Assembly: GCA_963809425.1 (NCBI GenBank) | Contig: CAWEJK010000013.1 | Span: forward strand, 49,359-113,358 | Source: Thermoanaerobaculia bacterium | Lineage (GTDB): Bacteria > Acidobacteriota > Thermoanaerobaculia > UBA5066 | Direction: 5' to 3' | DNA: 64,000 bases | Made by a program: the position numbers and the translations under genes | Shown: in pieces, positions 1-64,000 of the stretch | Numbering within the stretch: position 1 is the first letter of the stretch | Layout: the number at the start of each line of letters is the position of its first letter | Notes under the pieces: generated by a model | Database searches by the model: none | What the model was told of the DNA's origin: nothing | What the model saw: only the letters and a program-made list of their open reading frames with translations

Positions 1-371
1 TCCACGTCCGCGCTCGCGGAGGCGATCCGTGCCGCGGAGGCGAGCGCGTCGTCGGCCTCCAGCTCGGTCATCGGCCAGACGGCGACTCCCATGGCCGCGA
101 GCGCGTCCTCCAGCGGATGGAACTGCGCGAGGAGCGCGCGGTCGACGCCGTCCCCCGTCTTGTAGGAGGGCCAGAGCCGGTTCCGGAAGGACTCGATCAC
201 GTGGTCCGTCGCGACGCCGACGTGCGTCGCGCCCGTCTCGATCATCTGCAGCACCGAGTGGAGGACGCCGAGGGCGGCGCCGTGGGGTTCGTCCGCGCCC
301 TTCCGGAAGCTGCGAAGGCCGTAGAACTGGCGGAACAGCTCGTACGTCCCGTCGACGACGTGGACGATCAT
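1..371 (-). CDS. 5'-3' exonuclease (FEN/PIN-like), N-terminal part; gene runs off window start
   Basis: Own translation of the minus strand from ATG at 371: MIVHVVDGTYELFRQFYG...GVATDHVIESFRNRLWPSYKTGDG...MTELEADDALAS. This matches the N-terminal 5'-3' exonuclease domain. ATGA overlap (368-371) with the stop of the upstream sigma gene. Absent from the ORF track because it is open at the window edge. Confidence 0.65.
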   Translation of the reverse strand, partial: MIVHVVDGTYELFRQFYGLRSFRKGADEPHGAALGVLHSVLQMIETGATHVGVATDHVIESFRNRLWPSYKTGDGVDRALLAQFHPLEDALAAMGVAVWPMTELEADDALASAARIASASADV

Positions 372-1651
372 GCCTTCGTCGAAGGGACGTGCCCCGCGCG
401 GCACGCGGCGGCCCGCGCGAGGAGGACGTCGCGCTCCCTCGCGTTCGACGTGAGCGCCGCGGACCTCTCGAATTCCGCGCGGGCCTCGTCCTCGCGGCCG
501 ACTCTCTGGAGGAGATCCCCGCGAACGGCCGGCAGGAGGTGGTAGCCGGCGAGCGCGGGCTCGCCCGCGAGCGTCTCCACGATCGCGAGGCCGGCCGCCG
601 GTGACGCGGCCATCGAAACGGCGACCGCGCGGTTCAGCTCCACGACGGGCGAAGGCTGGACGCGCGCGAGCTCGCCGTAAAGCTCCGCGATGCGCGCCCA
701 GTCCGTCTCGGCCGCCATCCGGGCCCGGGCGTGGCACGCCGCGATCGCGGCCTGCAGCGCATACGGGCCGGGTTCGCCGCCCTCTGCCCCGGCGCGATCC
801 AGCGCCGCGAGACCTCGCCGGACGAGGAGGTGATCCCAGAGCGCGCGGTCCTGGTCGAGAAGCAGAACTGGCTCGCCTGCAGGACCCTTCCGCGCTCTCA
901 CGCGCGACGCCTGGATCTCCATGAGCGCGACGAGGCCGTGGACCTCGGGCTCCCGCGGGACGAGCTCCGCGAGAATCCGGCCCAGCCGGAGCGCCTCCTC
1001 GCAGAGCTGCGGCCGCATCCAGTCGTCTCCCGCGGTCGCCGCGTAACCCTCGTTGAAAATCAGATACAGGACCTCGAGGACGGACTCCAGCCGGGCGGCG
1101 CGATCCTCGCCGCGAGGGACCTCGAAGGAAACCCGCGCCTCGGCAAGGGCCCGTTTCGCCCGCACGATCCGCTGCGCGACGGTCGCCTCCGGAACCAGGT
1201 ACGCCCTCGCGATTTCCGGCGTCGTCAGCCCTCCGAGCAGCCGCAGCGTGAGCGCGATGCGGCCTTCGCGGGACAGCACGGGATGGCACGCCGTGAACAC
1301 GAGCCGCAGGAGGTCGTCCCCGATGTCGTCGTCCAAGGCCGCCTCGAGATCCGGCACGGCTCTCTCGCGCCCGGCGTCGAGCTCGCGGCCGATCTCTGCC
1401 TGCGCTTGCTCGGCGCGCCGACCGCGCCGCATGTGGTCGATCGCCCGGTTCTTCGCCGCGGTCGTCAGCCACGCTCCGGGGTTGTCCGGCACGCCCGACT
1501 GAGGCCATTTCTCCAGAGCGGCGACGAGCGCGTCCTGCGCGAGATCCTCGGCGAGACCGACGTCACCCACGATACGGGCCAGCCCGGCGATGATCCGGGC
1601 CGATTCGATTCGCCAGATGGCGTCGATCCGGGCATGCGTCTCGGAGGACAC
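368..1651 (-). CDS. ECF-type RNA polymerase sigma factor with long C-terminal helical (TPR-like) extension
   Basis: 427-aa ORF. Sigma-70 region 2/4 motifs (DLAQDALVAALEKWP, NPGAWLTTAAKNRAIDHMRR) followed by a ~250-aa extension. It clusters with YciI/VOC genes, as this long ECF class usually does. Confidence 0.85.
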   Translation of the reverse strand: MSSETHARIDAIWRIESARIIAGLARIVGDVGLAEDLAQDALVAALEKWPQSGVPDNPGAWLTTAAKNRAIDHMRRGRRAEQAQAEIGRELDAGRERAVPDLEAALDDDIGDDLLRLVFTACHPVLSREGRIALTLRLLGGLTTPEIARAYLVPEATVAQRIVRAKRALAEARVSFEVPRGEDRAARLESVLEVLYLIFNEGYAATAGDDWMRPQLCEEALRLGRILAELVPREPEVHGLVALMEIQASRVRARKGPAGEPVLLLDQDRALWDHLLVRRGLAALDRAGAEGGEPGPYALQAAIAACHARARMAAETDWARIAELYGELARVQPSPVVELNRAVAVSMAASPAAGLAIVETLAGEPALAGYHLLPAVRGDLLQRVGREDEARAEFERSAALTSNARERDVLLARAAACRAGHVPSTKA

Positions 1652-1715
1652 GACGGCCGATTAGAGCATCGTCCTCCGCCCCTGCCGGACTCCCGCGCGC
1701 CGCGCGCCTTGCGGG

Positions 1716-2228
1716 CTACCGCTTCTTCTTCGTCTCCTTCGCGATCGTGAGCTTGAATCCGTCGGGATCGGTCAGGGCGAAGTCGCGCATGCCCCATGGC
1801 TGGTCGGTCGGCTCGTGGTCGAGCGTCCCGCCGCGCGCCACGATGCCCTTCGCGAAGGCGTCGATGTCCCCCGTCGTCAGGCAATAAAGGCGGAAACCCT
1901 CGCCCTTCTTCCGGTCGCGGCCCTTCTTCCAGTCGTCCTGCCCGAGCATGAAGGCGACGTCGCCGGCCCGGAGCTGGACCCCGGCCAGCCTTCCTTCCCG
2001 CTCCCAGCGCTCCTCGACGGCGAACCCGACGACGTCCCGGTACCAGGCGAGGCTCTTCTCCAGGTCGTTCGCGGTAATGCCGGGCGTCACCGAGGACATC
2101 TTCAGAGCACCCGATTTCACGCCGGCCTTCTTCGGCGGAGCCTTCGTCTTCTTCGAGGGCTTGTTCTTCTTCGAGGAAGCCTTCTTCGTCGTCTTCTTCT
2201 TCACGGGCATGTCGTTCCTCGCTTTCAT
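1716..2228 (-). CDS. VOC (glyoxalase/bleomycin-resistance fold) protein with Lys-rich N-terminal extension
   Basis: 170-aa ORF. The C-terminal ~125 aa form a single VOC fold (ITANDLEKSLAWYRDVVGF...LTDPDGFKLTI). The first ~40 aa read KKKTTKKASSKKNKPSKKTKAPPKK. Confidence 0.75.
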   Translation of the reverse strand: MKARNDMPVKKKTTKKASSKKNKPSKKTKAPPKKAGVKSGALKMSSVTPGITANDLEKSLAWYRDVVGFAVEERWEREGRLAGVQLRAGDVAFMLGQDDWKKGRDRKKGEGFRLYCLTTGDIDAFAKGIVARGGTLDHEPTDQPWGMRDFALTDPDGFKLTIAKETKKKR

Positions 2229-2304
2229 TACTGTCCGTCGAGAACGGAGAGAATATTCCCGGCAGGGTCCTTGAACCAGGCGATCTTCGCCCCGCGGCGC
2301 GAGG

Positions 2305-2730
2305 TCAGCCCTTCGCCTGCTTCGCGAACTTTTCGCGACGGTCTTTCATCTTCTGCAGCTCGGGCGTGAGCTCGCCCCAGTCCTCCATATCCATGACCTG
2401 CCGGATCTCGATCTCGGAATCGCCTTCATGGGGGTTCGGGCAGCGCTTCACCCACTCGATCGCCTCCTCCTTCGACTTCACCTGCCACAGCCAGAAGCCG
2501 GCGATCAGCTCCTTCGTCTCCGTGAACGGCCCGTCGACCACGGTGCGCTTGCTCCCGGAGAACAGGACGCGCGCCCCCTTCGAGCTCTGCTGAAGTCCCT
2601 CGGCGGCGAGCATGACGCCCGCTTTCACGAGCTCCTCGTTGAACTTCCCCATGTCGGCGAGCAGCTTCTCGCTCGGCATCACGCCCGCCTCCGAGCTCTT
2701 GTTCGCCTTGACGATGATCATGAATCGCAT
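2305..2730 (-). CDS. YciI-family (DGPF-type) protein
   Basis: 141-aa ORF, MRFMIIVKANKSSEAGVMPSEKLLADMGKFNEELVKAGVMLAAEGL...DGPFTETKELIAGFWLWQVKSKEEAIEW, typical of the YciI-like family found next to long ECF sigmas. Confidence 0.85.
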   Translation of the reverse strand: MRFMIIVKANKSSEAGVMPSEKLLADMGKFNEELVKAGVMLAAEGLQQSSKGARVLFSGSKRTVVDGPFTETKELIAGFWLWQVKSKEEAIEWVKRCPNPHEGDSEIEIRQVMDMEDWGELTPELQKMKDRREKFAKQAKG

Positions 2731-2854
2731 CTGAATCTCCTTTCGTCGTTCCGGAGGCCTGGGTCGGGCTCCCCCTCCCCGGCTTCATCTTCACGACGAA
2801 CGAGGGCGGCCGGAATCGACAAACGCCCGCAGACTATTTTCGCCTCCGCTCGTC

Positions 2855-3625
2855 CTACCCCTTGTAGACCGCGAAGGTCGCCCCCTGTTTGTCCGCGAAG
2901 ACCGCGAACCGGCCCATCCCCGGGATGTCGGTCGGCGGCACGTACGTCGTCGCTCCCAGGGACGCCGCGAGCGCCGCGGCCGCGTCGCAATCGGCGACGG
3001 CGAAGTAGGAAAGCCAGTGCGGCGGTCCCCCGGCGCCCGGAGGAAGCGTCATCATCCCGCCGATCGGCTTTCCACCCGTGATCCACTCGGTGTAGGTCAT
3101 TCCGCCGTCCGAGCCGGTCTTCGCCGCCCAGCCGAAGAGGGCCGTGTAGAACTTCTCGGCCTTCGCGGTGTCGGTCGTGTTGAGCTGACCCCAGCAGAAG
3201 GCGCCGGGCTCGTCGATGACCTCGAGACCGTGGTGCGATTTCGCCTGCCAGACCGAAAGCGTCGCGCCGGTGGGGTCCGTCAGGACGGCCATCCGCCCGT
3301 AGTCCATCACGTCGAAGGCGGGTGCCGTCAACTTCCCGCCCAACTCGGCGGCGCGCCGGGCCGTCGCGTCGGCATCGGCCGTCGCGACGTAGAGCATCCA
3401 GTGGGCCGGCACGCCGGCGTGAGTCTTCGGATCCAGCGTGTACGCCGCCCCGACGGCCTTCCCCTTCAGAGTGAAGGTCGTGTAGACACCGCCGGGGCCC
3501 ATGTCCTGATCCCGGAAAGCCCAGCCGAAGAGCTTTCCATAGAACTCCTTCGCGGCGTTCTGGTCCGTCGTTCCGAGCTCGACCCAGGAAAACGCCCCGG
3601 GCGCATGTGACGTGACTTCGGCCAT
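2855..3625 (-). CDS. two-domain VOC/glyoxalase-family protein
   Basis: 256-aa ORF with two tandem VOC repeats (FSWVELGTTDQNAAKEFYGKLFGW and FCWGQLNTTDTAKAEKFYTALFGW). Confidence 0.8.
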   Translation of the reverse strand: MAEVTSHAPGAFSWVELGTTDQNAAKEFYGKLFGWAFRDQDMGPGGVYTTFTLKGKAVGAAYTLDPKTHAGVPAHWMLYVATADADATARRAAELGGKLTAPAFDVMDYGRMAVLTDPTGATLSVWQAKSHHGLEVIDEPGAFCWGQLNTTDTAKAEKFYTALFGWAAKTGSDGGMTYTEWITGGKPIGGMMTLPPGAGGPPHWLSYFAVADCDAAAALAASLGATTYVPPTDIPGMGRFAVFADKQGATFAVYKG

Positions 3626-3796
3626 GGTGCACTCCTCTCTCCGACGCTGAGATCCCCGTTCATACGCCTCCCTCGCGGGGGAGTTTCACGGGGCCGCCCC
3701 CCGCGGGAGTGCGCACGGTTCTGCGAAGCACGGCTTTTGCCACGAGGCGATGTAATCCCGTCATGTACAGATTACCGGCCGCGATGTCGATCGGGC

Positions 3797-3817
3797 TGCA
3801 TTCAAACGCTGAATGCA
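3797..3817. promoter_or_regulatory. perfect 8-bp inverted repeat TGCATTCA-aacgc-TGAATGCA (candidate operator/UAS)
   Basis: Lies in the 250-bp intergenic region upstream of the 3879-6446 kinase/bEBP operon. Confidence 0.35.
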
Positions 3818-3850
3818 TCGGGAAGGCCAGCAAATACGGCGACCGGGGGC

Positions 3851-3865
3851 TGGCATGCTGCGTGC
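3851..3865 (+). promoter_or_regulatory. weak sigma-54-type promoter candidate (TGGCAT-N5-GTGC)
   Basis: GG-N10-GC spacing is correct, but the -12 element is GTGC and sits only 14 nt from the GTG start at 3879. Confidence 0.3.
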
Positions 3866-3878
3866 TCTTGGCTAGTTC

Positions 3879-4316
3879 GTGCTGGACAGACTCAACTCTC
3901 TCCTTCGTATCGAACTCGCCGCGGTGGCCGGATACCAGAGGGCCCTGAGCACGCTCAAGAAGAAGGCGGTCGTCGACAGCGACCATCTTCTGAAGCTCGC
4001 GTCCGAGCACCAGCGCACGGTCGCGGTTCTCCAGGGAACCGTCCATGCCCGGGGAGGAGCGCCCGTCGTCCTGGCGGACCCCTGGGAGGACTCGGTTTCC
4101 GCCGCTCTCGACGGCAACGGACACTCGCCCGCGCTGAAGAGCAGGGAGTTCGTGGGCGCGCTTCTCTCGGTCGAGAAGCGCGGTCTCGCCGAGTACGAGG
4201 CCTCCCTGGGCTCGCTCGACGATGACGCCCGGGAGCTCGTCGAGCTCGAGCTGATCCCGCGGCAGCAGAGACACGTCGCGCAGCTCTCCGCCATGCTCGT
4301 CAGCCTCGCGGCGTGA
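3879..4316 (+). CDS. four-helix-bundle, ferritin-like (DUF2383/PA2169-type) protein
   Basis: 145-aa all-helical ORF with a GTG start. The LNSLLRIELAAVAGYQRAL and LLSVEKRGLAEYEASL segments resemble the PA2169/YciE ferritin-like family. Assigned by eye only. Confidence 0.5.
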   Translation: MLDRLNSLLRIELAAVAGYQRALSTLKKKAVVDSDHLLKLASEHQRTVAVLQGTVHARGGAPVVLADPWEDSVSAALDGNGHSPALKSREFVGALLSVEKRGLAEYEASLGSLDDDARELVELELIPRQQRHVAQLSAMLVSLAA

Positions 4317-4329
4317 CCCGCGGCTCGCC

Positions 4330-5043
4330 GTGGAACGAGGTGCGCTCCGTGCCGGTGTGCTAGTTTCGCGGCTCGTCGACATGGACGCAGCGTCGCATCC
4401 CGAACCGGCCGGAGAGTCCGCCCGTACCCTGCGTGCTCTCCGGCATGCCCTCGCCGACCCGCTCTCGGCCGCCGCGCTGAAGCTCGACCTCGTGGAGCGG
4501 CGCATCCAGACGCCGTCCGGTGCCGATCCGTCGTGGATCGTCGAGCGGGTGCGGGCCGCGAAGGCCGATCTGGGCTCCGCGAACCGCCTCCTCGACCTCC
4601 TGCTTCGCCTCGCGGAGATCGTCGGCGAGCGGCCTGAAGAGACGTCTCTCGGCGAGGTCTGCCGCACCGCGGGCGTTCCCCTCCCCGACGGCACGGCGGA
4701 CCTTCCGCGCCTGCCGCTGCGTCACAGGGCGTCGGCCGAGGCGATCCAGAGTGTCGCGTCGTTCGCCACGAGAGGCGACGGCGTCCCTCCGCCGATCGGA
4801 CGAGCGGGACTCGAGAGCGGGCGGGTGACGCTGGTTCTCGAAGGGTCGCGGGTGACAGTCGATGGACGTCCCGAGCGGCTCCTCGATCTCCCTCCCGGGG
4901 TCGAGGGAGCGGAAGCGCTGTTCGTGGCCCGCGCAGCCGTCGAAGCCGACGGCGGTCGCCTGGAGCTGAAAGAGCGCGGCGGGCGCTTCGTGGCGCTCTT
5001 CTCGTGGCCGATCGCGGCTGCCGGTCCGGAGGACGAATCGTGA
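4330..5043 (+). CDS. small cytoplasmic histidine-kinase-like protein
   Basis: 237-aa ORF with no TM segment. H-box-like LRHALADPLSAAALKLDL and a C-terminal ATPase-lid-like GGRLELKERGGRFVALFSWP. GTGA overlap with the downstream response regulator. The start is uncertain (GTG 4330 or ATG 4381). Confidence 0.55.
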   Translation: MERGALRAGVLVSRLVDMDAASHPEPAGESARTLRALRHALADPLSAAALKLDLVERRIQTPSGADPSWIVERVRAAKADLGSANRLLDLLLRLAEIVGERPEETSLGEVCRTAGVPLPDGTADLPRLPLRHRASAEAIQSVASFATRGDGVPPPIGRAGLESGRVTLVLEGSRVTVDGRPERLLDLPPGVEGAEALFVARAAVEADGGRLELKERGGRFVALFSWPIAAAGPEDES

Positions 5044-6446
5044 GGGTCCTCGTGGTGGAGGACGAGCCGGGGGTCCGGGCATCGCTCGTCGACCTCATCC
5101 AGGAGCTCGGATACGAGACATCCGCCGTGGGCTCGGTGGCCGACGCGCGCGCCGCGTTGACCCGTGGAGCTCCGGACGTCTGCATCACGGACCTCGGGCT
5201 GCCGGACGGGAACGGGCTCGACGTCGTGCGCGCCGCGAAGGCGGCTCGGCCGGATTCGGCCGTCCTCGTCCTGACGGGGAAAGGCTCGATCCTGGCCGCA
5301 GTCGAGGCGATGCGGGCCGGCGCGTACGACTTCCTCCTCAAGCCGCTCAAGCCCGCCCTCCTCGCGTCGGCTCTCGGGCGCCTTTCGGAGCATCACGTTT
5401 CACTCGCCGAGGCGCACCCCGAGCCGGCGGCCGCTGGCCGGCTCGGGGAGATGGTCGGCCGATCACCCGCGATGCAGGAGGTCTTCCGTCTGATCGCCCG
5501 CGTCGCGGGGTCCGAAGCGCCCGTGATGATCACCGGGGAGAGCGGTACGGGCAAGGAGGTCGCGGCCCGCACCGTGCACGCCCTCTCGCGCCGCATTCGA
5601 GGACCGTTCGTCGCGGTCAACTGCGGCGCGATCTCGCCGACGCTCGTCGAGAGCGAGCTTTTCGGGCACGAGAAGGGTGCTTTCACCGGGGCGGAGCGGC
5701 GCCGTGCCGGCACCTTCGAGATGGCCCATGGAGGAACTCTCTTCCTGGACGAGGTGACGGAGATGCCGCCCGAGCTGCAGGTGAAGTTCCTTCGTGTCCT
5801 CGACACACGCGCCTTCCGGCGGGTCGGCGGAAACGAGGAGCTGGACGTCGACGTCCGCCTCGTCGCGAGCTCGAACCGCAACCTGGCGGAGGCGGTGAAA
5901 AGCAGGTCGTTCCGACCCGACCTCTTCTATCGGCTGAACGTCTTTCCGCTCGTCATGCCGCCCTTGCGCGAGCGCAAGGTGGATATTCAGGCTCTCGCGA
6001 GCCATTTCCTTTCGGAGGTCGGGGAGAAGGAGCGGCGCGGCATCACGTCGTTCGAGCCCCGTGCGCTCGACGTCCTGGACAGGCACGACTGGCCCGGCAA
6101 CGTGCGCGAGCTCCGGAACGCCGTGCACAGGGCCTATGTCCTGAGCGACCCGCCGGCCATTCGGGCCGAGGCGGTGGAGTCGGTCCTCGGCGCGCCGCGC
6201 CCCGTCGAGCCGCAGCCGGCGGCGGACCAGGCCGGGGAGTCATGGCCCGCCGTGCCGGTGCGCGTCGGAGAGAAGCTGGAGGACGTCGAACGCAAGCTGC
6301 TCATCGCGACACTGGAGGCCGTGAAAGGCGACAGGAAGACGGCGGCCGAGCTCCTCGGCATCAGCCTCAAGACGGTCTACAACCGGCTCAAGCATTACGG
6401 CCTCGACCACCCCGCTCCTCCACGAGGACCAGCTCGAGACGCTTGA
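5040..6446 (+). CDS. sigma-54-dependent response regulator (NtrC family bEBP: REC-AAA+-HTH)
   Basis: REC (VLVVEDEPGVR...DLGLPDGNG), AAA+ Walker A GESGTGKE, ESELFGHEKGAFTGA (GAFTGA loop), C-terminal Fis-type HTH (AAELLGISLKTVYNRLKHYG). GTG at 5040 overlaps the kinase stop. The ORF is open from 5004. Confidence 0.92.
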   Translation: MRVLVVEDEPGVRASLVDLIQELGYETSAVGSVADARAALTRGAPDVCITDLGLPDGNGLDVVRAAKAARPDSAVLVLTGKGSILAAVEAMRAGAYDFLLKPLKPALLASALGRLSEHHVSLAEAHPEPAAAGRLGEMVGRSPAMQEVFRLIARVAGSEAPVMITGESGTGKEVAARTVHALSRRIRGPFVAVNCGAISPTLVESELFGHEKGAFTGAERRRAGTFEMAHGGTLFLDEVTEMPPELQVKFLRVLDTRAFRRVGGNEELDVDVRLVASSNRNLAEAVKSRSFRPDLFYRLNVFPLVMPPLRERKVDIQALASHFLSEVGEKERRGITSFEPRALDVLDRHDWPGNVRELRNAVHRAYVLSDPPAIRAEAVESVLGAPRPVEPQPAADQAGESWPAVPVRVGEKLEDVERKLLIATLEAVKGDRKTAAELLGISLKTVYNRLKHYGLDHPAPPRGPARDA

Positions 6447-8039
6447 GCTCGACCGGCTTCGCGAGGTGATGGTCGAAGCCGGCTTCGCGGGATCGTGCCA
6501 GATCGTCCGGGTGGACCCAGCCGGAGAGCGCGACGAGGACGACTTCTCTCAGCTTCGGATCCTTCCGGAGGCGGCGCGCCACCTCGAGGCCGTCGAACCC
6601 CGGCAGGCCGATGTCGAGAATCGCGACGTCGGGGCTCATGCGCCGCGCCGCGTCGACGGCGGACGGGCCGTCGTGCGCGACGTGCGTCTCGTGACCCTCG
6701 AGGGTCAGGAGCTCGGCAAGCGTGAGAGCGGCGTCCACGTTGTCGTCGGCGATGAGGATCCGGCGCGGCGGCGGTGTCGCGCTCGGCGCAGGCCGGCGTG
6801 GCCTGGGGAGCGGCCGTGTCGTCGGCCGCGCACGGGAGGCGGAGCGTGAAGACGCTCCCCTTGCCCTCCCCCTCGCTCGCCGCGGTCAGACTGCCGCCGT
6901 GCAGCTCCGCGAGGCCCTTCGAGAGAGCGAGGCCGATCCCGAGCCCTCCGTAGACCGGCTCGTGCGCCCGGTGCCCTTGCCCGAACATCGTGAAGACGTG
7001 CGCGAGGTGCGCCGCCGGGATCCCGATGCCGGAGTCGATCGACCGACGCGACGATCCACTCGCCGTCTCGCACGACCTCGAGGCGGATCCGCCCGCCCGG
7101 CTCGGTGTATTTGGCGGCGTTGGAAAGGAGGTTCGACAGGAGCTGCGCGAGCCGCATCGGATCGGCGTGCAGGAACACCGGCGTCTCGGGCACGACGAGC
7201 TCGAATGCGTGCCGCCGACGGGTGAGGAGATGCCCGCTCGTCTCGAGCGCGCTCTCGACGAGGGCCGAGAGGGGCACCCGGGCACGGCGCAGCTCCAGCT
7301 TCCCGTGCTTGATGCGCGAGATGTCGAGAAGGTCGTCGATCAGGCGGACCATGTGCTCGACCTGCCGCCCGATCACGTTGAGAGCGCGCTCGCGCCTTGC
7401 CGCTTCCTCGGGTGCGTCGCCCGTCCGCGACAGGATCTCGGCCGCGCTCGAGAGCGGCGCGAGCGGGTTCCGGAGCTCGTGCGCGAGGGTGGCGAGGAAC
7501 GCGTCCTTCCGGCGGTCCACCTCGCGCAGCGCGCGCTCGGCCGCGCGCCGCTCGGCCACCTCGGCCCCGAGCGCCTCGTTCATCGTCTCGAGCGCGTCGG
7601 TCCGCTCGGCGACCCGGGTCTCCAGCTCGTCGCGAACGCGGAGGAGTTTCGCCGCGCGCCGTGACGCCTCGACCGCGTATCGGATCGCGTGCTCGAGGTG
7701 CGCCGCGTCGAGACCATCCCTGACGAGGTAGTCCGCGGCTCCTCTCTCCATCGCCGCGAGGTCCTCGGCTCTGTTCGGCTCGTCCGCGATCAGGATCACG
7801 GGACCGGCGCCGCCGGACTCTCGATAGGCGCGGAGAAGCTCGACACCGCTCTTCGTGTCGAGCCGGCAGGCCACGAGGTGGGCGTCGTAGCGGCGCGCCG
7901 TCATCGACTCGAGCCCCGCGTCGAAGGTCGCGACCCGCTCCACGTTCGCGGGAGCGGCCATCCCCGCGATCATGTCGCGCAACTCGGCGGCGCCGCCTTC
8001 GTCGGCGTCGACGAGCAGGACGCGGATCGGGTCAGGCAT
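6388..8039 (-). pseudogene. hybrid histidine kinase (REC-coiled coil-HisKA-HATPase-REC) with two frameshifts
   Basis: Three consecutive reading frames carry contiguous domains. 8039-~7045: REC plus HisKA (FLATLAHELRNPLAPL). ~7045-~6790: HATPase (SIDSGIGIPAAHLAHVFTMFGQG...GGLGIGLALSKGLAELHGGSL). ~6770-6388: REC (RILIADDNVDAALTLAELL...DIGLPGFDG). The shifts lie near 7040 and 6770-6800. Confidence 0.8.
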
Positions 8040-8071
8040 CAGGGGGCCTCGAAAAACAGGATATTGCTCGA

Positions 8072-8084
8072 ACGATCAGATCGT
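8072..8084. promoter_or_regulatory. palindrome ACGATC-a-GATCGT (candidate UAS)
   Basis: About 150 bp upstream of the sigma-54 element at 8230, a distance typical for bEBP sites. Confidence 0.3.
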
Positions 8085-8229
8085 CAACGTGGCGGGCGAA
8101 GGCGAACCGCCGGCGGGTCGCCCTGAAGGCCGCCCACGAGACGTCGGCACGTTTTTCCCGGGAAACCGGTAAAGCGTGCCGGCTCGCGCGAGCGCCCGCA
8201 CCGATCACGCGGCCGCGACTGCCTCACGT

Positions 8230-8244
8230 CGGCACGATGTTTGC
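8230..8244 (+). promoter_or_regulatory. sigma-54-type promoter (cGGCACG-atgt-TTGC)
   Basis: GG (8231-32), N10, GC (8243-44). 94 nt upstream of ATG 8338. Confidence 0.6.
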
Positions 8245-8337
8245 GATCCTCGTCACAGCGTCGTATCGCAGCGGCTCCCGATTCCCCACCGGCCGCGGGT
8301 TCGGGACGGTCGAGGCCGCGCCGAAGGAGGCACGCAG

Positions 8338-8556
8338 ATGGACAGGTTCAAAGGTGTCGCTCTCGTCCTCATCGTCGCGGGCGTCCTCGCGCTCCTGTAC
8401 GGCGGCTTCACCTACACGAAGGACACGCATCGAACGAAGATCGGACCGATCGAGTTTGCGGTCAAGGAGAAGGAGACCGTCAACGTGCCGGTGTGGGCCG
8501 GCGTGGCGGCGATCGTCGTCGGCGGGGTCCTGCTCTTCGCCCGCACGAAGAAGTAG
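8338..8556 (+). CDS. small two-TM membrane protein
   Basis: 72-aa product MDRFKGVALVLIVAGVLALLYGG...VPVWAGVAAIVVGGVLLFARTKK. SD AAGGAGG at 8324-8330. Sigma-54-type promoter at 8230-8244. Confidence 0.65.
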   Translation: MDRFKGVALVLIVAGVLALLYGGFTYTKDTHRTKIGPIEFAVKEKETVNVPVWAGVAAIVVGGVLLFARTKK

Positions 8557-8634
8557 CCGCATTTTCAGCCGCGCCTCACGACTCCGAAGGCGCCCAAGCG
8601 CGCGGTCCCCAGGGCCGCAACGAGGAACACGACC

Positions 8635-9126
8635 ATGACCACGCACCATTTCAGGGCTCTCTTTCCGGGCGTCGTCGCCGCCACCGCGCTCGCGCTGGCC
8701 GTGAGCGCGGGCGCCCAGACGCCTCCGCCCGCCGGGTCCACCCCGGCCGCCAAGAGCCCTCAGGCGGCCTCCACGACCGGCCACCACAAGGCCGGTGCCG
8801 CGAAGGCCACGCACGCCGCCGACATGAAGGCGGAGTGCGAGGCGATGATGGCCAAGAAGCACGAGATGCACGCCAAGCTCCAGGCGATGGACGCGACTCT
8901 GGACAAGCTCGTGGCCGAGATGAACGCCGCGAAGGGGTCCAAAGAGGTCGACGCCATGGAGAAGCCGATGGCGGCCGTCATCAACGAGCTCGTCGCCCAG
9001 CGCAAGGCCTCCCGCTCGATGATGATGGAGATGCAACACGGGACGATGGCGCACACGGCCCATCACATGCACATGCACGGCGCGCAGGGGGCGATGGAGT
9101 GCCCGATGATGAAGGAGACACCATGA
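8635..9126 (+). CDS. secreted His/Met-rich helical protein (putative periplasmic metal-binding)
   Basis: 163-aa ORF with a signal peptide (ALFPGVVAATALALAVSAGAQ). C-terminus MMMEMQHGTMAHTAHHMHMHGAQGAMECPMMKE. No family recognised. Confidence 0.65.
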   Translation: MTTHHFRALFPGVVAATALALAVSAGAQTPPPAGSTPAAKSPQAASTTGHHKAGAAKATHAADMKAECEAMMAKKHEMHAKLQAMDATLDKLVAEMNAAKGSKEVDAMEKPMAAVINELVAQRKASRSMMMEMQHGTMAHTAHHMHMHGAQGAMECPMMKETP

Positions 9127-9326
9127 GACAGCAGGAAGTCGACGGGAAAGTGAAGAAGGCCAAGGGGAAGGTGAAAGAAGCCGTCGGGATCCTCTCGGGC
9201 AACAAGAAGATGGAGCAGGAGGGTTCCCTCCAGCGCGCCGCGGGCACGGTCGAGGAGGGTCTCGGAAAGGCGCGCCGCAAAGTCGGCGAGGCCCTGACGA
9301 GTCTCGGCAACGCCATCAAGAAATAG
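9123..9326 (+). CDS. CsbD-family stress protein
   Basis: 67 aa, MRQQEVDGKVKKAKGKVKEAVGILSGNKKMEQEGSLQRAAGTVEEGLGKARRKVGEAL, a typical CsbD repeat. ATGA overlap with the upstream gene. Confidence 0.85.
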   Translation: MRQQEVDGKVKKAKGKVKEAVGILSGNKKMEQEGSLQRAAGTVEEGLGKARRKVGEALTSLGNAIKK

Positions 9327-9357
9327 CCCGAGCAGGTCCGGAAGTTCTGGACGTCGC

Positions 9358-9387
9358 GCGCCCCTCGACCGGCACTCCGGGGGGCGC
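9358..9387. terminator. GC-rich hairpin between convergent csbD-like and omp85-like genes
   Basis: GCGCCCC (9358-9364) pairs with GGGGCGC (9381-9387). No clear U-tract. Confidence 0.35.
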
Positions 9388-9391
9388 CCGT

Positions 9392-10972
9392 TCAGAACAG
9401 CGAATCTGTCGTGACGAGGTAGATGGGCTTTCCGCCGCGATCGGGAAGCGCAACCTCGAGGCGGAGGATGCGAACGAGAGACGCGCGCGTGAGCTCGACG
9501 AGCATGCCCACGCCGATGTCGCCGCGCCACCCTTCGGTGGACGGCCCGACCCGCGCTCCCCAGGTCTTTCCGACATCGGCGAACCCCGTGAGACCGAGCG
9601 CCGCGATGTGGAGCAGCTCGCCGGTGATGCGATGCCGCCACTCCATGTTGGCCACCACCCGTGAGGTGCCGTCGAAGGTATTGGGGTCGTAGCCGCGCAG
9701 GCCGGCGTCGGCGCCGAGGGTGAGCTGCCTCTCGCGATCGACGGCGTAGCCGAGGTCGGCGGCGACGCGGACCCTCAGGCCCGCCGAACCGGTGATGGCG
9801 CCCCCGGCCTCGAGGTGCGTGATCGCGTTGCCCAGGCCGCGGCTCTCGACTCGTCCCGAGAGGTCGGCGCGCTGCCAGGTGTAGGTCCGCCCCGCGTACT
9901 GGCCCGCTTCGAACGTTCCCCGGTAGCGCAGCCGCACGCTGTCGCCGCCGAAGAACGGCAGCGAGAGTCCGGTCGTGACCTTCCAGTTCGGCCCGAGCGG
10001 CAGGTCCTCCTGCCTGAGCCAGGCGCGGAACCCGCGCACGAGCTTCCAGCGAAACGTCGTGTGCTCCCAGCCCACCTCGCCGCCCACGAGGTTGCGATCC
10101 CGGGGCTGAGGGTAGAGCGAGCCGTCGACGCCATGCCAGTTCCGGAAGAGCGCTCGTTCGCCGAACGCTCCGGCGATGAGACGGTTCGTGCGGATGCCGC
10201 TGCCCGGCAGCCGGAGCCCGCCCCAGACTTCCCAGTCGCGTGTGTTCGCGTCGCCCGTGACACGCCGTTCCCCGTCCGACCAAAGGTACTTCAGGGACTG
10301 ATCCCGCCTCCACTCGACGCCACCGGCTCGCGGCGTCGTCAGGGAGAAAAACGGGTACTCGACCAGAAGGTGGTCCGTCGATCCGTCGGAGGACGACTGG
10401 TGCTCGAGCGCGAGCTGCCAGCGACTGTGGAGGAACGTGAGGTCTTTGTAGCGAAACTTCGTCGAAGTCCGTTCGGGGTCCGACGTGACGTCGAAAAGCA
10501 GGCTCTTCCCCATGCCGAGGACGTTGTCCTCCCAGAGGCCGAAGCCGGCGGTCCTCCGATCCCCGGACATACCGAAGCTGACGGAAATGCCGGTCGTCCA
10601 CTGGTCGTGGGTCTCGACCACCACCTCGGCCCCGCCGGGGACCGGCCGCGCGGAGATGTTCACGGGGTTGAGGAAACCCGTGCCTCGCAAGATGAGCTCG
10701 CTTTCGGCCATTCGCACGGGATCGAGGCGGTCGCCGACCTGGAAGAGCAGCAGGGATCGGATGAAGTCCTCGCGGGTGACGATGTGCAGGGCGTCGACCC
10801 AGCGATAGGGCCACGCCGAGGTGGACGGGTCGTCCAGATCGAAGACGTCGTGCCGGTCGATCCGTACCGCCACGATGGGGGTGCCGGGAGCCACGTTCTC
10901 CTCCGCCGCGCCCGGGCAGGCGAGCGCACAGAGGAAGGCGAGGAGATGCAGCGGTCTGCCCGCGGGCCCCAT
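9392..10972 (-). CDS. Omp85/BamA-family outer-membrane protein (POTRA + surface-antigen barrel)
   Basis: 526-aa ORF with a signal peptide, a POTRA-like N-terminus (IVAVRIDRHDVFD...FQVGDRLDPVRMAESELILRGTGFL) and a beta-barrel ending in F (YLVTTDSLF). Sigma-54-type promoter at 10998-11012. Confidence 0.75.
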   Translation of the reverse strand: MGPAGRPLHLLAFLCALACPGAAEENVAPGTPIVAVRIDRHDVFDLDDPSTSAWPYRWVDALHIVTREDFIRSLLLFQVGDRLDPVRMAESELILRGTGFLNPVNISARPVPGGAEVVVETHDQWTTGISVSFGMSGDRRTAGFGLWEDNVLGMGKSLLFDVTSDPERTSTKFRYKDLTFLHSRWQLALEHQSSSDGSTDHLLVEYPFFSLTTPRAGGVEWRRDQSLKYLWSDGERRVTGDANTRDWEVWGGLRLPGSGIRTNRLIAGAFGERALFRNWHGVDGSLYPQPRDRNLVGGEVGWEHTTFRWKLVRGFRAWLRQEDLPLGPNWKVTTGLSLPFFGGDSVRLRYRGTFEAGQYAGRTYTWQRADLSGRVESRGLGNAITHLEAGGAITGSAGLRVRVAADLGYAVDRERQLTLGADAGLRGYDPNTFDGTSRVVANMEWRHRITGELLHIAALGLTGFADVGKTWGARVGPSTEGWRGDIGVGMLVELTRASLVRILRLEVALPDRGGKPIYLVTTDSLF

Positions 10973-10997
10973 GCTGACTCCTTCTCGGTCGAGAGAC

Positions 10998-11012
10998 GCA
11001 AAGGCGAAGCCA
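10998..11012 (-). promoter_or_regulatory. sigma-54-type promoter (TGGCTT-cgcct-TTGC)
   Basis: Read on the minus strand. The -12 GC is 26 nt from ATG 10972, with GAAGGAG in between. Confidence 0.6.
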
Positions 11013-11015
11013 GCT

Positions 11016-11030
11016 TGGAAAGTTATTCCA
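11016..11030. promoter_or_regulatory. inverted repeat TGGAA-agtta-TTCCA between two divergent sigma-54 promoters
   Basis: Located between the 10998-11012 (-) and 11094-11108 (+) elements. Confidence 0.3.
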
Positions 11031-11093
11031 TGCCGCGGGCGCCTGCACTCTCCCCCGCTCGGTCAGGCGAGCCCTGAAACAGCCCGCGCACTC

Positions 11094-11108
11094 TGGCAGG
11101 GGAATTGC
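11094..11108 (+). promoter_or_regulatory. sigma-54-type promoter (TGGCAG-gggaa-TTGC)
   Basis: The -12 GC is 30 nt from GTG 11138, with AGGAG in between. Confidence 0.7.
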
Positions 11109-11137
11109 GCTGGGATATCAAGCAGGAGACTCAGAAC

Positions 11138-11683
11138 GTGAAAAAGAACTTTGTTCCAATCCTCGCAGCGGCCCTCTCCCTCACGTGGCTTCTCACCGCG
11201 TCGCCGGCGAGTGCGGCGGGCGAGCGCGAGACGGAGGTCTCCGAGGCGCTCAATGCCACCTCCGTCAGGGCCAAGCTGATCGAAAAGCTCGGCGTCGACG
11301 CCCTTCGCATCAAGGTCTCCGTCTCCGGAGAGACGGCAACCCTGACAGGCGAGGTCGCGAAGTCACCCAGCCAGGGGCTCGCCGAGCAGGTCGCCCTGTC
11401 GGTCGAGGGGATCAAGAAGGTCGACAACAAGGTGACGGTCAAGGACGCCTCTGGTCCGGTGGCCGCCAGCGAAGCCTCGGTGAAGAACGTGGCCCTCGAA
11501 CTGAAGGTCAAGAGCATCCTTCTGGCCGAGATCGGAAAGAACGCGCTCAAGATCGAGGTCGAGGTCGTCGACGGAGTCGTCAGCCTCCGCGGCAAGCTCG
11601 ACAACCCCGATGTCTCCAGGGCCGCAATCGAGAAGACCCGTTCGATCCACGGCGTCAAGAAGGTCATCAACCTTCTCGGCTGA
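11138..11683 (+). CDS. BON-domain protein (OsmY-like, two BON domains)
   Basis: Signal peptide plus two BON repeats (LGVDALRIKVSVSGETATLTGEV...; GKNALKIEVEVVDGVVSLRGKL...). GTG 11138 follows AGGAG at 11124-11128. The ORF is open from 11105. Confidence 0.85.
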   Translation: MKKNFVPILAAALSLTWLLTASPASAAGERETEVSEALNATSVRAKLIEKLGVDALRIKVSVSGETATLTGEVAKSPSQGLAEQVALSVEGIKKVDNKVTVKDASGPVAASEASVKNVALELKVKSILLAEIGKNALKIEVEVVDGVVSLRGKLDNPDVSRAAIEKTRSIHGVKKVINLLG

Positions 11684-11715
11684 GCTCCGCGACTCCGCTC
11701 CCGACTCATCGGTCG

Positions 11716-11735
11716 CCGGACCGTCTCCGGTTTTT
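11716..11735 (+). terminator. candidate intrinsic terminator after the BON gene
   Basis: CCGGA-ccgtc-TCCGG followed by TTTTT. The stem is short. Confidence 0.4.
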
Positions 11736-11770
11736 CCAACGTCCAACAAGAGAAAGAAAGAGGTTTTGAG

Positions 11771-12445
11771 ATGAAAAAGCTGATGACCTGTTTGGCCCTC
11801 GGCGCGTTCGCGACGCTCGTCGGAGTCGCATCCGCGCCCGTCGCATCCGCGCAGACCGAAAAGGAAAACTCGACATTCACCGTGGCGGAGCCGCTCGACG
11901 TCGGGAGCTTCACTCTGCAGCCCGGAACGTACCTCATCAAGGTCGTGGCGCTCACCTCCGACCGCAACGTGATTCAGGTGACGAACCCGGAACAGACGAA
12001 GGTCTTCGCGAACGTCCTCGCGACGCCGCACCCGGTCCGGCCGGGAGAGGAGATCCCCGCGAGCCGCTACACCTACTACGCGACCGAACCGGGCCAGCAC
12101 AGGGCGCTTCGGACGTGGTTCGCGCGCGACACGGCGAACGGCCAGGACATCGTCTATCACAAACAGCGCGCCATGCAGCTCGCCGCGGTCGCCAAGGAGC
12201 CCGTGATCGCGATTCCTGACGCCGTGACGGAGCCGGAATACAAGACCGCGACCCTCACGGTCGTGACGCCGGATCAGAGCATGAAGCCGTACGAAGAGCC
12301 GGCGCCTGCCGCTGTCGTGGCGGAGGCCCGTCCCGCCAAGGAGCTGCCGGCGACCGCGAGCCACGTTCCGCTCTTCGCGGCGCTCGGGCTCCTGTCTCTG
12401 GGCGGCGCTTTCGGACTTCGCGCTCTCACGAACCGGGCGGCGTGA
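11771..12445 (+). CDS. secreted protein with C-terminal sortase sorting signal (LPATAS + TM + basic tail)
   Basis: 224-aa ORF with a signal peptide. It ends KELPATASHVPLFAALGLLSLGGAFGLRALTNRAA. GTGA overlap with the sortase gene. Confidence 0.75.
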   Translation: MKKLMTCLALGAFATLVGVASAPVASAQTEKENSTFTVAEPLDVGSFTLQPGTYLIKVVALTSDRNVIQVTNPEQTKVFANVLATPHPVRPGEEIPASRYTYYATEPGQHRALRTWFARDTANGQDIVYHKQRAMQLAAVAKEPVIAIPDAVTEPEYKTATLTVVTPDQSMKPYEEPAPAAVVAEARPAKELPATASHVPLFAALGLLSLGGAFGLRALTNRAA

Positions 12446-13071
12446 CAGGGTCGCACCTCGTGCGCTGGTTCCGCCGGGCCGAGATCGCCCTCTGCGTGAT
12501 CGGGGTCTCGCTCCTCGGCGGAGCCCTTGGTTCGGTCGTCGGCACTTTGGACTACCAGGCGCGCCAGGGGCGCGCCTTTTCCGACATGGAGCGGGGTGCG
12601 GCCGCGTCGACGCCCGGTCCCGAATCTCCGTCGGCGTCGGCGTCCTCCGTACCGAACACGCGTTCTCTCGACGCCGATCCGCTCGTCCTCGGCCGGATCG
12701 AGATCCCGCGGATCGGCGTCTCCGCGATCGTGCGGGAGGGCGACGACGACACGACGCTCTCCATCGCGGTGGGACACATTCCCGGGACGGCGCGGCCCGG
12801 CGAGCTCGGCAACATGGCGCTCGCGGGGCATCGCGATTCTTTCTTCCGCGCGCTGCGGCACATCCAGGTCCGCGACACGATTCGCATCCGCACGGCCGGC
12901 CGCCGCTACGAGTATCGCGTGGACTCGACCGAGGTGGTCGCGCCGGGGGCGATGCGCGTTCTCGATCCGACGAGCGGCGCCTCCCTCACGCTCGTGACGT
13001 GCTATCCGTTCGGTTACCTGGGGCGCGCGCCGGACCGGTTCATCGTGCGCGCCTCGCAGCTCGTGCCCTGA
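12442..13071 (+). CDS. sortase-family transpeptidase
   Basis: 209-aa ORF with an N-terminal TM anchor, catalytic His region LAGHRDSFF, TLxTC motif (SLTLVTCYPF) and a downstream conserved Arg (PDRFIVRA). Confidence 0.85.
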   Translation: MTGSHLVRWFRRAEIALCVIGVSLLGGALGSVVGTLDYQARQGRAFSDMERGAAASTPGPESPSASASSVPNTRSLDADPLVLGRIEIPRIGVSAIVREGDDDTTLSIAVGHIPGTARPGELGNMALAGHRDSFFRALRHIQVRDTIRIRTAGRRYEYRVDSTEVVAPGAMRVLDPTSGASLTLVTCYPFGYLGRAPDRFIVRASQLVP

Positions 13072-13103
13072 CCTCCGATTCTCCCCGGCTTCGCCCCACT
13101 CTC

Positions 13104-13118
13104 TGGCCTGGAAATTGC
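13104..13118 (+). promoter_or_regulatory. sigma-54-type promoter (TGGCCT-ggaaa-TTGC)
   Basis: The -12 GC is 29 nt from ATG 13147. Confidence 0.65.
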
Positions 13119-13146
13119 GTTTCGAACGCAGGTACCTGAAGAGGAA

Positions 13147-14043
13147 ATGATCAATTACCCACGGTCGAGGCGAGCCCATCTCCGCGTGACGCTCCTGGCC
13201 GGCGCGGTCCTGGCGGCATCGCGCGGGAGCGCGCAGGAGACCGGGCCGCCGATCAGCGCGTCGAGCGCGGACGTACCCGCTCCCCACGAAGTGGCCCGGC
13301 CGTCCAGCCCGCCGTCGTTCCCGAAGATGGTGCTCCTCGACACGGGGCACGTCCTCGGGTCGCCGTTCCGCTGGGGAGGCCGCGAGTGGGCTCTGCTGGC
13401 GGCGTCCACGGCGGCGGTCGCGGCGCTGACGCTGGCGGACAGCGCCGTGAGCGACGCGGCGCGCGAACGCGGGTCCACGCTCGGTTTCTTCGGGGACACG
13501 CTCGAGGGGCTCGGCGACGCCCGCTCGTTCGTGCTCCTCGGAGGGTTCTACCTGGCCGGCGCGATCGGACACGACACGAAGGCGAAGAACGTCTTCTTCG
13601 ACGGACTGTCGGCCAGCCTGATCGCGAGCGGGATGCTCACGCCGGTCCTTTCCACGCTCGTCGGGCGCGAGCGGCCGACGGCGGGACAGGGCGAATATGC
13701 GTTCCATCCGTTCGGAGGACGCTCGTTTCCCTCGGGTCACGCGACCCAGGCGTTTGCCGTCGCATCGGTGATCGCGACGTCCTACGACCAGCTCTGGGTG
13801 AAGGTCACGGCGTACGGAGCGGCCGCGGTGACGGCTTACGTTCGCGTCCAGCGGGGCAAGCACTTCGCGTCGGACGTCGTCGCGAGCGCGGCGATCGGCA
13901 CGCTGGTCGGCCGCTCCGTCGTCCACTTCAACCGAAAGCTTCGCTCGGGACAGAAGGAGCCGGAGAGCGCGGGCGCTCGCCTCACGATCCTTCCCGTTCT
14001 GGGCGGCGGCACGTTCGGTTTTTCCGCGAGTCTCGACTTCTGA
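13147..14043 (+). CDS. PAP2-family (acid/lipid) phosphatase
   Basis: 298-aa ORF carrying the PAP2 motifs GRERP, PSGHA and RVQRGKHFASDV. Sigma-54-type promoter at 13104-13118. Confidence 0.85.
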   Translation: MINYPRSRRAHLRVTLLAGAVLAASRGSAQETGPPISASSADVPAPHEVARPSSPPSFPKMVLLDTGHVLGSPFRWGGREWALLAASTAAVAALTLADSAVSDAARERGSTLGFFGDTLEGLGDARSFVLLGGFYLAGAIGHDTKAKNVFFDGLSASLIASGMLTPVLSTLVGRERPTAGQGEYAFHPFGGRSFPSGHATQAFAVASVIATSYDQLWVKVTAYGAAAVTAYVRVQRGKHFASDVVASAAIGTLVGRSVVHFNRKLRSGQKEPESAGARLTILPVLGGGTFGFSASLDF

Positions 14044-14068
14044 AGGCTGGCCTTCTCGAGGAAGCAAA

Positions 14069-16085
14069 ATGAGTTTCAAGACTCGACAGCGGTATCACGC
14101 ATCCGGATTCGCGTGGCGCGTCGCGATGACCCTCCTCTCGGGAGCGGCCGCCCTTCAGGCGCGTCCGGCCGTGGGGCAGGACACCGGCCGGTGGGAGGTC
14201 GGTGCCTTCGCGGGCGGTTACTTCGGGAGCCGGACCTTCCGGAACCCGAGCACCGACATCGAGATCGGCACATCGGCCGCGTTCGGCCTGCGTGGAGCCT
14301 TCAGCGTCGATCGCACGTTCAGTCTCGAAGTGACCCTGTCGAGGGCCAGCGCCCGCCTCGACGCGGTCGACCCGTCGACGGGCGCCTCCCTCGCGCCGTC
14401 GGCGCCGATCGACGTGAACACCTACGAGCTCAACGGCCTTTACGGATTCGGCACGGGCCGGATGCGCGGCTACATGGGGCTCGGGGTGGGCGCCATGACG
14501 CTTCACCCGTTCGTCCCGGGCGTCGCGACGAAACCGGACACGCGGTTCGTCGCGAACGTCGCGCTCGGCGCCAAGCTCTACCTGAGCGACCGCCTCGCGC
14601 TCCGGGTCGACGGCCGCTATCGCTGGAGAAGCGCCAGCCCGGGGACCAGCACGGTCGTCTGCGGAAGCATCGGCTGCTACGGCTTCACGACGGACCTCTA
14701 CTCGAGCAGCGAAGTCACTGGCGGGCTCGCGTACCGGTTCGGAGGAGCGCGAATCTGGGATCTCCCGGCCGCTCCGGCGACACCGGGCTCCACCGCCGTC
14801 CTCGCGGCGCCGTCGAGGCGCCCGGCGCCGCCGGAGCGTTTCTTCACGGCCGCGGGCGAGGTCGCCCTGGTGGAATTCCTGCCCTGGGCCTATGACCGGT
14901 ACGTCGCGAAGGACGACTTCGCGTTCATCTCCATCGCGAGCGTGAAGGAGAACTTCAAGGACGGCTTCGGCTACGACCGCGACGACTTCAACACGAACCA
15001 GGCGGCGCACCCGTTCCACGGCAGCCTCTACTTCAACGCCGCGAGGTCGAACGGCTACGGCTACTGGGAATCGGGCGCGTTCACGCTGGCGGGCAGCTTT
15101 CTGTGGGAATGCTGCATGGAAAACACCCAGCCTTCGATCAACGACATCGTAAACACCACGTTCGGAGGCATGTCCCGCGGGCGAGATGGCTCACCGCCTC
15201 GGCGTGATGCTCCGCGACAACCAGGCGACTGGCTTCACGCGCTTCTGGCGCGAGCTTGCCGGCGTGGTCGTGGATCCGATGGGGGGGTTCAACCGGCTCG
15301 TGCACGGAGAGATGACGCGGCAGTTCCCGAACCCCGACGAGCGCTTCCCGAGCCGCTTCAGCGTGGTCGGCGATCTCGGCTACCGGCACATCGGCGGCGG
15401 AGTCGCCGATCCGAACCAGGCCGTCATCTCCGTTTCCGCGGTCTACGGCGACGCGTTCGCCGGTGAGATACGCAAACCGTTCGACACGTTCTGGCTCGAG
15501 GCCGACATCAACACGTCGGGAGGCGTGTCGCGGGTCGAGGGACGGGGAGTCCTGAAGGGGTGGGAGCTGGGCGACCCGGCTGCGCGGGCGCGGCACATCC
15601 TCGGCGTCTTTCAGGAGTACGAGTACTTCAACAACGAGTCCCAGGTCTTCGCCGCGCAGATCTTCAGCGTCGGGCTGCTGTCGCGGTACAACCTTCGGCC
15701 GGACCTCAAGGCCAGCACGGACGTCACCGCGATCGCGTTTCCGCTCGCCGGCATCCGGACGACGGACTTCCTGAACCCGGAGACGGGCCGGACCTACGAC
15801 TACGCGCCCGGCGGCGGGTTCCGCGTTGCCGCCCGTCTCTATCGGAGAGAGTGGGAGATCGTCAGGCTCGGCTACGGCGTCGCATACGCTCGCACCGCGA
15901 ACGGGAGCTCCTCCAGCAGCACGCTGCAGTTCTTCCGCGCCTCGGGGCGGGTCCCGCTCACCCGGTCACTGGGCGCTGGAGCCGGCTACTCGTGGTACAG
16001 CCGCAGGACGACTTACTCCGGCGGCTTCCAGGAAGCTCCCAAGACGCAGTCCGAGTGGCGCGTCTTCGCGAGCTGGAGCCTTTAG
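14069..16085 (+). pseudogene. outer-membrane beta-barrel domain + DUF3943-like protein, one frameshift
   Basis: 14069-~15180 continues in a second frame (15186-16085): ...INDIVNTTFGGMSRG / EMAHRLGVMLRDNQATGF... The shift lies in the GGG run at 15179-15181, so it may be an assembly artefact. Confidence 0.7.
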
Positions 16086-16191
16086 AAAGCCTCTCGTGAG
16101 CCATCTGCCTCGAATCGGCATGTTTTTCTGAGGAAACCGGCAAACGCTTCCGAAGGCGCCCGATCCGCCTCGATCAGGTGCACGCGATGTT

Positions 16192-16207
16192 TGGCACCCT
16201 TGTTGCA
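16192..16207 (+). promoter_or_regulatory. sigma-54 promoter, perfect consensus (TGGCAC-ccttg-TTGCA)
   Basis: Exact match to TGGCAC-N5-TTGCA. The -12 GC (16205-16206) is 67 nt upstream of ATG 16273. Confidence 0.75.
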
Positions 16208-16272
16208 CCGTCGACCAAAGAACCGGTTGAAGTGGCGGCAGTCCGGACCCGTTCCCCTCCCACTTCAGCGCG

Positions 16273-19221
16273 ATGAACGGAGGCCACATCTCCTCGAGTC
16301 AAAAGGTCGCCGTGGAAGCGTCCGGCGGCAACCAGGCCATCCGGCACGCGGAAGCTCTGCTCAGGACCGGGGCCCTGCAGAGCGCGATCTTCAACAGCGC
16401 GAACTTCTCGAGCATCGCGACCGACGCGAAGGGCGTCATCCAGATCTTCAACGTCGGCGCCGAGCGGATGCTGGGCTACGCGGCCGCCGACGTCGTGAAC
16501 AAGATCACGCCGGCCGACATCTCGGATCCGCAGGAAGTGATCGCGCGCGCCAAGGCGCTGAGCGTCGAGCTCGGCACGCCGATCACGCCGGGCTTCGAGG
16601 CCCTGGTCTTCAAGGCGTCGCGCGGCATCGAGGACATCTACGAGCTGACCTACATCCGCAAGGACGGGAGCCGGTTCCCCGCGGTCGTGTCCGTCACGGC
16701 GCTGCGCGACGCGCAGGACGCCATCATCGGCTACCTGCTGATCGGCACCGACAACACCGCGCGCAAGCAGGCGGAAGAGGCGCTGCTCAAGGCGGGCGCC
16801 CTGCAGAGCGCGATCTTCAACAGCGCCAACTTCTCGAGCATCGCGACCGACGCGAAGGGCGTCATCCAGATCTTCAACGTCGGCGCCGAGCGGATGCTGG
16901 GCTACGCGGCCGCCGAGGTGATGAACAAGATCACGCCGGCCGACATCTCCGATCCGCAGGAAGTGATCGCGCGCGCCAAGGCGCTGAGCGTCGAGCTCGG
17001 CACGCCGATCGCGCCGGGGTTCGAGGCCCTGGTCTTCAAGGCCTCGCGCGGGATCGAGGACATCTACGAGCTGACCTACATCCGCAAGGACGGGAGCCGC
17101 TTCCCGGCGGTGGTGTCGGTCACGGCGCTGCGCGACGCGCAGGACGCCATCATCGGCTACCTGCTGATCGGCACCGACAACACCGCGCGCAAGCAGGTCG
17201 AAGAGGAGCGGAAGAAGCTCGATCAGCGGCTGCGCGACCAGCACTTCTACACGCGCTCGCTCATCGAATCCAACATCGACGCGCTGATGACCACCGATCC
17301 GCGCGGCATCATCACCGACGTCAACAAGCAGACGGAGGCGCTGACCGGGATGCACGCGCGACGAGCTGATCGGCGCGCCGTTCAAGAACTACTTCACCGA
17401 TCCGGACCGGGCCGAGGCGGGCATCAACCGCGTGCTGAGCGAAGGCAAGGTCACCAACTACGAGCTCACCGCGCGCGCCCGGGACGGCACGCTCACCGTG
17501 GTGTCGTACAACGCGACCACCTTCCACGACCGCGACCGGAGCCTGCAGGGCGTGTTCGCCGCGGCGCGCGACGTGACGGAGCTGAAGCGCTTCGAGCAGA
17601 CGCTGCAGCAGAAGAACGTCGAGCTGGAAGACGCGAGCCGCATGAAGTCCGAGTTCCTCGCCAACATGTCGCACGAGCTGCGGACGCCGCTGAACGCCAT
17701 CATCGGCTTCTCCGAGGTGCTCAGGGACGGCCTGATGGGCGAGCTGACCGATCAGCAGCGCGGGTTCATCGGCGACATCTTCAGCAGCGGCAAGCATCTG
17801 CTCTCGCTGATCAACGACATCCTCGACCTGTCCAAGGTGGAAGCCGGCAAGATGACGCTCGACCTCGAGCCGGTGCAGGTGTCCTCGCTGTTCGCGAACA
17901 GCCTGTCCATCATCAGGGAGAAGGCCGCGGCCCGCCAGCATCCGCCTCGCGGTGGATGCCGCCGAGGAGCTGGGCTCGATTCAGGCGGACGCGCGCAAGG
18001 TCAAGCAGATCGTCTACAACCTGCTCTCCAACGCGGTCAAGTTCACCGGCGAGGGCGGCCACGTGACCCTGCGCGCCGGCCGCGTCCCGCGCGCGCGAGG
18101 TCGGCCAGCTGTCCGGCTCCTGGCCGGGCCGGAGCTTCCCGCTGGCCGAGAACGAGTTCGCGGAGTTTCTCGAGATCAGCGTCACCGACAACGGCATCGG
18201 CATCTCGCCCGAGGAGCTGGAGCGCCTGTTCAAGCCTTTCAGTCAGATCGACAGCGGCCTGGCGCGAAAGTTCGAGGGCACGGGACTCGGCCTGGCCATG
18301 GTCAAGCTCCTCGCCGAGCTGCACGGCGGCACGGTGGCGGTGGAGAGCGCCGTGGGCGAGGGCTCCTGCTTCACGGTCTGGCTGCCGCTCCGGGCGACCG
18401 GGGACGGACGCTCACGCTCGGCCAAGGCGCCGGCCGCTCCACGGATCGAGGCGCCGGCGGGAGCGCGCACCGCGCTGGTGGTGGAAGACGACTTCAAGTC
18501 CGCCGAGCTGATCCGCGTGCAGCTCGAGGCGGAGGGCTTCCAGGTGCTGCACGCCGCCTCCGCCGAGGCCGCGCTGGTCCTCGCGGTGCAGCAGCCGGTC
18601 GTCGCTGATCACCCTCGACATCCTGCTGCCCGACATGGACGGCTGGGAATTCCTCGAGCCGCATCAAGCAGGTGCCGGCGCTCAGGCGCATCCCGGTCGT
18701 GATCATCTCGATCGTGGCCGATCGCAACAAGGGCTTCGCGCTCGGCGCCGCGGCGGTCATGCAGAAGCCGATCTCCCGGCAGGAGCTGTACGAGTCGCTC
18801 GTCGATCTCGGCCTGCTTCCCGTCTCGCCAGGGCCGGCCGCTCAAGGTCCTCGTGGTCGACGACGATCCCAAGGCGGTCGAGCTGATCGCCGTCCGCATC
18901 ACGGGCCTCGCCAGCACCGTGCTGCGCGCCTACGGCGGCCGCGAGGCGATCGAAGCCGCGCGGCGGGAGCTGCCGGACCTGATCGTGCTCGATCTGATGA
19001 TGCCGGACGTGAACGGCTTCGACGTGGTGGAGGCGCTCAACGGACGCCCCGACACGGCGCGGATTCCGATCCTGGTGGTCACCGCCAAGCAGATCACCGC
19101 CGAGGACCGCGCCAGGCTGAACGGCTACGTGACGGCGATCATGGAAAAGGCCGACTTCGACCGCGACCGCTTCACGGCCGAGGTCCGGCGGGCCATGTCG
19201 GGGCGCCAGCTGGCCGCCTGA
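16273..19221 (+). pseudogene. PAS-PAS-PAS-HisKA-HATPase-REC-REC hybrid histidine kinase with ~6 frameshifts
   Basis: Contiguous domains are spread over alternating frames. PAS x2: 16369-17220. Third PAS after the shift near 17350. HisKA ([21 protein letters not shown]). Further shifts near 17935, 18090, 18600, 18660 and 18830. HATPase ([26 protein letters not shown]...[18 protein letters not shown]). Two REC domains. Stop at 19219-19221. Confidence 0.8.
16369..17220 (+). repeat. tandem duplication, 2 x 426 bp (one complete PAS domain each), near-identical
   Basis: 16369-16794 and 16795-17220 encode 142-aa units (GALQSAIFNSANFSSIATDAKGVIQIFNVGAERMLGY...LLIGTDNTARKQ). They differ at only a few nucleotides. 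Confidence 0.9.
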
Positions 19222-19222
19222 G

Positions 19223-19595
19223 ATGGCCAAGAGTCCTGATCGTCGAGGACAACCCCGCCAACATGACGCTGGCGGTCTTCCTGCTGCAGTCGGCGGGCCA
19301 CGACGGTGCTCAGCGCCAGCGGATGCCGAGGCCGGGCTGACGCTGGCGCGCGACGAGCAGCCCGACCTGATCCTGATGGACATCCAGCTCCCCGGCATGG
19401 ACGGCCTCGCAGGCCACCGCGCTGCTCAAGAAGGACGATGCGACGCGCGCCATCCCGGTGATCGCCCTGACCGCGCTGGCGATGAAGGGCGACGAGGAGC
19501 GCATTCGAGCCGCGGGCTGCGACGGCTACATCGCCAAGCCGATGCGCTATCAGGAATTTCTCGCGACCGTCGCGGCACAGCTGGCGCGCACATGA
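19223..19595 (+). pseudogene. single-domain response regulator (REC) with ~3 frameshifts
   Basis: The pieces RVLIVEDNPANMTLAVFLLQSAGH / DAEAGLTLARDEQPDLILMDIQLPGMDGLA / TALLKKDDATRAIPVIALTALAMKGDEERIRAAGCDGYIAKP lie in three frames. The terminal TGA overlaps the next ATG (19592-19595). Confidence 0.7.
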
Positions 19596-21601
19596 GCGTC
19601 GCGCCTCCGATGCCCCCGACGAGCCGGCGGCACGACCTGCCCGAGCACCAGGCGCGCGTGCTGATCGTGGACGACGAAGCGAAAAACAGAAAGCTCCTGG
19701 AGGTCATGCTCGCGCCGGAAGGATTTCTGATCCAGAGCGCCTCGAGCGGCGAGGAGGCGCTCGCCATCGTGGCGAAGCAACCGCCGGACCTCATCCTCCT
19801 CGACATCATGATGCCCGGCATGGACGGCTACGAGGTGGCAGGCCGAATCAAAGCCGACCCCACGACGAAGAACATTCCCATCATCATCGTCACCGCCCTG
19901 GACGATCGGGACGCCATGCTGCTCGGTCTGAGAGCCGGAGCCGAGGACTTTCTCACGAAGCCGGTGGATCGTGCCGAGCTGCGTGTGCGCGTGCGGAACC
20001 TTCTGCGCCTCAAGGCCTACGGCGACTACTACGACACGTACAGCCGGAAGCTCGAAGGCGAGGTGGGCTCGCGCACGGCCGACCTCGTCGAGAGTCTGCG
20101 TCTCTACCGATCGACGTTCGAGGCGGCGCCCGTCGGGATCGTGCACGTGGGTCTGGACGGCCGCTGGCTGCGCGTCAACCAGCGCCTGTGCGATCTCCTG
20201 GGATACGCGCGCGAGGAGCTGCTGACTGTTGCGATTCAGGAGAGCGTGCAGGGGCAGGAAGTGGACGGCGAGGACGCATGGTCCCGTCAGATGGCCGTGG
20301 GACCGCTGGACCGCCACGCGGCCGACGAAAAGCAATACCGGCGGAGAGACGGCACGTTCGTGCATGTCCGGGTCAACACGTCCGTCCATCGCGACGCGGA
20401 GGATCTGTCCCGGTTCTTCATCTCCGTCGTCGAGGACGTCACGGAGCAGCGACTCCTCGAGGCGCAGATCCAGCAAGCAGGCAAGATGGATGCGATCGGG
20501 CGCCTGGCCTCCGGCGTCGCGCACGATTTCAACAACCTTCTGACGGTGATTCTCGGCTTCGCGGCGATCGTGAACGAAGACGTCGCGATCGCCGAGAAGC
20601 ATGGAGGGGATCTCGGCGAGATCATCAAGGCCGCCGAGCGCGCCGCGGGTCTCACGAAACAGCTTCTCGCCTTCAGCCGCGAGCAGGTCCTGCACACCGC
20701 GCCGCTCGACGCGAACGGGCTCATCACGGACATGTCCGGAATGCTGAGGATGCTGATCGGCGAGAACATCACCGTCGCCCTTTCGCTGGCCCCCGATCTT
20801 CCCCTGGCGCTCGCGGACCGGGGCCAGATCGAGCAGGTCGTGATGAACCTCGTCGTCAATGCGAGAGACGCGATGCCCGACGGCGGAAAATTGACGATCG
20901 AAACGGCGGACGTCGAGCTGGGCTCCGCCTCCATTCTCAAGCGGGAGGTCGTTCCGGGGCACTACGTGATGCTCGCGATCACGGACACCGGCAGCGGAAT
21001 GACGAAGGAAACGCAGCGGCGGCTGTTCGAGCCGTTCTTCACGACCAAGGGAACGGGAAAGGGCACCGGGCTCGGCCTCTCGACGACGTACGGCATCGTC
21101 AAGCAGAGCAAGGGCCATATCTGGGTGTACAGCGAACCCGGTCTCGGGTCGACGTTCAAGGTCTACCTGCCCCGCGCGGATCGCGACGCTCCTCTGGTAT
21201 CCGTCAGCCCGCTCGTCGCCGCCGTCAAACCGGCCACCGAGACCATTCTCCTCGTCGACGACGATGCCGGCGTGCGCCAGCTCTCGAAGCGGATCCTCGA
21301 AAGAGTCGGCTATCGGGTTCTGGAGGCGTCGAACGGGAACGACGCCGAGAAACTATTCGGAACCCAGGCCGACGCGATCGATCTGCTCGTGACGGACATG
21401 ATCATGCCGGGCTGCGGCGGCCCCGAGCTGCTGAAACGACTTCGCGTTCGGGCACCCGCGCTCCGGGCGCTGTACATGTCCGGCTACACCGAACAATCCG
21501 CGGTGGACCAGACCGGAATCGATCATGGCCTCCCGTTCGTCCAGAAGCCCTTCACGGCTGCAGTGTTCGCGCAGCAGGTGCGCGGGGCCCTGGATCGCTG
21601 A
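19592..21601 (+). CDS. hybrid histidine kinase (REC-PAS-HisKA-HATPase-REC), intact
   Basis: 669 aa from ATG 19592. REC (RVLIVDDEAKNRKLL...DIMMPGMDGYEV), PAS, H-box (LASGVAHDFNNLLTVILGF), HATPase (ITDTGSGMTKETQRRLFEPFFTTK, GTGLGLSTTYGIV), C-terminal REC. Confidence 0.9.
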   Translation: MSVAPPMPPTSRRHDLPEHQARVLIVDDEAKNRKLLEVMLAPEGFLIQSASSGEEALAIVAKQPPDLILLDIMMPGMDGYEVAGRIKADPTTKNIPIIIVTALDDRDAMLLGLRAGAEDFLTKPVDRAELRVRVRNLLRLKAYGDYYDTYSRKLEGEVGSRTADLVESLRLYRSTFEAAPVGIVHVGLDGRWLRVNQRLCDLLGYAREELLTVAIQESVQGQEVDGEDAWSRQMAVGPLDRHAADEKQYRRRDGTFVHVRVNTSVHRDAEDLSRFFISVVEDVTEQRLLEAQIQQAGKMDAIGRLASGVAHDFNNLLTVILGFAAIVNEDVAIAEKHGGDLGEIIKAAERAAGLTKQLLAFSREQVLHTAPLDANGLITDMSGMLRMLIGENITVALSLAPDLPLALADRGQIEQVVMNLVVNARDAMPDGGKLTIETADVELGSASILKREVVPGHYVMLAITDTGSGMTKETQRRLFEPFFTTKGTGKGTGLGLSTTYGIVKQSKGHIWVYSEPGLGSTFKVYLPRADRDAPLVSVSPLVAAVKPATETILLVDDDAGVRQLSKRILERVGYRVLEASNGNDAEKLFGTQADAIDLLVTDMIMPGCGGPELLKRLRVRAPALRALYMSGYTEQSAVDQTGIDHGLPFVQKPFTAAVFAQQVRGALDR

Positions 21602-21643
21602 GTCACGTCGCCCATCGTGGCGGCTTTCAAGGAGCGATCAACG

Positions 21644-22816
21644 ATGAGCAAGAGTCTTTCCTCCCTCCTCCTCCTCGCCCTCGCTTTTTCCCTCGCGGTA
21701 CCCCCGCGGCGCGCGGACGCAAGCGGCAGCGTCAGCATCTCGTTCTTCTACGACGAGCTGCGCCCTCACGGTGACTGGATCACGGTGAAGAGCTACGGCC
21801 ATTGCTGGCGCCCCCGCGGAATCGATCGGAGCTGGCAACCTTATCTGAACGGGGAGTGGCTCTACACCGAGATCGGCTGGACCTGGGTGTCGAGCGACCC
21901 GTGGGGCGGTGACCCGTACCACTACGGCACGTGGGCCTGGTCGAGCGTCTACGGCTGGGTCTGGATCCCGGGCACCATCTGGGCTCCGGCGTGGGTGACG
22001 TGGTACGTCGGCGACAGCGACATCGGATGGGCGCCGGTCCCGCCTTCGTTCAATGTCGGGATCTCCGGCTACCTCGGGCCCCCGGTGACCGTCTCGCGCT
22101 CGTCGTACATCTTCGTGCCCGCGACGCAGTTCGTCGGCGTGAACGTGGGGACGGTGCGACTCCCCGCGGCACGGAACGCCGCCCTCCTCGCACGTGCCAG
22201 GCCCGTGACACGGTTCGCCGCCTCGGGCGGCGTGCTGACGAGCGGCGGCCCTACGATCGCGCAGGTGGAGCGCGCCACGCAACGGAAGATCGCGAGAGTC
22301 AGTGTCGGGGACGCGCGCACGAAGGCCGTGCCGCTCGCCGACGGGTTCCGGGGCCGGCGGGGCAACGTGATTGCGCCGGCCGCCGAGAGAGCGAAGTTCA
22401 TCGCGCCGCCGCGTGCGCCGAAAGGCGCACGCGAGGCATCGCCCGCGTCGCGGCCGAGGGCGACGGTGAAGCACGAAGGCTCGCCGGCCGCGAAAGAGCG
22501 CGCCGTGCCCCGTGAGCAGACCGCGCCGGCGCCCGTGCGCGTGAAGCCCGCGAATACGCGGAAGGAGCACGCCCGGACGGAGGGGCCTGCGGAGTCGATC
22601 GCGAAGCCGGCCCCTCCCGCGCGCGAGCGGCACGACGCGCCCGCTCCCCGCGTCGAGGGCGTCCGTCCACCGCACGTCGCGGCGCCTGCGAACCAGGCGC
22701 CACCCCCGCAGGCGGCGCCGCAGGGTGAGAAACACGGGCCCGACGCGGCTTCACCTCAGGGCAAGGCTCACGAGCCGAAGGACGAGAAAGGCGGCAAGAA
22801 AGACAAGAAGGACTAA
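21644..22816 (+). CDS. secreted Trp/Tyr-rich protein with Pro/Lys-rich C-terminal tail
   Basis: ATG 21644 follows AAGGAG. Signal peptide MSKSLSSLLLLALAFSLA. W-rich core (GDWITVKSYGHCWRP...WTWVSSDPWGGDPYHYGTWAWSSVYGWVWIPGTIWAPAWVTWY). Low-complexity tail ending KDEKGGKKDKKD. It resembles DUF6600-like proteins, by eye only. Confidence 0.7.
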   Translation: MSKSLSSLLLLALAFSLAVPPRRADASGSVSISFFYDELRPHGDWITVKSYGHCWRPRGIDRSWQPYLNGEWLYTEIGWTWVSSDPWGGDPYHYGTWAWSSVYGWVWIPGTIWAPAWVTWYVGDSDIGWAPVPPSFNVGISGYLGPPVTVSRSSYIFVPATQFVGVNVGTVRLPAARNAALLARARPVTRFAASGGVLTSGGPTIAQVERATQRKIARVSVGDARTKAVPLADGFRGRRGNVIAPAAERAKFIAPPRAPKGAREASPASRPRATVKHEGSPAAKERAVPREQTAPAPVRVKPANTRKEHARTEGPAESIAKPAPPARERHDAPAPRVEGVRPPHVAAPANQAPPPQAAPQGEKHGPDAASPQGKAHEPKDEKGGKKDKKD

Positions 22817-22838
22817 CAGGACCGGCACGTTTTCCCGG

Positions 22839-23495
22839 CTACTTCATCGACCTCGACGACATCTGACCCGTCATGTTCGAGAGCGCGAGGAGCGCGACGT
22901 CGATGCTCTGCGCGACCCTGGCTCCCTTTTCGTTGGCGCCCTGGGCGACCGCCGTGTTCCCGACGAGCGACTGACCGGCGGGGGTGAGGTCGTTGCCGAG
23001 GACCTTCTGGACGTCACCGAGATTGCTCAGGAACGGGTCGAATGTCTCGGTCGCGACCGTCAGCGACTCGATGACCCGGTCCAGGTTCGCCCTGACCTCC
23101 GAGCGGCGGGAGTCGCCGAGCTGCCGGAGCTCCGGGTCGCTCACGCGGCCCTGCTCCCTGCCCCACACCGCGATGTAGTCGTTTTTCTTCGTCTTCATGC
23201 TCTGAAACCGCTTCTTCGTCTCCACGGCATCGGCTCGCAGCCTGTCGACGTCCTTGCTGTACTTGCCGTAGGTCGGCCGGAGCCGCTCCGGGCTCGCGTT
23301 CATCACTTCGCCCAGGGACGCCAACGTCTGGTCGATCTGCGTGCGCACCTTCGCGAGGCCCGCGTGGGTCTCCTCCATCGTCTCGACCGCCTTCGCGGAG
23401 CGGGAAGGGCCGCTCGATGCGCAGGCGATGAGTCCCAGAACAAGGGTGCCCGATCCGAGGCCCAGCAATGCGGTCGAGAAGGGATTGCGTTTCAT
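22839..23495 (-). CDS. lipoprotein, DUF2959-like
   Basis: 218-aa ORF with lipobox LGLIAC. Helical, with KYSKDVDRLRADAVETKKRFQSMK...DYIAVWGRE resembling DUF2959. Sigma-54-type promoter at 23524-23538. Confidence 0.7.
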   Translation of the reverse strand: MKRNPFSTALLGLGSGTLVLGLIACASSGPSRSAKAVETMEETHAGLAKVRTQIDQTLASLGEVMNASPERLRPTYGKYSKDVDRLRADAVETKKRFQSMKTKKNDYIAVWGREQGRVSDPELRQLGDSRRSEVRANLDRVIESLTVATETFDPFLSNLGDVQKVLGNDLTPAGQSLVGNTAVAQGANEKGARVAQSIDVALLALSNMTGQMSSRSMK

Positions 23496-23523
23496 GGTGA
23501 CCTCCAGCTTTCACGTCGGCCTT

Positions 23524-23538
23524 GCAAGGGCGCGGCCA
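23524..23538 (-). promoter_or_regulatory. sigma-54-type promoter (TGGCCG-cgccc-TTGC)
   Basis: Read on the minus strand. The -12 GC is 29 nt from ATG 23495, with GGAGG in between. Confidence 0.6.
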
Positions 23539-23587
23539 ACGAAATCGCGAGGGCTTGCGCCTTGCCCGGGCCCCCCGCCGCGAGCGA

Positions 23588-24733
23588 TCACCGGCGATCG
23601 AAGATCTCCTTCGCGATGATGAGCCGCTGGATCTGGCTCGTCCCTTCGTAGATCTGGTAGATCTTCGCGTCGCGCATCAGCTTTTCGACCGGGTACTCCT
23701 GCGAATAACCGTACCCGCCGAAGACCTGTACGGCGTCGGTCGCGACGCGCATCGCGACGTCGGCCGCGAAGGCCTTCGCGAAGGCGGCCAGCTTCGTGTT
23801 GCGGCGGCCGTTGTCGATGGCCCAGGCCGCCTGCCAGACGAGCAGGCGCGCCGCCTCGACGTCCTTGGCCATGTCCGCGATCATGAAGCTCACGGCCTGG
23901 TATTTCGCGATCGGCTGGCCGAACGTCGACCGCTCGGTCGCGTACTTGACGGCCTCGTCCATGGCGCGGCGGGCCAGACCCACGGCCCCCGACGAGACGG
24001 TCGGGCGCGTGTGGTCGAAAGCGCTCATCGCGATCTTGAAGCCGTCGCCTTCCTTGCCCAGAAGGCACTTCGCCGGGATCTTCACGTCCTCGAACGTGAT
24101 CGCCCGCGTGTCGCTCGCGCGCTGCCCGAGGTTCTTCTCCTTCTTCCCCACCGTGATGCCGGGCGTGTCGCGCGGAACGATGAACCCCGACATTCCGCGG
24201 TGCCTGGCGGAGGGGTCCGTGTAGGCGAGAAGGAAGTACCAGTTCGCGACGCTCGCATTCGTGATCCACATCTTCTCGCCGTTGATCACGTAGTCGTCGC
24301 CGACGCGCTTCGCGGAAGTCCTGATTCCGGCCACGTCGGAGCCGGCCCCCGGTTCGGTCACGCAGTAGGCCGCGAGGAGGAAATCTTTCGTCAACCGGCC
24401 GAGGAACTCTCTCTTCTGCTCCTCGTCGCCCGCGACGATGACGGGCGCCGCGGCGAGGCCGTTCGCTTCCAGTGCGGTGGCGATGCCCGTGCACCCGTAC
24501 GCGAGCTCCTCCGTGATGAGGCAGCCGTCCAGGACGCCCAGCCCCGCACCGCCGTACTCGGCGGGGACGTGCGTGTTCATCAGCCCGATCTCCCACGCTT
24601 TCCGTACGATCTCGCGCGGGAACTCGCCCGTCAGATCGTGGGCCGCCGCGTTCGGGATGATCTCTTCCCGGGCGAACTTTCGGGCCAGCTCCTGGAGCTG
24701 GACCTGCTCTTCGGTCAGCGAAAAATCGATCAT
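23588..24733 (-). CDS. acyl-CoA dehydrogenase (short/medium-chain type)
   Basis: 381-aa ORF with full-length ACAD similarity ([17 protein letters not shown]...[11 protein letters not shown]...[16 protein letters not shown]). Confidence 0.92.
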
Positions 24734-24808
24734 GTTCGCGCTCCGTTTGCGAACGGCATCTTACCCGCGGGTCCGGGATCCCTCTGGCGGCGGAGCCCCC
24801 GCCGCTCT

Positions 24809-25291
24809 ATGCTTGCCGTGAGGAGGGGCCCGCTCTTGCTGATGGCCCTCGCCCTTCTCGCAGCGATCGACGCCGTTCCGTCACCTGCGGTCTCTCTGAC
24901 CTTCACGGGAGAGACCTCGAGACCGCCGGTCAGCGCCGCGCGCCGCAGCCTGTCGGATGTCGCGCGCGAGCTCCGCGAGGGCAGGAAAGCCATCGGAGGT
25001 TTTTCGGCGGTCGAAAGCACGGTGCCTCAGAGCAGGATCGCCTTCCTCCCGGTATTTGAACCGGAGCCGGACAGGGCGGAGCCCGAGGTCGTCGTCGAGC
25101 CGCCGCCGGTGTACGTTCCGGCCTACATCCCCGTGTGGGTCGGAGGCGGCCAGAGGAGCGGCCGCCTCCACGGGCGCCCGGCCGCTCGTCTCGTCGCTCC
25201 CAGGGCCATGCCGCCGCCCCCCCGTCGCCTCTCCGCACCGCCGACGTTCCAGCCGCGTCACTCTGCGTCCGGACACTTCCGCCAACGCTGA
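24809..25291 (+). CDS. hypothetical secreted Pro-rich protein
   Basis: 160 aa from ATG 24809. N-terminal hydrophobic segment LLLMALALLAAIDA. No recognisable domain. Coding status rests only on the ORF and the signal-like N-terminus. Confidence 0.35.
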   Translation: MLAVRRGPLLLMALALLAAIDAVPSPAVSLTFTGETSRPPVSAARRSLSDVARELREGRKAIGGFSAVESTVPQSRIAFLPVFEPEPDRAEPEVVVEPPPVYVPAYIPVWVGGGQRSGRLHGRPAARLVAPRAMPPPPRRLSAPPTFQPRHSASGHFRQR

Positions 25292-25333
25292 CGAAGACGC
25301 CGTCGATCGGCGCGGCGACGCTCCACCCGCGAG

Positions 25334-26863
25334 CTACTGGGGATGCGCGCCCGTCACGTAAATGCCGTCCCCGGTCTTGTTGTCGACGACCGTCGAGTAG
25401 ACGAAGAGCGGTCCGTCTGTCGTGTAGGTGACGTAGAAGTCGTCCCAGGAGACGTCGCCCGGCACCGTGGTCGCGATCAGGTCGAAGACGGCCTTTTGGT
25501 CCCTGGCGAAGCCCGCGATCGTGACGCTGCCCGAGGTTCCGATCAATGTTCCGTCGTTCCGAAGCGCCTTGAAGGTCGCTTTCACCGGGTTGGACGTGGG
25601 GTTGAAATAACCGATGTTCGTCCGGAAGCCGACCTTCGCGGCGATGCCGCTCGGGGAGGCGTTGGAAAGCAGACCGAGCGTCCCGTTGATCGGGGCGTCC
25701 GTCAGGACGGAGGCGGGCACGAGGAGACCGTTCGTTCCAGCCCCGAGCGGGCGCTGGTCGTTCAGCACGCGGGAGGTGACGACCACCGGAATGTTCGACG
25801 TCAACCGGAGACTTCCCAATCCGCTCCCTCCGAAGAGCCCGCCAAGCGCGTCGTTGTAAACAGCCTGGGACGCGGCCAGGACCGGCACCGTGATCGTGCT
25901 CGCCGGACCCGTCGCGCCTGTCGTACCGGTCGTGGAGGCGAAGAACTCGACGAAGACGTTCGCCGTCGTTCCTGTCGTGTTCACGATCCGGAGGTCCGAG
26001 ACGAACGACGTGCTGTTCAGGCCTCCCGCCTTGACGACGGTCGGGATGTACGTGGTGACGGGGGTCGTCGCGTTCAGCACGCCCCTGACGGCGCCGCCGG
26101 GGAATTCGACGGTATGGAAGTTCACGTAGAAGCCCGCCGGGTTCGAGAGGATCTCGTTCGAGAGCGTCTGCGTTATCGTGGTCGTTCCCGCCGAGACTCC
26201 GTTGACGAAGGGCGCGGGGAACGGGACGACGACTGGGCCAGAGGAACCCAGCAGTCCGCGGTGGATGTGGGCCGCAACCGGCGACGACGCGAGGCCCTGA
26301 ACGATGAGCGTGTAGTTGACCGTGGTCCCGCTGATCGAAATGAGGGCGACACCGCCGCCGTCCACGGAGCCGGCTGCAGGCGCCTCCCCGGCCCCGGAAA
26401 GGGCCGTCACGAAGGAGGCCGTCGGCTGCGGGGCCGGCCCGAGCTGGCCGCGCAACGCGCCCGCGGGAAACTCGACCGTGTGGACGTTGACGTAGTAGCT
26501 CGACGGGTTCGCGAGCAGATCCGTCACGTCGCTCAGCGCCGCCGTGGTCGTTCCCGTCGCGAATCCATTCGTGAACGTCGGAGCATGGAAGTCGATGACG
26601 ACCGCGCCCGAGGCGCCGGCGGCCGACTTGTGAATGTGCGCGAGCGTGGGTGTGGTGATTCCCTTGACGAGGATCGAGAACGAGACGCTCGTTCCCTTGA
26701 TCGTGATCACGGCGACACCGCTTCCATCTGGCGAACCTGAGCCGGCCGGAAACTCCGCCGCGCCCGTCATCGCCGTGCCGAACGTCTGGGCGAGGGCGCC
26801 GAGGGGTGTCGCGACCAACAAAGTCAGCGCCAGGACGCCTGGGCGAAAGATCGAAGTTCTCAT
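25334..26863 (-). CDS. secreted protein: 2 x CHRD domains + ~240-aa uncharacterised beta-rich C-terminal domain
   Basis: ATG 26863 follows GGAGG. Signal peptide. Two CHRD repeats (AHIHKSAAGASGAVVIDF...YYVNVHTVEFPAGALRGQL; AHIHRGLLGSSGPVVVPF...FYVNFHTVEFPGGAVRGVL). The C-terminal domain is homologous to the N-terminus of the divergent neighbour. Confidence 0.8.
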   Translation of the reverse strand: MRTSIFRPGVLALTLLVATPLGALAQTFGTAMTGAAEFPAGSGSPDGSGVAVITIKGTSVSFSILVKGITTPTLAHIHKSAAGASGAVVIDFHAPTFTNGFATGTTTAALSDVTDLLANPSSYYVNVHTVEFPAGALRGQLGPAPQPTASFVTALSGAGEAPAAGSVDGGGVALISISGTTVNYTLIVQGLASSPVAAHIHRGLLGSSGPVVVPFPAPFVNGVSAGTTTITQTLSNEILSNPAGFYVNFHTVEFPGGAVRGVLNATTPVTTYIPTVVKAGGLNSTSFVSDLRIVNTTGTTANVFVEFFASTTGTTGATGPASTITVPVLAASQAVYNDALGGLFGGSGLGSLRLTSNIPVVVTSRVLNDQRPLGAGTNGLLVPASVLTDAPINGTLGLLSNASPSGIAAKVGFRTNIGYFNPTSNPVKATFKALRNDGTLIGTSGSVTIAGFARDQKAVFDLIATTVPGDVSWDDFYVTYTTDGPLFVYSTVVDNKTGDGIYVTGAHPQ

Positions 26864-26914
26864 GTCTCCTGTCCTCCAGAGATTGAGTCTAAATCCAATT
26901 GTGGGCGACAGGCT

Positions 26915-26930
26915 TGTGACACGGCTCACA
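26915..26930. promoter_or_regulatory. CRP/FNR-family-type palindrome TGTGA-cacggc-TCACA
   Basis: Perfect TGTGA-N6-TCACA in the divergent intergenic region. 52 nt upstream of the CHRD gene start. Confidence 0.5.
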
Positions 26931-27011
26931 CACGGTGTTGATCGGCCATTCCTCTTGAGGCACGCTCCCTGACGTGGAGCGCCATCGCCACCCGGAGAGG
27001 GCGCGGGCCGA

Positions 27012-27026
27012 CGGCGCGATCGTTGC
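27012..27026 (+). promoter_or_regulatory. sigma-54-type promoter candidate (cGGCGC-gatcg-TTGC)
   Basis: Correct spacing, and the -12 GC is 29 nt from ATG 27055. The -24 element is GGCGC rather than GGCAC. Confidence 0.45.
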
Positions 27027-27054
27027 TTCCGTCGGGATGAAAGGGAGGTCCTAG

Positions 27055-28434
27055 ATGCTCATGACTCGGAACGTGCGTCCGGCAGTCCGGTCACTCGTAG
27101 CCGCCCTCGCGGCTCTCGCACCAATGACCGTTGCCGCCGACGTCGTGGTCCCGTCGTCCGCGTTCTCGGCCGGGAAGAACAGCGCGGAGTTTCACTCCGA
27201 CGCGCGCGTCTTCAACCCGACGAACGCCCCGGTCAACGTCACACCCGTCTTCTACCGCTCGGACGCCGGCGGAAACGTCCTCGACACGGTGGCGATGCCG
27301 GTCGTCACGATCGGCCCGCGCCAGCAGATCGCTTACGACAACGTGCTGCAGAGCCTCTTCGGCCAGGCGATCGGCGTGTTCGGCCCGATCCGCTTCCAGT
27401 CGACGGGCACGCTCCTCGTTTCGTCGAACGTGAACAACGTGAACGGCTGCGGCAACGGCTCCACGTCCGGCCAGTGGCTTCCGGGCATTGACACGAGCCA
27501 GGCGCTCAGGGCCGGCACGCTCGTGCAGCTCGCCGCGAGCGCGGACGCCGCGACCGGCTATCGCAGCAACCTCGACTTCATGAACCCCGGAACGGCCGCG
27601 GCAAACGTGACGGCCACGATCCGGAAAGGCGACGGAACGCAGCTTTCGCACGCCACGATCTCCGTCGGCCCGAACGGTCTCGTCCAGAGGGCGATCGACG
27701 ACGGCGGCGTCTTCCCCGGCGTGGCCGGAACCACGGACACGAACCTATGGATGGAGTTCACGAGCGACGTGCCGGTCCTCGTCTTCGCCTCCGTCATCAA
27801 CAACGCCTCGGGTGATCCGTTCGCGATCGTGATGACGGCCGAGCCTTCGGTCGGCGGGGCCGCGCCTGTGGCGTCGTACACCGTGTCGGACCTCCCGGCG
27901 ACGGGCCAGCCGGTGACGTTCACCGACACGTCGTCGAACGCGCCCGTGAACCGCTTCTGGGCGTTCGGGGACGGGGCGTTCAGCGCGTCCGGACCGAGCG
28001 TGACCCAGCACGCGTATACCGCGCCCGGCACCTACAAGTCGGCTCTCTTCGTGGACAACGCGAGCGGCTCGAGCAGCGCGTTCAAGGACGTCGTCGTCAC
28101 GACGGCCGGACCGCTCGCGGTCGGAATCAGCGCGACGACGACCGGCGGCACGCTCTGGACGTACGCGCCCAACAACGTGAACTTGAAGGTCGGCCAACCC
28201 TACGTGATCACGTGGACGACACCCGCCGCCGAGGCGACGCAGCACGGGATGGGCGGGCTGGAGGTGCTCGGGATCGCCGGGTGCGACCCGATCAGCGCGA
28301 CGCTCCCCTGCATTCGGAGCTTCACGCCCACCGCCGGTCAGGTCGGCGTTTGGTCGTACGCGTGTACGCACACGGCCTGCGGGACGGTGAGCCAGCACGG
28401 CGGGATGACGGGGACGATCACGATCGCGCCGTGA
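27055..28434 (+). CDS. secreted protein: uncharacterised beta-rich domain + PKD domain + cupredoxin-like domain
   Basis: 459-aa ORF with a signal peptide. PKD-like segment (VTFTDTSSNAPVNRFWAFGDG...HAYTAPGTYKSALFV). C-terminal cupredoxin-like ligand pattern (QHGMGG...YACTHTACGTVSQHGGMTGTITI). Confidence 0.75.
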   Translation: MLMTRNVRPAVRSLVAALAALAPMTVAADVVVPSSAFSAGKNSAEFHSDARVFNPTNAPVNVTPVFYRSDAGGNVLDTVAMPVVTIGPRQQIAYDNVLQSLFGQAIGVFGPIRFQSTGTLLVSSNVNNVNGCGNGSTSGQWLPGIDTSQALRAGTLVQLAASADAATGYRSNLDFMNPGTAAANVTATIRKGDGTQLSHATISVGPNGLVQRAIDDGGVFPGVAGTTDTNLWMEFTSDVPVLVFASVINNASGDPFAIVMTAEPSVGGAAPVASYTVSDLPATGQPVTFTDTSSNAPVNRFWAFGDGAFSASGPSVTQHAYTAPGTYKSALFVDNASGSSSAFKDVVVTTAGPLAVGISATTTGGTLWTYAPNNVNLKVGQPYVITWTTPAAEATQHGMGGLEVLGIAGCDPISATLPCIRSFTPTAGQVGVWSYACTHTACGTVSQHGGMTGTITIAP

Positions 28435-28617
28435 GGACGGCCTCCCCGGTTGCCAGCGTTCGTATACGGGGTCCGCGTGACGCGGTAACGCGGGGTTGCT
28501 GCCCGTCACCGCGGAGCAGCCACGCGTTGGCGCGTTTCGCCACTACAATGGCGCGTTCTGCTAATGACCTGCCGCCCTGGGCGCCCTACCTTGTACCCCG
28601 CCGGGAGGCACCCAGAA

Positions 28618-29729
28618 ATGACCGAAACGACAAAGGCGAAGCTGGCGGAAGTCGCTGTGCTCGAGGGAAATACGTACGAGGCCAGGGCCTACGCCGCCTC
28701 GAGCGCGAGATCGCCTCTCGCTCCGGCGACGATCCGGCGCCGCACGCCGGGGCCGCAGGACGTGCAGATCGACGTGCTCTTCTGCGGGATCTGCCACTCG
28801 GACCTGCACACGGTCCGGAACGAGTGGCAGAAGGTCCTGCCGACCGTCTATCCCTGCGTCGCGGGCCACGAGATCGTCGGCCGGGTGACGCACGCGGGCA
28901 GCGCCGTTCGCAAGTTCAAGGAAGGCGACCTGGCCGGGGTGGGCTGCCTGGTCGACTCGTGCCGCGCCTGCTCCGCGTGCCGGGACGGGCAGGAGCAGTT
29001 CTGTGAAGGACCGGCGACCTTCACCTACAACTCCCCCGACAAGCATCTCGGCGGCGTCACCTACGGCGGTTACTCCGAGAGCCTCGTCGTGGACGAGGCC
29101 TTCGCCCTGCGGGTGTCGGACCGCCTGGACCCGGCCGGGGCGGCGCCGCTTCTGTGCGCCGGCATCACGACCTATTCGCCGCTCAAGCACTGGAACGTCC
29201 GGAAGGGGCAGAAGGTGGGCGTCGTCGGCCTCGGCGGACTCGGGCACATGGCCGTCAAGCTCGCGAACGCGTTCGGCGCCCAGGTCGTCGTGTTCACGAC
29301 GTCGGCCGGCAAGGCGGACGATGCGGTCCGGCTGGGCGCCCACGACGTGGTGATCTCCAGGAACGCCCCGGAGATGCAGAAGCACCTCGGCAGCTTCGAC
29401 TTCATTCTCGACACCGTCTCGGCCGAGCACGACGTGAACGCCTACCTCGACCTGTTGAAGCGGGACGGCACCCTGACGCTGGTCGGAGCACCCGAGACTC
29501 CCCTGCCGGTCGGGGTCTTCAGCCTCATTTTCGGGCGGAGGCGCCTCGCGGGCTCGCTCATCGGCGGCATCCCGGAGACCCAGGAGATGCTGGACTTCTG
29601 CGCGGAGCACGGGATCACGTCCGACGTCGAGGTCATTCCGATCCAGAAGATCAACGAGGCCTACGACCGCATGGTGAAGAGCGACGTGAAATACCGCTTC
29701 GTCATCGACATGGCCTCGCTGAAGCAGGA

Positions 29730-29736
<7 letters not shown>
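28618..29736 (+). CDS. zinc-dependent NAD(P) alcohol dehydrogenase (YahK/cinnamyl-ADH type)
   Basis: ATG 28618 follows GGGAGG. GICHSDLH, GHEIVG, CRACSACRDGQEQFC and GLGGLGHMAVKLA motifs. The ORF is open from 28564. Confidence 0.9.
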
Positions 29737-32669
<2,933 letters not shown>

Positions 32670-32702
32670 TGCTCGACCGCTTGCGGTCTTGAGCTCGTGC
32701 GG

Positions 32703-33179
32703 TCAGCCCCGCCGCGCTGCCTCGATGGTGGCGACGTCGATCTTCTTCATCGGCATCATCGCCTCGAAGGCACGCTTTGCCTCGGCGCCGCCAGCCGCAA
32801 GCGCGTCGGTCAGAACGCGCGGGGTAATCTGCCACGACAGGCCCCAGCGGTCCTTGCACCAACCGCACTGGCTCTCCTCGCCGCCATTGCGGACGATCGC
32901 ATTCCAGTAACGATCCGTCTCTGCCTGATCGTCCGTCGCGATCTGGAAGGAAAACGCTTCGCTGTGCTCGAACGTCGGGCCGCCGTTGAGACCGAGACAG
33001 GGAATGCCCAGAACGGTGAACTCCACCGTCAGCACGTCGCCCTCCTTGCCTCCCGGGTAGTCACCCGGCGCCTTATGAACGGCAGTCACTTGACTATCCG
33101 GAAACGTGGCGGCATAGAAGCGCGCCGCCTCCTCCGCGTCCTTGTCGAACCAGAGGCAGATCGTGTTCTTTGCCTTCAT
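32703..33179 (-). CDS. PhnB-like VOC protein (3-demethylubiquinone-9 3-methyltransferase-domain family)
   Basis: 158-aa ORF, MKAKNTICLWFDKDAEEAARFYAATFPDS...QCGWCKDRWGLSWQI, diagnostic of this family. Confidence 0.85.
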   Translation of the reverse strand: MKAKNTICLWFDKDAEEAARFYAATFPDSQVTAVHKAPGDYPGGKEGDVLTVEFTVLGIPCLGLNGGPTFEHSEAFSFQIATDDQAETDRYWNAIVRNGGEESQCGWCKDRWGLSWQITPRVLTDALAAGGAEAKRAFEAMMPMKKIDVATIEAARRG

Positions 33180-33253
33180 ATCTGTCGCTCCTTCTGCTCC
33201 GAGACCGTGCCCCGCGTTTCACGGGCTCGAATCCGTTTCGATTGTGAGCTAAA

Positions 33254-33297
33254 TGGTCGGGACTGTGGGATTCGAACCCACGACCCCTTGAACCCCA
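33254..33297 (-). repeat. duplicate of the 3' 44 nt of tRNA-Pro (putative att direct repeat)
   Basis: tggtcgggacTgtgggattcgaacccacgaccccttgaacccca is identical to 36138-36181 except for one base (33264 t vs 36148 g), in the same orientation. No matching 5' acceptor half is present, so it is not a functional tRNA. Confidence 0.85.
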
Positions 33298-36137
33298 CGG
33301 TGAAAACGGCCGTTTAGTGCCCTCGGGAGCCTCGCGGGTAACTGGGTCGAGGGGTCGCCCTGTGGGTTACAAGCCACTCCGCCAGAATGAGTTCCAGTTC
33401 TCGCCTCCCCACTCCAGAGGGGTCTCCCTGGATACCGGCGGACACCGATGGGTCCGCCGATGTGGCCCAAAGTGTGGCCATCGGACGCCCCGTCGGTTCC
33501 CTGCATCTCACGTCCTTGACGGTTCACCGGTCGATCGGCGCCCGCCGTCGCGTCCGGTGCGTCACTTCAAAGAAATGTGTCGGGACTCTCGTCCACTTCC
33601 CGACGTTTTGTCCTAAGACCTCTTCGTGACCGATCTCGAGCTTCGAGCGGCCGTTAGTTCGCTCGGTGTCTTTCGCCCAGGCGAGCTCGAGGCGACGGCG
33701 CGTTACTTCCACCCCGGCGTCCAACTCCCGCCGGGCAGCCCGGGAATGTCGATCTTCCCCGCGCCCCGTCCGTAATCCATGATGGGGGTCAGGTTGGCGC
33801 CGTTCTCCAATGACACCGACCCGGTCACGCCCACGGCCCCCTTCGCGATGCCGGAGTTGCCGCTGGCCGCCACGGTGCTGGTGAGGCTCACATCCTGCAG
33901 TCCGCCCGCATCACTGGCTCGGATGCCGATCATGATTTCGGCGGTGATGCTGGCTCCGGCCGACATCCCCGGCGGCGTCCACCCGTTCTTGCTCTCTCCC
34001 AGACCCTTTCCGCTGCCCAGGTCGATGCCCGCCCCGACGCTGGCGCCGACGCCGATATGGGCGGCGGATTCCTTCTTCACGAAGTTCCGCTCGAACTTGA
34101 ACCGGAGCACTTCGCCGCCGGAGATGGAGAACTTATCGCAGCCCAGCGAGAAACTCAGCGCGCCGGCGCCCAGCTTCAACGGCGGATTCAGCGGGCAATC
34201 CGCCTTGGACTTCTTCAGGTCCGGATCCTTGGCCGTCTTCGGCGGCGCGGGCGGCGGAGGCTCCACGCACTTCATGTCCCTCAGGCTCTTGCCCAGGTTG
34301 GCCAGCGATGAACCCTGTCCGGCGGCCTGCTGATAGAGGCTCAACACCACCAACTCCCGTTGCGCCTCCATCAAGTCATGCAGGGCTGGGACCCAGATCT
34401 GCTCGAAGTAAGGATCGGAGAACGCGTAGAGGTCGCGCGCCGAAACGCGCAGCGAGTCCGAGAATTGCTTCCACACCTTGTACTGCTGTGCGTACAGCAA
34501 CTCCGTCGCGCTCTTGGCCTGCTTGCACGCGAGATAGGCGCGCTCGTTCAACTCCCGCTCCAGGGGATCGATTTCCTTGCGGAGTTGCTGGCCGCAGGCC
34601 TCCACGCAGGGGCCCAGGCAACTGCTTTTGCTGCCACACTTGCCCGGACATCCTTCGACGCAGGCCAGGCTCCGCTCCTGCGCCTTCAGTACCTCGTCCA
34701 TCTGCTTCAGGCTCTTCTCCGCGGCGATGCCTGCCTGCCCGGCCGCCTGTTCCATCGTGGGTTCAATTACCTTGGCGGCGCCTTGCCACTGCTCGGCGGA
34801 CAGCTTGACCGTCTGCGCGACGGTCAGTTCGACAATCTCGCCGAACATGAACACCTGCTTGTCGAAGAGCCGCGGCAGATCGATGGTCCCGTCCGGGTTC
34901 TCCCGTCTGCGCCGCTCGATGGCCATCAGGCGGCCAAACGCCTCCCGTGCCTTCTCGTACGCCGCCGGAACGTGCTCATTGGTAAACTGCAGCGCGTGCT
35001 CGAATGCCTCCTCCGACGCCGCGGTGACCGACGGCGTCTCCGACACCGGCAGCTCAGGAACCGGGCCTGAGTCCGGATCCTTGTCGGGAGCCCCCGCGTC
35101 GTACTTGTCTTCGTGCTGGGTCTGCTCCTTCGCCTTGCGGTAGCCCGCCGCCACCAGGCCCGAGTAGCTCTTGCTCAGCGACCGTCGAAACTGGATCAGC
35201 GCCGTGGCCTGATCGCCCCGGCAACTCGCCAGCAGCCCCAGCCCCGCATAGGAGCCGGCCAGATCAGGCGCGAGCTGCGAGGCCTCCTGAAAGTGTTTCT
35301 GCGCCAGTGGCGCGTTGCCCGCGTTGTAGTAGGCCCAGGCGAGGTTCAACGCGGCCAGCCCCGACGTAGGGTTCATGTAGCGCGCGTACAGCAGCACCTT
35401 CGTGGCGGCCGCCGAGTCCGGAATGGTGTCCAGCGCGACGCCGAGGTTGCCCGCGGCCTGCACGTCAGCCGGGTTCTTCTGGACAGCCAGCGCGCTGGTG
35501 TAGACCGACGCCGATGCGGCGCCGCTCACAAAGAGAGCCCCGGCGATGCCCGACGTGTTGCTCTCCTTGCCAACAGCCGCGTCCACGACGTTCTTGCCGG
35601 GACCGAGTCGCGTGCCATAGGTGCTCACCAAGGACTTGATCAGCGCGGCGAACTCCTGCGGGGTCGGTGCGGCGGTCGCCACTGCTGCCGGCTTGGCGGT
35701 AGGGCAGGGGAGGGACGTCGTCCCTGCCCCGGCGGTGGAGCCGAAGCTCTGGGCGGAGGCGGACAGGCCAGAAAGAAGCGCAAAGGCCACAACGAAGTGG
35801 GTGGCAGGCATGCCTGCATCTTGTGACCAGGATGGCCGAATGACAACCTCCGACGGCTCTGATGGCTGGCCGTATGGCGATACTCAGACGGTCGTGATGA
35901 AGAATAGAGAACTGCGATCCACGAGGAAGAGCGTAGAGTTCTACTCAGGCGACCTCAAGAGATTGTGATCTCGTCCGATGCGATGGCGACGCTCGCTTCG
36001 CTCGGGCCGCGCCGGTAAACCGGCTGACATTAGTCGGGGGTCCGCTCGCGACGCTCGCTGCCCCCGTGCCCCCGGTCGCGCGTTCGAATCGACTCTGCGA
36101 GCAAATCGCGCGCCGGAGCGCTCGAGAATGACTCATA
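33298..36137. mobile_element. putative integrase-less genomic islet bounded by tRNA-Pro 3'-end direct repeats
   Basis: Bracketed by the 44-nt repeats. Contains one large ORF with visibly AT-richer codon usage, plus about 400-bp and 325-bp noncoding flanks. No recombinase is detectable in any frame. Confidence 0.45.
33703..35811 (-). CDS. 702-aa secreted orphan protein (TPR-like N-terminus, Cys-cluster middle, Gly-rich beta-like C-terminus)
   Basis: Long unbroken ORF. Signal peptide MPATHFVVAFALLSGLSASAQS. TPR-like LNLAWAYYNAGNAPLAQKHFQEASQLAP. Cys cluster CVEGCPGKCGSKSSCLGPCVEACG. C-terminus GVGASVGAGIDLGSGKGLG...GVTGSVSLENG. No family recognised. Confidence 0.75.
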   Translation of the reverse strand: MPATHFVVAFALLSGLSASAQSFGSTAGAGTTSLPCPTAKPAAVATAAPTPQEFAALIKSLVSTYGTRLGPGKNVVDAAVGKESNTSGIAGALFVSGAASASVYTSALAVQKNPADVQAAGNLGVALDTIPDSAAATKVLLYARYMNPTSGLAALNLAWAYYNAGNAPLAQKHFQEASQLAPDLAGSYAGLGLLASCRGDQATALIQFRRSLSKSYSGLVAAGYRKAKEQTQHEDKYDAGAPDKDPDSGPVPELPVSETPSVTAASEEAFEHALQFTNEHVPAAYEKAREAFGRLMAIERRRRENPDGTIDLPRLFDKQVFMFGEIVELTVAQTVKLSAEQWQGAAKVIEPTMEQAAGQAGIAAEKSLKQMDEVLKAQERSLACVEGCPGKCGSKSSCLGPCVEACGQQLRKEIDPLERELNERAYLACKQAKSATELLYAQQYKVWKQFSDSLRVSARDLYAFSDPYFEQIWVPALHDLMEAQRELVVLSLYQQAAGQGSSLANLGKSLRDMKCVEPPPPAPPKTAKDPDLKKSKADCPLNPPLKLGAGALSFSLGCDKFSISGGEVLRFKFERNFVKKESAAHIGVGASVGAGIDLGSGKGLGESKNGWTPPGMSAGASITAEIMIGIRASDAGGLQDVSLTSTVAASGNSGIAKGAVGVTGSVSLENGANLTPIMDYGRGAGKIDIPGLPGGSWTPGWK

Positions 36138-36214
36138 TGGTCGGGACGGTGGGATTCGAACCCACGACCCCTTGAACCCCATTCAAGTACGCTACCAGGC
36201 TGCGCCACGTCCCG
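36138..36214 (-). tRNA. tRNA-Pro (anticodon GGG)
   Basis: Manual cloverleaf: acceptor CGGGACG/CGTCCCG, D arm GCGC-AGCCTGGTA-GCGT, anticodon arm CTTGA-ATGGGGT-TCAAG, T arm GTGGG-TTCGAAT-CCCAC, discriminator A, encoded CCA. Confidence 0.9.
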
Positions 36215-36314
36215 ACCGAGGACAGGATCGAAGAGCAGAAGCCCTTCGGGGGTAGCGGTTTATACCATGCCGCGCGCGCCGTCACACGCGCGGGATTCAC
36301 TTGCCGGTGCGGCT

Positions 36315-37040
36315 TTAGTGCCCGGTGTGGCCCGCATGCGGGTCTGCCGCGGCGGGCGCCTCGTGCCCCGCGTGGCCGGAATGGAAAAGGCGGATGCCGA
36401 AGCCGCGGGCGAGCGTGATCAGGGCCACCGCGACGAGGAGCGCGCCCGCGACGCGCGCGACGTTTCGCCGCCAGACCGCCGAGAGCATCGTTCCGAACAT
36501 GGCCGACACGAGGAGCGCCGGGACGGTGCCGAGCGCGACGCCCGCCATCGTGAGCGCGCCCGCGAGCGGCCGGCCGGTCGCGGCCGCGGCGCCGAGTCCG
36601 GCGTAAACGAGCGGGCACGGGAAGAAGCCCATCGCCATCCCGACGACGAGCGGGAAGCCCGCGGGTCGCGTTTCGAGGAGCGGGCGCATCACGGAGGACC
36701 AGACGGGCGCGAGGGCACGCGCCAGCGCGTCGTCGCCGCGCCCGAGCAGGCCGAGGAGGACGAGCCCGGCCGCGAGAAGCGCGAGGCCCGCGACGACTGA
36801 GACCACTCGCCCGCCGAGATCGAGCGCCGCGCTCTTCACGATCGCGCCGCCGAGGGCGCCCGCGAGGGCCCCGAGGAACATGTACGAGGTTGCCTTCCCG
36901 GCCTGCAGGAGGAGCTGGCTGACGACGAGCGCGCCGCTTCGCGCGCCGGCCGAGGTGGCTGCCGCGAATCCCCCGCACATCCCGACGCAGTGGGCGGACG
37001 CCGCGAACGTGAGGGCGGCGGCGACGAGGAGATCGTTCAC
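36315..37040 (-). CDS. TauE/SafE- or DsbD_2-like membrane protein (cbb3 cluster accessory)
   Basis: 241-aa polytopic ORF with HCVGMCGG and FFPCPLVY motifs and a His-rich tail (HSGHAGHEAPAAADPHAGHTGH). Overlaps the ccoI stop by 4 nt. Confidence 0.7.
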   Translation of the reverse strand: MNDLLVAAALTFAASAHCVGMCGGFAAATSAGARSGALVVSQLLLQAGKATSYMFLGALAGALGGAIVKSAALDLGGRVVSVVAGLALLAAGLVLLGLLGRGDDALARALAPVWSSVMRPLLETRPAGFPLVVGMAMGFFPCPLVYAGLGAAAATGRPLAGALTMAGVALGTVPALLVSAMFGTMLSAVWRRNVARVAGALLVAVALITLARGFGIRLFHSGHAGHEAPAAADPHAGHTGH

Positions 37041-39142
37041 GCGGCGGCTCCGGGCAGCGGGTACCGGGTCAGACGCTGCGAGTGGACGACGACGAGGAGG
37101 CTCGACGCAATCATCGCGACCGCCCCGAAGAGCGGATGCAGGAGGCCGCAGACGGCGAGCGTGATCCCGATGCCGTTGTAGAAGAAGGCCCAGAAAAGGT
37201 TGAGGTGCGCGGTCCGGACGGTCCGGTGCGCGAGGTCGATCGTCCAGGGCAGCTTCCTGAGGTCGCCGCCGAGGATCGTGACGTCCGCGACCTCGCGCGC
37301 GAGGTCCGTGCCGGACTCCAGTGTGACGCCCGCCGACGCGACGCCGAGCGCGGGCGCGTCGTTGATCCCGTCGCCGACCATGGCGGGCGACTCCCCCGCC
37401 TGCACCGACGAACGGATCAACTCCAGCTTCCCTTCCGGCGAGAGACCGCCGGTCGCCTTCAGGCCCGGGAAGTCCGCGGCGAAGGACGAGACGCGGGAGG
37501 GAAGATCGCCGGAGAGAACTTCGAGAGAAAGACCGCGGGCCTGGAGCGCGCCCACGGCCTCGGCAGATTCGGGCCGGATCGCGTCGGAGAAGAAGAAGAT
37601 TCCTGCGAAGGTGCCCGCAGCAGAGACGAAGGCCGCGGTCGCGCCTGTGGCCACCCCGGCGGCCGCCACGTGGCCGGGAGCTCCGGCGAAATCCGCCGTT
37701 CCGATCCGAACGACCTCGCCGCCCACGCGCCCTTCCACGCCGAGCCCGGGCCGCGCCCTGAACTCTTCCACCTTCAAAGAAATCTTCTCTTCTCCCCTCT
37801 TCTCCCCTGCCGCCGCGCAGATCGCGCGGCCCACGGGGTGCTCGCTGCCTTCCTCGAGCGCTGCCGCGAGGGCGAGTAGCCGGTCACGGTCGAACGGCGG
37901 AGCAGGGCGCAGGTCCGCGAGCGAGAGAACGCCCGTCGTGAGAGTGCCCGTCTTGTCGAGAAATACGCGCTTCGCCCGCGCGAGAGCCTCGAACACGGCG
38001 CCCGACCGCACGAGGACGCCGGCGGCCGCCGCGCGGCCGACCGCCGCCGTCGAGGCGAGCGGCGTCGCGATGCCGATCGCGCACGGACACGCAATCAGGA
38101 GGACCGAGAGCGCGTTCATGAGGCCTTCGCCCGGGCCCGCGTGGCGCGTCCAGTACGCGAGCGTGAGGAGCGCGACGGCGAGGACGAAGGGCACGAAGGC
38201 GGCGGAGAGACGGTCCACGACGGGCGCGAGCGTGTACCGGCCGGCGCGCGACTCCTCGACGAGCTTCACGAGGCGCGCGACCGTCGTCTCGGGGCCGGTC
38301 CGGCGGGCCTCCACGAGAAGGCTTCCGTCCTGGTTCAACGTGCCCGCGGCCACGTGATCGCCTGGTCCGCGCGCCGCGGGAACGCTCTCGCCCGTTATCT
38401 CGGCTTCGGAGACGCTCGCCGTCCCGTCCACGATCGTGCCGTCCACGGCGATGCGCTCGCCGGGCCGCACGCGGATCACGTCGCCCGGGTGCAATGCATC
38501 CACGCTCACGCGTTCCTCGACGCCGTCGACGACGCGGGACGCCTCCGCGGGAAGCTGACGCACGAGCGCGGAGAGCGCGTCGGTCGTGCGCGCGCGGGAC
38601 GACGCCTCGAGGTAGCGCCCGATCGTCACGAAGAGGAGGATCCCCATCGCCGTGTCGAGGTAGATCGGGCCGCCGCCCGAGAGGACCGACCGGACCGAGA
38701 GCGCGAATGCCGCGACGATGCCGATCACGATGAGCGCGTCCGTGTCGAGCCTCCGGTCCTTCAGGCGCCTGAGGCCCCGGTTCAGGAACGGAAGGCCGAG
38801 GAGAAAGAGCGCCGGGGTCGCGAGCGCGAGGAGCGCCCAGCGCACCCACGCCTCGCCCGCCACCCGGTCCGCCTCGGCGCCGCGCGTGTACAGGACGAAG
38901 CTGCACATCATGACGTTCATCGCGAGGAACGCTCCGACGCCGACCGCCATGAGCAGGCCCGACGCCTGGCCGTGGCCCGAGGCGCCGCCCGTGAGCCGAT
39001 GCGCGAGCGCGCACCCGCCGCAGCAGTAGCAGGGTCCGGACGGGAGCCTCGAGACACCCACGACGCGCAGGCCGCAGTGCGCGCAGAGGGGTAGCGGGGG
39101 CAGAGTCTGGCTGGACGCCGCGGCGGCCCCGATGGCGCTCAA
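37037..39142 (-). CDS. ccoI: heavy-metal (Cu) P1B-type ATPase, CcoI/FixI-like
   Basis: CPC (LIACPCAIGIATP), DKTGTLT, GDGINDAPAL and N-terminal Cys motifs (CAHCG, CCGGC). I favour TTG 39142, which overlaps the stop of the upstream small ORF (TTGA). The ORF remains open up to 39265. Confidence 0.88.
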   Translation of the reverse strand: MSAIGAAAASSQTLPPLPLCAHCGLRVVGVSRLPSGPCYCCGGCALAHRLTGGASGHGQASGLLMAVGVGAFLAMNVMMCSFVLYTRGAEADRVAGEAWVRWALLALATPALFLLGLPFLNRGLRRLKDRRLDTDALIVIGIVAAFALSVRSVLSGGGPIYLDTAMGILLFVTIGRYLEASSRARTTDALSALVRQLPAEASRVVDGVEERVSVDALHPGDVIRVRPGERIAVDGTIVDGTASVSEAEITGESVPAARGPGDHVAAGTLNQDGSLLVEARRTGPETTVARLVKLVEESRAGRYTLAPVVDRLSAAFVPFVLAVALLTLAYWTRHAGPGEGLMNALSVLLIACPCAIGIATPLASTAAVGRAAAAGVLVRSGAVFEALARAKRVFLDKTGTLTTGVLSLADLRPAPPFDRDRLLALAAALEEGSEHPVGRAICAAAGEKRGEEKISLKVEEFRARPGLGVEGRVGGEVVRIGTADFAGAPGHVAAAGVATGATAAFVSAAGTFAGIFFFSDAIRPESAEAVGALQARGLSLEVLSGDLPSRVSSFAADFPGLKATGGLSPEGKLELIRSSVQAGESPAMVGDGINDAPALGVASAGVTLESGTDLAREVADVTILGGDLRKLPWTIDLAHRTVRTAHLNLFWAFFYNGIGITLAVCGLLHPLFGAVAMIASSLLVVVHSQRLTRYPLPGAAA
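37771..37793. repeat. AT-rich intragenic motif copy (ccttcaaagaaatcttctcttct) in ccoI
   Basis: 23-nt exact match to 61355-61377 in an unrelated gene. Encodes EEKISLK. Confidence 0.8.
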
Positions 39143-39324
39143 CGGCCGGGCGCCCGGGTCGCGACGGGCTTGCCCGTCTCGAGGTCGAGCAGGACCGGGT
39201 GCGCCTTCTCCGCGCCGCGCCAGACCCAGACGAGACCGATCAACGCCGCGAGCGACACGATCCACAGGAGCGCGGAGAGGACGCGTCCCTCGGCCGGGAA
39301 GAACGAAGCTTTCGGCGTCTTCAT
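39139..39324 (-). CDS. 61-aa single-TM protein between ccoG and ccoI
   Basis: GGAGG lies just upstream of ATG 39324. The ATG shares one base with the ccoG stop. Hydrophobic helix VLSALLWIVSLAALIGLVWVW. It appears in the ORF track only as the tail of a spurious 1100-aa ORF. Confidence 0.5.
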   Translation of the reverse strand: MKTPKASFFPAEGRVLSALLWIVSLAALIGLVWVWRGAEKAHPVLLDLETGKPVATRAPGR

Positions 39325-40568
39325 CAGCTCTTCCTCCCCGGGACGAACAGCGCGGCCGGGAACGACTCCGTGCGGTCCTTCGCCTTCACGACGAGCGTGA
39401 ACGGCACGACGCTGGATGCCATCTCGGCCCGCGGGATGCGAACCGTGATCGTGAACCTCTTCTCCGTCCCCGCCGGTACGCTCGAATCCCCGAGGCCGTC
39501 CAGCGCGACGCCCTTCGGCAGGCCCTGGGGCGTCACGGCGAGGACGACCGCGTCTCTGCCCTTGTTCGTCGCCCGCAGGAGGAAGCGCGATTCGGCGAAC
39601 TCCGACGTGGCGGCGGCCGCCTCGGTGTAGACGGGCGAGAGCCGGAACGAGACGTCCTGTCGCATCGCGATCGCCGAGACGAGCGCGACGCCGAACCCGA
39701 CCGTGGAGACGGCGACGAGGACGCGCTTGGCGTCCCAATGCCTCAGGCCCGCGCCGCCGAAGTCGAACGCGAGGAGGCCGGGGCGTTTCTTCTTGCCGAG
39801 TATCAGGTTGCAGGCGTCGATGCAGTTCCCGCAGCGCGTGCACTCGATCTGGTAGGGGCCCTCGCGGATGTCGATCTCCATCGGGCAGACCTTTTCGCAG
39901 AGGTTGCACTGGATGCACGGGCCCGCCGCCTCGTCGAATTTCACGTGGAGGCTGCGGCCGTCCTCGAGGATCCCCTGCAGGAGTCCGTACGGGCACACGG
40001 AGCGGCAGAAGCCTTCGCGCAGGAACGCGAAATCGAGGAAGAAGAGGACCGCCGTGATCGCGCCGAGGAGCCCGACCCAGGGAAACACGTCCAAGCGCAC
40101 GAGACGAGCCACGACATCGGGGAGAGGCGCGAAATACGCCATGAGAAGGAGAGAAAAGAGCACCGAGACGGGTAGCAATAGAAGCAGGGCCAAGGCGCGT
40201 GCCGCCGCCCCTCTTCCATTCGCAGAAATCTTCCGTACGACCTTCCGTGCGAGATGGTCGATGTCGTGCGCGTATTCGGAAAAAATCATCTGCGGGCACG
40301 CGTAGGCGCAGTAGACCCGGCCGAGGATGAGCGACGCCGCCCCGACGAGCCACATCGCGAACATGAGCGCGAGCCAGATGAGCGTCCACTCGTCCAGCCA
40401 GATCTCCTTCCGGAAGAAATAGAAGCGGCTGATCGTGAAATCGAAGCGGAAGAGGTCGAAGAGAGGCAGGAGCGCGAATACCGCGAAGAACCCGAGCTGG
40501 ACGAGTCTCCGCTGCCGTGTGAACCGGCCCGTCCAGCCCGGAAGCGACAAACCCCGACCTTTTTCCAT
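39324..40568 (-). CDS. ccoG: cbb3 oxidase accessory protein CcoG/FixG (membrane 4Fe-4S ferredoxin with FixH-like C-terminus)
   Basis: 414-aa ORF with CAYACPQ, CRSVCPYG, CIQCNLCEKVCP and CTRCGNCIDAC motifs plus TM helices. Confidence 0.88.
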   Translation of the reverse strand: MEKGRGLSLPGWTGRFTRQRRLVQLGFFAVFALLPLFDLFRFDFTISRFYFFRKEIWLDEWTLIWLALMFAMWLVGAASLILGRVYCAYACPQMIFSEYAHDIDHLARKVVRKISANGRGAAARALALLLLLPVSVLFSLLLMAYFAPLPDVVARLVRLDVFPWVGLLGAITAVLFFLDFAFLREGFCRSVCPYGLLQGILEDGRSLHVKFDEAAGPCIQCNLCEKVCPMEIDIREGPYQIECTRCGNCIDACNLILGKKKRPGLLAFDFGGAGLRHWDAKRVLVAVSTVGFGVALVSAIAMRQDVSFRLSPVYTEAAAATSEFAESRFLLRATNKGRDAVVLAVTPQGLPKGVALDGLGDSSVPAGTEKRFTITVRIPRAEMASSVVPFTLVVKAKDRTESFPAALFVPGRKS

Positions 40569-40574
40569 CGGGCC

Positions 40575-42500
40575 TCAGTACTTCAGGCGCGCGTTCGGAA
40601 ACGGATCGATCTGAAGCTCCCGGTGGAACGCGTAACGCTGCATCGTGAACGCCCGCGTCGGACAGCGGCTCGCGCACATCGAGCAGCGGATGCAGGCGGT
40701 CTCGTCCTTGAGCATGGCGCCGCCGAGCGCGTCGAGCTCGGCCGGCTCGAGGGCGGCGAGCGCCTCCTTCGTGATCCCGAGCTGCTCCTCGGCCATCGTC
40801 ATGAGGCGCGGGTCGGCCGCGACCTGAGAGAGGCCCACGAGGTGGAGACAATCGTCCGGGCAGACGTCCACGCACCCGTTGCACGCGATGCAGTGCTGGG
40901 CCTCGAAGAACGTCTGGACGTCGCAGCGCAGGCAGCGCTCGGCCTGGCGGCGCGCGTCGGCCTCGGCGTAGTTGCGCTCGACGAGACGGTCGGCCGCGGT
41001 GGGCAGCTCCTCGAGACGCGGGGCCTCCGACGGCGGCAGGCGGCGCTCCTCGACCTCCCAGTCCTCCCCCATCGTGTACGAAGCCGGCGACCACGCGTAC
41101 CTGAGGACGACCTGCGTCGTGGACCTCCGGAGGTAGTCGTGGATGCTCCGGGCTGCGACCTGGCCGGACGCGATCGCGTCGATGAAGAGGCGCGGGCCGA
41201 GGACGACGTCGCCGCCCGCGAAGACGTCCGGGCGGGACGTCTGGAGCGTCTCGGAGTCGACCTTCACGAGGCCGCGGTCCGTCAGCTCGATGCCGTCCTC
41301 GGGCGTCAGGAAGTTGAATTCCGCGCTCTGGCCGATCGCGAAGATGACCGTGTCCGTTTCGATCGTCTCCCGCGCCGCCTCGTCGAACTTCGGGTTGAAG
41401 CGTCGTTCGGAGTCGAAGACGGACAGGCATGCCGCGAACTCGACGCCCGCGACCTTGCCGTTTCCGAGGATCGCGCGCGGGCCGAGCGACGTGTGGAGGC
41501 GGAGCCCCTCGTGGAGGCCCTCGTCGATCTCGACCGCGTCGGCCGGCATCTCCTCGCGCGACTCGAGGCAGGCGATGCGGACCTCCGTGACGCCGGCCCG
41601 GCGCACCGCCGTGCGCGCGACGTCCGCCGTCACGCGGAAGTCCTCCGACTCGTCGGCGTCGCTCCGGAGCGCGGTGCGGGCGACATCGAAGGCGACGTTG
41701 CCGCCGCCGATGACGAGCACGCGCGGCCCGATCTCGATCCTCTGGCCGAGGTTCACGAGCTTCAGGAACTCGAGGCCGTTCACGACGCCCGGGAGGTCGG
41801 CGCCGGGGATCTTGAGCCGGCGGCTGCCCTGCAGGCCCGCGCCGATGAAGAAGGCCGCGTAGCCCTCGCGGCGCAGGTCGGACAGCGTGAGGCCGGGCGC
41901 GCCCACGCGCGCGTTGAGCCTCAGCTCGACGCCGAGGGACAGGATCGCGTCGATCTCGGCCTTCACGAGCCCGCGCGGCAGGCGGTAGAGAGGAACCCCG
42001 AGCGTCAGCATGCCCCCCGGCACGGAATTCGCCTCGAAGACGGTCACGGCGTACCCGGCCCGGGCCAGGTCGTGGGCGACCGTGAGGCCGCCCACACCCG
42101 AGCCGATCACGGCGATCTTCTCCGCGTAGGCTCCCTTCGGGATGAGCATCCGCCCGTCGGCGAAGCGGTGGTACTTCTCGGAGCCGCCGGTCTCGGCGCC
42201 GTGCAGCTCGCACGCCCAGCGCTTGATCGCGCGGATCGAGACGGAAGCGTCCACGCTCCCGCGGCGGCAGGCGGCTTCGCACGGGGCGCCGCAGATGCGC
42301 CCGCAAATCGAGACGAAGGGGTTCGTCGCCCGCGCCGCCGCGTAGGCGTCCTCGTCCCGGCCCTCGGCCACGGCCGTCACGTAACCGCAGGCGTCCGTGA
42401 AGACCGGACAGCCGACGCGGCACTTGACCTGCTCGACCCAATATCGCTCGGCGTCCGGGATCCGGAGCGTTCGATACGCGGAAGAGATGGCCGTGTCCAT
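40575..42500 (-). CDS. GltD-like NAD(P)H/FAD oxidoreductase fused to Fe-S cluster domains
   Basis: 641-aa ORF. N-terminal Cys clusters (CRVGCPVFTDAC, CGRICGAPCEAAC). Dinucleotide folds (KIAVIGSGVGGLTVAHDLARAG, RVLVIGGGNVAFDVART). C-terminal 2x[4Fe-4S] ferredoxin (CLRCDVQ..., CIACNGCVDVCP, CIRCSMCASRCP). Confidence 0.85.
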   Translation of the reverse strand: MDTAISSAYRTLRIPDAERYWVEQVKCRVGCPVFTDACGYVTAVAEGRDEDAYAAARATNPFVSICGRICGAPCEAACRRGSVDASVSIRAIKRWACELHGAETGGSEKYHRFADGRMLIPKGAYAEKIAVIGSGVGGLTVAHDLARAGYAVTVFEANSVPGGMLTLGVPLYRLPRGLVKAEIDAILSLGVELRLNARVGAPGLTLSDLRREGYAAFFIGAGLQGSRRLKIPGADLPGVVNGLEFLKLVNLGQRIEIGPRVLVIGGGNVAFDVARTALRSDADESEDFRVTADVARTAVRRAGVTEVRIACLESREEMPADAVEIDEGLHEGLRLHTSLGPRAILGNGKVAGVEFAACLSVFDSERRFNPKFDEAARETIETDTVIFAIGQSAEFNFLTPEDGIELTDRGLVKVDSETLQTSRPDVFAGGDVVLGPRLFIDAIASGQVAARSIHDYLRRSTTQVVLRYAWSPASYTMGEDWEVEERRLPPSEAPRLEELPTAADRLVERNYAEADARRQAERCLRCDVQTFFEAQHCIACNGCVDVCPDDCLHLVGLSQVAADPRLMTMAEEQLGITKEALAALEPAELDALGGAMLKDETACIRCSMCASRCPTRAFTMQRYAFHRELQIDPFPNARLKY

Positions 42501-42507
42501 TCGAGCG

Positions 42508-42819
42508 CTACTCGCCTTCCTCGCGCGACGTGAAGGCGAAGGCGAGGAGCCCGACCACGAAGGCGAGAAGGATCACGCCGATCACGGCGTGCCAGCCGGC
42601 GCCCGGGACCTGCATGATCCTGTTGGCCTCCTGGACGAGCGTCCCGCGCGAGGCGTGCGTCGTCTCGCCTGCCCAGTAGGTCCAGAGATACCAGAGGCCG
42701 AACAGGCAGAAGCCGACGTAGGTGAGCTTGAGAAACGTCGGGATGGGCGTCCCGGCGCGCTCGGTGATCCAGCCTCCCGCCAGCTCGTGGAGTTTCCCGC
42801 TGTCAGGCTTGTCAGCCAT
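42508..42819 (-). CDS. 103-aa two-TM membrane protein (possible CcoQ-like subunit)
   Basis: GGAGG precedes the ATG. Two hydrophobic helices (LKLTYVGFCLFGLWYLWTYW; AVIGVILLAFVVGLLAFAF). Tightly packed in the cbb3 operon. Confidence 0.6.
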   Translation of the reverse strand: MADKPDSGKLHELAGGWITERAGTPIPTFLKLTYVGFCLFGLWYLWTYWAGETTHASRGTLVQEANRIMQVPGAGWHAVIGVILLAFVVGLLAFAFTSREEGE

Positions 42820-42988
42820 TTCTTCCTCCCCTGTCGTCGTCGAGCATCCGGTATTTCGGGGCCTCGTCGTCCTTCATCGCGCCGGTTCTGACCGCCCACA
42901 CGAGGAGGCAGAGCGCGGAGGCGACGAACGACGCCATGAGGGCGTAGACGCCGTAGATCGGATGCCACGCGGCGAGCGTCACGTTCAC
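42812..42988 (-). CDS. ccoS: CcoS/FixS-family cbb3 maturation protein (58 aa)
   Basis: The GTG start overlaps the ccoO stop (GTGA). VNVTLAAWHPIYGVYALMASFVASALCLLVWAVRTGAMKDDEAPKYRMLDDD fits the FixS pattern (W-A-x-R/K-x-G-x-x-D-D...L-D-D-D). Confidence 0.65.
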   Translation of the reverse strand: MNVTLAAWHPIYGVYALMASFVASALCLLVWAVRTGAMKDDEAPKYRMLDDDRGGRNG

Positions 42989-43554
42989 TGCTCGTAGTCC
43001 TGGGCGGGCCGCCAGTCCTTCTGGCGTCCGAGGCTCTGGATGTAGGCGACGAGGGCGTCCAGCTCCTTCGGGTCGTTCGCGATCCACGTGAACGGCGGCA
43101 TGACGGAGCCCGGAACGAGCGCGCGCGGGTCGCGGAAGTGCGTCACGTGCCACTGCCTGTCGTACTTGCCGCCGACGCGCGAGAGGTCCGGCCCGATGCG
43201 CCGGGTTCCGAACATGTGGGGGCTGTCGTAGACGAACTCGTCCGGCGTCGAAACGGGGCTCCTGACCCCGCGCCAGCCGTAGCGAACCGTGTCCGCCTCG
43301 ATCGTGCGCGTCTGCTGCGTGTGGCAGTACCAGCAACCCTCGCGGACGTAGATCGCGCGGCCCCGCATGATGTTTCCCGAATTCGCGTCGCCCGATTTCG
43401 CGAGCGCCGCATGGTTCTTGAGGCCCGGAACGGGCTTCGTCCAGCTTGCGTCGAAGAACGGGGGCGCGAACGTCGTCAGGATCGCGCCGATCGCGAAGAA
43501 CCCGACGGCGCCGCCGATGAAGAGCCCGCTCGATTTGTCGACTTTGCTCAGCAT
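42985..43554 (-). CDS. ccoO: cbb3-type cytochrome c oxidase subunit II (CcoO, monohaem)
   Basis: 189-aa ORF with an N-terminal TM, haem motif CWYCH, and HMFGTRRIGPDLSRVG. Confidence 0.92.
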   Translation of the reverse strand: MLSKVDKSSGLFIGGAVGFFAIGAILTTFAPPFFDASWTKPVPGLKNHAALAKSGDANSGNIMRGRAIYVREGCWYCHTQQTRTIEADTVRYGWRGVRSPVSTPDEFVYDSPHMFGTRRIGPDLSRVGGKYDRQWHVTHFRDPRALVPGSVMPPFTWIANDPKELDALVAYIQSLGRQKDWRPAQDYEQ

Positions 43555-43564
43555 GGCGCGCTCC

Positions 43565-44965
43565 TTACGCGGCGAGGGCGGCCGCGCGGTCGCGCCGTCC
43601 CGTCCACGTCATGAGGAGGTTCCAGAAGAAGATCAGGATGCCGAGGAACATGAGCGTGCCGCCGAGGAGGCGCACGAGCCAGTACGGCTTGATGAACTTC
43701 ACCGTGTCGATGAACGGGATCGAGACGTCGTTCCACTGGAGGCCCTGGAGGAACCCGCCGATCCACAGCGACACGAAGAACGAGAGCCCGCCGATGAGCC
43801 ACAGCCAGAAGGTGGCGTTCGCGAGCGTTTCGGAGTGGAGCTTCGTCTTCAGGATCCGCGGGATCGCGTAGTACGCGGCGCCGATCGCGAAGAACGAGAA
43901 CGCGCCGAGGACCGCCATGTGCGCGTGGCCGACGATCCAGTCCGTCTTCGAGACGATCGCGTTGACGCTGCGCAGCGAGTGCATCGGGCCCTGGAAGCAG
44001 GTCAGGAGGTAGAAGATCGTCCCCGTCATCAGGAACTTGATCGGGACGTTGTCCTTGAGCTGGTGCCACTGGCCCTTCATCGTCGCGAGGAAGTTCCAGA
44101 CGAGGCTCCAGACCGGGATCATGAGCATGACGGAGAAGAGGATCGCGACCGTCTGCAGCCACTGGCTGATCGGCCCGTGGAGCATGTGGTGCGCGCCCGT
44201 CCAGACGTAGACGAAGGCGAGCGACCAGAAGCCGACCATCGAGAGCCGGTGGGAGTAGAGCGGCGTCTCGGCGGCCTTCGGGATGAAGTAGTAGCCGATC
44301 CCGAGGCCGAGCGGCGTGAAGATGAGGCCGACCGCGTTGTGGACGTAGAACCAGTTCAGGTTCGCCTGGTTCGTGCCCGACGTGAACATCGTCGCGAAGT
44401 TCCCGACGATGTAGACGACGGCCGTCCACAGGATGCCGCCCACGATGTACCAGATCGCGACGTACATCTGCTCGTACTTGCGCGTCACGACGGTCATGAT
44501 GATGTTCAGGCCGAACATCACCCAGGCGATCGTGACGAGGACGTCCAGGACGAACGGCAGCTCGGCGTACTCGAGGCCCTGCGACATCCCCGCGACGAGC
44601 GTCACGACGGCGCCCAGGACGATGGCGATCCAGAGCCAGAGCGTCGCGAGACCGAGCTTCTCGCTCCAGAGCTTCACGCCGCAGAGCCTCGGAATCATGT
44701 AGAAGCAGAGGCCCATGTCGGCGGCGAGCAGCCAGCCGAAGAGCATCCCGTTCGTGTGGACGGGGCGGAGCCGGCCCCACTGGAGCCACGAGATGTTCCC
44801 GAGGAGCGTCGGCATGTTCATCTTGCCGGCGACGACGAGGGCCACGAGGCCGGAGACCACGAAGAAGACCGAGGCGACGAGGATGAAGCCGAACGCGGCC
44901 TTGTCCTCGTGCTCCACCCCCGGGACGGGCGTGCCGGGTCCGGCCGCGGCCGCGCTGCTGCTCAT
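43565..44965 (-). CDS. ccoN: cbb3-type cytochrome c oxidase subunit I (CcoN)
   Basis: 466-aa, 12-TM ORF with conserved haem/CuB His regions (WTGAHHMLHGP, VGHAHMAVLGAFSFF). Confidence 0.92.
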   Translation of the reverse strand: MSSSAAAAGPGTPVPGVEHEDKAAFGFILVASVFFVVSGLVALVVAGKMNMPTLLGNISWLQWGRLRPVHTNGMLFGWLLAADMGLCFYMIPRLCGVKLWSEKLGLATLWLWIAIVLGAVVTLVAGMSQGLEYAELPFVLDVLVTIAWVMFGLNIIMTVVTRKYEQMYVAIWYIVGGILWTAVVYIVGNFATMFTSGTNQANLNWFYVHNAVGLIFTPLGLGIGYYFIPKAAETPLYSHRLSMVGFWSLAFVYVWTGAHHMLHGPISQWLQTVAILFSVMLMIPVWSLVWNFLATMKGQWHQLKDNVPIKFLMTGTIFYLLTCFQGPMHSLRSVNAIVSKTDWIVGHAHMAVLGAFSFFAIGAAYYAIPRILKTKLHSETLANATFWLWLIGGLSFFVSLWIGGFLQGLQWNDVSIPFIDTVKFIKPYWLVRLLGGTLMFLGILIFFWNLLMTWTGRRDRAAALAA

Positions 44966-44969
44966 GCGG

Positions 44970-46739
44970 TTACCTCCCTGCCGTGCTGCGGATTTCGGCG
45001 ACCTTCGCCGGCTCGCTCTTCGGAGCAGGCCGTGTCAGGCCGGTGATGTAGTTGATGACGTCTCCGATCGCCTTGTCGTCGAGGGCGAAATCGAAGCCGG
45101 CGGCCGGCATCGCCGTGCCCTGGACGCCGTACTTGATGCTCTCGTGGAGGCGCGCGTACGTGACGGACCCGACGAAGGGCGCGTTGCGCAGGTTCCGCGG
45201 CCGCGGCTGGATGTCGGCCGCGTTCGGACCGTTGCCGTCGGCTTTCTTGCCGTGGCAGCCCCAGCAGCGGTTCAGGAAGACGGCCTCGCCTCTCGCGACG
45301 CTCTCCCTGGAGAACGGAACCGGATTCGTCGCCGGAATCACGCGCCCCTTCGGCACCTGCGCCGTGGAGCCCTTCGACCACGTCTCGAGGACGTAATCGA
45401 CGAGGGTCAGCGCTCCGTCGGCGCCGAGGACCTTTCCCCAGGGCGCCATGCTCGTCCCGGGCACGCCGTTCATCACGCCGGCGACGAGGCGATCCTTCGT
45501 CTTGGTCCGCATGAAGGCGGCCTTCGACAGGTCCCGCGGCTTCGGGTCGAGGTACGTCGCGATGACGCCGTCCGCCTGCCCTTTCTCGCCGTGGCACCGC
45601 GAGCAGAGCGCCTGGAACCGCTCCGCGGGACCGGCCGGAACCTCCGGAGCTTTCCGCGCGAGCAGATAGCGGGTGAGCGAGTCGAAAATCTCGCTCGGAA
45701 GCGGATACGGGGGCATCAGCGAGCCGGGCACGACGCTCTTCGGGTTCTCGAAGTGCCCGACGAGCCACGCGGCGTCGCGCTGCTCGTTCGTGAAGGCGAG
45801 GTCGGGCCCGACGCGGCCGTCCCGCGCGTCCAGCTTGTGGCAGGAGAGGCACCCGACCTTCGGCAGGAGGGCCTCCCCCCGCGCCGCAGCCTCCAGCTTT
45901 TCGACGGCGGCCGCGCCGGGGCCGACGATGACCGACAGCGGCAGCCACTTCGGCCGCTCGGCCCGGGCCGAGACGAACTGCGTCAGCGGAGCCTCTGAAA
46001 TGTGGGCGCCCTGCTGGGCTTTGAGGAAGCTGACGAGCGCGGTGCGCTGCTCGCCCGTCAGGTCCTGCATCGGCATCGTCGAGACGGGGTTCGAGCCCCT
46101 CGGATCACGGATCTTCCAGAGAACCCAGTCGACCCTCCGTTTGACGCCTTCCGTCGAGAGCTCGGGTCCGATCGATCCGGACGAGAGGCCCGCGATCGTG
46201 TGACAGGTGTAGCAGGCCCGCTCGAAGAAGAGGCGCCTCCCCTGGTTGACGAGGGGCGCTCCGTCCCAGCCCGGCTCGGCGTGGCACTGGACGCAGTTGG
46301 CCTGGATCAGCTCCTTCGGCAGGAGCGGCCAGATCCAGTCTTCCCCTCCCTCGTGGGCGCCCGCCTTGTCGACGGCTCGCCCCTGCCCGTCGTGACAGAT
46401 CGTGCACCCGAACGTCTCGAACCGGTGGGTCCCGGGGAGCGGCGGGTGCGTCCGGAGCGGCTGGTCGGCCTTCGCAAAGCGCGGGTCGTCGGCCGCGATG
46501 TGGCAGCTCATGCAGCGGTCGACGCGCTCGGCGCCGAAGCTCCGGACGAGCACCTGCTCGATCTGCGGCGTCCGGGCCGCGAGCGTGGCCTTCACGGCCG
46601 GGCTCTCGGACTTCGCCGCTGCCTCCGAGAAGTAGCGCGCCTGGTGGTCCTGCCATTTCGCGAAGAACTGGTTGTAGAAGACGACGCCGTGGATGGCGAG
46701 GACGACGACGGAGATGACGGCGAGCGCGGTTCGCATCAT
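44970..46739 (-). CDS. membrane-anchored heptahaem c-type cytochrome
   Basis: 589-aa ORF with an N-terminal TM and seven CxxCH motifs (CMSCH, CTICH, CVQCH, CYTCH, CLSCH, CSRCH, CWGCH). The last three lie in class-I-like modules. Confidence 0.88.
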   Translation of the reverse strand: MMRTALAVISVVVLAIHGVVFYNQFFAKWQDHQARYFSEAAAKSESPAVKATLAARTPQIEQVLVRSFGAERVDRCMSCHIAADDPRFAKADQPLRTHPPLPGTHRFETFGCTICHDGQGRAVDKAGAHEGGEDWIWPLLPKELIQANCVQCHAEPGWDGAPLVNQGRRLFFERACYTCHTIAGLSSGSIGPELSTEGVKRRVDWVLWKIRDPRGSNPVSTMPMQDLTGEQRTALVSFLKAQQGAHISEAPLTQFVSARAERPKWLPLSVIVGPGAAAVEKLEAAARGEALLPKVGCLSCHKLDARDGRVGPDLAFTNEQRDAAWLVGHFENPKSVVPGSLMPPYPLPSEIFDSLTRYLLARKAPEVPAGPAERFQALCSRCHGEKGQADGVIATYLDPKPRDLSKAAFMRTKTKDRLVAGVMNGVPGTSMAPWGKVLGADGALTLVDYVLETWSKGSTAQVPKGRVIPATNPVPFSRESVARGEAVFLNRCWGCHGKKADGNGPNAADIQPRPRNLRNAPFVGSVTYARLHESIKYGVQGTAMPAAGFDFALDDKAIGDVINYITGLTRPAPKSEPAKVAEIRSTAGR

Positions 46740-46743
46740 CGGG

Positions 46744-48132
46744 TCACCTCGCTCCCGCCGGAGGGGTAGCGGGCGTTTCCGGCGCCGGCACTGCTGCGGC
46801 GGGCGGCTTTGCGCCGTGGATGTCGACCCGTTTCTCCCAGGGAACGATGAGGTCCCAGTTCGCGCCGCGGAAGAACGTGCCGATCACGATGAATACGAGG
46901 TTCGTGATGAGAAAGAGGGCGAAGACGGTCGAGGAAAGGATCCGGTGTCGTGAGAACCAGACGCCGACGCCCTTCTGCGACCGGTCCAGGTACGGGAGGA
47001 GGAGGAGCCCGATCACGAAGAGCGTGGGAACTCCGATTCCGCCCCAGAACGCCGAGTACGAGACCATCTCCTGGAGACCCAGGAAGTACCACGGGGCCTT
47101 CGACGGGTTCGGCGGGAGGTTCTGGTTCGCGGGCGACTCGAGCGGCGCGTTGAAGAGGAGCGCCACGACGAGCACCGCGAGGAGCGTGAGGGAGAAGCAG
47201 AGAAGCTCGGCCACGAAGAGGTTCGGCCAGGAGTAGACCGTGTTGTCGGGGGTGCTCCCGACCTTGTTGAAGGGACCGCGGACGATTCCCATCACGCCGA
47301 ACGTCTTCGTCTTCTGCGTCTTGGCGCGAGGCGCGAGCCCCTCGAGCTTGCCCGCGAGCGCGTCCGGGTACTTCGGCTGCGCCTCCGGGGCGTCCGACCC
47401 CTCCGGGCGCGAGAGGCCGCCGTCCTTTCGAATGCGCCAGAAGTGAACGCCGAGGAGCGTCGTGATGGCCACCGGGAGGACGGCGACGTGGAGGACGTAG
47501 AAGCGAATGAGGGCTTCCTGCCCGACGACGCGGTCGCCGAGGAGGAGGAACCGGATCTGCTCCCCGACGAGCGGCGCGTATCCCGCGATGGAGGTCCCGA
47601 CCGTGACGGCCCAGAAAGCGAGCTGGTCCCAGGGGAGAAGGTACCCGGTGAACGACTCGAACATCGTCAGGAGGAGGAGGACGATGCCGACGACCCAGTT
47701 GAACTCACGGGGCGGCTTGTAGCTGCCCGTGAAGAAGACGCGGCACATGTGGAGGATGACGAGGGCCACCATCCCGTGCGCCGACCAGCGGTGCATGTTG
47801 CGCAGGAGGACGCCGAATGCGACGGTTCCCTTCAGGTCGAGCATCCGGTTGTACGCCGTTTCGACGGAGGGGACGTAATAGAACATCAGAAGAACGCCGG
47901 TCACCGACAGGATCACGAAGAGGCTCAGGGATATGACGCCGAGCCCGAGCGTGTACGCCGGCCGGAGCGAGTTGACGTGCGTCTTGACCGGGTGGACGTG
48001 CAGGAAGAGGTTCGAGAAGGTCGTCTGCGAGCGCCCGAGGTCGGACGACGGGAGCGGGTTTCGGAAGATCGAGTCCCAGACGTTGGCCGGAAGCGACCGG
48101 AGGTTCCGCAGGAAGCCGGGTTCGCGCTGCAT
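46744..48132 (-). CDS. cytochrome b (fused b6 + subunit-IV-like) of a Rieske/cyt b complex
   Basis: 462-aa polytopic ORF ([59 protein letters not shown]). Confidence 0.9.
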
Positions 48133-48144
48133 CTTTCGCTCCGC

Positions 48145-48624
48145 TCAGACCTTCAGGAACGTGCCGGCCGGGACGGCCTCGGCCGTGTCGACCTCGAGGT
48201 CGCCGCTCGGCGACAGCGAGACCCTGAACCAGGGAAGCGCGCGAGGGGCGGGACCCCCGAGGACCGCGCCGTCGGCGTCGAACCGGCTGCCGTGGCATGG
48301 ACAGTCGAATCCGATCTCCGTCGTCGCGATCACGCACCCGAGGTGCGTGCACGTGTTCGAGATCGCGGCCATGCCCGCATCGGTCCGGACGATCGTGATC
48401 CGCTGGCGGGTCATCGGGAGGCGCGTTCCGAGCGGGAAGGCCTCCGGCCGGCCGATCCGGGAGCGCGAGGGCTCGCCATACGTCACGCGCGGCTTGAAGA
48501 AGAGCAGGTTCGAGAAGATGGCGACGGCGTTCGCGCCGAAGAGAGAGACCACGCTCGTGATCGTCAGCGCCCTTCGCCGGCTCATCGTCATGCTCGGTTT
48601 GGCCGTCCCGGTCGGAATCGTCAT
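48145..48624 (-). CDS. Rieske [2Fe-2S] subunit with Tat signal
   Basis: CTHLGCV...CPCHGSRF. Twin-arginine motif MSRRRALT. ATG 48624 overlaps the upstream stop (ATGA). The ORF is open up to 48747. Confidence 0.88.
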   Translation of the reverse strand: MTIPTGTAKPSMTMSRRRALTITSVVSLFGANAVAIFSNLLFFKPRVTYGEPSRSRIGRPEAFPLGTRLPMTRQRITIVRTDAGMAAISNTCTHLGCVIATTEIGFDCPCHGSRFDADGAVLGGPAPRALPWFRVSLSPSGDLEVDTAEAVPAGTFLKV

Positions 48625-48818
48625 GTCCGCCTCCGCGGTTCGGTGTGCGGACCCGCACCGTCGCCGTTTTCGTCGGCGATGTCGGGCCAGAAAAGCTGTT
48701 CCTTGGTCTTCTCGAGGTCGCGGAACTGTCCTCTGCGGACGCCCCACGCCCAGGCGAGGGCGCCGGCGATCCCCATCGAGATGCCGGCGGCGAACAACAT
48801 GACCGTGATGGTCATCAT
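48621..48818 (-). CDS. second CcoS/FixS-like small membrane protein (65 aa), first gene of the operon
   Basis: MMTITVMLFAAGISMGIAGALAWAWGVRRGQFRDLEKTKEQLFWPD fits the FixS pattern. Confidence 0.6.
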   Translation of the reverse strand: MMTITVMLFAAGISMGIAGALAWAWGVRRGQFRDLEKTKEQLFWPDIADENGDGAGPHTEPRRRT

Positions 48819-48895
48819 TTCGGCTTCACGCTCCGCGCACGAGGGAAGCCGCTTGTACCCTCATGGGATAAGCATTAGGAACTTGGAGCGTTTGC

Positions 48896-48921
48896 CTCCA
48901 TAGTTCATCTGCGCTATGGAG
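48896..48921. promoter_or_regulatory. perfect 8-bp inverted repeat CTCCATAG-N10-CTATGGAG upstream of the Rieske/cbb3 operon
   Basis: Lies in the 146-bp gap between the merR stop (48965) and the operon start (48818). It could be an operator or the merR terminator hairpin. No U-tract follows. Confidence 0.35.
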
Positions 48922-48964
48922 TCGCGGGACGGGACGGAGACGCCCCGCTACGGGAGCTTTCCGG

Positions 48965-49489
48965 TCAGGGCTCGGATCGCGAGAGGAGGGCCAGGATCTC
49001 CTTGAGCTCCGCGACGACGCGCGCGATCCGTGGGTCCGGCGCCGGCGGGGTTGCGACCGGCACCGTCTGTCCGCTGGCCGGCGACGTCTCGACGAACACC
49101 GGAGCGCTCACCCTCGAGGGTGACCGGCGCGCGAGAGGGCGCTCCGGGGGCTTCCCGGCCTTCTCGGAAGGCGTCTCGACCTTTCCCGCGTCGGCCGCGT
49201 CGAGGGCCGGACTCGCGTCGAGAGCGCGCGCGCCCGCCGCCTCGCTCTCGAGGCGCTTCTTCGCGCCCGCGATCGTGTAGCCCTCGTCGTAGAGAAGCCG
49301 CTTGATCTGCCCGATCAGCTCCAGCTCGCGCGCGCTGTACGTGCGGGGGCCGGGGATCGAGCGGTCGGCCGCGAGGAGCGGGAATTCCGACTCCCAGTAA
49401 CGCAGGACGTACGGCTGCACGTCCGCGATGCGGCAGACGTCCCCGATCTTGTAGCGGGCCTCGGAGTTCTCGCCCGGCGTTTGCGTCAT
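48965..49489 (-). CDS. MerR-family transcriptional regulator
   Basis: 174-aa ORF with an N-terminal MerR HTH (YKIGDVCRIADVQPYVLRYWESEF...YSARELELIGQIKRLLYDEGYTIAGAKKRL). Confidence 0.85.
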   Translation of the reverse strand: MTQTPGENSEARYKIGDVCRIADVQPYVLRYWESEFPLLAADRSIPGPRTYSARELELIGQIKRLLYDEGYTIAGAKKRLESEAAGARALDASPALDAADAGKVETPSEKAGKPPERPLARRSPSRVSAPVFVETSPASGQTVPVATPPAPDPRIARVVAELKEILALLSRSEP

Positions 49490-49499
49490 GTCGTCAGTC

Positions 49500-49518
49500 A
49501 GGCCGCCTCGGCCTTTTT
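49500..49518. terminator. hairpin AGGCCG-cct-CGGCCT with flanking T/A run between der and merR
   Basis: 6-bp stem with TTTTT on the plus strand (AAAAA upstream on the coding strand). Function uncertain. Confidence 0.3.
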
Positions 49519-49544
49519 AACACATCGACGGGCCGATCCGAACT

Positions 49545-50861
49545 TCAGTCGTCCCTCTTGACGACGAACTTCAGGGGCACGCCGTTGAGGTTCCACTTCT
49601 CGCGGATGCGGTTCTGCAGGAATCTCTCGAAGGAGAAGTGCAGAGGCTCGGTCCGGTCCGCGAAGAGACGGATGAGCGGGGGCTCGGCGGCTACCTGCAC
49701 GGCGTAACGGATTTTCATGTTGCGGCCCGAGCGCCCGCGCGGCTCCTCCCGTTCGAACGATTTCTGCAGCAGCCGGTTCAGCTCGCCCGTGGACATCCGC
49801 GTCGTGAACCTCTTCGCAAGCGCGTCCGCCTCGGGCAGGAGGCGCTGGACGCCCTTCCCCGACGTTGCGCAGAGCGGCAGGAAAGGCGCCTTGCGAAGGA
49901 AGATGAAACGCCGCTCCGTGTCGTGCTTGAGCTCGGCCGCGCGCTCGCGGTCTTTTTCGATCAGGTCCCACTTGTTCGCGACGAGAAGAACGCCGCGGCC
50001 GGCCTCTTCCGCGTAGCCCGCGATCGTGGCGTCCTGCGCCGTGATGCCGGCGGAGGCGTCGAACACGATGACGACGAGCCGCGCCCGGTCGATCGCCTTG
50101 CGGGACGCGACGATCGAGAGCAGCTCGGCCGAATCCGTCGTCTTTCCCTTGCGCCGGATTCCCGCCGTGTCGACGAAGAGATACTCCCGGCCGCCCCGGG
50201 ACAGTCGCACGTCGATCGAGTCGCGCGTCGTGCCGGCGATCTCCGACACCATCACGCGCTCCGCCCCGACGAGCGCGTTCACGAGCGACGACTTCCCGAC
50301 GTTCGGGCGGCCGACGATCGCGATCGGAAGAGGCTCGGTGCGCGTGTCCGGATCGAGATCCGACGGCAGCACGGCCTCGATCGCCTCGAGGAGCTCGTCC
50401 GCGCCCGTGCCGTGGAGGGCCGAGACGCCGATCACCTTCGGAAAGCCCAGCGAGAAGCCGTCGGCGAGCGACTCGGCCGCGGCTTTCGCGTCGCACTTGT
50501 TCCAGGCGACGACCACGTTCTTGCCGAGGGCGTGGAGCTTGCGGGCGAGCCGCTCGTCCTCGGGCAGGCGCCCCGCGACGCCGTCGAGGACGAACAGGAT
50601 GAGGTCCGCGTCCGCGACGGCCGCGAGAGCACGGTCGCTCGTCCACGCCGCGAACCCGCCGGCCGCGTCGAGGTCCAGGCCGCCCGTGTCGACGAGCGTG
50701 TACCGTCGCCCTGACGGCGTTTGCGCCGTCATCTCGAGCGCGTCGCGCGTCATCCCCGGGCGATCGTGCACGAGCGCCCGGCGCTCCCGCGCGAGCCGGT
50801 TGAAGAGGGCCGATTTCCCGACGTTCGGGCGGCCGACGAGGACGACACGAAAAGCGTTCAC
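49545..50861 (-). CDS. der: ribosome-associated GTPase Der (EngA)
   Basis: 438-aa ORF with two G domains (GRPNVGKSALFN, DTGG; GRPNVGKSSLVN, DTAG, NKWD) and a KH-like C-terminus. Confidence 0.95.
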   Translation of the reverse strand: MNAFRVVLVGRPNVGKSALFNRLARERRALVHDRPGMTRDALEMTAQTPSGRRYTLVDTGGLDLDAAGGFAAWTSDRALAAVADADLILFVLDGVAGRLPEDERLARKLHALGKNVVVAWNKCDAKAAAESLADGFSLGFPKVIGVSALHGTGADELLEAIEAVLPSDLDPDTRTEPLPIAIVGRPNVGKSSLVNALVGAERVMVSEIAGTTRDSIDVRLSRGGREYLFVDTAGIRRKGKTTDSAELLSIVASRKAIDRARLVVIVFDASAGITAQDATIAGYAEEAGRGVLLVANKWDLIEKDRERAAELKHDTERRFIFLRKAPFLPLCATSGKGVQRLLPEADALAKRFTTRMSTGELNRLLQKSFEREEPRGRSGRNMKIRYAVQVAAEPPLIRLFADRTEPLHFSFERFLQNRIREKWNLNGVPLKFVVKRDD

Positions 50862-50876
50862 CGGGCCATCACTCCG

Positions 50877-53264
50877 TCAGCGCCGCCGCCGCGTCTTTCC
50901 ACGCGACGGAGCCGGCGACGGCCGGCGGCCGCGGCCCTTCTGCTGCGCGTGGACGGCCCCGGCGCGCGGGCCGCCGCGCGTCCCCGCGCTCTCGCCCACG
51001 GGCACGAAGTCGAGACCGCGCTTCTCGGCGTCGGCTTTCACGAGCTTCACGCGCAGGCGGTCTCCGAGGCGGTAGACGCGCCCCGTCGAGGAGCCGACGA
51101 GGCGGTGCTCGACGTCCTCGTACCGGTAGAAGTCGTCCCCCAGCGACGAGATCGGCACGAGGCCGTCGACGTAGATGTCCTCGAGCGTGACGAACAGGCC
51201 GAAGCCCACGACCGCCGAGACGTACGCCCAGAACTCCTCGCCCACTCGCGACGAAAGGAACACGAACTTCTTCCAGGCGATCGCCTCGCGCTCGGCCGAC
51301 TCGGCGCGCCGTTCGCGCGACGAGCAGTGCGCCGCCGCCTCGTGGAACCAGCGCGTGCGGCCGTCCGCGTCGTCGGCCGCGGGCGGCCGGCGGATCGCGA
51401 GCCACTCGACGAGCGCGCGGTGGACGAGAAGGTCCGGATACCGCCGGATGGGGGACGTGAAGTGGCAGTAGTGCTTCGCAGCGAGCGCGTAGTGCCCGCG
51501 GCACTCCTCGGAGTAGATGGCCTTCTTCTGGGCCCTGAGGACGAGGTCCGAGACGAGGCGTTCTTCGGGCTTTCCCTGCGCCCGGTCGAGGATCGCCTGA
51601 AACGTCGCCGGGGAGACCTCTTCCTCGTCCTCGGGAATGACGTAGCCGAGCGGGCCGAGCACGACCCGGATGTCCGCGAGGCGGCTCTCGTCCGGCCGGT
51701 CGTGCACGCGGTAGAGGGCCGGCGTCGGGACGAGCTCGAGGTGCTTCGCGACCGCCTCGTTCGCGGCCAGCATGAACTCCTCGATGAGGCGGTGCGCCTC
51801 GTTGCGCACGGCCTTCAGGATCGCGACGACGTCGCCGGTCTCACTGAGGATCACGTCCGCATCCGGCAGGTCGAAATCGAGGGAGCCGCGGGAGACTCTT
51901 TTTGCTCGGAGAAGAGCGCCGGCCCTCTGGGCGGCGCGAAGCATTGCGGCTACGTCCGAAGAGACCGCGGATTTCTTAGAAAGGGGATCAGCCGGCGGCT
52001 CGCTTCGGCCCTCTGCCGTGCTCGATTGCTGCGCTGTAGGTTCGCGCCGGGTCGCCGCCGGTGCGCCGCGCCTGCTGCCCTCCCCCTCTTCACCTTCTAA
52101 GAAATCCCCTACTGCCGTATATGTCAAACGGGCCCGACTCTTGATGAGAGACCTGAAGAACTCGCTCTTCACGGTCTCGCCCTGCCTGTTCAGTGTGAGC
52201 ACCGCGGACAGCGTCCGCCGCTCCTCGTTCGGGCGCAGCGAGCAGAGGTCGTTCGAAAGGCGCTCCGGGAGCATCGCGATCGCGCGGTCGGGGAAGTAGA
52301 CCGACGTGCCGCGTTCGAAAGCCTCGGCATCGAGAGCGCTGCCGATGGGCACGTAGTGCGAGACGTCCGCGATGTGAATCCCGATGCGGAAGCAGCCGTT
52401 CGGAAGCGGTTCGGCCTCGATGGCGTCGTCGAAGTCGCGCGCGGTCTCGCCGTCGATCGTGACGATCGTCCGTCCCGTGAAGTCCGCCCGAAGCTTCCGC
52501 TCGTCGGTCCCGACCGCCCCGTTCGCGGCCTCGGCCTCGGCGATCACGCTCTGCGGGTACGTGCGCGGTATTCCCCACTTGCGGGCCACGACCTCGACGT
52601 CGACACCGGGGTCGCCCTCGAAGCCGATCAGCTCCAGCACCTCGGCCAGGGCGAGCCGGCGGTCGTCGGGGTACGCGGTGATGCGCGCCTCCACGAAGAT
52701 GCCCGTCGGGGCCGACAGGTCCTTGCCGTCCGGCACCGCGAGCCGCGCGTCTATCCGGCGGTCGAACGGCACGATGAACGTGCCCTCCGGGCCGCGCGCG
52801 ATCTTTCCGACGACCGTTTCGCGACGCCTCTGCAGGACCTTCACGACGACGCCCGAGGCACGCGGCGCGAAGCGCGACGCGGGCCGCTTGCCCTTCGGCT
52901 CGACTCTCGGGGCTTCGACGCGCACGAGAACGACGTCACCGTCGAGCGCGCTTGCCACCGCCGTCACCGGCACGTCGGGAACACCCGGCACTCCGGACAG
53001 GAGGAACGCCCGGCCTTCGCCGCGTATCGCGAGCGTGCCCGCCTGATAGTCGGTGAACTCGATGCGCGAGAGCTTCTCGCCCTTGACGCGGACGATCTCG
53101 CCCCGGCGCTCGAGCTCGGCGACGGCTGCGCGAAGCGCATCCTCGCGGGACGGATCGGGATCCGCCCGCAGGACACGATTCGCGACCTCCGAAAACGAGA
53201 GGACGTGCGAGCCCCGAGGCTTCAGCGCCTCGAGGATCGCGTCACGGAGTCGTTGGGGCGTCAT
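50877..53264 (-). CDS. rnr: ribonuclease R, carrying an in-frame ~45-aa low-complexity insertion
   Basis: 795-aa ORF with cold-shock/OB N-terminus, RNB domain (TIDGETARDFDDA, FTSPIRRYPDLLVHR), S1 domain and a basic tail. The insertion is EGEEGEGSRRGAPAATRREPTAQQSSTAEGRSEPPADPLSKKSAVSS. Confidence 0.93.
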   Translation of the reverse strand: MTPQRLRDAILEALKPRGSHVLSFSEVANRVLRADPDPSREDALRAAVAELERRGEIVRVKGEKLSRIEFTDYQAGTLAIRGEGRAFLLSGVPGVPDVPVTAVASALDGDVVLVRVEAPRVEPKGKRPASRFAPRASGVVVKVLQRRRETVVGKIARGPEGTFIVPFDRRIDARLAVPDGKDLSAPTGIFVEARITAYPDDRRLALAEVLELIGFEGDPGVDVEVVARKWGIPRTYPQSVIAEAEAANGAVGTDERKLRADFTGRTIVTIDGETARDFDDAIEAEPLPNGCFRIGIHIADVSHYVPIGSALDAEAFERGTSVYFPDRAIAMLPERLSNDLCSLRPNEERRTLSAVLTLNRQGETVKSEFFRSLIKSRARLTYTAVGDFLEGEEGEGSRRGAPAATRREPTAQQSSTAEGRSEPPADPLSKKSAVSSDVAAMLRAAQRAGALLRAKRVSRGSLDFDLPDADVILSETGDVVAILKAVRNEAHRLIEEFMLAANEAVAKHLELVPTPALYRVHDRPDESRLADIRVVLGPLGYVIPEDEEEVSPATFQAILDRAQGKPEERLVSDLVLRAQKKAIYSEECRGHYALAAKHYCHFTSPIRRYPDLLVHRALVEWLAIRRPPAADDADGRTRWFHEAAAHCSSRERRAESAEREAIAWKKFVFLSSRVGEEFWAYVSAVVGFGLFVTLEDIYVDGLVPISSLGDDFYRYEDVEHRLVGSSTGRVYRLGDRLRVKLVKADAEKRGLDFVPVGESAGTRGGPRAGAVHAQQKGRGRRPSPAPSRGKTRRRR
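51969..52107. mobile_element. MITE-like ~139-bp element with 13-bp terminal inverted repeats inside rnr (in frame)
   Basis: ggatttcttagaa at 51969-51981 is the exact reverse complement of ttctaagaaatcc at 52095-52107. The segment encodes the extra residues that E. coli RNase R (sequence as I recall it) lacks at this position. Confidence 0.4.
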
Positions 53265-53363
53265 GTGTAGGCAGGCCGAAAGGCAGCGTGCCTCCGGGGC
53301 CAGTTCATTCTGCCCTAAGACCCGGATTTCCGCACGGGGGCTCGAGAAACGGCCGTTCGATCA

Positions 53364-53819
53364 TTGGATTGCGGGCAGCGTAAATGCCACGATGGAGATG
53401 ATCATCGACGCACCCAACGGCTGGACCGTTACGTCCGCGACCTACAGCGGGACCGCAGGACGGTCGCCTTTTTCCGGAACCACGACTGTTTCCTCAGCGC
53501 CCCCGGACCTTGCTCGATTGGCGCCGTGACTGCCGGGTACCAGAAGATCTACCTGACCGCAGGGCCCTTCACGACCGTCGCCTTCCCGGACGCCGCGAAC
53601 ATTTCCGTCACGTTTCTCGTGGGAGGCGCGCCGGGCACGTACACGCTGGGCTTCAAGGGCGGCGGCGGCAACGGTGCGGCGTTCGATTGCCAGGCGGCGC
53701 CGACGACTCTCGCGGTCACGTCGCAGTCGACCCCATTCATTCCTGCCCTGGACGCGAGGGGTGTCATCGTTCTGCTCGCGGCTCTCGCGATCTCGGGCTT
53801 CCATCTTCTCCGGCGGTGA
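53364..53819 (+). pseudogene. fragmentary secreted-protein gene ending in an IPTL-CTERM-like sorting signal
   Basis: The C-terminus PFIPALDARGVIVLLAALAISGFHLLRR resembles an IPTL-CTERM anchor. The N-terminal part reads sensibly only in another frame (IIDAPNGWTVTSATYSGTAG..., 53390-53529). No signal peptide was found. Confidence 0.4.
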
Positions 53820-54044
53820 CGCGCCGCTAATCCGCGGGTTCGGGAGAGCAATGAGACGAGAACGGGGCCGGAATCCGGCCTGTCCAGCGCCTGAACGCAA
53901 GCGTCCGGCCGAATCGCCGCGCCGGTCCGTTTCACGTAACCGATAACTTACTTGATACACAACGTGACCGCCGCAAATGCATGAAGAATCGTCGGTGCAG
54001 CACGGAAGTCCTCGGAGGGATTTCTCGTTACACAGAAGCCGACG

Positions 54045-55402
54045 TCAGCGGAAGTATCCGTTCACGTCGAAGACGACATCGGCCGTGGCGGCGCTGTCGT
54101 TCAGGATCGTGACCGACTGCGTCCCGTCCTGCGACAGGGCGACCAACAGGTTGTTGGCCCGTATCTTCAGCGCGTTGAAGTTGATCACGGTCGTCGAGGG
54201 CACCGCGTGGTCGGCCGGGTAGACACGGAAGTCTCCTACCGCCGAAGGGCCGACCGCCACGACGTTTCCCGAGACCACGACGGCATCGGACGGTATGCCG
54301 CAGGCCCCGGCAAACGCGAAGCTGCGTAGCTCCTCTGGACCGAGCGCAGGTCCTCCGAGTGGACTGACTGTGCCGCGCGTATCAAGGACGCGGCAGGGGG
54401 GCAGAGTGAAAAAAAGGAGCGCGAGCGATATCTGGCCGATCTGGTTGCCGCTGGACTGGCTGTACTCCGTAAACCAGAGGTTGCCGTCAGGGCCGAGGCA
54501 TATGTCGTAGGGGAGGCTATTGGCCGTCGGGACCGTGAACTCCGTGATGGTGCCGGTGGCGGTGATGCGGCCGATCTTGTTGGTGTTGGACTCCGTGAAC
54601 CAGAGGTTTCCGTCGGGACCAGAGGTGATCTGCGAGGGCCAACTTGACGGCGTCGGGATGGTGAACTCGGTAATCAAGCCTGCGGTGGTGATCCGACCGA
54701 TTTTGCTGCTGGCAGAAGACGACAAGGTTTCCACGAACCAGAGGTTGCCGTCTGGACCGGCGGTTATCCCCTCAGGCGCGCTGGCCACCGTTGGAATCGT
54801 GAACTCCGTGATGATGCCGGTGGTGGTGATGCGGCCGATCTTGTTGGCGTTGGACTCCGTGAACCAGAGGTTTCCGTCGGGACCAGAGGTGATCCCGAAG
54901 GGGATGCTGTTTGCCGTCGGGATCGGGAATTCCGTGAAGGCTCCGGCGGTGGTGACACGGCCGATTTTGTTACCAATCGCTTCCGTGAACCAGAGGTTGC
55001 CGTCGGGACCGGAGACAATCCATAAGGGGGCGCTGCTCGCCGTCGGGATCGGGAACTCCGTGATGACTGCCGGAAGGCGTGATGCGACCGATCGAGTTGT
55101 TGCTGCTCTTGTCCGTGAACCAGAGGTTGCCGTCAGGGCCGGAAGCAATCCCTTGAGGAGCTGCCGCCTGGCAGCGCGAACTCGGTGACGTCGCCGGAAG
55201 GCGTGATGCGGCCAATTCTGGCGCCATAGTTTTCGGTAAACCAGAGGTTGCCGTCGGGACCGGAAGCGATACTGAACGGGATGCAGGCTGGCGTCGGGAT
55301 CGGGTACTCGTGGATCGTGACTGCCATCGCAGCCCGAGATTCGAGGAGAACGGCCACGACACTGGCGACCCACAGAGTGATTGACCGCCCGGCTCCTTTC
55401 AT
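54045..55402 (-). pseudogene. Vgb (streptogramin-lyase)-like beta-propeller repeat protein, at least 2 frameshifts
   Basis: Repeats of ITEFxIPT...GPDGNLWFTE...IGRIT. Signal peptide and first blades at 55402-~55140, a second frame to ~54990, then 54045-~54990. C-terminal PPCRVLDTRG domain. Confidence 0.7.
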
Positions 55403-55567
55403 AGCGCCCTCCCGTGTGTCCTCCTCTTCGGCATTCCCGAAGACAGAACTGTCCTTGAACCTTATGCTGCGCCACGCCCAACGGGACCTGATGCAGTTGC
55501 ATCGAAGGCTCCCGTGGGAGTGGCTCTTCGCGCGGCGAACGGGTCAATGGCCCGTCCGCGCCGCCGA

Positions 55568-55789
55568 CTACGCCTGGCAAAGGACCAGCACGAAGAGGAG
55601 GCCGAGGATTAGCCGGCGTCGCCTATTGAGGCGAGCCCATTCGTCACGGGCGGCGACGATCTCCTCAAGGCTGGCCCTCCTCATCGGACCCCTTGCCTCG
55701 GATGCCATGATCCGTGCGGACAGGGCCCACTCTTCGTCGAGCGTCAGCGCAGGCAGAGATTTCGGCGACAACTTCATCGAAGCCGCCAA
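55568..55789 (-). CDS. hypothetical 73-aa tail-anchored protein
   Basis: ORF with a C-terminal hydrophobic segment (LILGLLFVLVLCQA). Overlaps the end of the upstream gene by 16 nt. No homology recognised. Confidence 0.3.
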   Translation of the reverse strand: MAASMKLSPKSLPALTLDEEWALSARIMASEARGPMRRASLEEIVAARDEWARLNRRRRLILGLLFVLVLCQA

Positions 55790-56178
55790 ACCGCGATAGC
55801 GGTCGCTACGATGCAGAGGAGCAAGACGAAACCGAGCACGGATGCGAGAAGACGATCCCCGCGCCTGGATACCTCGCGGTGGGTTGTGGAATCTCCGGGG
55901 CCGCTAAACTCGTCGATGCCGCAGCCACAAGACCCGATCTGAGTCGCTCGGCAGACAGGGCATGCCTCGTATTCACACTCTGCGAAAACGTGCAGCTCGC
56001 CCTTGACTACTCCGCAATCGCGGCACGGTGTTTCGCCCCAGCGCGGGTCCTCGGCACCGTAGGGAATGCGGGCGTAGGGTTGGCCGTGACATGTGTAGTG
56101 AGTAGCAGCCTGGGATGCCACGAGTTTGTCTCGCCATGCCGGCGTCATTGAAGCGCCACGATGCATGATCCGGGTCAT
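55774..56178 (-). CDS. hypothetical Cys-rich (zinc-ribbon-like) tail-anchored protein
   Basis: ATG 56178 follows GGAGAT. Cys-rich segment CRDCGVVKGELHVFAECEYEACPVCRATQIGSCGCG. C-terminal TM LLASVLGFVLLLCIVATAIAVW. The ORF is open up to 56268, but that part covers the upstream repeat motif. Confidence 0.45.
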   Translation of the reverse strand: MTRIMHRGASMTPAWRDKLVASQAATHYTCHGQPYARIPYGAEDPRWGETPCRDCGVVKGELHVFAECEYEACPVCRATQIGSCGCGIDEFSGPGDSTTHREVSRRGDRLLASVLGFVLLLCIVATAIAVWRLR

Positions 56179-56207
56179 CGGTTCGGCATCTCCACGAAAA
56201 GTAAGCT

Positions 56208-56253
56208 GCCCAACGATACCGCGTTCACCGGGGGCGCAGCGAGACCGCTGCAA
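56208..56253 (-). repeat. ~46-bp upstream repeat, copy A (contains hairpin GCAGCG-gtct-CGCTGC)
   Basis: gcccaacgataccgcgttcaccgg...gcgcagcgagaccgctgcaa. About 90% identical to copy B. 30-75 nt upstream of ATG 56178. Confidence 0.7.
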
Positions 56254-56327
56254 TGAGTCGATACACATCTGCGGCGGTAGGCCTCAAGGTCGGCCGCGAC
56301 CGCCCTTCGGCTCCGAAGTCCCCGCTG

Positions 56328-56909
56328 TCAGCTCCCTGGCGACTGCGCCTGCGAGAACTTCGATTTCGGCGCCGCCTTCGGCGCGGATGGGCGGTCCACG
56401 CGGTCGGCCGTGCGGCAGTCGGCGCCCTCGTCGAACGGGATGCGCAGGACGACCTCGTCTCCCTGCTTCAGGCCCTGGTACACGGTGGCGTGCGGTGCGA
56501 GCGAGACCTGCCGCTGGCGTCCACTCTTTTCGAGGACGGTGATCGCATTCTTCGTATAGGTCGTCACCGTCCCGCGCACACTTGCGTAGGCCGCTCCGAC
56601 GACCGCCGGGCCGGTCGGACCGCTCGGGGCCGGTGCATACGCGGCGCCGCCGGCTGTTCCGAGATCCGGTTGTGCTCCTCTGGCACGCGCCGTCGCCCTC
56701 GGCGCACCCGAGGTGGCGGCCCGTTCGCCCTGCAGGATCCACCCGTTCCTCGCCTGCTTCATCGCGTCGCTCGGCCGTACGAGCATCTCTTTGTTGCGTT
56801 GCCCGGGCGCGGATGGGACCGTCACGTGCTGCTCTGCGCCCGGAAGACGATCCTGAGCTGCGACGGGCAGGACGAGCGCCACGACGAAGATCAGCGGAAC
56901 GCGCTTCAT
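56328..56909 (-). CDS. hypothetical secreted protein
   Basis: ATG 56909 gives the signal peptide MKRVPLIFVVALVLPVAAQD. No domain recognised. Confidence 0.45.
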   Translation of the reverse strand: MKRVPLIFVVALVLPVAAQDRLPGAEQHVTVPSAPGQRNKEMLVRPSDAMKQARNGWILQGERAATSGAPRATARARGAQPDLGTAGGAAYAPAPSGPTGPAVVGAAYASVRGTVTTYTKNAITVLEKSGRQRQVSLAPHATVYQGLKQGDEVVLRIPFDEGADCRTADRVDRPSAPKAAPKSKFSQAQSPGS

Positions 56910-56943
56910 CGTCCGATTATCGGTCCGGCACGCCACGAGAATG

Positions 56944-56966
56944 CCGGGCGTAGCGAGTCCGCTGCT
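56944..56966 (-). repeat. partial copy C of the upstream hairpin repeat
   Basis: ccgggcgtagcgagtccgctgctgcg shares the cgagtccgctgc core. 35-57 nt upstream of ATG 56909. Confidence 0.5.
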
Positions 56967-57044
56967 GCGCCTTGTTGGGCGGCGCACGTCTATCCAGAGT
57001 CGGGCTCCCTTCTCTCTGTGTCGTCACTCCAAGATGCTTTCCGG

Positions 57045-57620
57045 CTACTTCTTCTGTAGCTGTTTCGGCTTGAGCTCCATGCCGAGTTGCTGCATCCATC
57101 CCAGAACGTCAGCCTCTTCTCTGGCCGCGATGACCTTGCCGTTCTTGATGCGACCCGTCCAAACACCGCCGATCTCAAACGTGTTTCCCGTCGGCAGGAG
57201 TCCCTGGTATTCGCTCTTGTGCGTGCCCCTGACTATGAACCGAGCCACGATTGTGTCGTCGCGGGCGAACATCTCTTTAACATCCCAATGAATATCGGGG
57301 AATCCGGCCCAAAGCAATTTGACGAATCCCGCTTCCTCTTCCCGGTTCAGGGCTTTCGGATTGTTCGACGGAAAATGCCAGCCATACTCGGGAGCGTACA
57401 GCTCCTGATAGATGGCGTCGTTTCGTCTATTCAATTCGTCGAATACGCTTCTGACGAGGGCACGGTTCTGCTCCTCGACCGTTGCTCTGACCCTGTATTT
57501 CTCCAGCTCCGCCACGGTCGCCTTGTCCTTGCAGGCGACCGTAAGCACGGGAGCAGAACGAATGCGGTCAAAGCCACGACCCTGCTCACCTCCCGAATCC
57601 TTCTCATGATCTCCCTCCAT
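57045..57620 (-). CDS. SnoaL-like (ester-cyclase family) lipoprotein; N-terminus disrupted by a 1-nt indel
   Basis: SnoaL-like core (EEQNRALVRSVFDELNRRNDAIYQELYAPEY...DTIVARFIVRGTH). The strong SD GGAGGGAG serves ATG 57607, giving MRRIREVSRVVALTAFVLLP. Adding one base to the GGG run at 57549-57551 restores LLPVLTVAC (a lipobox). Confidence 0.7.
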   Translation of the reverse strand: MEGDHEKDSGGEQGRGFDRIRSAPVLTVACKDKATVAELEKYRVRATVEEQNRALVRSVFDELNRRNDAIYQELYAPEYGWHFPSNNPKALNREEEAGFVKLLWAGFPDIHWDVKEMFARDDTIVARFIVRGTHKSEYQGLLPTGNTFEIGGVWTGRIKNGKVIAAREEADVLGWMQQLGMELKPKQLQKK

Positions 57621-57666
57621 AAAAGACGAAAGGCTGAATTCCTTCTTTCCCGTTCAGACCGAGTCC

Positions 57667-57713
57667 GCCCAACGATACCGCGTTCACCGGCGCGCGCAGC
57701 GAGTCCGCTGCAA
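57667..57713 (-). repeat. ~46-bp upstream repeat, copy B
   Basis: gcccaacgataccgcgttcaccggcgcgcgcagcgagtccgctgcaa. 60-106 nt upstream of ATG 57607. Confidence 0.7.
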
Positions 57714-57872
57714 CGGGGGTTAGACAGCGTTTTCCATATCGACGACGTTACGCCGAATAGCCCTTCATTGGACCCGTTCTGGACCTGTTCGGGTTCAGAA
57801 ACCGCCGTTCAGGCAGACAGAGAACCCCCGCCATTCCGACGTAAACCGTTGATCATTCGTCGGGGGGATGAT

Positions 57873-57961
<89 letters not shown>

Positions 57962-58013
57962 GCGGACCGGCAGGATAAGGCCCATGCCGGGCGTCGTCAA
58001 ATGAGCGACGCCG

Positions 58014-58751
58014 TCAGCGTCGAAAGCCCGCGCGCTCGCGCTCCGCGACGAAGGCATCCACCCGCATCTGATCCCGTTCGGCGATCTCCGTGAACCGGAT
58101 GCCGAAGGCGGGGTGAAAGTGGTCGAGCTCGGCGGTCCGGCGCATGATCCGGCCCTTCGCGTTCAGGGGCTGGGGGTCTTCGGGCAGGAAGAACTCGATC
58201 TCGACGACGCGCCCGATCGCGATCGCGCCCTCGATCTCGAGGAGGAGGCCGTTTCCCGAGACGTTGAGCGTCTTGCCGAGAAGGAGCGCCCCGTCCGGCC
58301 GGACCTCGCGCACGCGCGCCAGCGTGTTCAGCTCCCGGCGTGCCGGAATGAGGGTGAGCCTCTGCGTCTTGTCGAGGAGCTCGGCGGGAGGGAACGGGGC
58401 CAGCAGGAAGTCGTTCACGCCGGGCACGAGGGCCTCTTCCAGGTGAGGCTCCCCCGCCGCCACGACGAGCATCATCGAGACCGTGCGCCACCAGGGCTGC
58501 TCGCGCAGCTTCCGGCAGGCGGCCACGCCTCCGTCCGGCGGAAAGCCGCTGTCCAGGATCACGAGGTCCGGGACCTTCTCGGCGGGGATGCCGAGGAGGT
58601 CGTCCAGCCGCCCGACGGCCACGACCGAATAGCCCGCGGTCTCGAGCGCGCCGGCAGCCCCTCGCAGAAGGCCGGCCGGAGGGCCGGCGAGCGCGACCTT
58701 CTTCTTCGCGAAGAGGCCCGAGCCGCGCGGGAAGGTGCCGGAGCTGTCCAT
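58014..58751 (-). CDS. degenerate receiver domain + PilZ domain protein
   Basis: ATG 58751 overlaps the upstream stop (ATGA). REC-like (DLVILDSGFPPDGG...) but lacking the N-terminal acidic pair. PilZ motifs RRELNTLARV...DGALLLGKTLNVSGNGLLL. Confidence 0.75.
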   Translation of the reverse strand: MDSSGTFPRGSGLFAKKKVALAGPPAGLLRGAAGALETAGYSVVAVGRLDDLLGIPAEKVPDLVILDSGFPPDGGVAACRKLREQPWWRTVSMMLVVAAGEPHLEEALVPGVNDFLLAPFPPAELLDKTQRLTLIPARRELNTLARVREVRPDGALLLGKTLNVSGNGLLLEIEGAIAIGRVVEIEFFLPEDPQPLNAKGRIMRRTAELDHFHPAFGIRFTEIAERDQMRVDAFVAERERAGFRR

Positions 58752-59149
58752 CAGGCGCTCCCCTGCTTGACCGTCACGGCGGCGCGCGCGACCGCGCCGC
58801 CTTCGGTATCGCGGACGACGCCTTCGAACTTCACCGTGTCGCCGAGCCGTCCGGCGATCGCGACGTCGATCGTGAGGACGTCTCCGGCGACGGGCAGCCG
58901 CTGGACCGAGAAATCGGAGATGCCGGCGAGGAAGCCCTTCCGCCCGAGCGCCGCGTCGCCGCCCTGGAGGAGCAGGGCCGACTGCGCGACGAGCTCGGCC
59001 AGCACGGCGGCTGGAAATCCATTCGCACGCACGGCTTCGGCGTCCGCCGTCACGCAAGCCCGCACGCGGCCCTCCGCCGGGCCGGTCCGTTCGACGACGC
59101 GATCGGCGAAGCGGAACGGAAACGCGTGCGGCAGAGCCTGAAAGTCCAC
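58751..59149 (-). CDS. FabZ/FabA-like hotdog-fold dehydratase
   Basis: 132 aa from GTG 59149: VDFQALPHAFPFRFADRVVE... (LPHxxPF motif), then a hotdog-type sequence to the stop at 58751. Confidence 0.65.
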   Translation of the reverse strand: MDFQALPHAFPFRFADRVVERTGPAEGRVRACVTADAEAVRANGFPAAVLAELVAQSALLLQGGDAALGRKGFLAGISDFSVQRLPVAGDVLTIDVAIAGRLGDTVKFEGVVRDTEGGAVARAAVTVKQGSA

Positions 59150-59154
59150 CTCTC

Positions 59155-59418
59155 TCAGGCCGCCTTCTGGCGCACGAACTCGCACAGGGCGCTCACGGAG
59201 GCGAACGCTTTCACGCCCACTTCCTCGTCCTGCACCTTGATTCCGAACTCCTTCTCGACGCCGAGCACGAGCTCGAGGGCGTCGATCGAGTCCAGGCCGA
59301 GGCCGCCGTCCGCGTCCCCGAAAAGCGGCGCGTCGTCGGCGATCGTCGCGGGATCCATTTCGAGCTTGAGCTGCCGAACGATCAGCTCCTTGACTCTCTT
59401 CTTCAGGTCGTCTGACAA
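59155..59418 (-). CDS. acyl carrier protein
   Basis: 87-aa ORF with the phosphopantetheine site LGLDSIDALELV. Confidence 0.9.
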   Translation of the reverse strand: MSDDLKKRVKELIVRQLKLEMDPATIADDAPLFGDADGGLGLDSIDALELVLGVEKEFGIKVQDEEVGVKAFASVSALCEFVRQKAA

Positions 59419-59480
59419 GGACTACTCCCTCCCGGGTTGGCCGGAACCGCGGAGTATACGAGCGCTGGACCCGGCCGGCC

Positions 59481-60257
59481 TCAGCCGACGAATCCACCGT
59501 CGATCCGCACCGTCTGGCCCGTGAGGTACCCCGCGCCGTCCGTGCACAGAAACGAGACGAACGGGGCGATGTCCTCCGGCCTGCCGAAGCGCCGCGCCGG
59601 AACCCGCTTGAGGAAGTCCTCGCGGGCTTCCTTCGTGAGGAACGAGATCATCTCGGTCTCGACGAATCCGGGGGCGACCGCGTTCACGGTGACGCCGAAA
59701 GCCCCGACCTCGGCCGCGAGCGACTTCGTGAAGGCGACGAGAGCGCCCTTCGCGGCGGAGTAGTTCGTCTGCCCGGCGCTCCCCGAGAACGCCGCGAGCG
59801 ACGAGATGTTCACGATGCGGCCCCAGCGGCGTCGCAGCATTCCGCGCATCACGGCCTTCGTCATGCGGTACGTGCCGCCGAGCGCCGTGTCGAGGACGAG
59901 ATTCCAGTTCGCGTCGGGCATGAGCGCGAAGAGGCCGTTCTTCAGGACGGCGGCGTTGTTCACGAGCACGTCCACGCCCTCGCGCTCCTTGTCGAGGCGA
60001 TCGGCGAGGGCGGCGATGTCGGCCGCGGACGTCACGTCCGCCTTGACGGCTTCCCCGCTCCCTCCGGCCGCCCGGATCGCCTCGACGGCGGCCTCCGCCC
60101 CCGATGCGTCCGCGCGGTACGTGAGAACGGCGTGATAGCCGTCGGCGGCGAGGCGCTCGCCGATGGCGCGGCCGATGCCGCGCGATCCGCCGCTCACGAG
60201 CGCGACGCGCTTCCGGGCGGAGGAATCGGAGGAATTCGGAGAATTCGGAGAAGTCAT
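59481..60257 (-). CDS. 3-oxoacyl-ACP reductase (SDR, FabG-like)
   Basis: 258-aa ORF with VSGGSRGIGRAI, NNAAV, a YSAAK catalytic motif and PGFVETEM. Confidence 0.9.
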   Translation of the reverse strand: MTSPNSPNSSDSSARKRVALVSGGSRGIGRAIGERLAADGYHAVLTYRADASGAEAAVEAIRAAGGSGEAVKADVTSAADIAALADRLDKEREGVDVLVNNAAVLKNGLFALMPDANWNLVLDTALGGTYRMTKAVMRGMLRRRWGRIVNISSLAAFSGSAGQTNYSAAKGALVAFTKSLAAEVGAFGVTVNAVAPGFVETEMISFLTKEAREDFLKRVPARRFGRPEDIAPFVSFLCTDGAGYLTGQTVRIDGGFVG

Positions 60258-61320
60258 TTTGTTTCGGACCCGAGCGCATCCCGAGATGCCATGACGGAGT
60301 CGCGCTTCGGATTCTCCTTGAAGGGGAAGAGGGGAGGTGGAGTCAATTCCTTCGCGAAGGCGTCGATGGCCTCCGGATCTTCCAGCGCGCCCTTCGGCAT
60401 CTGTGCGTCGCGAACCGTCCAGCGGACGAGCTTCGTGAGCACGTCCCCAGGCCCCACTTCCGCGAAGCGGCGCAGCCCGGCCTCGCGCATGACCTTCAAC
60501 GTCGGTCCGAAAAGGGATGGAAGAGAGATTTGCTTAGAAAGGACATGGGCGGCCTCCTCGGCGGACTGCACCCGGCGGCCCAACATGGGAGCGAAGAGAG
60601 CCGACCGCGGCTGCGAGACGCTCACACCCCTTTCTAAGAAACTTTGCAGGCGCTCTACAAACTGGTTCAAGGCGAGTCGTGTGCATCGGGATCTTGATCG
60701 AAAGCAAATCTGTCTTCAGCGCCACCGGCCGAAAGGCGTCGACCGCCGACGCGACGAGCGCCCGCTCGCCCGAAAAGACGAACTGCGCGGCCGCGTTCTC
60801 GGTCGCGATCGCGAGGCGCGCGCGGTCGGGCGTCAGCGCGCGGAGCGTCGCCTCCACCGCCGGCCGCCCGAGCCCGATGACGTACGCCATCCCGCCATCC
60901 AGCTCCCCCCGCCGCGATGCTTCGGTCATGAGGCGCTCGGCCTCGAGGAGGACGTCGAGCGCGGCCCACGTCTCGAGCGAGCCGACCGCGACGAACGCGG
61001 CGTACGTCCCGAGGCTGTAGCCGACGGCGGCCGCGGGCTCGAGCCGATGGATGCGCCGAAGCGTTTCGAGCGCGGCGAGAGAGGTCGCAAAGACGCCGAC
61101 CTGGGCGGGCAGGTCGTCGTGAAGCGACGAATTGCCCTCTCCAAAGAACGTATCGGCGAGGCGAACTCCCGACCGCACGGAGATTTCTTCGAATAGAGAG
61201 GACGCGAACTCGTATCTGCGGGCGAGAGCCTCGCCCATCCCCGCCTTCTCGGACAACTGACCCGGAAAAAGCGCCGCGAATGAAGACGATCGCGGCTCGC
61301 CGAACGACGAGAGTCGTCAC
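60254..61320 (-). pseudogene. malonyl-CoA:ACP transacylase (FabD-like), two homopolymer frameshifts
   Basis: GTG 61320 overlaps the deacetylase stop (GTGA). Removing one base from the A5 run at 61266-61270 gives AAIVFIRGAFPGQLSEKAGMG. GYSLGTYAAF (GxSxG). Removing one base from the A3 run at 60659-60661 joins ...MHTTRLEPV to VERLQSFLERG... Confidence 0.8.
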
Positions 61321-62243
61321 GCCGCGACCCCCGACTTCTCTTCTTCTTTCTTCCCCTTCAAAGAAATCTTCTCTTCTTCTTTCTCTTTCTTTCTTTCCAA
61401 AGAAATCCCCTCTTCGGCCCTCGCCGACGAAATCGGGGCGAACGTCCATCGCTTCAGGAACCGCGCCCAACGGCCCTCGGTCCGCGTTCGCCCCGCGAAG
61501 TGGACGAGACTCTGAACGGGCGACAGCCCGGGCATCGCGGGGTGGTCCGGGTCGAGCTCCCAGGGATGCGCGTAGAGGACCGGCGGAGCCCCGGCGGCGA
61601 GAGACCGCTCGATCGCCGCCGCGACGCGGCTCTCGCGCGTCAGGCGAGCGCAGACGCCGCCGCCCCAGATCGCGCGAAAGCCGAAGAACGTGCCCATGAG
61701 CGGCGGGACTTCCAGAATCGGGCCCGATCCGGTTTCGAGCGTCACGGGGCGCGTCGGATTCGACGGGTCCCCGACCGGCGGCGCCGTCGTGAGCGAGGAG
61801 TCGAGCGTGAAGCGTTCCTCGGCGAGAACCGAGAACGCGGCGTTGTCGGCTCGAAGCATCGACCACTCCGGGGCGCGGAAGGACGTCACGGGCTTCCCGA
61901 CGATCTCCTGAAGCGTGTCGCGGCTCTTCCGGAGGTCCTCCCGAAACTCGGGCAGCGTCATCTCGAACACCCGGCGGTGGACGTCGCCGTGGCAGCCGAC
62001 CTCGTGCCCGGCGTCGGCGATACGCCGCACGAGCGACGGGTTCTGCCGCGCGATCCAGCCGAGGGTGAAGAACGTCGCCGTGGAGCCGGTCCCGTCGAGG
62101 AGCGCGAGCAGGCGCTCGACGCCGGCGTGAACGCGCTTTCCCCGGCCGGCCCACGTGGCCGGGTCCGCGTAGAGCGGATTCCCGCAGACGTGGAACCATT
62201 CCTCCACGTCGACGGTCAGGATCGGGACAACGCTCGCGCTCAC
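61317..62243 (-). CDS. polysaccharide deacetylase (DUF3473 / PEP-CTERM-locus subtype) with odd Lys/Glu-rich tail
   Basis: 308-aa ORF with LTVDVEEWFH, TFFTLGWIA and HGDVHRRV motifs. The tail ISLERKKEKEEEKISLKGKKEEEKS is encoded by the AT-rich repeat motif. Confidence 0.85.
   Translation of the reverse strand: MSASVVPILTVDVEEWFHVCGNPLYADPATWAGRGKRVHAGVERLLALLDGTGSTATFFTLGWIARQNPSLVRRIADAGHEVGCHGDVHRRVFEMTLPEFREDLRKSRDTLQEIVGKPVTSFRAPEWSMLRADNAAFSVLAEERFTLDSSLTTAPPVGDPSNPTRPVTLETGSGPILEVPPLMGTFFGFRAIWGGGVCARLTRESRVAAAIERSLAAGAPPVLYAHPWELDPDHPAMPGLSPVQSLVHFAGRTRTEGRWARFLKRWTFAPISSARAEEGISLERKKEKEEEKISLKGKKEEEKSGVAA
61355..61415. repeat. two direct copies of the AT-rich motif in the tail of the deacetylase gene
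   Basis: ccttcaaagaaatcttctcttct (61355-61377) and tccaaagaaatcccctcttc (61396-61415), within a polypyrimidine tract. Confidence 0.8.
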
Positions 62244-62367
62244 CTCCGCGGATTATGCCGCTCGCCCCGGCGATCACGGCGCGCGTCTCGCCCTCCGATT
62301 CGAAGTTGGAGAATGAAAGACGGGAGAACGCCGGTCGGCGTTCTCCCGTCCGTGTCGCCGCGCGGGT

Positions 62368-62748
62368 CTACGGCCTCGCGCCGGGATTACCCGACGGCGA
62401 CGTTGCCGGCGCCGAGATCAGCTCGACGGTCAACGACTTCGTGCTTCCGCTTTTCTGCTCCGTCACCTTCACGCGCGATCCGACCGCGACGGAAGGATCG
62501 ATGTTCACGGTCGTGCCTTTCTGATCGAGCTTGAAGGTCAGCGTCTTGTTGTCGATCGAGGTGAGGACCAGCCTCTTGTTCGCCTCGAACTCCTTGACGG
62601 TGCCCTCCGTTGTTTTCATCTCCCCGGTGGGATCGGCGGTGGAGACTTTCATCTCGTCTCCGGCAGGCTTCGCGTACTTCTGTTCCGCGAGGACGGGACC
62701 TCCGAAGAGAAGAGCCGTGGACAGAGCTGCAATCACGCGTCTATTCAT
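62368..62748 (-). CDS. hypothetical secreted 126-aa protein
   Basis: ATG 62748 follows GGGAGG. Signal peptide MNRRVIAALSTALLFGGPVLA. Beta-rich. Sigma-54-type promoter at 62810-62824. Confidence 0.6.
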   Translation of the reverse strand: MNRRVIAALSTALLFGGPVLAEQKYAKPAGDEMKVSTADPTGEMKTTEGTVKEFEANKRLVLTSIDNKTLTFKLDQKGTTVNIDPSVAVGSRVKVTEQKSGSTKSLTVELISAPATSPSGNPGARP

Positions 62749-62809
62749 AAAACCTCCCTGCAACATTTCCCGTGACCGCGGTGCAAGATGCGGCCACACC
62801 CTCGGCAAC

Positions 62810-62824
62810 GCAATCGCCGTGCCC
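62810..62824 (-). promoter_or_regulatory. sigma-54-type promoter (gGGCACG-gcga-TTGC)
   Basis: Read on the minus strand, in the GT2/secreted-protein intergenic region. 62 nt upstream of ATG 62748. Confidence 0.55.
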
Positions 62825-62839
62825 GGGAGAGACGCCGGC

Positions 62840-63556
62840 TCAGGACGCGTCGGAATCCAGCGTCTTGTAATAAACCGACAGCCACGAGGTGATCCACGTG
62901 TCGCGGAACGGGCGGTAGTGCGACCGCGCACCGTAGATCGTTTTCACGGGCACCGCGGCGAAGCGGCGGACCCGGGGAGCCGCCTTGATGAGGATCTCGT
63001 TCTCGATGGAATACCGTTCCGCGCGGAGGCGGAGCGCGCGGAGCAGGTCCGCGGCGATCACGCGATAACCCGACTGGCCGTCCTCGACGGGCAGTCCCGT
63101 CATGCGCGAAAGGACCTTGTCCCCGATCGTGTTCGCCCAGTAGTTCTTCGCCGGCATCGCGGCCGCGTCCTTCAGGCGCGACCCGATCACGAAGTCCGCG
63201 CCGCCGCGCGCGGCGGCGAGAAGCGCCGGAAGGTCGTCCGGATCGTGCTGGCCGTCCGCGTCCACGAACGCCACGTGCGTGATGGAACGCGCGAGGAGGT
63301 CGGCGAGCCCGGACCGAAGCGCGCCGCCTTTCCCCCCGTTTTCCGGGCGCTCCAGCACGCGCGCGCCCGCGGCCCGGGCCTCGTCCGCGGTGCCGTCGCG
63401 GCTGCCGTCGTCCACGACGAGGACCTCGCCGAGATGCGTCAGGAGGCCCCGCACGACGCCGCCGACGGTGCCGGAACAGCGATAGGCGGGAACGAGGGCG
63501 GCCGGGAGAAAGGACTCGCTGCCCTCGGGCCGGGTCGTGAGGAGGTCGCCTGACAT
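62840..63556 (-). CDS. family-2 glycosyltransferase (polyprenyl-phosphate sugar transferase-like)
   Basis: 238-aa ORF with VVDDGSRDGT, NGGKGGALRSG, DADGQHDP and GYRV motifs. Confidence 0.88.
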   Translation of the reverse strand: MSGDLLTTRPEGSESFLPAALVPAYRCSGTVGGVVRGLLTHLGEVLVVDDGSRDGTADEARAAGARVLERPENGGKGGALRSGLADLLARSITHVAFVDADGQHDPDDLPALLAAARGGADFVIGSRLKDAAAMPAKNYWANTIGDKVLSRMTGLPVEDGQSGYRVIAADLLRALRLRAERYSIENEILIKAAPRVRRFAAVPVKTIYGARSHYRPFRDTWITSWLSVYYKTLDSDAS

Positions 63557-63611
63557 GCGAATGAGGGGTTGACGAACGTGCCTACTTTGTGAAAAGTATC
63601 ACGAGCGCCGC

Positions 63612-63974
63612 ATGGGTTCTCCGCTCGCCTTCCTGCCGATTCTGCTCATGCTCATGGGCGCCCTCGGCATCGGCGTCGTTCTCCTGAGCCTGAACGCTCT
63701 CCTCGGCCGGAAAATCCGCACGAAACGGAAGCTCTCGCCCTACGAGAGCGGCATGCCGCTGCTCGACGACAGCCACAAGCGCATCAGCGTCAAGTTCTTC
63801 ATCGTCGCGATGATCTTCATCCTGTTCGACGTCGAAGCGGCGTTCCTCTACCCCTGGGCCGTCGTGTTCCGGGAGGGCGGATGGCCGGTCTTCGCCGAGA
63901 TGCTCGTCTTCGTCTCCGTCCTCTTCCTCGGGTTCGCCTACCTGTGGAAGAAAGGCGCGTTCGAATGGGATTGA
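63612..63974 (+). CDS. nuoA: NADH-quinone oxidoreductase subunit A
   Basis: 120-aa, three-TM ORF with YESGMP and FDVEAAFLYPWAV motifs. Confidence 0.93.
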   Translation: MGSPLAFLPILLMLMGALGIGVVLLSLNALLGRKIRTKRKLSPYESGMPLLDDSHKRISVKFFIVAMIFILFDVEAAFLYPWAVVFREGGWPVFAEMLVFVSVLFLGFAYLWKKGAFEWD

Positions 63975-63975
63975 C

Positions 63976-64000
63976 GTGAGCGGCGGCCAGAACGTTCCCG
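63976..64000 (+). CDS. probable start of NADH-quinone oxidoreductase subunit B (truncated by window end)
   Basis: GTG lies 1 nt after the nuoA stop. Only 8 codons are visible. Inferred from conserved nuoA-nuoB order only. Confidence 0.3.

Follow-up and report, generated by a model that had tools for sequence, protein, structure and literature searches.

Nine elements that resemble sigma-54 (RpoN) promoters lie in front of stress-type and envelope genes within 64 kb of bacterial DNA, which raises the question of whether they are functional and, if so, what would control them. The window (the whole 64-kb stretch analysed, GCA_963809425.1 CAWEJK010000013.1:49359-113358) comes from an uncultured, high-GC Thermoanaerobaculia bacterium, whose assembly is 88.5% complete and carries frameshifts. 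Gene starts were taken from a home-made gene caller, and gene families were assigned by Pfam cut-offs, with NCBIfam used additionally. Sites were scored with two weight matrices, one genome-trained and one trained exclusively on sites outside the window, and leader distances were counted in nucleotides from the C of the -12 GC, exclusive, up to the start codon. The comparison genomes with shuffled gene order belong to the same genus, and the survey of csbD was class-wide. We consider it likely that the nine elements are functional RpoN promoters of a stress and envelope programme, with control split among several activators. This reading draws on the sequence itself, on statistics and conservation, and on rpoN and activators being encoded in the genome; the transcription starts, activator dependence, activator assignment and inducing signals that it entails are predictions.

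The nine GG-N10-GC elements reported in an earlier note were confirmed in position and strand; all are intergenic and oriented towards the adjacent gene. The bare pattern count is no evidence alone, because the loose 15-mer (up to 2 mismatches) was not enriched in the window, where 43 matches were found against 40.7 ± 6.3 expected. Genome-wide, gene-facing copies of TGGC-N7-TTGC numbered 26, against 4 in the opposite orientation and 20 in coding DNA, which is 7.5-fold larger; for GGC-N7-TTGC, gene-facing and away-facing counts were 82 and 30, respectively. The gene-facing bias was confined to the spacing that places GG and GC exactly 10 nt apart, as in all nine sites, and the N6 and N8 spacings had no such bias genome-wide (25 gene-facing versus 22 away for N6; 28 versus 29 for N8). 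At their unfixed positions, 60 seed sites had Y at -26 and A, C and G after GGC, recovering the extended consensus YGGCACG-N4-TTGC(G/T), in agreement with YTGGCACGrNNNTTGCW.

With the genome-trained matrix the nine sites scored 11.9-16.4 bits, 23524 and 10998 being the weakest; with the outside-trained matrix they scored 11.5-15.7 bits, values for which coding DNA has 0-0.019 matches per kb and strand. Genome-wide, 50 matches of at least 13 bits faced a gene, 6 pointed the other way and 18 fell within coding DNA, so that match density within genes was far below that in gene-facing intergenic DNA, the outcome of the matrix scan on which the earlier note had made its proposal depend. Between 3 and 28 kb, the window is the densest or joint-densest 25-kb stretch of the genome (7 sites against 0.36-0.45 expected, P about 1e-7). 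Roughly 65-90 sigma-54 promoters are predicted in the genome, and the further predicted targets are HtrA, YceI, an OMP beta-barrel protein, a TonB-receptor-like protein, HlyD, DUF5670 and an ElaB-like protein. No sigma-70 consensus promoter was found overlapping the nine sites, which do not fall into the -35/-10 stress-sigma class.

The genome encodes one rpoN (C2:225011-226651; PF04552, E 2e-64; TIGR02395, 403 bits against a cut-off of 277) and about 22 full sigma-54 activators, counted from strong PF00158 matches, of which the one at 5040-6446 is the only one in the window, as the earlier note had observed. All 22 possess an HTH_8 domain or, with GAYTGS (C13:22579-24228), an HTH-like C-terminus. 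When PF00158 and PF02954 positions were compared, no activator without a DNA-binding domain was found among the 22 in this 88.5% complete genome. A PspF-like candidate at C12:42 kb was rejected, its short match being a frameshift-split GAF-AAA-HTH gene beside amtB-glnK. Further sigma factors comprised about 19 of ECF type and one RpoS/group-2-like protein; given the latter, sigma-54 may not be the sole stress sigma.

Measured distances bore out the claim that in five cases the -12 GC sits 26-30 nt from the start codon with a Shine-Dalgarno (SD) sequence between: 25 nt at 10998 (minus strand), 29 nt at 11094, and 28 nt each at 13104, 23524 (minus strand) and 27012. Distances were 13 nt at 3851, 93 nt at 8230, 66 nt at 16192 and 61 nt at 62810 (minus strand). 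This short-leader geometry was genome-wide and fell into two distance classes separated by an empty gap, with none at 17-21 nt. The class at 12-16 nt held 11 sites, 10 of them without an SD-like motif, and the class at 22-29 nt held 15 sites, 14 with an SD. Members of the shorter class that lack an SD are probably leaderless, and -10-type boxes genome-wide gave a separate, independent leaderless signature; together these lend indirect support to predicted starts about 11-13 nt past the GC. An Rfam search detected no leader RNA elements, its sole matches being two tRNAs.

The promoter at 3851-3865 (plus strand; 14.7 bits genome-trained, 14.9 bits outside-trained) precedes a three-gene operon (3879-6446, plus strand) encoding a ferritin-like four-helix protein (3879-4316), a 237-aa degenerate kinase-like protein (4330-5043) and the NtrC-type activator (5040-6446). 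Site 3851 is a leaderless candidate, because its GC lies 13 nt from GTG 3879 and an SD is absent there; no alternative start with an SD was found. At the orthologous loci of the ferritin-like gene, promoter and a distance of 12-13 nt were kept in 3/3. The "ferritin-like" identity is a weak DUF2383 match (17.3 bits, cut-off 30.8), and the kinase-like protein had no family match in profile searches. Pfam assigned REC, Sigma54_activat and HTH_8 domains to the activator, which has GESGTGK, GAFTGA (residue 213) and DEV motifs, with Walker A and Walker B present. Searched as a protein, its generic motifs brought up paralogues of many phyla, at up to 48% identity. A perfect palindrome, TGCATTCA-N5-TGAATGCA (3797-3817), lies some 45 nt ahead of the -24 GG and is a candidate autoregulatory activator site; it is the sole copy in the genome (up to 4 mismatches) adjoining a sigma-54 site that scores 14 bits or more, and it was not found at the remaining window promoters. 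Back to back with 3851 lies a weak sigma-54-like site (3812-3830, minus strand; 10.8 bits) directed toward a glyoxalase-family gene (2855-3625), and in G020, G001 and G021 the ferritin-gene promoter has strong back-to-back partners.

Two further promoters have an upstream element in common. The site at 8230-8244 (plus strand; 16.4 bits) precedes an operon of a small membrane protein (8338-8556), a His/Met-rich protein (8635-9126) and CsbD (9123-9326; Pfam match of 48 bits, cut-off 40); each of the three has a separate sigma-54 promoter in relatives. The site at 16192-16206 (plus strand; 15.0 bits), described earlier as a perfect consensus, indeed has zero mismatches. It precedes a PAS histidine kinase gene (16273 to about 18700) that is split across several frames, with PAS, HisKA and HATPase pieces in different frames, followed by genes for a REC protein (18853-19221), a hybrid kinase (19223-21601) and DUF6600 (21644-22816). 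Upstream of 8230 is a 37-nt element, CGGCACG-TTTTTCCCGGGAAACCGGTAAAG-CGTGCCG (8145-8181, plus strand), its centre about 68 nt from the -24 GG, and a second copy, CGGCATG-TTTTTCTGAGGAAACCGGCAAA-CGCTTCCG (16116-16152, plus strand), lies upstream of 16192. Both are candidate enhancers. In this genome the element is common to these two positions only, and in G003 and G017 it was found 60-90 nt upstream of other genes' sigma-54 promoters.

On the minus strand, the site at 10998-11012 (13.2 bits) precedes an Omp85-like gene (10972-9392) that starts with ATG behind an AAGGAG SD; the site is kept in four genomes (G012, G015, G003, G017) and altered in three (G020, G001, G021). The site at 11094-11108 (plus strand; 14.9 bits) precedes an operon of BON (11138-11683), a 224-aa protein (11771-12445) and a sortase (12442-13071), with Pfam matches for BON and sortase. 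Next, 13104-13118 (plus strand; 14.8 bits) precedes PAP2 (13147-14043, ATG 13147) and an OMP beta-barrel/DUF3943 gene (14069-15466). The site at 23524-23538 (minus strand; 11.9 bits, the lowest of the nine) lies before the ATG of a DUF2959 lipoprotein (23495-22839), and 27012-27026 (plus strand; 14.5 bits) before the ATG of a PKD-domain secreted protein (27055-28434). The site at 62810-62824 (minus strand; 16.1 bits, 15.5 bits outside-trained) is inside a co-directional gene row, directly after a GT2 gene (63556-62840) and before a 126-aa secreted protein (62748-62368), downstream of which are deacetylase, acyltransferase and ketoreductase genes with Pfam matches. Sites 13104, 23524 and 62810 all sit directly behind upstream coding sequence. 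As for the gene identities proposed in the earlier note, CsbD, BON, PAP2, DUF2959, PKD and the REC-AAA-HTH activator were above Pfam cut-offs; the ferritin-like and Omp85-like assignments are sub-threshold, the latter from weak NCBIfam BamA/Omp85 matches, and Pfam had no cupredoxin match in the PKD protein.

Conservation pointed the same way as the statistics. Orthologues of BON, ferritin-like, PKD, DUF2959, PAP2, Omp85-like, CsbD and His/Met-rich genes in same-genus genomes retain their own sigma-54 promoter despite scrambled synteny. All 5 orthologous BON loci had the promoter, placed 23-29 nt before the start, and its spacer varied; PAP2 had a site of 11.7-16.8 bits upstream in 5/5 true orthologues (61-79% identity), and DUF2959 a site of 11.0-14.8 bits in 6/6 full-length orthologous loci. 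At 13 further orthologous PKD loci (55-79% protein identity), GGC and TTGC are retained while spacer and leader vary, and the GC lies 23-27 nt before the ATG in the 11 loci whose ATG was read off. Class-wide, csbD had a sense-strand site in 12/30 cases, in several families, against an antisense-strand site in 3/30. Because the close relatives are of the same genus, some of this conservation may be due to little divergence, although the PKD and csbD sets speak against that reading. The CsbD, BON, DUF2959 and ferritin-like genes are each single-copy in the genome and all lie behind window sigma-54 promoters. Together with orthologous promoters that persist through rearrangement and a csbD promoter found in several families, this upholds the proposal that stress-type genes are wired to sigma-54. 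Since related species keep this wiring even with scrambled gene order, the lineage appears, from these sequence comparisons, to rely on sigma-54 and ATP-driven activators for much of its protection against stress and of its envelope.

Upstream regions were searched for what might recruit these activators. No common enhancer emerged: shared k-mers and all-against-all blastn of 93 upstream regions gave chance-level short matches, and a TTTCC/GGAAA dyad was not enriched at promoters, being specific to 8230 and 16192. A loose scan for CGGCACG-N20-27-CGTGCCG was discarded as too permissive, yielding noise only. Candidates comprised the 3851 palindrome, the 37-nt element of 8230 and 16192, and conserved blocks at 27012, with none found at the remaining five. 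Back-to-back pairs, with about 16-30 nt between GG elements, occur at Omp/BON in G003, at the ferritin gene in G020, G001 and G021, and several times in G000. Where promoters abut upstream genes or such partners, there is no room for a classical upstream enhancer.

ECF promoters are of the -35/-10 kind, with a geometry of about 16-17 nt. That the nine sites are chance matches, or sites of another factor such as an ECF sigma or a repressor, would agree with the chance frequency of the loose 15-mer in the window and with the many ECF-type sigma factors, but is highly improbable: the enrichment is specific to spacing and orientation, the extended consensus recovered is that of sigma-54, the motif is asymmetric and stands at fixed distances from start codons, orthologue conservation falls exactly on GG and GC, and the ECF geometry is unlike GG-N10-GC. 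A single master switch is less remote, though still unlikely. Here the NtrC-type activator at 5040-6446, fed by the mini-kinase and a ferritin-like sensor, would drive all nine promoters; it is the sole activator in the window, its operon is sigma-54 driven, and in G020 and G001 it adjoins small-membrane/CsbD or His/Met-rich genes. Its candidate palindrome is, however, unique to its own promoter, the 37-nt element belongs to 8230 and 16192 alone, the PKD promoter has different blocks, and the target genes of relatives are located at a distance from the activator operon or beside a different activator. Moreover, 22 activators for roughly 65-90 promoters lead one to expect small regulons.

Somewhat more credible, yet doubtful, is enhancer-independent opening of many promoters, in the manner of FlgR, CtcC and Rrp2, with the activator working from solution or bound within adjacent genes. 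Promoters could then be back to back or directly behind genes, as the pairs and the sites 13104, 23524 and 62810 are, and the lack of a general upstream motif would fit. Against this, all 22 activators have HTH_8 or an HTH-like C-terminus (an HTH-less one could simply be missing, as the genome is incomplete), conserved upstream elements occur at at least four promoters, and enhancers can act from inside genes or downstream. Three distinct upstream elements and no common one favour several activators rather than one master, and control split among several of the 22 is the most likely arrangement.

In the sigma-54 model, the holoenzyme sits at -24 GG and -12 GC in a closed complex, which an AAA+ activator opens by ATP hydrolysis, and transcription starts about 11-13 nt past the GC. 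RpoN promoters in the window would work likewise: polymerase would bind both elements and be held closed until an activator (bEBP) hydrolysed ATP, and transcription would begin about 12-14 nt beyond the GC. It follows from the predicted start position that 10998, 11094, 13104, 23524 and 27012 would have a minimal leader of 10-17 nt holding the SD only, and 3851 no leader at all. The island would bring under activator control the sole copies of the CsbD, BON/OsmY-like, DUF2959 and ferritin-like genes in the organism, together with Omp85-like, PAP2, OMP beta-barrel, sortase and PKD proteins and the PAS kinase cascade. The local NtrC-type activator probably autoregulates via the 3797-3817 palindrome and, judging by the conserved neighbourhood, probably drives the adjacent small-membrane/His-Met/CsbD genes too. 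One 37-nt enhancer-like element is common to promoters 8230 and 16192, and the PKD promoter has conserved upstream blocks of its own.

In the general stress regulons of sigma-B (Bacillus) and sigma-S (E. coli), one regulator co-induces many protective genes under many unrelated stresses, from -35/-10 promoters and with csbD/yjbJ, osmY (BON) and elaB among the members. The CsbD, BON and ElaB-like families are in common with the present set, and the likeness is one of gene content only, DUF2959 included; the promoters here are of the -24/-12 type, and an ATP-dependent activator would replace sigma availability. PspF is a sigma-54 activator without a regulatory domain. PexR of Myxococcus xanthus senses through a GAF domain and has ahpC and katB as its targets (PMC12754779). 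Both resemble our case in combining a sigma-54 activator, stress-defence genes and dyad enhancers, the last being candidates here, whereas the local activator here is of the phospho-receiver type and the cargo is other. Classical sigma-54/NtrC systems, such as glnAp2-NtrC and E. coli zraP-zraSR (review by Bush and Dixon 2012, cited in PMC12754779), are similar in architecture: -24 GG/-12 GC with YTGGCACG-N4-TTGCW, a REC-AAA(GAFTGA)-HTH activator beside a kinase, candidate dyads 45-95 nt upstream and divergent promoters. Relative to those systems, the present locus differs in its general-stress and envelope cargo, its minimal or absent leaders, the many promoters that abut genes or other promoters, and the clustering of about ten in 25 kb.

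An envelope bias of sigma-54 regulons has been published, with sigma-54 termed a "central controller of the bacterial exterior" (Francke et al. 2011, PMC3162934), and in line with it the targets here, in the window as across the genome, are for the most part exported, outer-membrane, lipid-modifying or polysaccharide-related. That survey gives 0 occurrences for Acidobacteria and does not present stress proteins of the CsbD, BON or DUF2959 type as targets of sigma-54. FlgR (Helicobacter), CtcC (Chlamydia) and Rrp2 (Borrelia; PMC1976401) offer a parallel to the back-to-back pairs in having no upstream enhancer room; they lack or do not need a DNA-binding domain, whereas every activator found here has an HTH.

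A broader possibility, which we put forward tentatively, is that sigma-54 with a panel of activators, and not a sigma-70-family stress sigma, is the main stress and envelope driver in the class, its genes carried as portable, leader-poor promoter-plus-gene cassettes that can stand back to back. With leaders minimal or absent, sigma-54 would make leaderless mRNAs, and packing at 16-30 nt would imply that no conventional upstream enhancer is needed for activation. Sigma-54 is the one bacterial sigma factor unable to initiate without an ATP-driven activator, so its genes can stay fully off until needed. If this whole class of abundant, mostly uncultured soil bacteria did rely on it for stress proteins of the CsbD, OsmY and ElaB type and for remodelling the envelope, such control would be a fourth general-stress solution beside the textbook sigma-S, sigma-B and EcfG. 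The probable leaderless transcripts and back-to-back promoters would then test ideas on sigma-54 starts and enhancer reach, and the promoter matrix would allow stress regulons to be read directly in the lineage's metagenome-assembled genomes.

The window covers positions 49359–113358 of contig C13. The source assembly (3.52 Mb, 69% G+C, 13 contigs, 88.5% complete) was annotated using a home-made codon-usage caller, which returned 3,133 genes at 88% coding, and key genes were checked against Pfam and NCBIfam. All nine 15-mers that the earlier note had listed as sigma-54-type elements were found at their coordinates, and each proved to be intergenic and oriented toward the adjacent gene. They precede the ferritin-like/mini-kinase/activator operon (3851), the small-membrane/His-Met-rich/CsbD genes (8230), and the Omp85-like (10998, minus strand), BON (11094), PAP2 (13104), PAS kinase (16192), DUF2959 (23524, minus strand), PKD (27012) and secreted-protein (62810, minus strand) genes. 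Pfam confirmed CsbD, BON, sortase, PAP2, OMP_b-brl with DUF3943, PAS, REC, hybrid kinase, DUF6600, DUF2959 and PKD, as well as a gene row of deacetylase, acyltransferase and ketoreductase; the 526-amino acid Omp85-like protein showed weak BamA/Omp85 similarity. The PAS histidine-kinase gene (16273–18702) is broken across three or more reading frames, with pieces matching PAS, HisKA (∼17642–17848) and HATPase (∼17988–18083 and ∼18298–18400). A GAF-AAA-HTH activator gene adjoining amtB-glnK (contig C12, 41.9–43.5 kb) is split in the same manner, and these frame splits are either assembly indels or pseudogenes.

Allowing up to two mismatches, the loose pattern TGGCAC-N5-TTGC gave 43 matches in the window versus 40.7 ± 6.3 in shuffled sequences. 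There was thus no enrichment, and counting matches is no proof by itself; it is the placement of the nine sites that carries weight. Genome-wide, TGGC-N7-TTGC occurs 50 times: 26 copies are intergenic and gene-facing and 4 point the other way, and the remaining 20 are within coding DNA, which is 7.5 times larger. For GGC-N7-TTGC, 82 copies face a gene versus 30 facing away, with spacing controls at 25:22 (N6) and 28:29 (N8). In 60 gene-facing seeds, the positions left free showed Y before GG and A-C-G after GGC, recovering the classical YTGGCACG-N4-TTGC consensus. A weight matrix at ≥13 bits returned 50 gene-facing sites, 6 facing away and 18 in coding DNA, so that the similar density inside genes against which the earlier note had cautioned was not seen. 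After retraining of the matrix without the window sites, the nine scored 11.5–15.7 bits, and scores of this order occur in coding DNA at 0–0.019 per kb per strand. The window holds 8 of the 50 matches at ≥13 bits (0.9 expected, P ∼5e-6); its 3–28 kb portion has 7 sites versus 0.36–0.45 expected. With a threshold of ≥13 bits no other 25-kb stretch of the genome is as dense, and with ≥12 bits this portion shares first place, the sole rival being a second island at C9:95–104 kb. No sigma-70-type consensus promoter overlapping the sites was found between 3.6 and 17 kb. Reading the nine elements as sigma-54 promoters has good support.

The strongest evidence for this assignment is conservation, which was assessed in relatives for sites 3851, 8230, 10998, 11094, 13104, 23524 and 27012. 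Although the island is rearranged in same-genus genomes, the orthologues nonetheless have their own sigma-54 promoter. This was seen at 5 of 5 BON loci (23–29 nt from the start, with a different spacer in relative G021), 3 of 3 ferritin-like loci (GC element 12–13 nt before GTG), 4 of 7 Omp85-like loci, 6 of 6 full-length DUF2959 loci and 5 of 5 true PAP2 orthologues. For the PKD gene, the promoter was present in 13 further loci at 55–79% protein identity, with GGC and TTGC invariant and spacer and leader variable; it lies 23–27 nt before ATG in the 11 loci where ATG was read. The CsbD, His/Met-rich and small membrane genes each have a separate sigma-54 promoter in relatives, and syntenic regions are as crowded (13 sites ≥11.5 bits in 34 kb of G003). 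Across the class, csbD is present in 30 of 60 further genomes; 12 of these 30, from families f1, f2, f3, f5 and f13, have a site scoring ≥11.5 bits on the sense strand no more than 300 nt away, often 25–31 nt from ATG, versus 3 of 30 on the antisense strand, some of which look like real divergent promoters. These comparisons support a stress/envelope theme that would reach across the class.

A single rpoN gene was found (PF04552, E 2e-64; TIGR02395, 403 bits against a cut-off of 277), as the earlier note's reading required. Other sigma factors encoded are RpoD, ∼19 ECF factors and one RpoS/group-2-like factor (283 amino acids) adjoining dnaK and hspR; sigma-54 therefore cannot be called the sole stress sigma factor. 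One ECF-type factor (427 amino acids, 368–1651, minus strand; Sigma70_r2 match at 1415–1591), with a long C-terminal extension, is encoded just upstream of the island. No paralogues of CsbD, BON, DUF2959 or the ferritin-like protein were found in the 88.5% complete genome, so the sole copies of these stress-type genes sit behind predicted sigma-54 promoters, in agreement with the wiring proposed earlier. The best promoters elsewhere in the genome precede genes for HtrA/DegP, YceI, an OMP beta-barrel protein, a TonB-receptor-like protein, HlyD-type proteins and MoxR, and also for a secreted nuclease, a sphingolipid-type desaturase, DUF5670, DUF3467 and an ElaB-like protein. Envelope proteins and small general-stress-type proteins are thus supported as the shared theme of the predicted targets. 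This fits the published generalization of sigma-54 as a controller of the bacterial exterior (PMC3162934), a paper in which Acidobacteria and CsbD/BON/DUF2959-type stress families go without mention.

The only activator gene in the window, as had been noted, is that at 5040–6446, whose product has the canonical REC-AAA-HTH_8 architecture and carries GESGTGK, GAFTGA and DEV motifs; the genome contains 22 strong matches to sigma-54 activators, the others all having an HTH_8 domain or an HTH-like C terminus. The activator gene overlaps by GTGA with the "mini-kinase" gene (4330–5043), whose 237-amino acid product matched no Pfam or NCBIfam family; the product carries an H-box-like motif, RHALADPLSA, and its C-terminal half is degenerate. 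One master activator serving all nine promoters is not supported: comparison of upstream regions and tests for dyad enrichment revealed no common enhancer, and three different candidate elements were found instead. A perfect palindrome, TGCATTCA-N5-TGAATGCA (3797–3817), occurs only at the activator operon's own promoter. A 37-nt candidate element (CGGCACG, TTTTTCC..GGAAA, CGTGCCG) is present at 8145–8181 and 16116–16152, and in relatives G003 and G017 lies 60–90 nt upstream of other genes' sigma-54 promoters. Upstream of the PKD promoters, blocks are conserved in 14 orthologous loci (L124–L141; −100 to −10 from GG): CGCCACTCC..GGGGAC directly abuts the −24 element, with GTGGGAAAC at ∼−45, GTCATCTT at ∼−78 and GAAGTGTAAC at ∼−95, and together these suggest a gene-specific activator site unusually near the promoter. 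The activator operon adjoins the small-membrane/CsbD/His-Met genes in G020 and G001, a neighborhood that makes a link between them plausible.

The short-leader geometry described earlier for five sites was borne out, the distance from the C of the GC element to the start codon being 25 nt at 10998 (minus strand), 29 nt at 11094 and 28 nt at 13104 (ATG 13147), 23524 (minus strand) and 27012, all with a Shine–Dalgarno (SD) sequence. Distances are 93 nt at 8230, 66 nt at 16192, 61 nt at 62810 (minus strand) and 13 nt, with no SD, at 3851 (GTG 3879). Among 64 gene-facing sites (≥12 bits) genome-wide, 11 lie 12–16 nt from the start codon (10 of 11 lacking an SD-like motif), none at 17–21 nt and 15 at 22–29 nt (14 of 15 with SD); the remainder form a tail reaching 160 nt. 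In the short class, no downstream SD-preceded start would keep the signal peptides or conserved N termini. Short-distance sites before ATG or GTG include C2:183365, C9:237048, C13:203150, C6:152453, C7:170149, C9:103184, C5:222979, C13:288760 and others, and in the window 3851–3881. Genome-wide, TANNNT boxes peak 4–11 nt before start codons, where ∼80 of 400 occurrences fall, against ∼10 in each 4-nt bin at other distances. Such a peak marks leaderless mRNAs made from −10-type promoters, so leaderless expression seems to be frequent in this genome. Sigma-54 promoters seem to take part, site 3851 being the window's apparent example of a predicted leaderless sigma-54 transcript. A literature search found no published description of sigma-54 leaderless transcripts.

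Two further sites of sigma-54 type were observed in the window. One (53894–53912, minus strand, 13.8 bits), absent from the earlier note, is directed into the 3′-terminal part of a small plus-strand gene (53526–53819) with no obvious ORF behind it; it could be the promoter of an antisense or small RNA, or else spurious. The other (36098–36116, minus strand, 11.75 bits) is immediately downstream of a tRNA gene (36141–36214), 289 nt from the next gene. Upstream of this tRNA lies a −10-like box, TGGTATAAA; a similar block, TGGAATAAC, between the Omp and BON promoters (∼11030–11045) is kept in G012 and G015 and missing in G003.

Packing is tight. Sites 13104, 23524 and 62810 stand directly behind an upstream gene, and back-to-back pairs with 16–30 nt between GG elements are many: 3812(−)/3851(+) in the window, C9 97674/97710, C12 101775/101802 and C13 203111/203150 elsewhere, and in relatives the Omp/BON pair of G003 and ferritin-gene pairs in G020, G001 and G021. 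The second island (C9:95000–104800) has 7–9 promoters in ∼9 kb, preceding ElaB-like, YtxH-like, DUF5670, desaturase, CHASE3-type kinase and REC protein genes, and adjoins its own REC-AAA-HTH activator gene (C9:103261–104724). We regard this as a known mechanism in a new form, whose leader and packing geometry is unusual and worthy of experiment.

Follow-up and report, generated by a model that had tools for sequence, protein, structure and literature searches.

An Integrase-Less Islet at a tRNA-Pro(GGG) Gene of a Thermoanaerobaculia Bacterium, Probably an Integrated Element, Carries a Single Gene for a Predicted Secreted Protein

Does a partial copy of a tRNA gene, lying within 3 kb of the intact gene, mark the far end of an integrated element, and what is encoded by the single gene enclosed between the two? 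We addressed this question in a 64,000-nt stretch of a Thermoanaerobaculia genome (contig CAWEJK010000013.1, positions 49,359 to 113,358; here, the window). The boundaries of the islet are formed by the following features:

36138..36214, minus strand: intact tRNA-Pro(GGG) gene with encoded CCA (ARAGORN; Rfam RF00005, 60.8 bits)
36137..36181, minus strand: attL-side core, 45 nt, from the anticodon loop (U33) to CCA plus 1 nt (direct repeat, exact comparison, alignment with the L011 repeat)
33253..33297, minus strand: attR-side displaced tRNA-Pro 3' fragment, 45 nt, 1 mismatch (direct repeat search, exact comparison)

The core at 36137-36181 comprises the 3' 44 nt of the tRNA-Pro gene, which belong to the functional tRNA, and one flanking base. 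It recurs at 33253-33297 in the same orientation and 2,884 bp away, with a single mismatch (33264/36148); the duplication of 44 nt reported in the original prediction was thus borne out, its core extending to 45 nt. The expected number of such matches in shuffled sequence was zero. Outside the core, similarity was weak (9 of the 16 nt just past it), and a search across the 64 kb found no tRNA-Pro fragment besides 33253-33297. The displaced copy is not a functional RNA: its Rfam match was partial and subthreshold, and the mismatch at 33264 would disrupt an acceptor-stem pair. An intact tRNA gene and a directly oriented, displaced 3' fragment bound the islet, and tRNA-Pro(GGG) is its integration target.

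A closely comparable arrangement was found in a relative. In the Thermoanaerobaculia metagenome-assembled genome JBGASW010000001.1 (L011), a tRNA-Pro(GGG) gene identical to that of the window is followed by an 8.9-kb island (L011:11155-20016) that closes with the same tRNA segment and encodes a Phage_integrase protein (a tyrosine integrase, at L011:12664-13920; E = 1.7e-22), a serine resolvase, a DnaB_C/AAA_25 protein, and a SIR2_2 protein. In both genomes the repeat (48 nt in L011, 45 nt in the window) extends from the anticodon loop to a point shortly beyond CCA, with limits that agree within 1 to 3 nt. In a second relative, L010, the tRNA-Pro differs from that of the window and L011 solely by a compensated T-stem pair. 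Because the flank following the L011 repeat is 77% identical to the flank following the L010 tRNA, L010 represents the empty-site allele for the L011 island. Given that the repeat has the limits seen in the L011 island and that no chance matches are expected, we read the window repeat as an att duplication. This reading, first proposed from the window itself, is further supported by the empty state of L010 with respect to the L011 island and by the donor-like codons described below. Unlike the islet, the L011 island carries the four genes listed above and GCGTCAC motifs repeated near both ends; it has no homologue of the 702-aa gene of the islet and no DNA similarity to it.

The two flanks of the islet differ in conservation. 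A genome-collection scan with the DsbD_2 neighbor returned relatives. The right flank is syntenic in L010 and L011 (79-90% amino acid identity in the genes compared) and colinear in L013 as well (51-78%), where no tRNA was found. Synteny of the left flank was found neither with L010 and L011, the closest genomes, nor with any other relative, and because of this no empty-site allele was found for the window islet: among the genomes compared, none joins 33253 to 36138. In relatives, the left-flank genes (a PF06983 gene and an ABC1 kinase gene) never adjoin tRNA-Pro, and a metagenome scan with the left-flank PF06983 protein returned 80 loci at 84-92% identity, none of them with a tRNA-Pro or ABC1 neighbor.

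The interior of the islet was annotated as follows:

33298..36136, no strand: islet interior, 2,839 bp, GC 65.4%, one gene, no recombinase (ORF, coding-potential, Pfam, and tblastn scans)
33703..35811, minus strand: cargo gene, 702 aa, encoding a secreted protein built of TPR, helical stalk, and beta domain (ORF, homologues, codon statistics)
33298..33702, no strand: noncoding arm beside the displaced fragment, 405 bp, GC 64%, without coding potential; six-frame Pfam search empty
35812..36136, no strand: 325-bp noncoding arm separating the tRNA from the gene start, GC 61%, without coding signal; six-frame Pfam search empty
35986-35997 and 36048-36059: 12-nt direct repeat GCGACGCTCGCT in the 325-bp arm (direct repeat search)

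The ORF at 33703-35811 is the only one with coding potential between the repeats. Both that claim of the original prediction and its statement that no recombinase lies there held up, the latter in six-frame Pfam searches, ORF calls, and tblastn of the arms with the L011 integrase. At E ≤ 10, Pfam returned zero families in all six frames of both arms, and an Rfam scan of the islet returned none apart from the tRNA. The tblastn search of the window with the L011 integrase gave chance-level matches only. Its best match, at 33414-33617, was considered as an integrase remnant and rejected: its E value was 0.24 to 0.36, the catalytic R/H/Y residues were not conserved, and the absent N-terminal 326 residues could not fit between the match and the repeat. 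The arm at 33298..33702 matched neither the homologue loci nor the rest of the window. In the opposite arm (35812..36136) no sigma-70-like promoter was found, and the promoter and terminator scan was uninformative. The two arms have no arm-type motif in common beyond chance, and no DNA similarity was found between them and the L011 island. Because the arms share nothing with that island, the islet has no direct tie to a known integrase.

The codon usage of the ORF had been described as AT-richer than that of its neighbors. GC and GC3 proved unremarkable (z = -0.55 and -0.41, within the distribution of window genes), but the synonymous codon choice is indeed atypical, with a CTG:CTC ratio of 42:13 in the cargo gene versus 243:546 in host genes (P = 2.7e-11) and differences in three further codon pairs (P of about 1e-3 each). 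Codon-choice divergence (KL) was 0.103, ranking the gene second among the 18 genes of at least 400 codons; 16 of the other 17 fell between 0.024 and 0.066. CTG, GTG, ACC, and GAT are preferred by the cargo gene and CTC, GTC, ACG, and GAC by the host lineage. The cargo-type preference recurs in loci that natively carry the protein family, whose genomes are lower in GC (59-64%), and core genes of L010 and L011 show the opposite preference. At the nucleotide level, the gene is 72.7% identical to positions 207-2214 of the homologue locus L003. Since its synonymous codon choice is donor-like, the cargo gene appears to have been acquired horizontally from outside the lineage.

We conclude that a small element, decayed or trans-dependent (CIME-like) and with foreign cargo, has probably integrated into the 3' end of tRNA-Pro(GGG) and occupies the segment 33253-36181. 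It would be bounded on the attL side by the regenerated tRNA end and on the attR side by the original, displaced one. A tyrosine-integrase element presumably underwent recombination with the tRNA at a point from the anticodon loop to the 3' end, as the L011 island does. The recombination module may then have been lost by clean deletion, or the element may always have been integrase-less and been moved in trans by a related integrase. Because the copies differ by one mismatch in 45 nt and no debris of an integrase pseudogene is present, these two routes seem likelier than slow decay.

Known systems provide close parallels. In the literature on streptococcal ICEs and IMEs, the integrase-less product of deletion or trans movement is a CIME, a cis-mobilizable element, and tandem accretion at att sites is a documented route to such elements (PMC5704250). 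The islet resembles a CIME in that attL and attR are kept at a tRNA 3' end, integration and transfer genes are absent, and the same att core serves a related, integrase-bearing element in the relative L011. It differs in belonging to Acidobacteriota (Thermoanaerobaculia) rather than streptococci, in having no sequence in common with the candidate helper island, and in lying at the small end of the range (2.8 kb, one gene). Genomic islands integrated at tRNA and tmRNA genes, as mapped by Islander (PMC4383910), likewise have a regenerated tRNA and a displaced 3' fragment at their ends. Such integrations leave tRNA fragments, and the repeat size of ~45 nt found here is close to that of PYG1 from Pyrococcus yayanosii, which has 44-bp repeats (PMC9897764). 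However, Islander-type islands are found via the gene for their tyrosine integrase and usually span at least 9 kb, whereas the islet measures 2.8 kb and contains no integrase; its cargo is foreign in composition through synonymous codon choice, GC and GC3 not being distinct.

A possible but rather doubtful alternative is that several elements accreted at tRNA-Pro and that the islet is what is left of this tandem array, or of a larger island, after recombination or deletion took away the integrase parts and replaced the downstream flank, such that the left flank would be former island DNA. A more involved history might also include a rearrangement at the tRNA. The nonsyntenic left flank beside a syntenic right flank fits this history. 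So do the PF06983 gene just outside the repeat, which is codon-atypical (KL 0.155, GC3 0.80) and whose product has 84-92% identity to proteins encoded by numerous unrelated soil contigs, and an aldo/keto-reductase fragment along with poorly coding DNA at 29.7-31.3 kb; tandem accretion is also known to yield CIMEs (PMC5704250). However, the 64 kb contain no further tRNA-Pro fragment, a scan of the 55 other window genes gave no recombinase within the top-25 Pfam families, tblastn with the L011 integrase found none, and the codon use of the ABC1 kinase gene is host-like. A small element integrated at the tRNA-Pro 3' end remains our preferred reading.

The product of the cargo gene was divided into the following features:

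35749..35811, minus strand: predicted Sec signal peptide, aa 1-21, ...LSASA/Q (sequence and alignment with homologue signal peptides)
35107..35664, minus strand: TPR domain, aa ~50-235 (PDB sequence match, model, Foldseek, family Pfam)
34276..35034, minus strand: helical stalk, aa 260-512 (AlphaFold model of aa 250-702, pLDDT mostly 90-98)
34594..34662, minus strand: six-Cys cluster CVEGCPGKCGSKSSCLGPCVEAC, aa 384-406, at the hairpin tip (position, alignment)
33763..34179, minus strand: C-terminal beta domain of nine strands, aa 545-683, Gly content 20% (alignment; model with pLDDT 77-90 except in one loop)

The signal peptide, the TPR-like N-terminal third, and the Gly-rich, beta-like C terminus anticipated from the translation were all recovered. 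Alignment with the signal peptides of homologues supports the first, at which the structure model places a low-confidence N-terminal helix, and the 702-aa product is predicted to be exported by Sec. For the TPR region, Pfam gave a TPR_12 match below the cutoff (E = 1.2e-4), the PDB sequences matched were consensus TPR proteins (E = 1.7e-16), the model has helical repeats, and Foldseek returned TPR proteins; TPR_2 was matched in 32 of 47 family members (Pfam, E ≤ 0.01). The tandem 34-residue helix-turn-helix repeats that define the domain are thus present.

The remainder was modeled with AlphaFold as aa 250-702 on a 47-sequence alignment. In this model, four helices (38, 73, 75, and 38 residues) form a long antiparallel hairpin, ~110 Å in length, on a four-helix base. 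The dense Cys cluster noted in the original prediction does lie in this helical middle, but it is not free standing: the six-Cys form is restricted in the alignment to the window protein and P0005/L003, and the tip loop consensus over the wider family is CGxxxAC, with a CGxxxxC loop in most members. The cluster is an expanded form of the family CGxxxxC tip loop. The protein contains 12 Cys residues, an even number; C429, C515, C539, and C558 are invariant in an 18-sequence alignment, and C36 and C197 nearly so. Cys515 and Cys539 lie in a Pro-rich linker that precedes the beta domain, and Cys558 lies inside it. The Gly-rich stretch DLGSGKGLG... is, by alignment, a subfamily-specific loop insertion. 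The beta strands alternate Ser/Thr/Gly with hydrophobic residues, a pattern that would suit a membrane-inserting hairpin as well.

Although initially called an orphan, the protein is no such thing: 17 full-length homologues were found at 36-64% identity, and a profile search gathered 93 clusters (50% identity) at E < 1e-30. A common architecture of signal peptide, TPR, Cys-stapled four-helix stalk, and small beta domain is shared by about 90-100 cluster representatives. No homologue above 64% identity was found in a collection of 15 billion proteins, a second word-indexed search with the family profile brought no further homologues, and a scan of viral contigs found no relatives. The earlier failure to place the protein in any family holds for curated libraries, although the protein is not unique. 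Its C-terminal 450 residues matched no Pfam family and no PDB fold; for the beta domain, Pfam gave no family among the 47 members scanned and a profile search found no relative among PDB sequences. Foldseek results for the full-length model were dominated by TPR proteins. With aa 250-702, the best PDB match had E = 7.7e-3, the listed matches (TMq ≤ 0.25) were all generic coiled coils, and the matches to BFVD were of low TM, none of them significant.

The neighborhoods of homologues offer a lead to function. The family gene has OmpA-domain genes as immediate or close neighbors in five loci or groups of loci (L003, L004-6, L007-9, L170, and L171), and tandem family paralogues occur in L007-9, L170, and L171; there is no OmpA neighbor at the window copy, in L001, or on the P0004 contig. 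In L001, 73-nt repeats by a tRNA-Val gene that flank the homologue were considered as a second islet and rejected, being a multicopy, dispersed hairpin repeat with no tRNA-Val fragment. Our best guess, a tentative one drawn from gene neighborhoods in other genomes and from the architecture, is that the 702-aa protein is a cell envelope scaffold. The N-terminal TPR would serve as a platform for partner binding, the hairpin would be stiffened by its disulfide-stapled tip and be followed by the small Gly/Ser/Ala-rich beta domain, and in its native settings the protein would act together with OmpA-type peptidoglycan-binding proteins. Pfam and NCBIfam gave no outer membrane family among the 47 members, and most C termini are K or variable; the family match and C-terminal aromatic residue of an outer membrane beta-barrel or autotransporter anchor are thus absent.

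In the Tol-Pal system, CpoB/YbgF is exported by Sec to the periplasm and has an N-terminal coiled coil and C-terminal TPR. It is encoded in a tol-pal operon context, where its gene adjoins that for Pal, an OmpA-family peptidoglycan-binding protein. The window protein is similar in its predicted Sec export, its combination of coiled coil and TPR, and, at homologue loci, the OmpA-domain neighbor, a resemblance to be taken as a lead only. In contrast, its domain order is reversed, with TPR first, and it is almost threefold larger, with a beta domain and a Cys-stapled hairpin in addition. NCBIfam and Pfam gave no YbgF match on the 702-aa protein, and no tol genes were found in the examined loci; in domain order, family match, and context, it falls outside CpoB/YbgF.

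The arrangement had originally been called effector- or toxin-like. In such a case, the helical bundle and Gly/Ser-rich amphipathic beta hairpins would insert into a target membrane in the manner of a pore-forming toxin, and the islet would be a minimal fitness or virulence islet. This is improbable. A lone secreted cargo on a tRNA islet, a helical hairpin of ~110 Å, and strands alternating small or polar with hydrophobic residues speak for it, and weak Foldseek matches do include MakA (7p3r; E = 0.087, TMq 0.16-0.17) and Tc-toxin chains. However, no match reached E ≤ 0.001, so that neither a ClyA/MakA-type nor another pore-forming-toxin fold was recovered beyond the generic coiled coils, and Pfam, NCBIfam, PHROG, and PADLOC gave no toxin or defense match. 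The homologues occupy ordinary, housekeeping-type chromosomal contexts without immunity-like or secretion system partners, and viral contigs yielded zero relatives. Because homologues often stand in tandem beside OmpA-domain genes, a role in the envelope is likelier than one as a toxin.

Bolder still, and unlikely in our estimation, would be that the stalk and beta domain constitute a new fold, that of an undescribed class of envelope-spanning or membrane-inserting Acidobacteriota proteins. In this genome, such a protein would travel by itself on a minimal att-flanked element mobilized in trans by tRNA-Pro-specific integrases, that of L011 being an example, and the site would then be a natural single-gene cassette system. 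Least credible is a reading in which part of the tRNA was duplicated by chance or replicatively, the 45-nt copy being no att site and the 702-aa gene an old resident: the host-like GC and GC3 of the cargo, the lack of an integrase and of an empty-site allele, and the weak similarity past the core (9/16 nt) would suit it, but zero chance matches are expected, the repeat limits are those of the proven L011 island repeat in the same tRNA, codon choice is foreign (P = 2.7e-11), and the gene lacks homologues above 64% identity in the 15-billion-protein collection and has its relatives in lower-GC genomes.

The islet, as a probable integrated element, adds one more to the integrase-less, att-flanked elements, decayed or trans-dependent, that are familiar from tRNA genes. 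There is nothing unusual in the arrangement; what is uncharacterized is the protein, which comes from a small family. At tRNA-Pro(GGG), the filled, empty, and remnant states document a live attB in the little-studied class Thermoanaerobaculia. The protein family, with a confidently predicted structure that has no Pfam or PDB counterpart, is a more useful product of this analysis than the islet itself, and, should it prove to belong to the envelope, would close a small gap in the biology of the acidobacterial cell envelope.

The 3' half of the tRNA-Pro(GGG) gene is duplicated in the same orientation on the far side of a single gene, as the original prediction held and as a repeat finder, direct comparison of the copies, and shuffled sequences confirmed. 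The features of the locus are as follows.

31281-32669: ABC1 kinase gene, left flank
32703-33179, minus strand: PF06983 (3-dmu-9_3-mt/PhnB-like) gene, just outside the repeat
33253-33297: displaced copy of the tRNA-derived repeat
33703-35811, minus strand: cargo ORF with coding potential, 702 amino acids
36137-36181, same orientation as the displaced copy: tRNA-derived repeat at the intact gene
36138-36214, minus strand: tRNA-Pro(GGG), called by ARAGORN and Rfam

The repeat spans the last 44 nt of the tRNA (the CCA is encoded) and one flanking base. The single mismatch between the 45-nt copies (T at 33264 versus G at 36148) is, on the tRNA strand, an acceptor-stem C-to-A change in the displaced copy, which therefore could not fold like a tRNA. 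A 41-nt pattern allowing up to 3 mismatches matched nothing in the 64 kb beyond these two sites (zero expected from shuffles), and no third, more degenerate tRNA-Pro copy was found there. Weak similarity extends beyond the core on the tRNA 3' side over 16 nt (9/16 matching; 33238-33252 versus 36122-36136), and may be due to chance or to an incoming attP that originated at a related tRNA-Pro locus. Only one ORF with coding potential lies within the 2,839 bp that separate the copies; as predicted, noncoding DNA flanks it (405 and 325 bp). Even at E ≤ 10, Pfam gave no match to six-frame translations of either arm, and Rfam found only the tRNA; the physical description was therefore correct. The arm that separates the tRNA from the gene start contains a 12-nt direct repeat, GCGACGCTCGCT (35986-35997 and 36048-36059; 28 nt at 79% if extended), 80 to 150 nt from the tRNA 3' end. 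Elsewhere, ARAGORN called a 95-nt tRNA-Glu(TTC) (48632-48726, plus strand) that is probably a false positive: Rfam was silent, and it overlaps opposite-strand ORFs of good coding potential.

The right flank (36.3 to 46 kb; DsbD_2, P-type ATPase, FixG-like ferredoxin, pyridine-nucleotide oxidoreductase, and more genes) is colinear in L010 and L011, two Thermoanaerobaculia MAGs (79 to 90% amino acid identity), and in L013, a third relative. The DsbD_2 gene adjoining the tRNA is 79, 82, and 51% identical to those of L010, L011, and L013, respectively, and tRNA-Pro(GGG) directly follows it in both L010 and L011. The L011 tRNA is identical to that of the window and is followed by 8.9 kb closing with a perfect 48-nt copy of a tRNA segment that begins at A32 in the anticodon loop and extends 3 nt beyond the CCA. 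This island encodes a Phage_integrase protein (E = 1.7e-22), a serine resolvase, a DnaB_C/AAA_25 protein, and a SIR2_2 protein, with GCGTCAC motifs repeated close to both ends. DNA after the L011 repeat matches DNA after the L010 tRNA (77% identity over 204 nt); the site is therefore empty in L010 and filled in L011. The window repeat starts one base later than that of L011 (U33) and ends two bases earlier, and these near-coincident limits are the strongest evidence that the 45-nt copy is an att remnant left by site-specific recombination. The attB at the tRNA-Pro(GGG) of this lineage is live. Island ends are generally marked by a regenerated tDNA and its displaced fragment (PMC4383910, PMC9897764), and the window repeat agrees with that rule. 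As an observation in its own right, L011:11075-20064 (JBGASW010000001.1) is a complete 8.9-kb integrative element at tRNA-Pro(GGG), also encoding an HTH protein; its SIR2_2 protein is possibly defense cargo.

The left-flank genes (PF06983 and ABC1 kinase) are absent downstream of the tRNA in L010 and L011. Among the three relatives, synteny thus breaks at the tRNA, and more than one event may have shaped the DNA left of the repeat. No relative joining 33253 directly to 36138, the empty site sought originally, was found. When metagenomes were scanned with the PF06983 protein, at least 599 stretches matched; the best 80 were 84 to 92% identical, and none of these 80 loci contained tRNA-Pro, ABC1, or other window flanking genes. 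Codon use of the PF06983 gene is atypical in the window (Kullback-Leibler [KL] distance 0.155); the gene is very conserved and possibly itself mobile. The region 29700-31300, some 2 kb to the left of the islet, looks like pseudogene debris: its ORFs overlap, its coding potential is poor, and it includes an AraC-type HTH ORF (29947-30762) along with a short C-terminal fragment of an aldo/keto reductase (30978-31170).

The cargo gene had been described as visibly AT-richer in codon usage. This was not borne out as stated, because its GC content (0.663; z = -0.55) and GC3 (0.853; z = -0.41) were unremarkable among 44 window genes; its synonymous choice, however, does differ. Its KL distance from pooled window genes (0.103) ranks second among the 18 genes with 400 codons or more, with 16 of the 17 others at 0.024 to 0.066. 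Leucine is encoded by CTG (64%) over CTC (20%), versus 28 and 60% in the host (Fisher P = 2.7e-11), and the gene favors GTG, ACC, and GAT where the host favors GTC, ACG, and GAC (P of ~1e-3 for each of these three pairs). The host pattern is common to core genes of L010 and L011, whereas four native loci of the cargo family (L001, L003, L004, and L007; GC, 59 to 64%) show the pattern of the cargo, in family genes and their neighbors alike. The gene therefore came from a lineage with that preference and is not yet ameliorated. The closest homologue is at L003 (72.7% DNA identity over 2,037 nt; 64% protein identity); the islet arms had no match in the homologue loci or in the rest of the window. 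An independent pair of filled and empty sites at this tRNA in relatives, together with the donor-like codon choice, supports the predicted att duplication. Among the long genes of the window, codon use is most atypical in a gene for a 597-amino-acid PAS-domain protein (16273-18066, plus strand; KL 0.171; GC3, 0.75; CTG preferring), which may be another horizontal acquisition.

The predicted lack of a recombinase between the repeats was upheld: the arms had no Pfam match, and tblastn with the L011 integrase gave only weak hits (E = 0.24 to 0.36). The best of these, a candidate remnant in the left arm (33414-33617), was rejected for its E value and its unaligned catalytic residues. Outside the islet, a non-exhaustive check (tblastn across the 64 kb; the 25 most frequent Pfam families in 55 other genes) also turned up no recombinase. 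No specific helper element could be linked to the islet: the arms have no sequence in common with the L011 island, and motif sharing between the two arms did not exceed chance. Slow decay would leave recognizable fragments, and integrase pseudogene debris is absent although the repeat differs at only 1 of 45 positions; clean deletion or mobilization in trans fits better. The recombination module would thus have been lost through a clean deletion, or the element would always have been without one and been mobilized in trans. We conclude that the arrangement, of a kind already known, is a small tRNA islet that is either CIME-like (cis-mobilizable) or decayed.

Contrary to the original claim, the cargo is no orphan: a word-indexed search recovered 17 full-length homologues (36 to 64% identity), and an exhaustive profile search recovered, at E < 1e-30, 93 clusters defined at 50% identity, the non-TPR part being common to ~100 representatives. 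Curated libraries (Pfam, NCBIfam, and PDB sequences) identified only TPR repeats in the protein, as did Pfam in 47 relatives; PHROGs and PADLOC returned nothing, and the viral contigs scanned held no relative. AlphaFold first gave a mediocre model of the full-length protein (pLDDT 63), whereas residues 250 to 702 modeled with a 47-sequence alignment reached pLDDT 85. The architecture, numbered on the full-length protein, is as follows.

Residues 1-21: predicted signal peptide
Residues about 50-235: TPR domain
Between the TPR domain and the helices: acidic/Pro linker
Residues 260-512: four helices of 38, 73, 75, and 38 residues (AlphaFold model)
After the helices: Pro-rich linker with conserved Cys515 and Cys539
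Residues 545-683: nine-stranded beta domain, 20% Gly, containing conserved Cys558

The helices are modeled as a ~110-Å hairpin on a four-helix base. At the hairpin tip, the Cys cluster (residues 384 to 406) is an expanded form, common only to this protein and its L003 homologue, of a CGxxxxC loop found in most family members; the Gly-rich DLGSGKGLG stretch is a loop insertion of the subfamily. The even number of Cys residues (12) fits an extracytoplasmic disulfide-bonded protein. The window and L003 proteins are without an N-terminal segment (~60 to 80 residues) found in all sixteen of the other aligned homologues. An apparent frameshift at L003 (137-2216, called as 242 and 447 amino acids) was rejected, the split being due to an N run at a scaffold gap. 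Foldseek with the stalk-plus-beta module gave no significant match, with only generic coiled coils among the PDB matches listed (best E, 7.7e-3; TMq ≤ 0.25) and TM of 0.09 to 0.24 with rmsd of >15 Å in BFVD, and the beta-domain profile had no relative among PDB sequences. The cargo thus belongs to an uncharacterized, nonunique family with a C-terminal module lacking a known fold relative.

In peat and soil contigs, the family occupies ordinary chromosomal settings, frequently as two or three tandem paralogues. An OmpA-domain gene lies directly upstream of the family gene at L007 to L009, L170, and L171, sometimes with another downstream, and nearby at L003 and L004 to L006; none was found at L001 or on the P0004 contig. 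At L001, 73-nt direct repeats (9591-9663 and 12273-12345; 89% identical) flank the homologue ~240 bp from a tRNA-Val(TAC). They hold a hairpin (CCAGGTCTC...GAGACCTGG) and were rejected as an att site: the 16-nt core recurs four times in 7000-14500, as in a dispersed REP/MITE-like repeat. Separately, on metagenome contigs from peat and soil (L007:5921-18141, L170:308-7242, and L171:3158-11039), each locus has two or three paralogues in tandem, interleaved with small unknown genes (~160 to 255 amino acids) and OmpA-domain genes, and may represent a conserved envelope gene cluster.

No secretion-system, immunity-like, or toxin-associated genes accompanied the family in the contexts examined. This, with the ordinary contexts, tandem copies, and OmpA neighbors, favors an envelope role over the effector- or toxin-like one originally suggested for a large secreted cargo, which is not supported. 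A pore-forming or toxin role is unlikely. The parts list resembles that of CpoB/YbgF of the Tol-Pal system, but the domain order differs and there is no detectable homology. Judging from its gene neighborhood, the protein might, tentatively, be a TPR platform with a rigid stalk that acts with peptidoglycan-binding partners.

Follow-up and report, generated by a model that had tools for sequence, protein, structure and literature searches.

Recurrence of an AT-rich word in the window

The 64,000-nucleotide stretch of DNA analysed here (the window) raises the question of why one AT-rich word recurs within unrelated genes. The recurrence, proposed in a preliminary description of the sequence, is real: four matches to the 12-mer CTTCAAAGAAAT are present in the window where 0.04 are expected, three of them exact, as had been stated (33565, 37772 and 61356), and one with a single mismatch (52094). 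The 23-mer CCTTCAAAGAAATCTTCTCTTCT, also described before, is found exactly at 37771 in a ccoI-like gene and at 61355 in the tail of a deacetylase gene, and both copies are translated as EEKISLK. The window was scanned with a position weight matrix (PWM) derived from all copies, or arms, of this genome, with positions given as arm centres. The copies previously listed in ccoI, rnr, fabD and the deacetylase gene were recovered (13.7-40.0 bits), the copy at 33565 is doubtful, and two sites missing from that list were added, at 40222 (16 bits) and 60319 (20 bits). The sites are as follows:

33565..33576, plus strand: weak or doubtful arm CTTCAAAGAAAT; exact 12-mer, PWM 13.1 bits
37762..37808, plus strand: single strong arm with CT-rich outer flank in a P1B-type ATPase gene (ccoI-like); 34.0 bits, centre 37776
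40208..40233, plus strand: weak arm CCCCTCTTCCATTCGCAGAAATCTTC in a FixG-like ferredoxin gene (39324-40568, minus strand; gene assigned by Pfam); 16.2 bits
51967..52109, arms on both strands: head-to-head pair in the RNase R gene; centres 51978 (minus, 21.8 bits) and 52098 (plus, 40.0 bits)
60308..60333, minus strand: arm in the fabD C-terminal tail (PLFPFKENP, by frame analysis), without a close partner; 20.2 bits
60525..60646, arms on both strands: head-to-head pair in fabD; centres 60536 (minus, 19.4 bits) and 60635 (plus, 24.0 bits)
61179..61410, arms on both strands: pair from the fabD start to the deacetylase end; centres 61190 (minus, 13.7 bits), 61360 (plus, 37.9 bits) and 61399 (plus, 16.6 bits)

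The copy at 33565 lies in the gap between ORFs 31740-33317 (plus strand) and 33703-35811 (minus strand), has neither a partner nor a pyrimidine flank, and may be a chance match or a decayed arm.

A genome-wide family of paired arms

The window copies are members of a genome-wide family with the oriented consensus cccTcTTCACCTTCTAAGAAATCTTCTCTTC. About 440 arms are present in 3.5 Mb, roughly 400-fold above expectation; the word TTCTAAGAAA occurs 79 times in the genome (0.2 expected), and the PWM gave 444 matches genome-wide compared with 61 in a reversed-sequence control. The preliminary description had allowed for a frequency explained by codon usage; the genome-wide count is instead hundreds-fold over the Markov background. 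It had also proposed a TTTCT-W-AGAAA palindrome, which the consensus contradicts, being asymmetric, with the core CCTTCTAAGAAAT and a G-free pyrimidine flank. The core, whose canonical centre base is T, lies within ~25-45 nt where one strand consists of pyrimidines alone. Arms are dispersed through the genome at a density of ~1 per 8 kb (median gap between sites 7.2 kb), in equal numbers on both strands.

At least 80% of the arms form head-to-head pairs. Among adjacent arms within 400 bp, 123 are inward-facing and 2 outward-facing, and for roughly half of the arms that seemed single a degenerate partner exists, exclusively on the inner side (94 vs 8 in the control). Spacing within pairs is ~30-290 bp (34-290 bp measured) with a mode of ~73 bp, and shows no helical phasing at 10-11 bp, a result that speaks against a rigid bridge of protein from arm to arm. 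The working unit is the head-to-head pair around ~30-290 bp of arbitrary DNA. Such a pair shows the same face to anything approaching from either side, and the site looks alike on both strands for any gene orientation.

With regard to genes, 60 of the 123 pairs lie inside one predicted gene, and arms were sense to genes in 48 cases and antisense in 66. The intergenic pairs occupy 27 co-directional, 6 convergent and 8 divergent gaps. Several ordinary signals were rejected. There is no -35/-10 geometry as expected for a promoter, and pairs also occur in convergent gaps and within genes; there is no replichore or gene-strand polarity of the Chi/KOPS kind and no link with GC skew. Intrinsic terminators are excluded by unstructured DNA between the arms (fillers), by the intragenic location of half of the pairs and by the terminator search, in which terminator-like sites were not in excess and did not occur at arms. 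No Rfam signal was detected at pairs. The 16S rRNA end, GGATCACCTCCTTTCTAAGGGATCT, resembles the pyrimidine arm (TCACCT...TCTAAG..ATCT), but mimicry of the 16S 3' end or processing stem was rejected, because the match reaches 6 bits only and the 16S leader is without a matching purine arm; we treat the likeness as chance.

Arms inside coding sequence

Arms are found in all six reading frames, and the centre base depends on the frame. In the two frames where a central T would create a stop codon, the centre is A or G in 37/37 and 28/30 copies; elsewhere T predominates, at 62-84% in the other frames and 74% in intergenic copies. The CAAAG variant is thus a stop-avoiding form, in which A or G takes the place of the central T in precisely those two frames where TAG or TAA would result, and the A-centred copies of the window were forced by their reading frames. 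Only 14 arms give a gene its stop codon, so the supply of stop codons is not what the arms provide. ORFs make room for the arms through conservative recoding, rare codons and the stop-avoiding central base.

The genes of the window illustrate how arms are fitted in. In the ccoI-like gene (37037-39265, minus strand) the arm is read as GEKRGEEKISLKVEEF, and its centre is A, whereby TAG is avoided. Orthologues in two other genomes of the genus (G013 and G009) retain the arm with GA-tracts of different length; the arm segment covers 37-45 aa compared with 34 aa in paralogues, of which the GA-tract adds 3-11 residues. In the RNase R gene (50877-53264, minus strand) the arm centres are 120 bp apart and enclose a unique GC-rich filler, translated as the linker DFLEG...PLSKKS. 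Across the genus the distance between the centres ranges over 24-120 bp, and some members lack one arm or both; filler length varies between species, and this RNase R segment is 49-91 aa in the genus compared with 52-53 aa in outgroup families, with up to 38 extra residues between the arms. The left arm, by contrast, overlays native codons with length unchanged (GAT TTC TTA GAA in this genus, CGC CTC CTC GAG in outgroup families).

The fabD pair (centres 99 bp apart) likewise lies over native FabD codons, LQSFLERG ... HVLSKQISL, with length unchanged. It is kept in 20 genomes of the genus with constant spacing, except for two with 13 additional bases. Column conservation of the left arm is 0.92-0.96, and third codon positions within the arms are more conserved than elsewhere (0.83 vs 0.67, P-value = 7e-4). 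In the deacetylase gene the C-terminal tail ...EEGISLERKKEKEEEKISLKGKKEEEK is the translation of the tandem right arms at 61360 and 61399; between 0 and 3 right arms are present in this tail among orthologues of the genus, and arms duplicate there in tandem. The preliminary description had considered that the motif codons might simply be conserved amino acids; distant orthologues have similar residues there, written in different, GC-rich codons. The frame-dependent centre, the fabD third positions and the near-invariance of arms in 20 species together indicate a constraint at the DNA level. Arms arise and persist in place, through point substitution, local tandem duplication and low-complexity expansion, and are maintained by selection on the DNA itself.

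Taxonomic range

The motif is limited to a single GTDB genus. All nine genomes of the genus searched have 51-201 exact 11-mers, a fourfold range in copy number, while 0-2 were found in each of 112 genomes from 59 other genera. The carrier genus consists of uncultured soil Acidobacteria (Thermoanaerobaculia). Samples of 400 kb from two sister genera and from another family in the same order revealed no substitute motif: in G072 a multihaem cytochrome cluster, with its CXXCH codon string, accounts for the enriched word, nothing is enriched in G146, and the candidate in G022 is an ordinary repeat of ~80 nt conserved over its whole length. Phages were also rejected as carriers of the word, as the 80 IMG/VR contigs listed (among at least 115 hits) each have one chance-level match. 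Our literature search on repeats or motifs in Thermoanaerobaculia and on the 9-mer of the motif found nothing relevant.

Candidate readers

RAYT, integron integrase, transposase, terminator and Rfam searches found no link to the motif. PF01797 (Y1/RAYT) has no match in this genome (G000) and is present in only 3 of 21 genus genomes, at loci that are not flanked by arms, so RAYT was rejected as the reader. The only transposase-type genes here are three rve-type genes and one DDE fragment; no arm adjoins the rve genes on C6 and C7, and the nearest arms to the third, on C13, are ~4.6 kb off. An integron integrase (TIGR02249, 467 bits) is encoded ~1 kb from a strong arm cluster and is the only extra tyrosine recombinase, while serine recombinases were not found in this genome. 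The integrase was ruled out as reader by its distribution: it is above the cut-off in 39 of 61 genomes of the family, motif-free genera included, and absent from G013, the genome with most arms. In short, no transposase, recombinase or RNA family accounts for the motif.

Possible functions and origins of the arms

The reading that we tentatively prefer, at somewhat less than even confidence, is that arm copies are a genus-specific, selected nucleic-acid signal whose arms are independently recognised and work as head-to-head pairs. Each arm would be recognised on its own by a putative sequence-specific factor, most probably a DNA-binding protein, and binding might create a two-sided boundary or an architectural mark on the chromosome, which is our best guess. 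Independent recognition is suggested because arms taken from one pair resemble each other no more closely than arms from separate pairs do, and because the fillers are unique and unstructured. Of the explanations in the preliminary description, a protein-binding site tolerated in ORFs comes closest: a nucleic-acid-level site fits best with the six frames, stop-avoiding centres, third-position conservation and native-codon overlay, the protein reader itself being putative. Three observations fit the preferred reading less easily, namely the fourfold copy range, the exact 23-mers common to 90 arm pairs genome-wide (2 expected from independent positions; shared words reach 30 nt) and the tandem duplication, all of which would also suit a selfish or copying process; the unphased spacing counts against it too. 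As a pair yields the same RNA from both strands, it may also have a role at the RNA level.

A role of that kind is the essence of a somewhat unlikely alternative, a REP/REPIN-like RNA or single-stranded DNA hairpin with an arm stem of 20-40 bp, acting in mRNA 3'-end protection, processing (e.g., by RNase III) or termination. Each pair folds into a long arm-arm stem, the same from either strand, whose complementarity is extended by GA-rich and CT-rich outer flanks, and intergenic pairs lie at a median of 57 nt from gene 3' ends but 121 nt from 5' ends, often filling short gaps. However, arm-arm identity within pairs equals that of shuffled pairings at every variable position, and this lack of covariation implies that the hairpin is not the thing selected. 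Moreover, fillers are no more structured than shuffles (median z ~0), half of the pairs are in ORFs, including fabD and RNase R, others are in divergent promoter regions, the sequence is conserved well beyond the needs of a stem, and terminator-like and Rfam signals are lacking. A self-recognition or uptake signal similar to DUS/USS, in which a competence or recombination machine prefers arm-bearing DNA and biased uptake or conversion spreads the arm in the gene pool of the genus, coding DNA included, is unlikely. The restriction to one genus (as for DUS dialects), the equal strand numbers, the substitution into ORFs with frame-dependent variants, the variable copy number and the subfamilies with long exact words in common are all consistent with it, and ComEC is encoded (PF03772, 169 bits), although ComEC is so widespread as to be uninformative. 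Strict head-to-head pairing at 34-290 bp is left unexplained, since uptake needs no partner, and the density of ~1 per 8 kb compares with ~1 per kb for known uptake sequences.

The mobile-element footprint suggested in the preliminary description fits poorly, and we consider it quite improbable that arms are terminal inverted repeats of old miniature transposons with diverged interiors, or solo footprints of these, now decayed or domesticated. The inverted-repeat architecture, the extra residues and species-dependent filler in RNase R, the GA-tract residues in ccoI, the tandem arms of the deacetylase tail and the fourfold copy-number range speak for such an origin. Against it, fillers have no second copy in the genome: a BLAST search with the 123 fillers obtained only 12 marginal matches of 19-56 nt, which also excludes copying from elsewhere in the genome. 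No word of 35 nt or longer is common to two arms, conservation fades gradually outward with no sharp terminus, and, instead of direct repeats, complementary GA/CT tracts flank the arms on the outside. Native codons were replaced without change of length in fabD (by the pair) and in RNase R (by the left arm), arms are at orthologous sites in ~20 species, and no cognate transposase was found, the few Y1/RAYT and rve genes having no adjoining arms. An autonomous element with arms as termini was also rejected, because only 8 inward-facing pairs are 0.4-3 kb apart and these enclose ordinary genes. Least probable by far is that the arms are sites of site-specific recombination, whether as invertons or in the manner of attC, with the integron integrase or some other recombinase as their reader. 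Inverted sites around short segments, the integrase gene near an arm cluster and the architecture of attC sites, with conserved ends and a variable centre, would agree with this, but the integrase is found without the motif and is missing from the arm-richest genome, the core polarity CTTAG...CTAAG is the reverse of the attC order RYYYAAC...GTTRRRY, arms are dispersed without cassette arrays, the modal spacing, at 73 bp, leaves very little length for synapsis, serine recombinases are absent, and orthologous fillers hold the same orientation.

Implications

Uptake sequences are the main known case of selection on DNA words within coding sequence; the present word is longer, paired and strictly polar, and is kept across a genus, at silent sites and in essential genes. 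A bolder, and unlikely, extension of the preferred reading is a genome-wide punctuation system in a single genus, in which ~200 two-sided polar boundary elements, each a 25-nt word in a head-to-head pair, would be read by a putative dedicated protein. That protein could serve a DNA-tracking machine as barrier or loading mark, or could label self DNA, and such a system would be important enough to keep the word in essential genes despite rare codons and altered residues. Because the motif ends with the genus and the neighbours sampled show no substitute, a comparison of gene contents should lead to the reader, the candidates being genes common to all members of the genus and absent from sister genera. 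Finding it would reveal a new chromosome-organising or self-marking system, or a new mode of spreading for short sequences. A practical consequence is that, in these metagenome-assembled genomes, gene calling, codon statistics and linker lengths are distorted by the motif.

Comparison with known systems

The arms share features with several known systems. Like DUS of Neisseriaceae and USS of Pasteurellaceae, they are short, oriented, taxon-specific words, hundreds-fold over-represented and equal on both strands, which enter coding DNA by substitution in tolerant frames and are kept at orthologous sites. Unlike DUS and USS, they are about ten times less dense, longer (25-45 nt) and asymmetric in purine and pyrimidine strands, and whereas uptake sequences work as single sites, the arms mostly form obligate-looking pairs with unique DNA between them, also within genes. 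With REP, BIME and REPIN sequences they have in common dispersed inverted doublets of a conserved unit of 20-35 nt in hundreds of copies, often just 3' of genes and probably protein-bound. REP sequences are extragenic, with each unit palindromic, short conserved linkers in doublets and a RAYT gene present, while here one pair in two lies within a gene, the DNA linking the arms is unique and spans 30-290 bp, no co-variation is seen between arms, and a Y1/RAYT gene is missing from 18 of the 21 genus genomes.

Rickettsia palindromic elements and intragenic MITEs are also repeats translated in frame in housekeeping genes, as tolerated surface or linker peptides, similar to the RNase R linker and the deacetylase tail. 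Rickettsia palindromic elements are whole insertions of 100-150 bp with conserved interiors, always adding length, while copies of the present family have nothing but the arms in common, enclose unique or native sequence, and in several cases leave the gene length unchanged. The attC sites of integrons similarly comprise two short conserved inverted boxes around a centre variable in length and sequence, and an integrase is encoded here, but the core box order is opposite, the arms are dispersed and intragenic without cassette arrays, and they do not co-occur with the integron integrase across the family. New in the present analysis are the stop-avoiding nature of the CAAAG variant, the absence of co-variation between arms, the confinement to one genus, the overlay on native codons and the negative searches for candidate readers.

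Recurrence of the Motif and Structure of a Single Arm

According to the preliminary description, an AT-rich 12-mer occurs three times in the window, and a 23-mer is common to the copies in ccoI and in the deacetylase gene. Both statements were reproduced: CTTCAAAGAAAT has exact copies at 33565, 37772 and 61356 and a copy with a single mismatch at 52094 (4 in the window in total vs 0.04 expected), and the 23-mer is present exactly at 37771 and 61355, in DNA with a G+C content of 62-72%. The excess over chance that had been proposed extends to the whole genome (3.52 Mb, 13 contigs, 69% G+C, the window being C13:49359-113358), where motif words are among the most over-represented 10-mers under an order-3 Markov model (TTCTAAGAAA, 79 copies vs 0.2 expected; CCTTCTAAGA, 81 copies vs 0.66 expected).

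Alignment of 172 copies of CTTC[AT]AAGAA revealed an oriented, asymmetric consensus, cccTcTTCACCTTCTAAGAAATCTTCTCTTC, one copy of which is called an arm. G is nearly missing from the consensus strand between about -10 and +30, and conservation is highest at the core and declines gradually both ways, without an abrupt outer edge. With a position weight matrix (PWM) of 26 nt and a cut-off of at least 18 bits, 444 arms were detected genome-wide and 61 in the reversed-sequence control. Exact words of at least 23 nt were common to 90 couples of arms, while 2 would be expected from independent positions, and the longest reached 30 nt. Because long exact words are frequent between arms, the 23-mer of the window is typical of a subfamily (AAGAAATCTTCTCTTC) and no sign of special kinship between the two loci. 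A subfamily of nine arms carries GG(G/A)A.ACGGTCTGCAAAGTTTCTTAGAAGG in place of the usual GA-rich outer flank (for example at window 60635-60660, and on contigs C1, C2, C5, C9, C11 and C12), and the sequences farther upstream are mutually unrelated. Within the window, positions 1-33000 hold no arm above 9 bits, and the other half holds twelve.

Head-to-Head Pairing and Genomic Placement

Adjacent arms at most 400 bp apart were inward-facing in 123 cases, outward-facing in 2 and tandem in 32. On the plus strand, an inward-facing pair consists of a GA-rich tract, ATTTCTTAGAAGG, a filler, CCTTCTAAGAAAT and a CT-rich tract. The centres of paired arms are 34-290 bp apart with a mode of about 73, and no periodicity of 10-11 bp was found in the spacing. 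A degenerate partner of at least 8 bits was detected on the inner side and in the correct orientation for 94 of 198 apparent singles (8 in the outer-side control), which puts the paired fraction of arms at 80% or more. Search of the genome found no second copy of the fillers, and neither intergenic nor intragenic fillers showed structure beyond that of shuffles. At no variable position were arms within a pair more similar to each other than arms from different pairs.

Our own crude codon-model gene caller, whose calls are rough (3,027 genes, 88% coding), placed 60 of the 123 pairs inside one gene and 42 wholly in intergenic DNA. Of these 42, 27 are between co-directional, 6 between convergent and 8 between divergent genes, and 1 is at a contig end, which amounts to an approximately threefold intergenic enrichment without preference for gap type. 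The median distance of intergenic pairs was 57 nt to gene 3' ends and 121 nt to 5' ends. Intragenic arms are spread evenly along genes, unpaired arms are sense in 48 cases and antisense in 66, and arm orientation corresponds neither to GC skew nor to gene-strand bias. The distribution of sites is approximately random (median gap 7.2 kb, coefficient of variation 1.18).

Central Base and Reading Frame

Arms occupy all six reading frames, and the core is the real stop codon of the gene in only 14 cases. A T at the centre would yield a stop in two frames, namely TAG where the purine strand is read and TAA where the pyrimidine strand is read. In these frames the centre was A or G in 37 of 37 and 28 of 30 copies, while T was found in 62-84% of copies in the remaining four frames and in 74% in intergenic DNA. 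The ambiguous A/T centre of the preliminary description is thus accounted for, the canonical T being replaced by A or G exactly where it would introduce a stop codon. Both the ccoI copy and the deacetylase copy encode KISLK with CAAAG because they are in the TAG frame.

Window Copies in Orthologues

In RNase R, 17 congeneric species have arms at the homologous place (arm-centre distance 24-120 nt, segment length 49-91 aa), with one arm or none in certain species. The segment in outgroups (12 genomes from two other families of the order) has 52-53 aa and lacks the motif. The left arm, GAT TTC TTA GAA, takes exactly the position of CGC CTC CTC GAG in outgroups (ARLLE to GDFLE) and is a substitution overlay. 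The fabD pair (60536/60635) was found in 20 genomes of the genus at about constant spacing, and overlies native FabD sequence of normal length by comparison with E. coli FabD. Few columns of the gene are better conserved than those of its arms; conservation at third codon positions was 0.83 in arms and 0.67 elsewhere (P-value = 7e-4, which is only approximate because the compared species are related, and such cross-species comparisons overstate statistical independence). In the ccoI-like ATPase, the arm is kept in both true orthologues, and the GA-tracts vary in length (37, 39 and 45 aa, vs 34 aa in paralogues). For the pair spanning the end of the deacetylase gene and the start of fabD, the left arm is conserved and the tandem right arms number 0-3 between species. 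Arms thus come and go through substitution, duplication in tandem and slippage of low-complexity sequence, and many of them, once formed, are kept over the whole depth of the genus.

The reading frame of fabD changes at GTTTG (window 60650-60662, minus strand), where the N-terminal part ends ...MHTTRLEPV and the C-terminal part continues in the next frame, VERLQSFLERG.... At this site, 18 of 19 orthologues from the genus are one base shorter and 1 is one base longer, and the change either reflects an error in assembly of the MAG or is a genuine frameshift.

Taxonomic Range

The exact 11-mer CCTTCTAAGAA is genus-wide, with 51-201 copies in each of the 9 genomes sampled from one GTDB genus, which comprises at least 26 species, and 0-2 copies, the control level, in 112 genomes from 59 other genera of the class, including four of the same family. 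The sister genera within that family have 0-1 copies. When one genome per prokaryotic species was scanned, multiple matches were confined to MAGs with Thermoanaerobaculia or Acidobacteriota in the title, most of them from soil, and AT-rich genomes gave single chance matches. K-mer enrichment in 400-kb samples revealed no analogous word either in two sister genera or in another family, and the motif was plainly visible in a same-sized control from the genome holding the window.

Other repeats were seen in these samples. In that of the other family (G022:C1:1000001-1400000, loci L365-L384), a palindromic repeat of the ordinary dispersed type, about 80 nt long and conserved throughout (...CCTCGCCTCGGTTACTTCGGCGAGAC...), has 15 copies per 400 kb, three of which lie in tandem at intervals of 172 bp. 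In a sister genus (G072:C1:1040001-1060000, locus L327), a spurious enriched 10-mer is due to a multihaem cytochrome gene cluster, in which CXXCH codon strings (TGCCACAAG) are repeated at least 25 times in 5 kb.

Possible Function of the Arms

Because arms show no dependence on transcription direction and no covariation, the filler is unstructured and silent sites are conserved, we tentatively favour an arm-by-arm signal, in which each arm would be recognised singly and in a sequence-specific manner, in the simplest case as double-stranded DNA. The strict head-to-head rule together with loose, unphased spacing suggests that a pair would be a polar element with two sides rather than the site of a rigid bridge of protein. 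Long stems can form from the pairs on folding, but nothing indicates that selection acts on the stem, and a role as RNA or single-stranded DNA hairpin is doubtful.

Spread of arms by an uptake-like or other drive is unlikely. DNA uptake may be possible in this genome because ComEC is encoded, and a selfish component may contribute given the fourfold copy-number variation in the genus, the subfamily words and the tandem gain of arms. It is quite improbable that the arms are decayed miniature transposons: the genome has no transposase-type genes apart from three rve genes and one DDE fragment, no arms adjoin the rve genes on C6 and C7, and those nearest to the third (C13) are about 4.6 kb off. 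Recombinase sites are a very remote explanation; XerC, XerD and an integron integrase are the tyrosine recombinases of the genome, in which neither serine recombinase nor TnpB was found.

Comparison with Known Systems

Two candidates for a reader, a putative factor recognising the arm, were rejected. Y1/RAYT genes are absent from the genome holding the window and from 17 of 20 other genomes of the genus, and the loci present lack flanking arms. The integron integrase (G000:C13:564160-565198, outside the window; TIGR02249, 467 bits), adjoins etfB-like and rve genes near a contig end. Within the family, integrases of this type score above cut-off in 39 of 61 genomes, motif-free genera among them, and are absent from G013, where arms are most numerous. 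Arms are overlapped by no Rfam family, and the Rfam matches in the window include:

36141-36214, minus strand, tRNA gene (RF00005, 61 bits)
57876-57961, minus strand, tRNA gene (RF00005, 59 bits)

No promoter-like or terminator-like matches were found at arms, none of the viral contigs among the matches listed carried multiple copies of the motif, and a literature search on the motif returned nothing relevant. The 3' end of 16S rRNA with the start of the spacer (G000:C7, minus strand), GGATCACCTCCTTTCTAAGGGATCT, matches the arm at only 6 bits by PWM, and the region upstream of the 16S gene has no matching arm; it resembles the pyrimidine arm TTCACCTTCTAAGAAATCT with four bases skipped, which makes the purine arm similar to a Shine-Dalgarno sequence (AGAAGGTGA).
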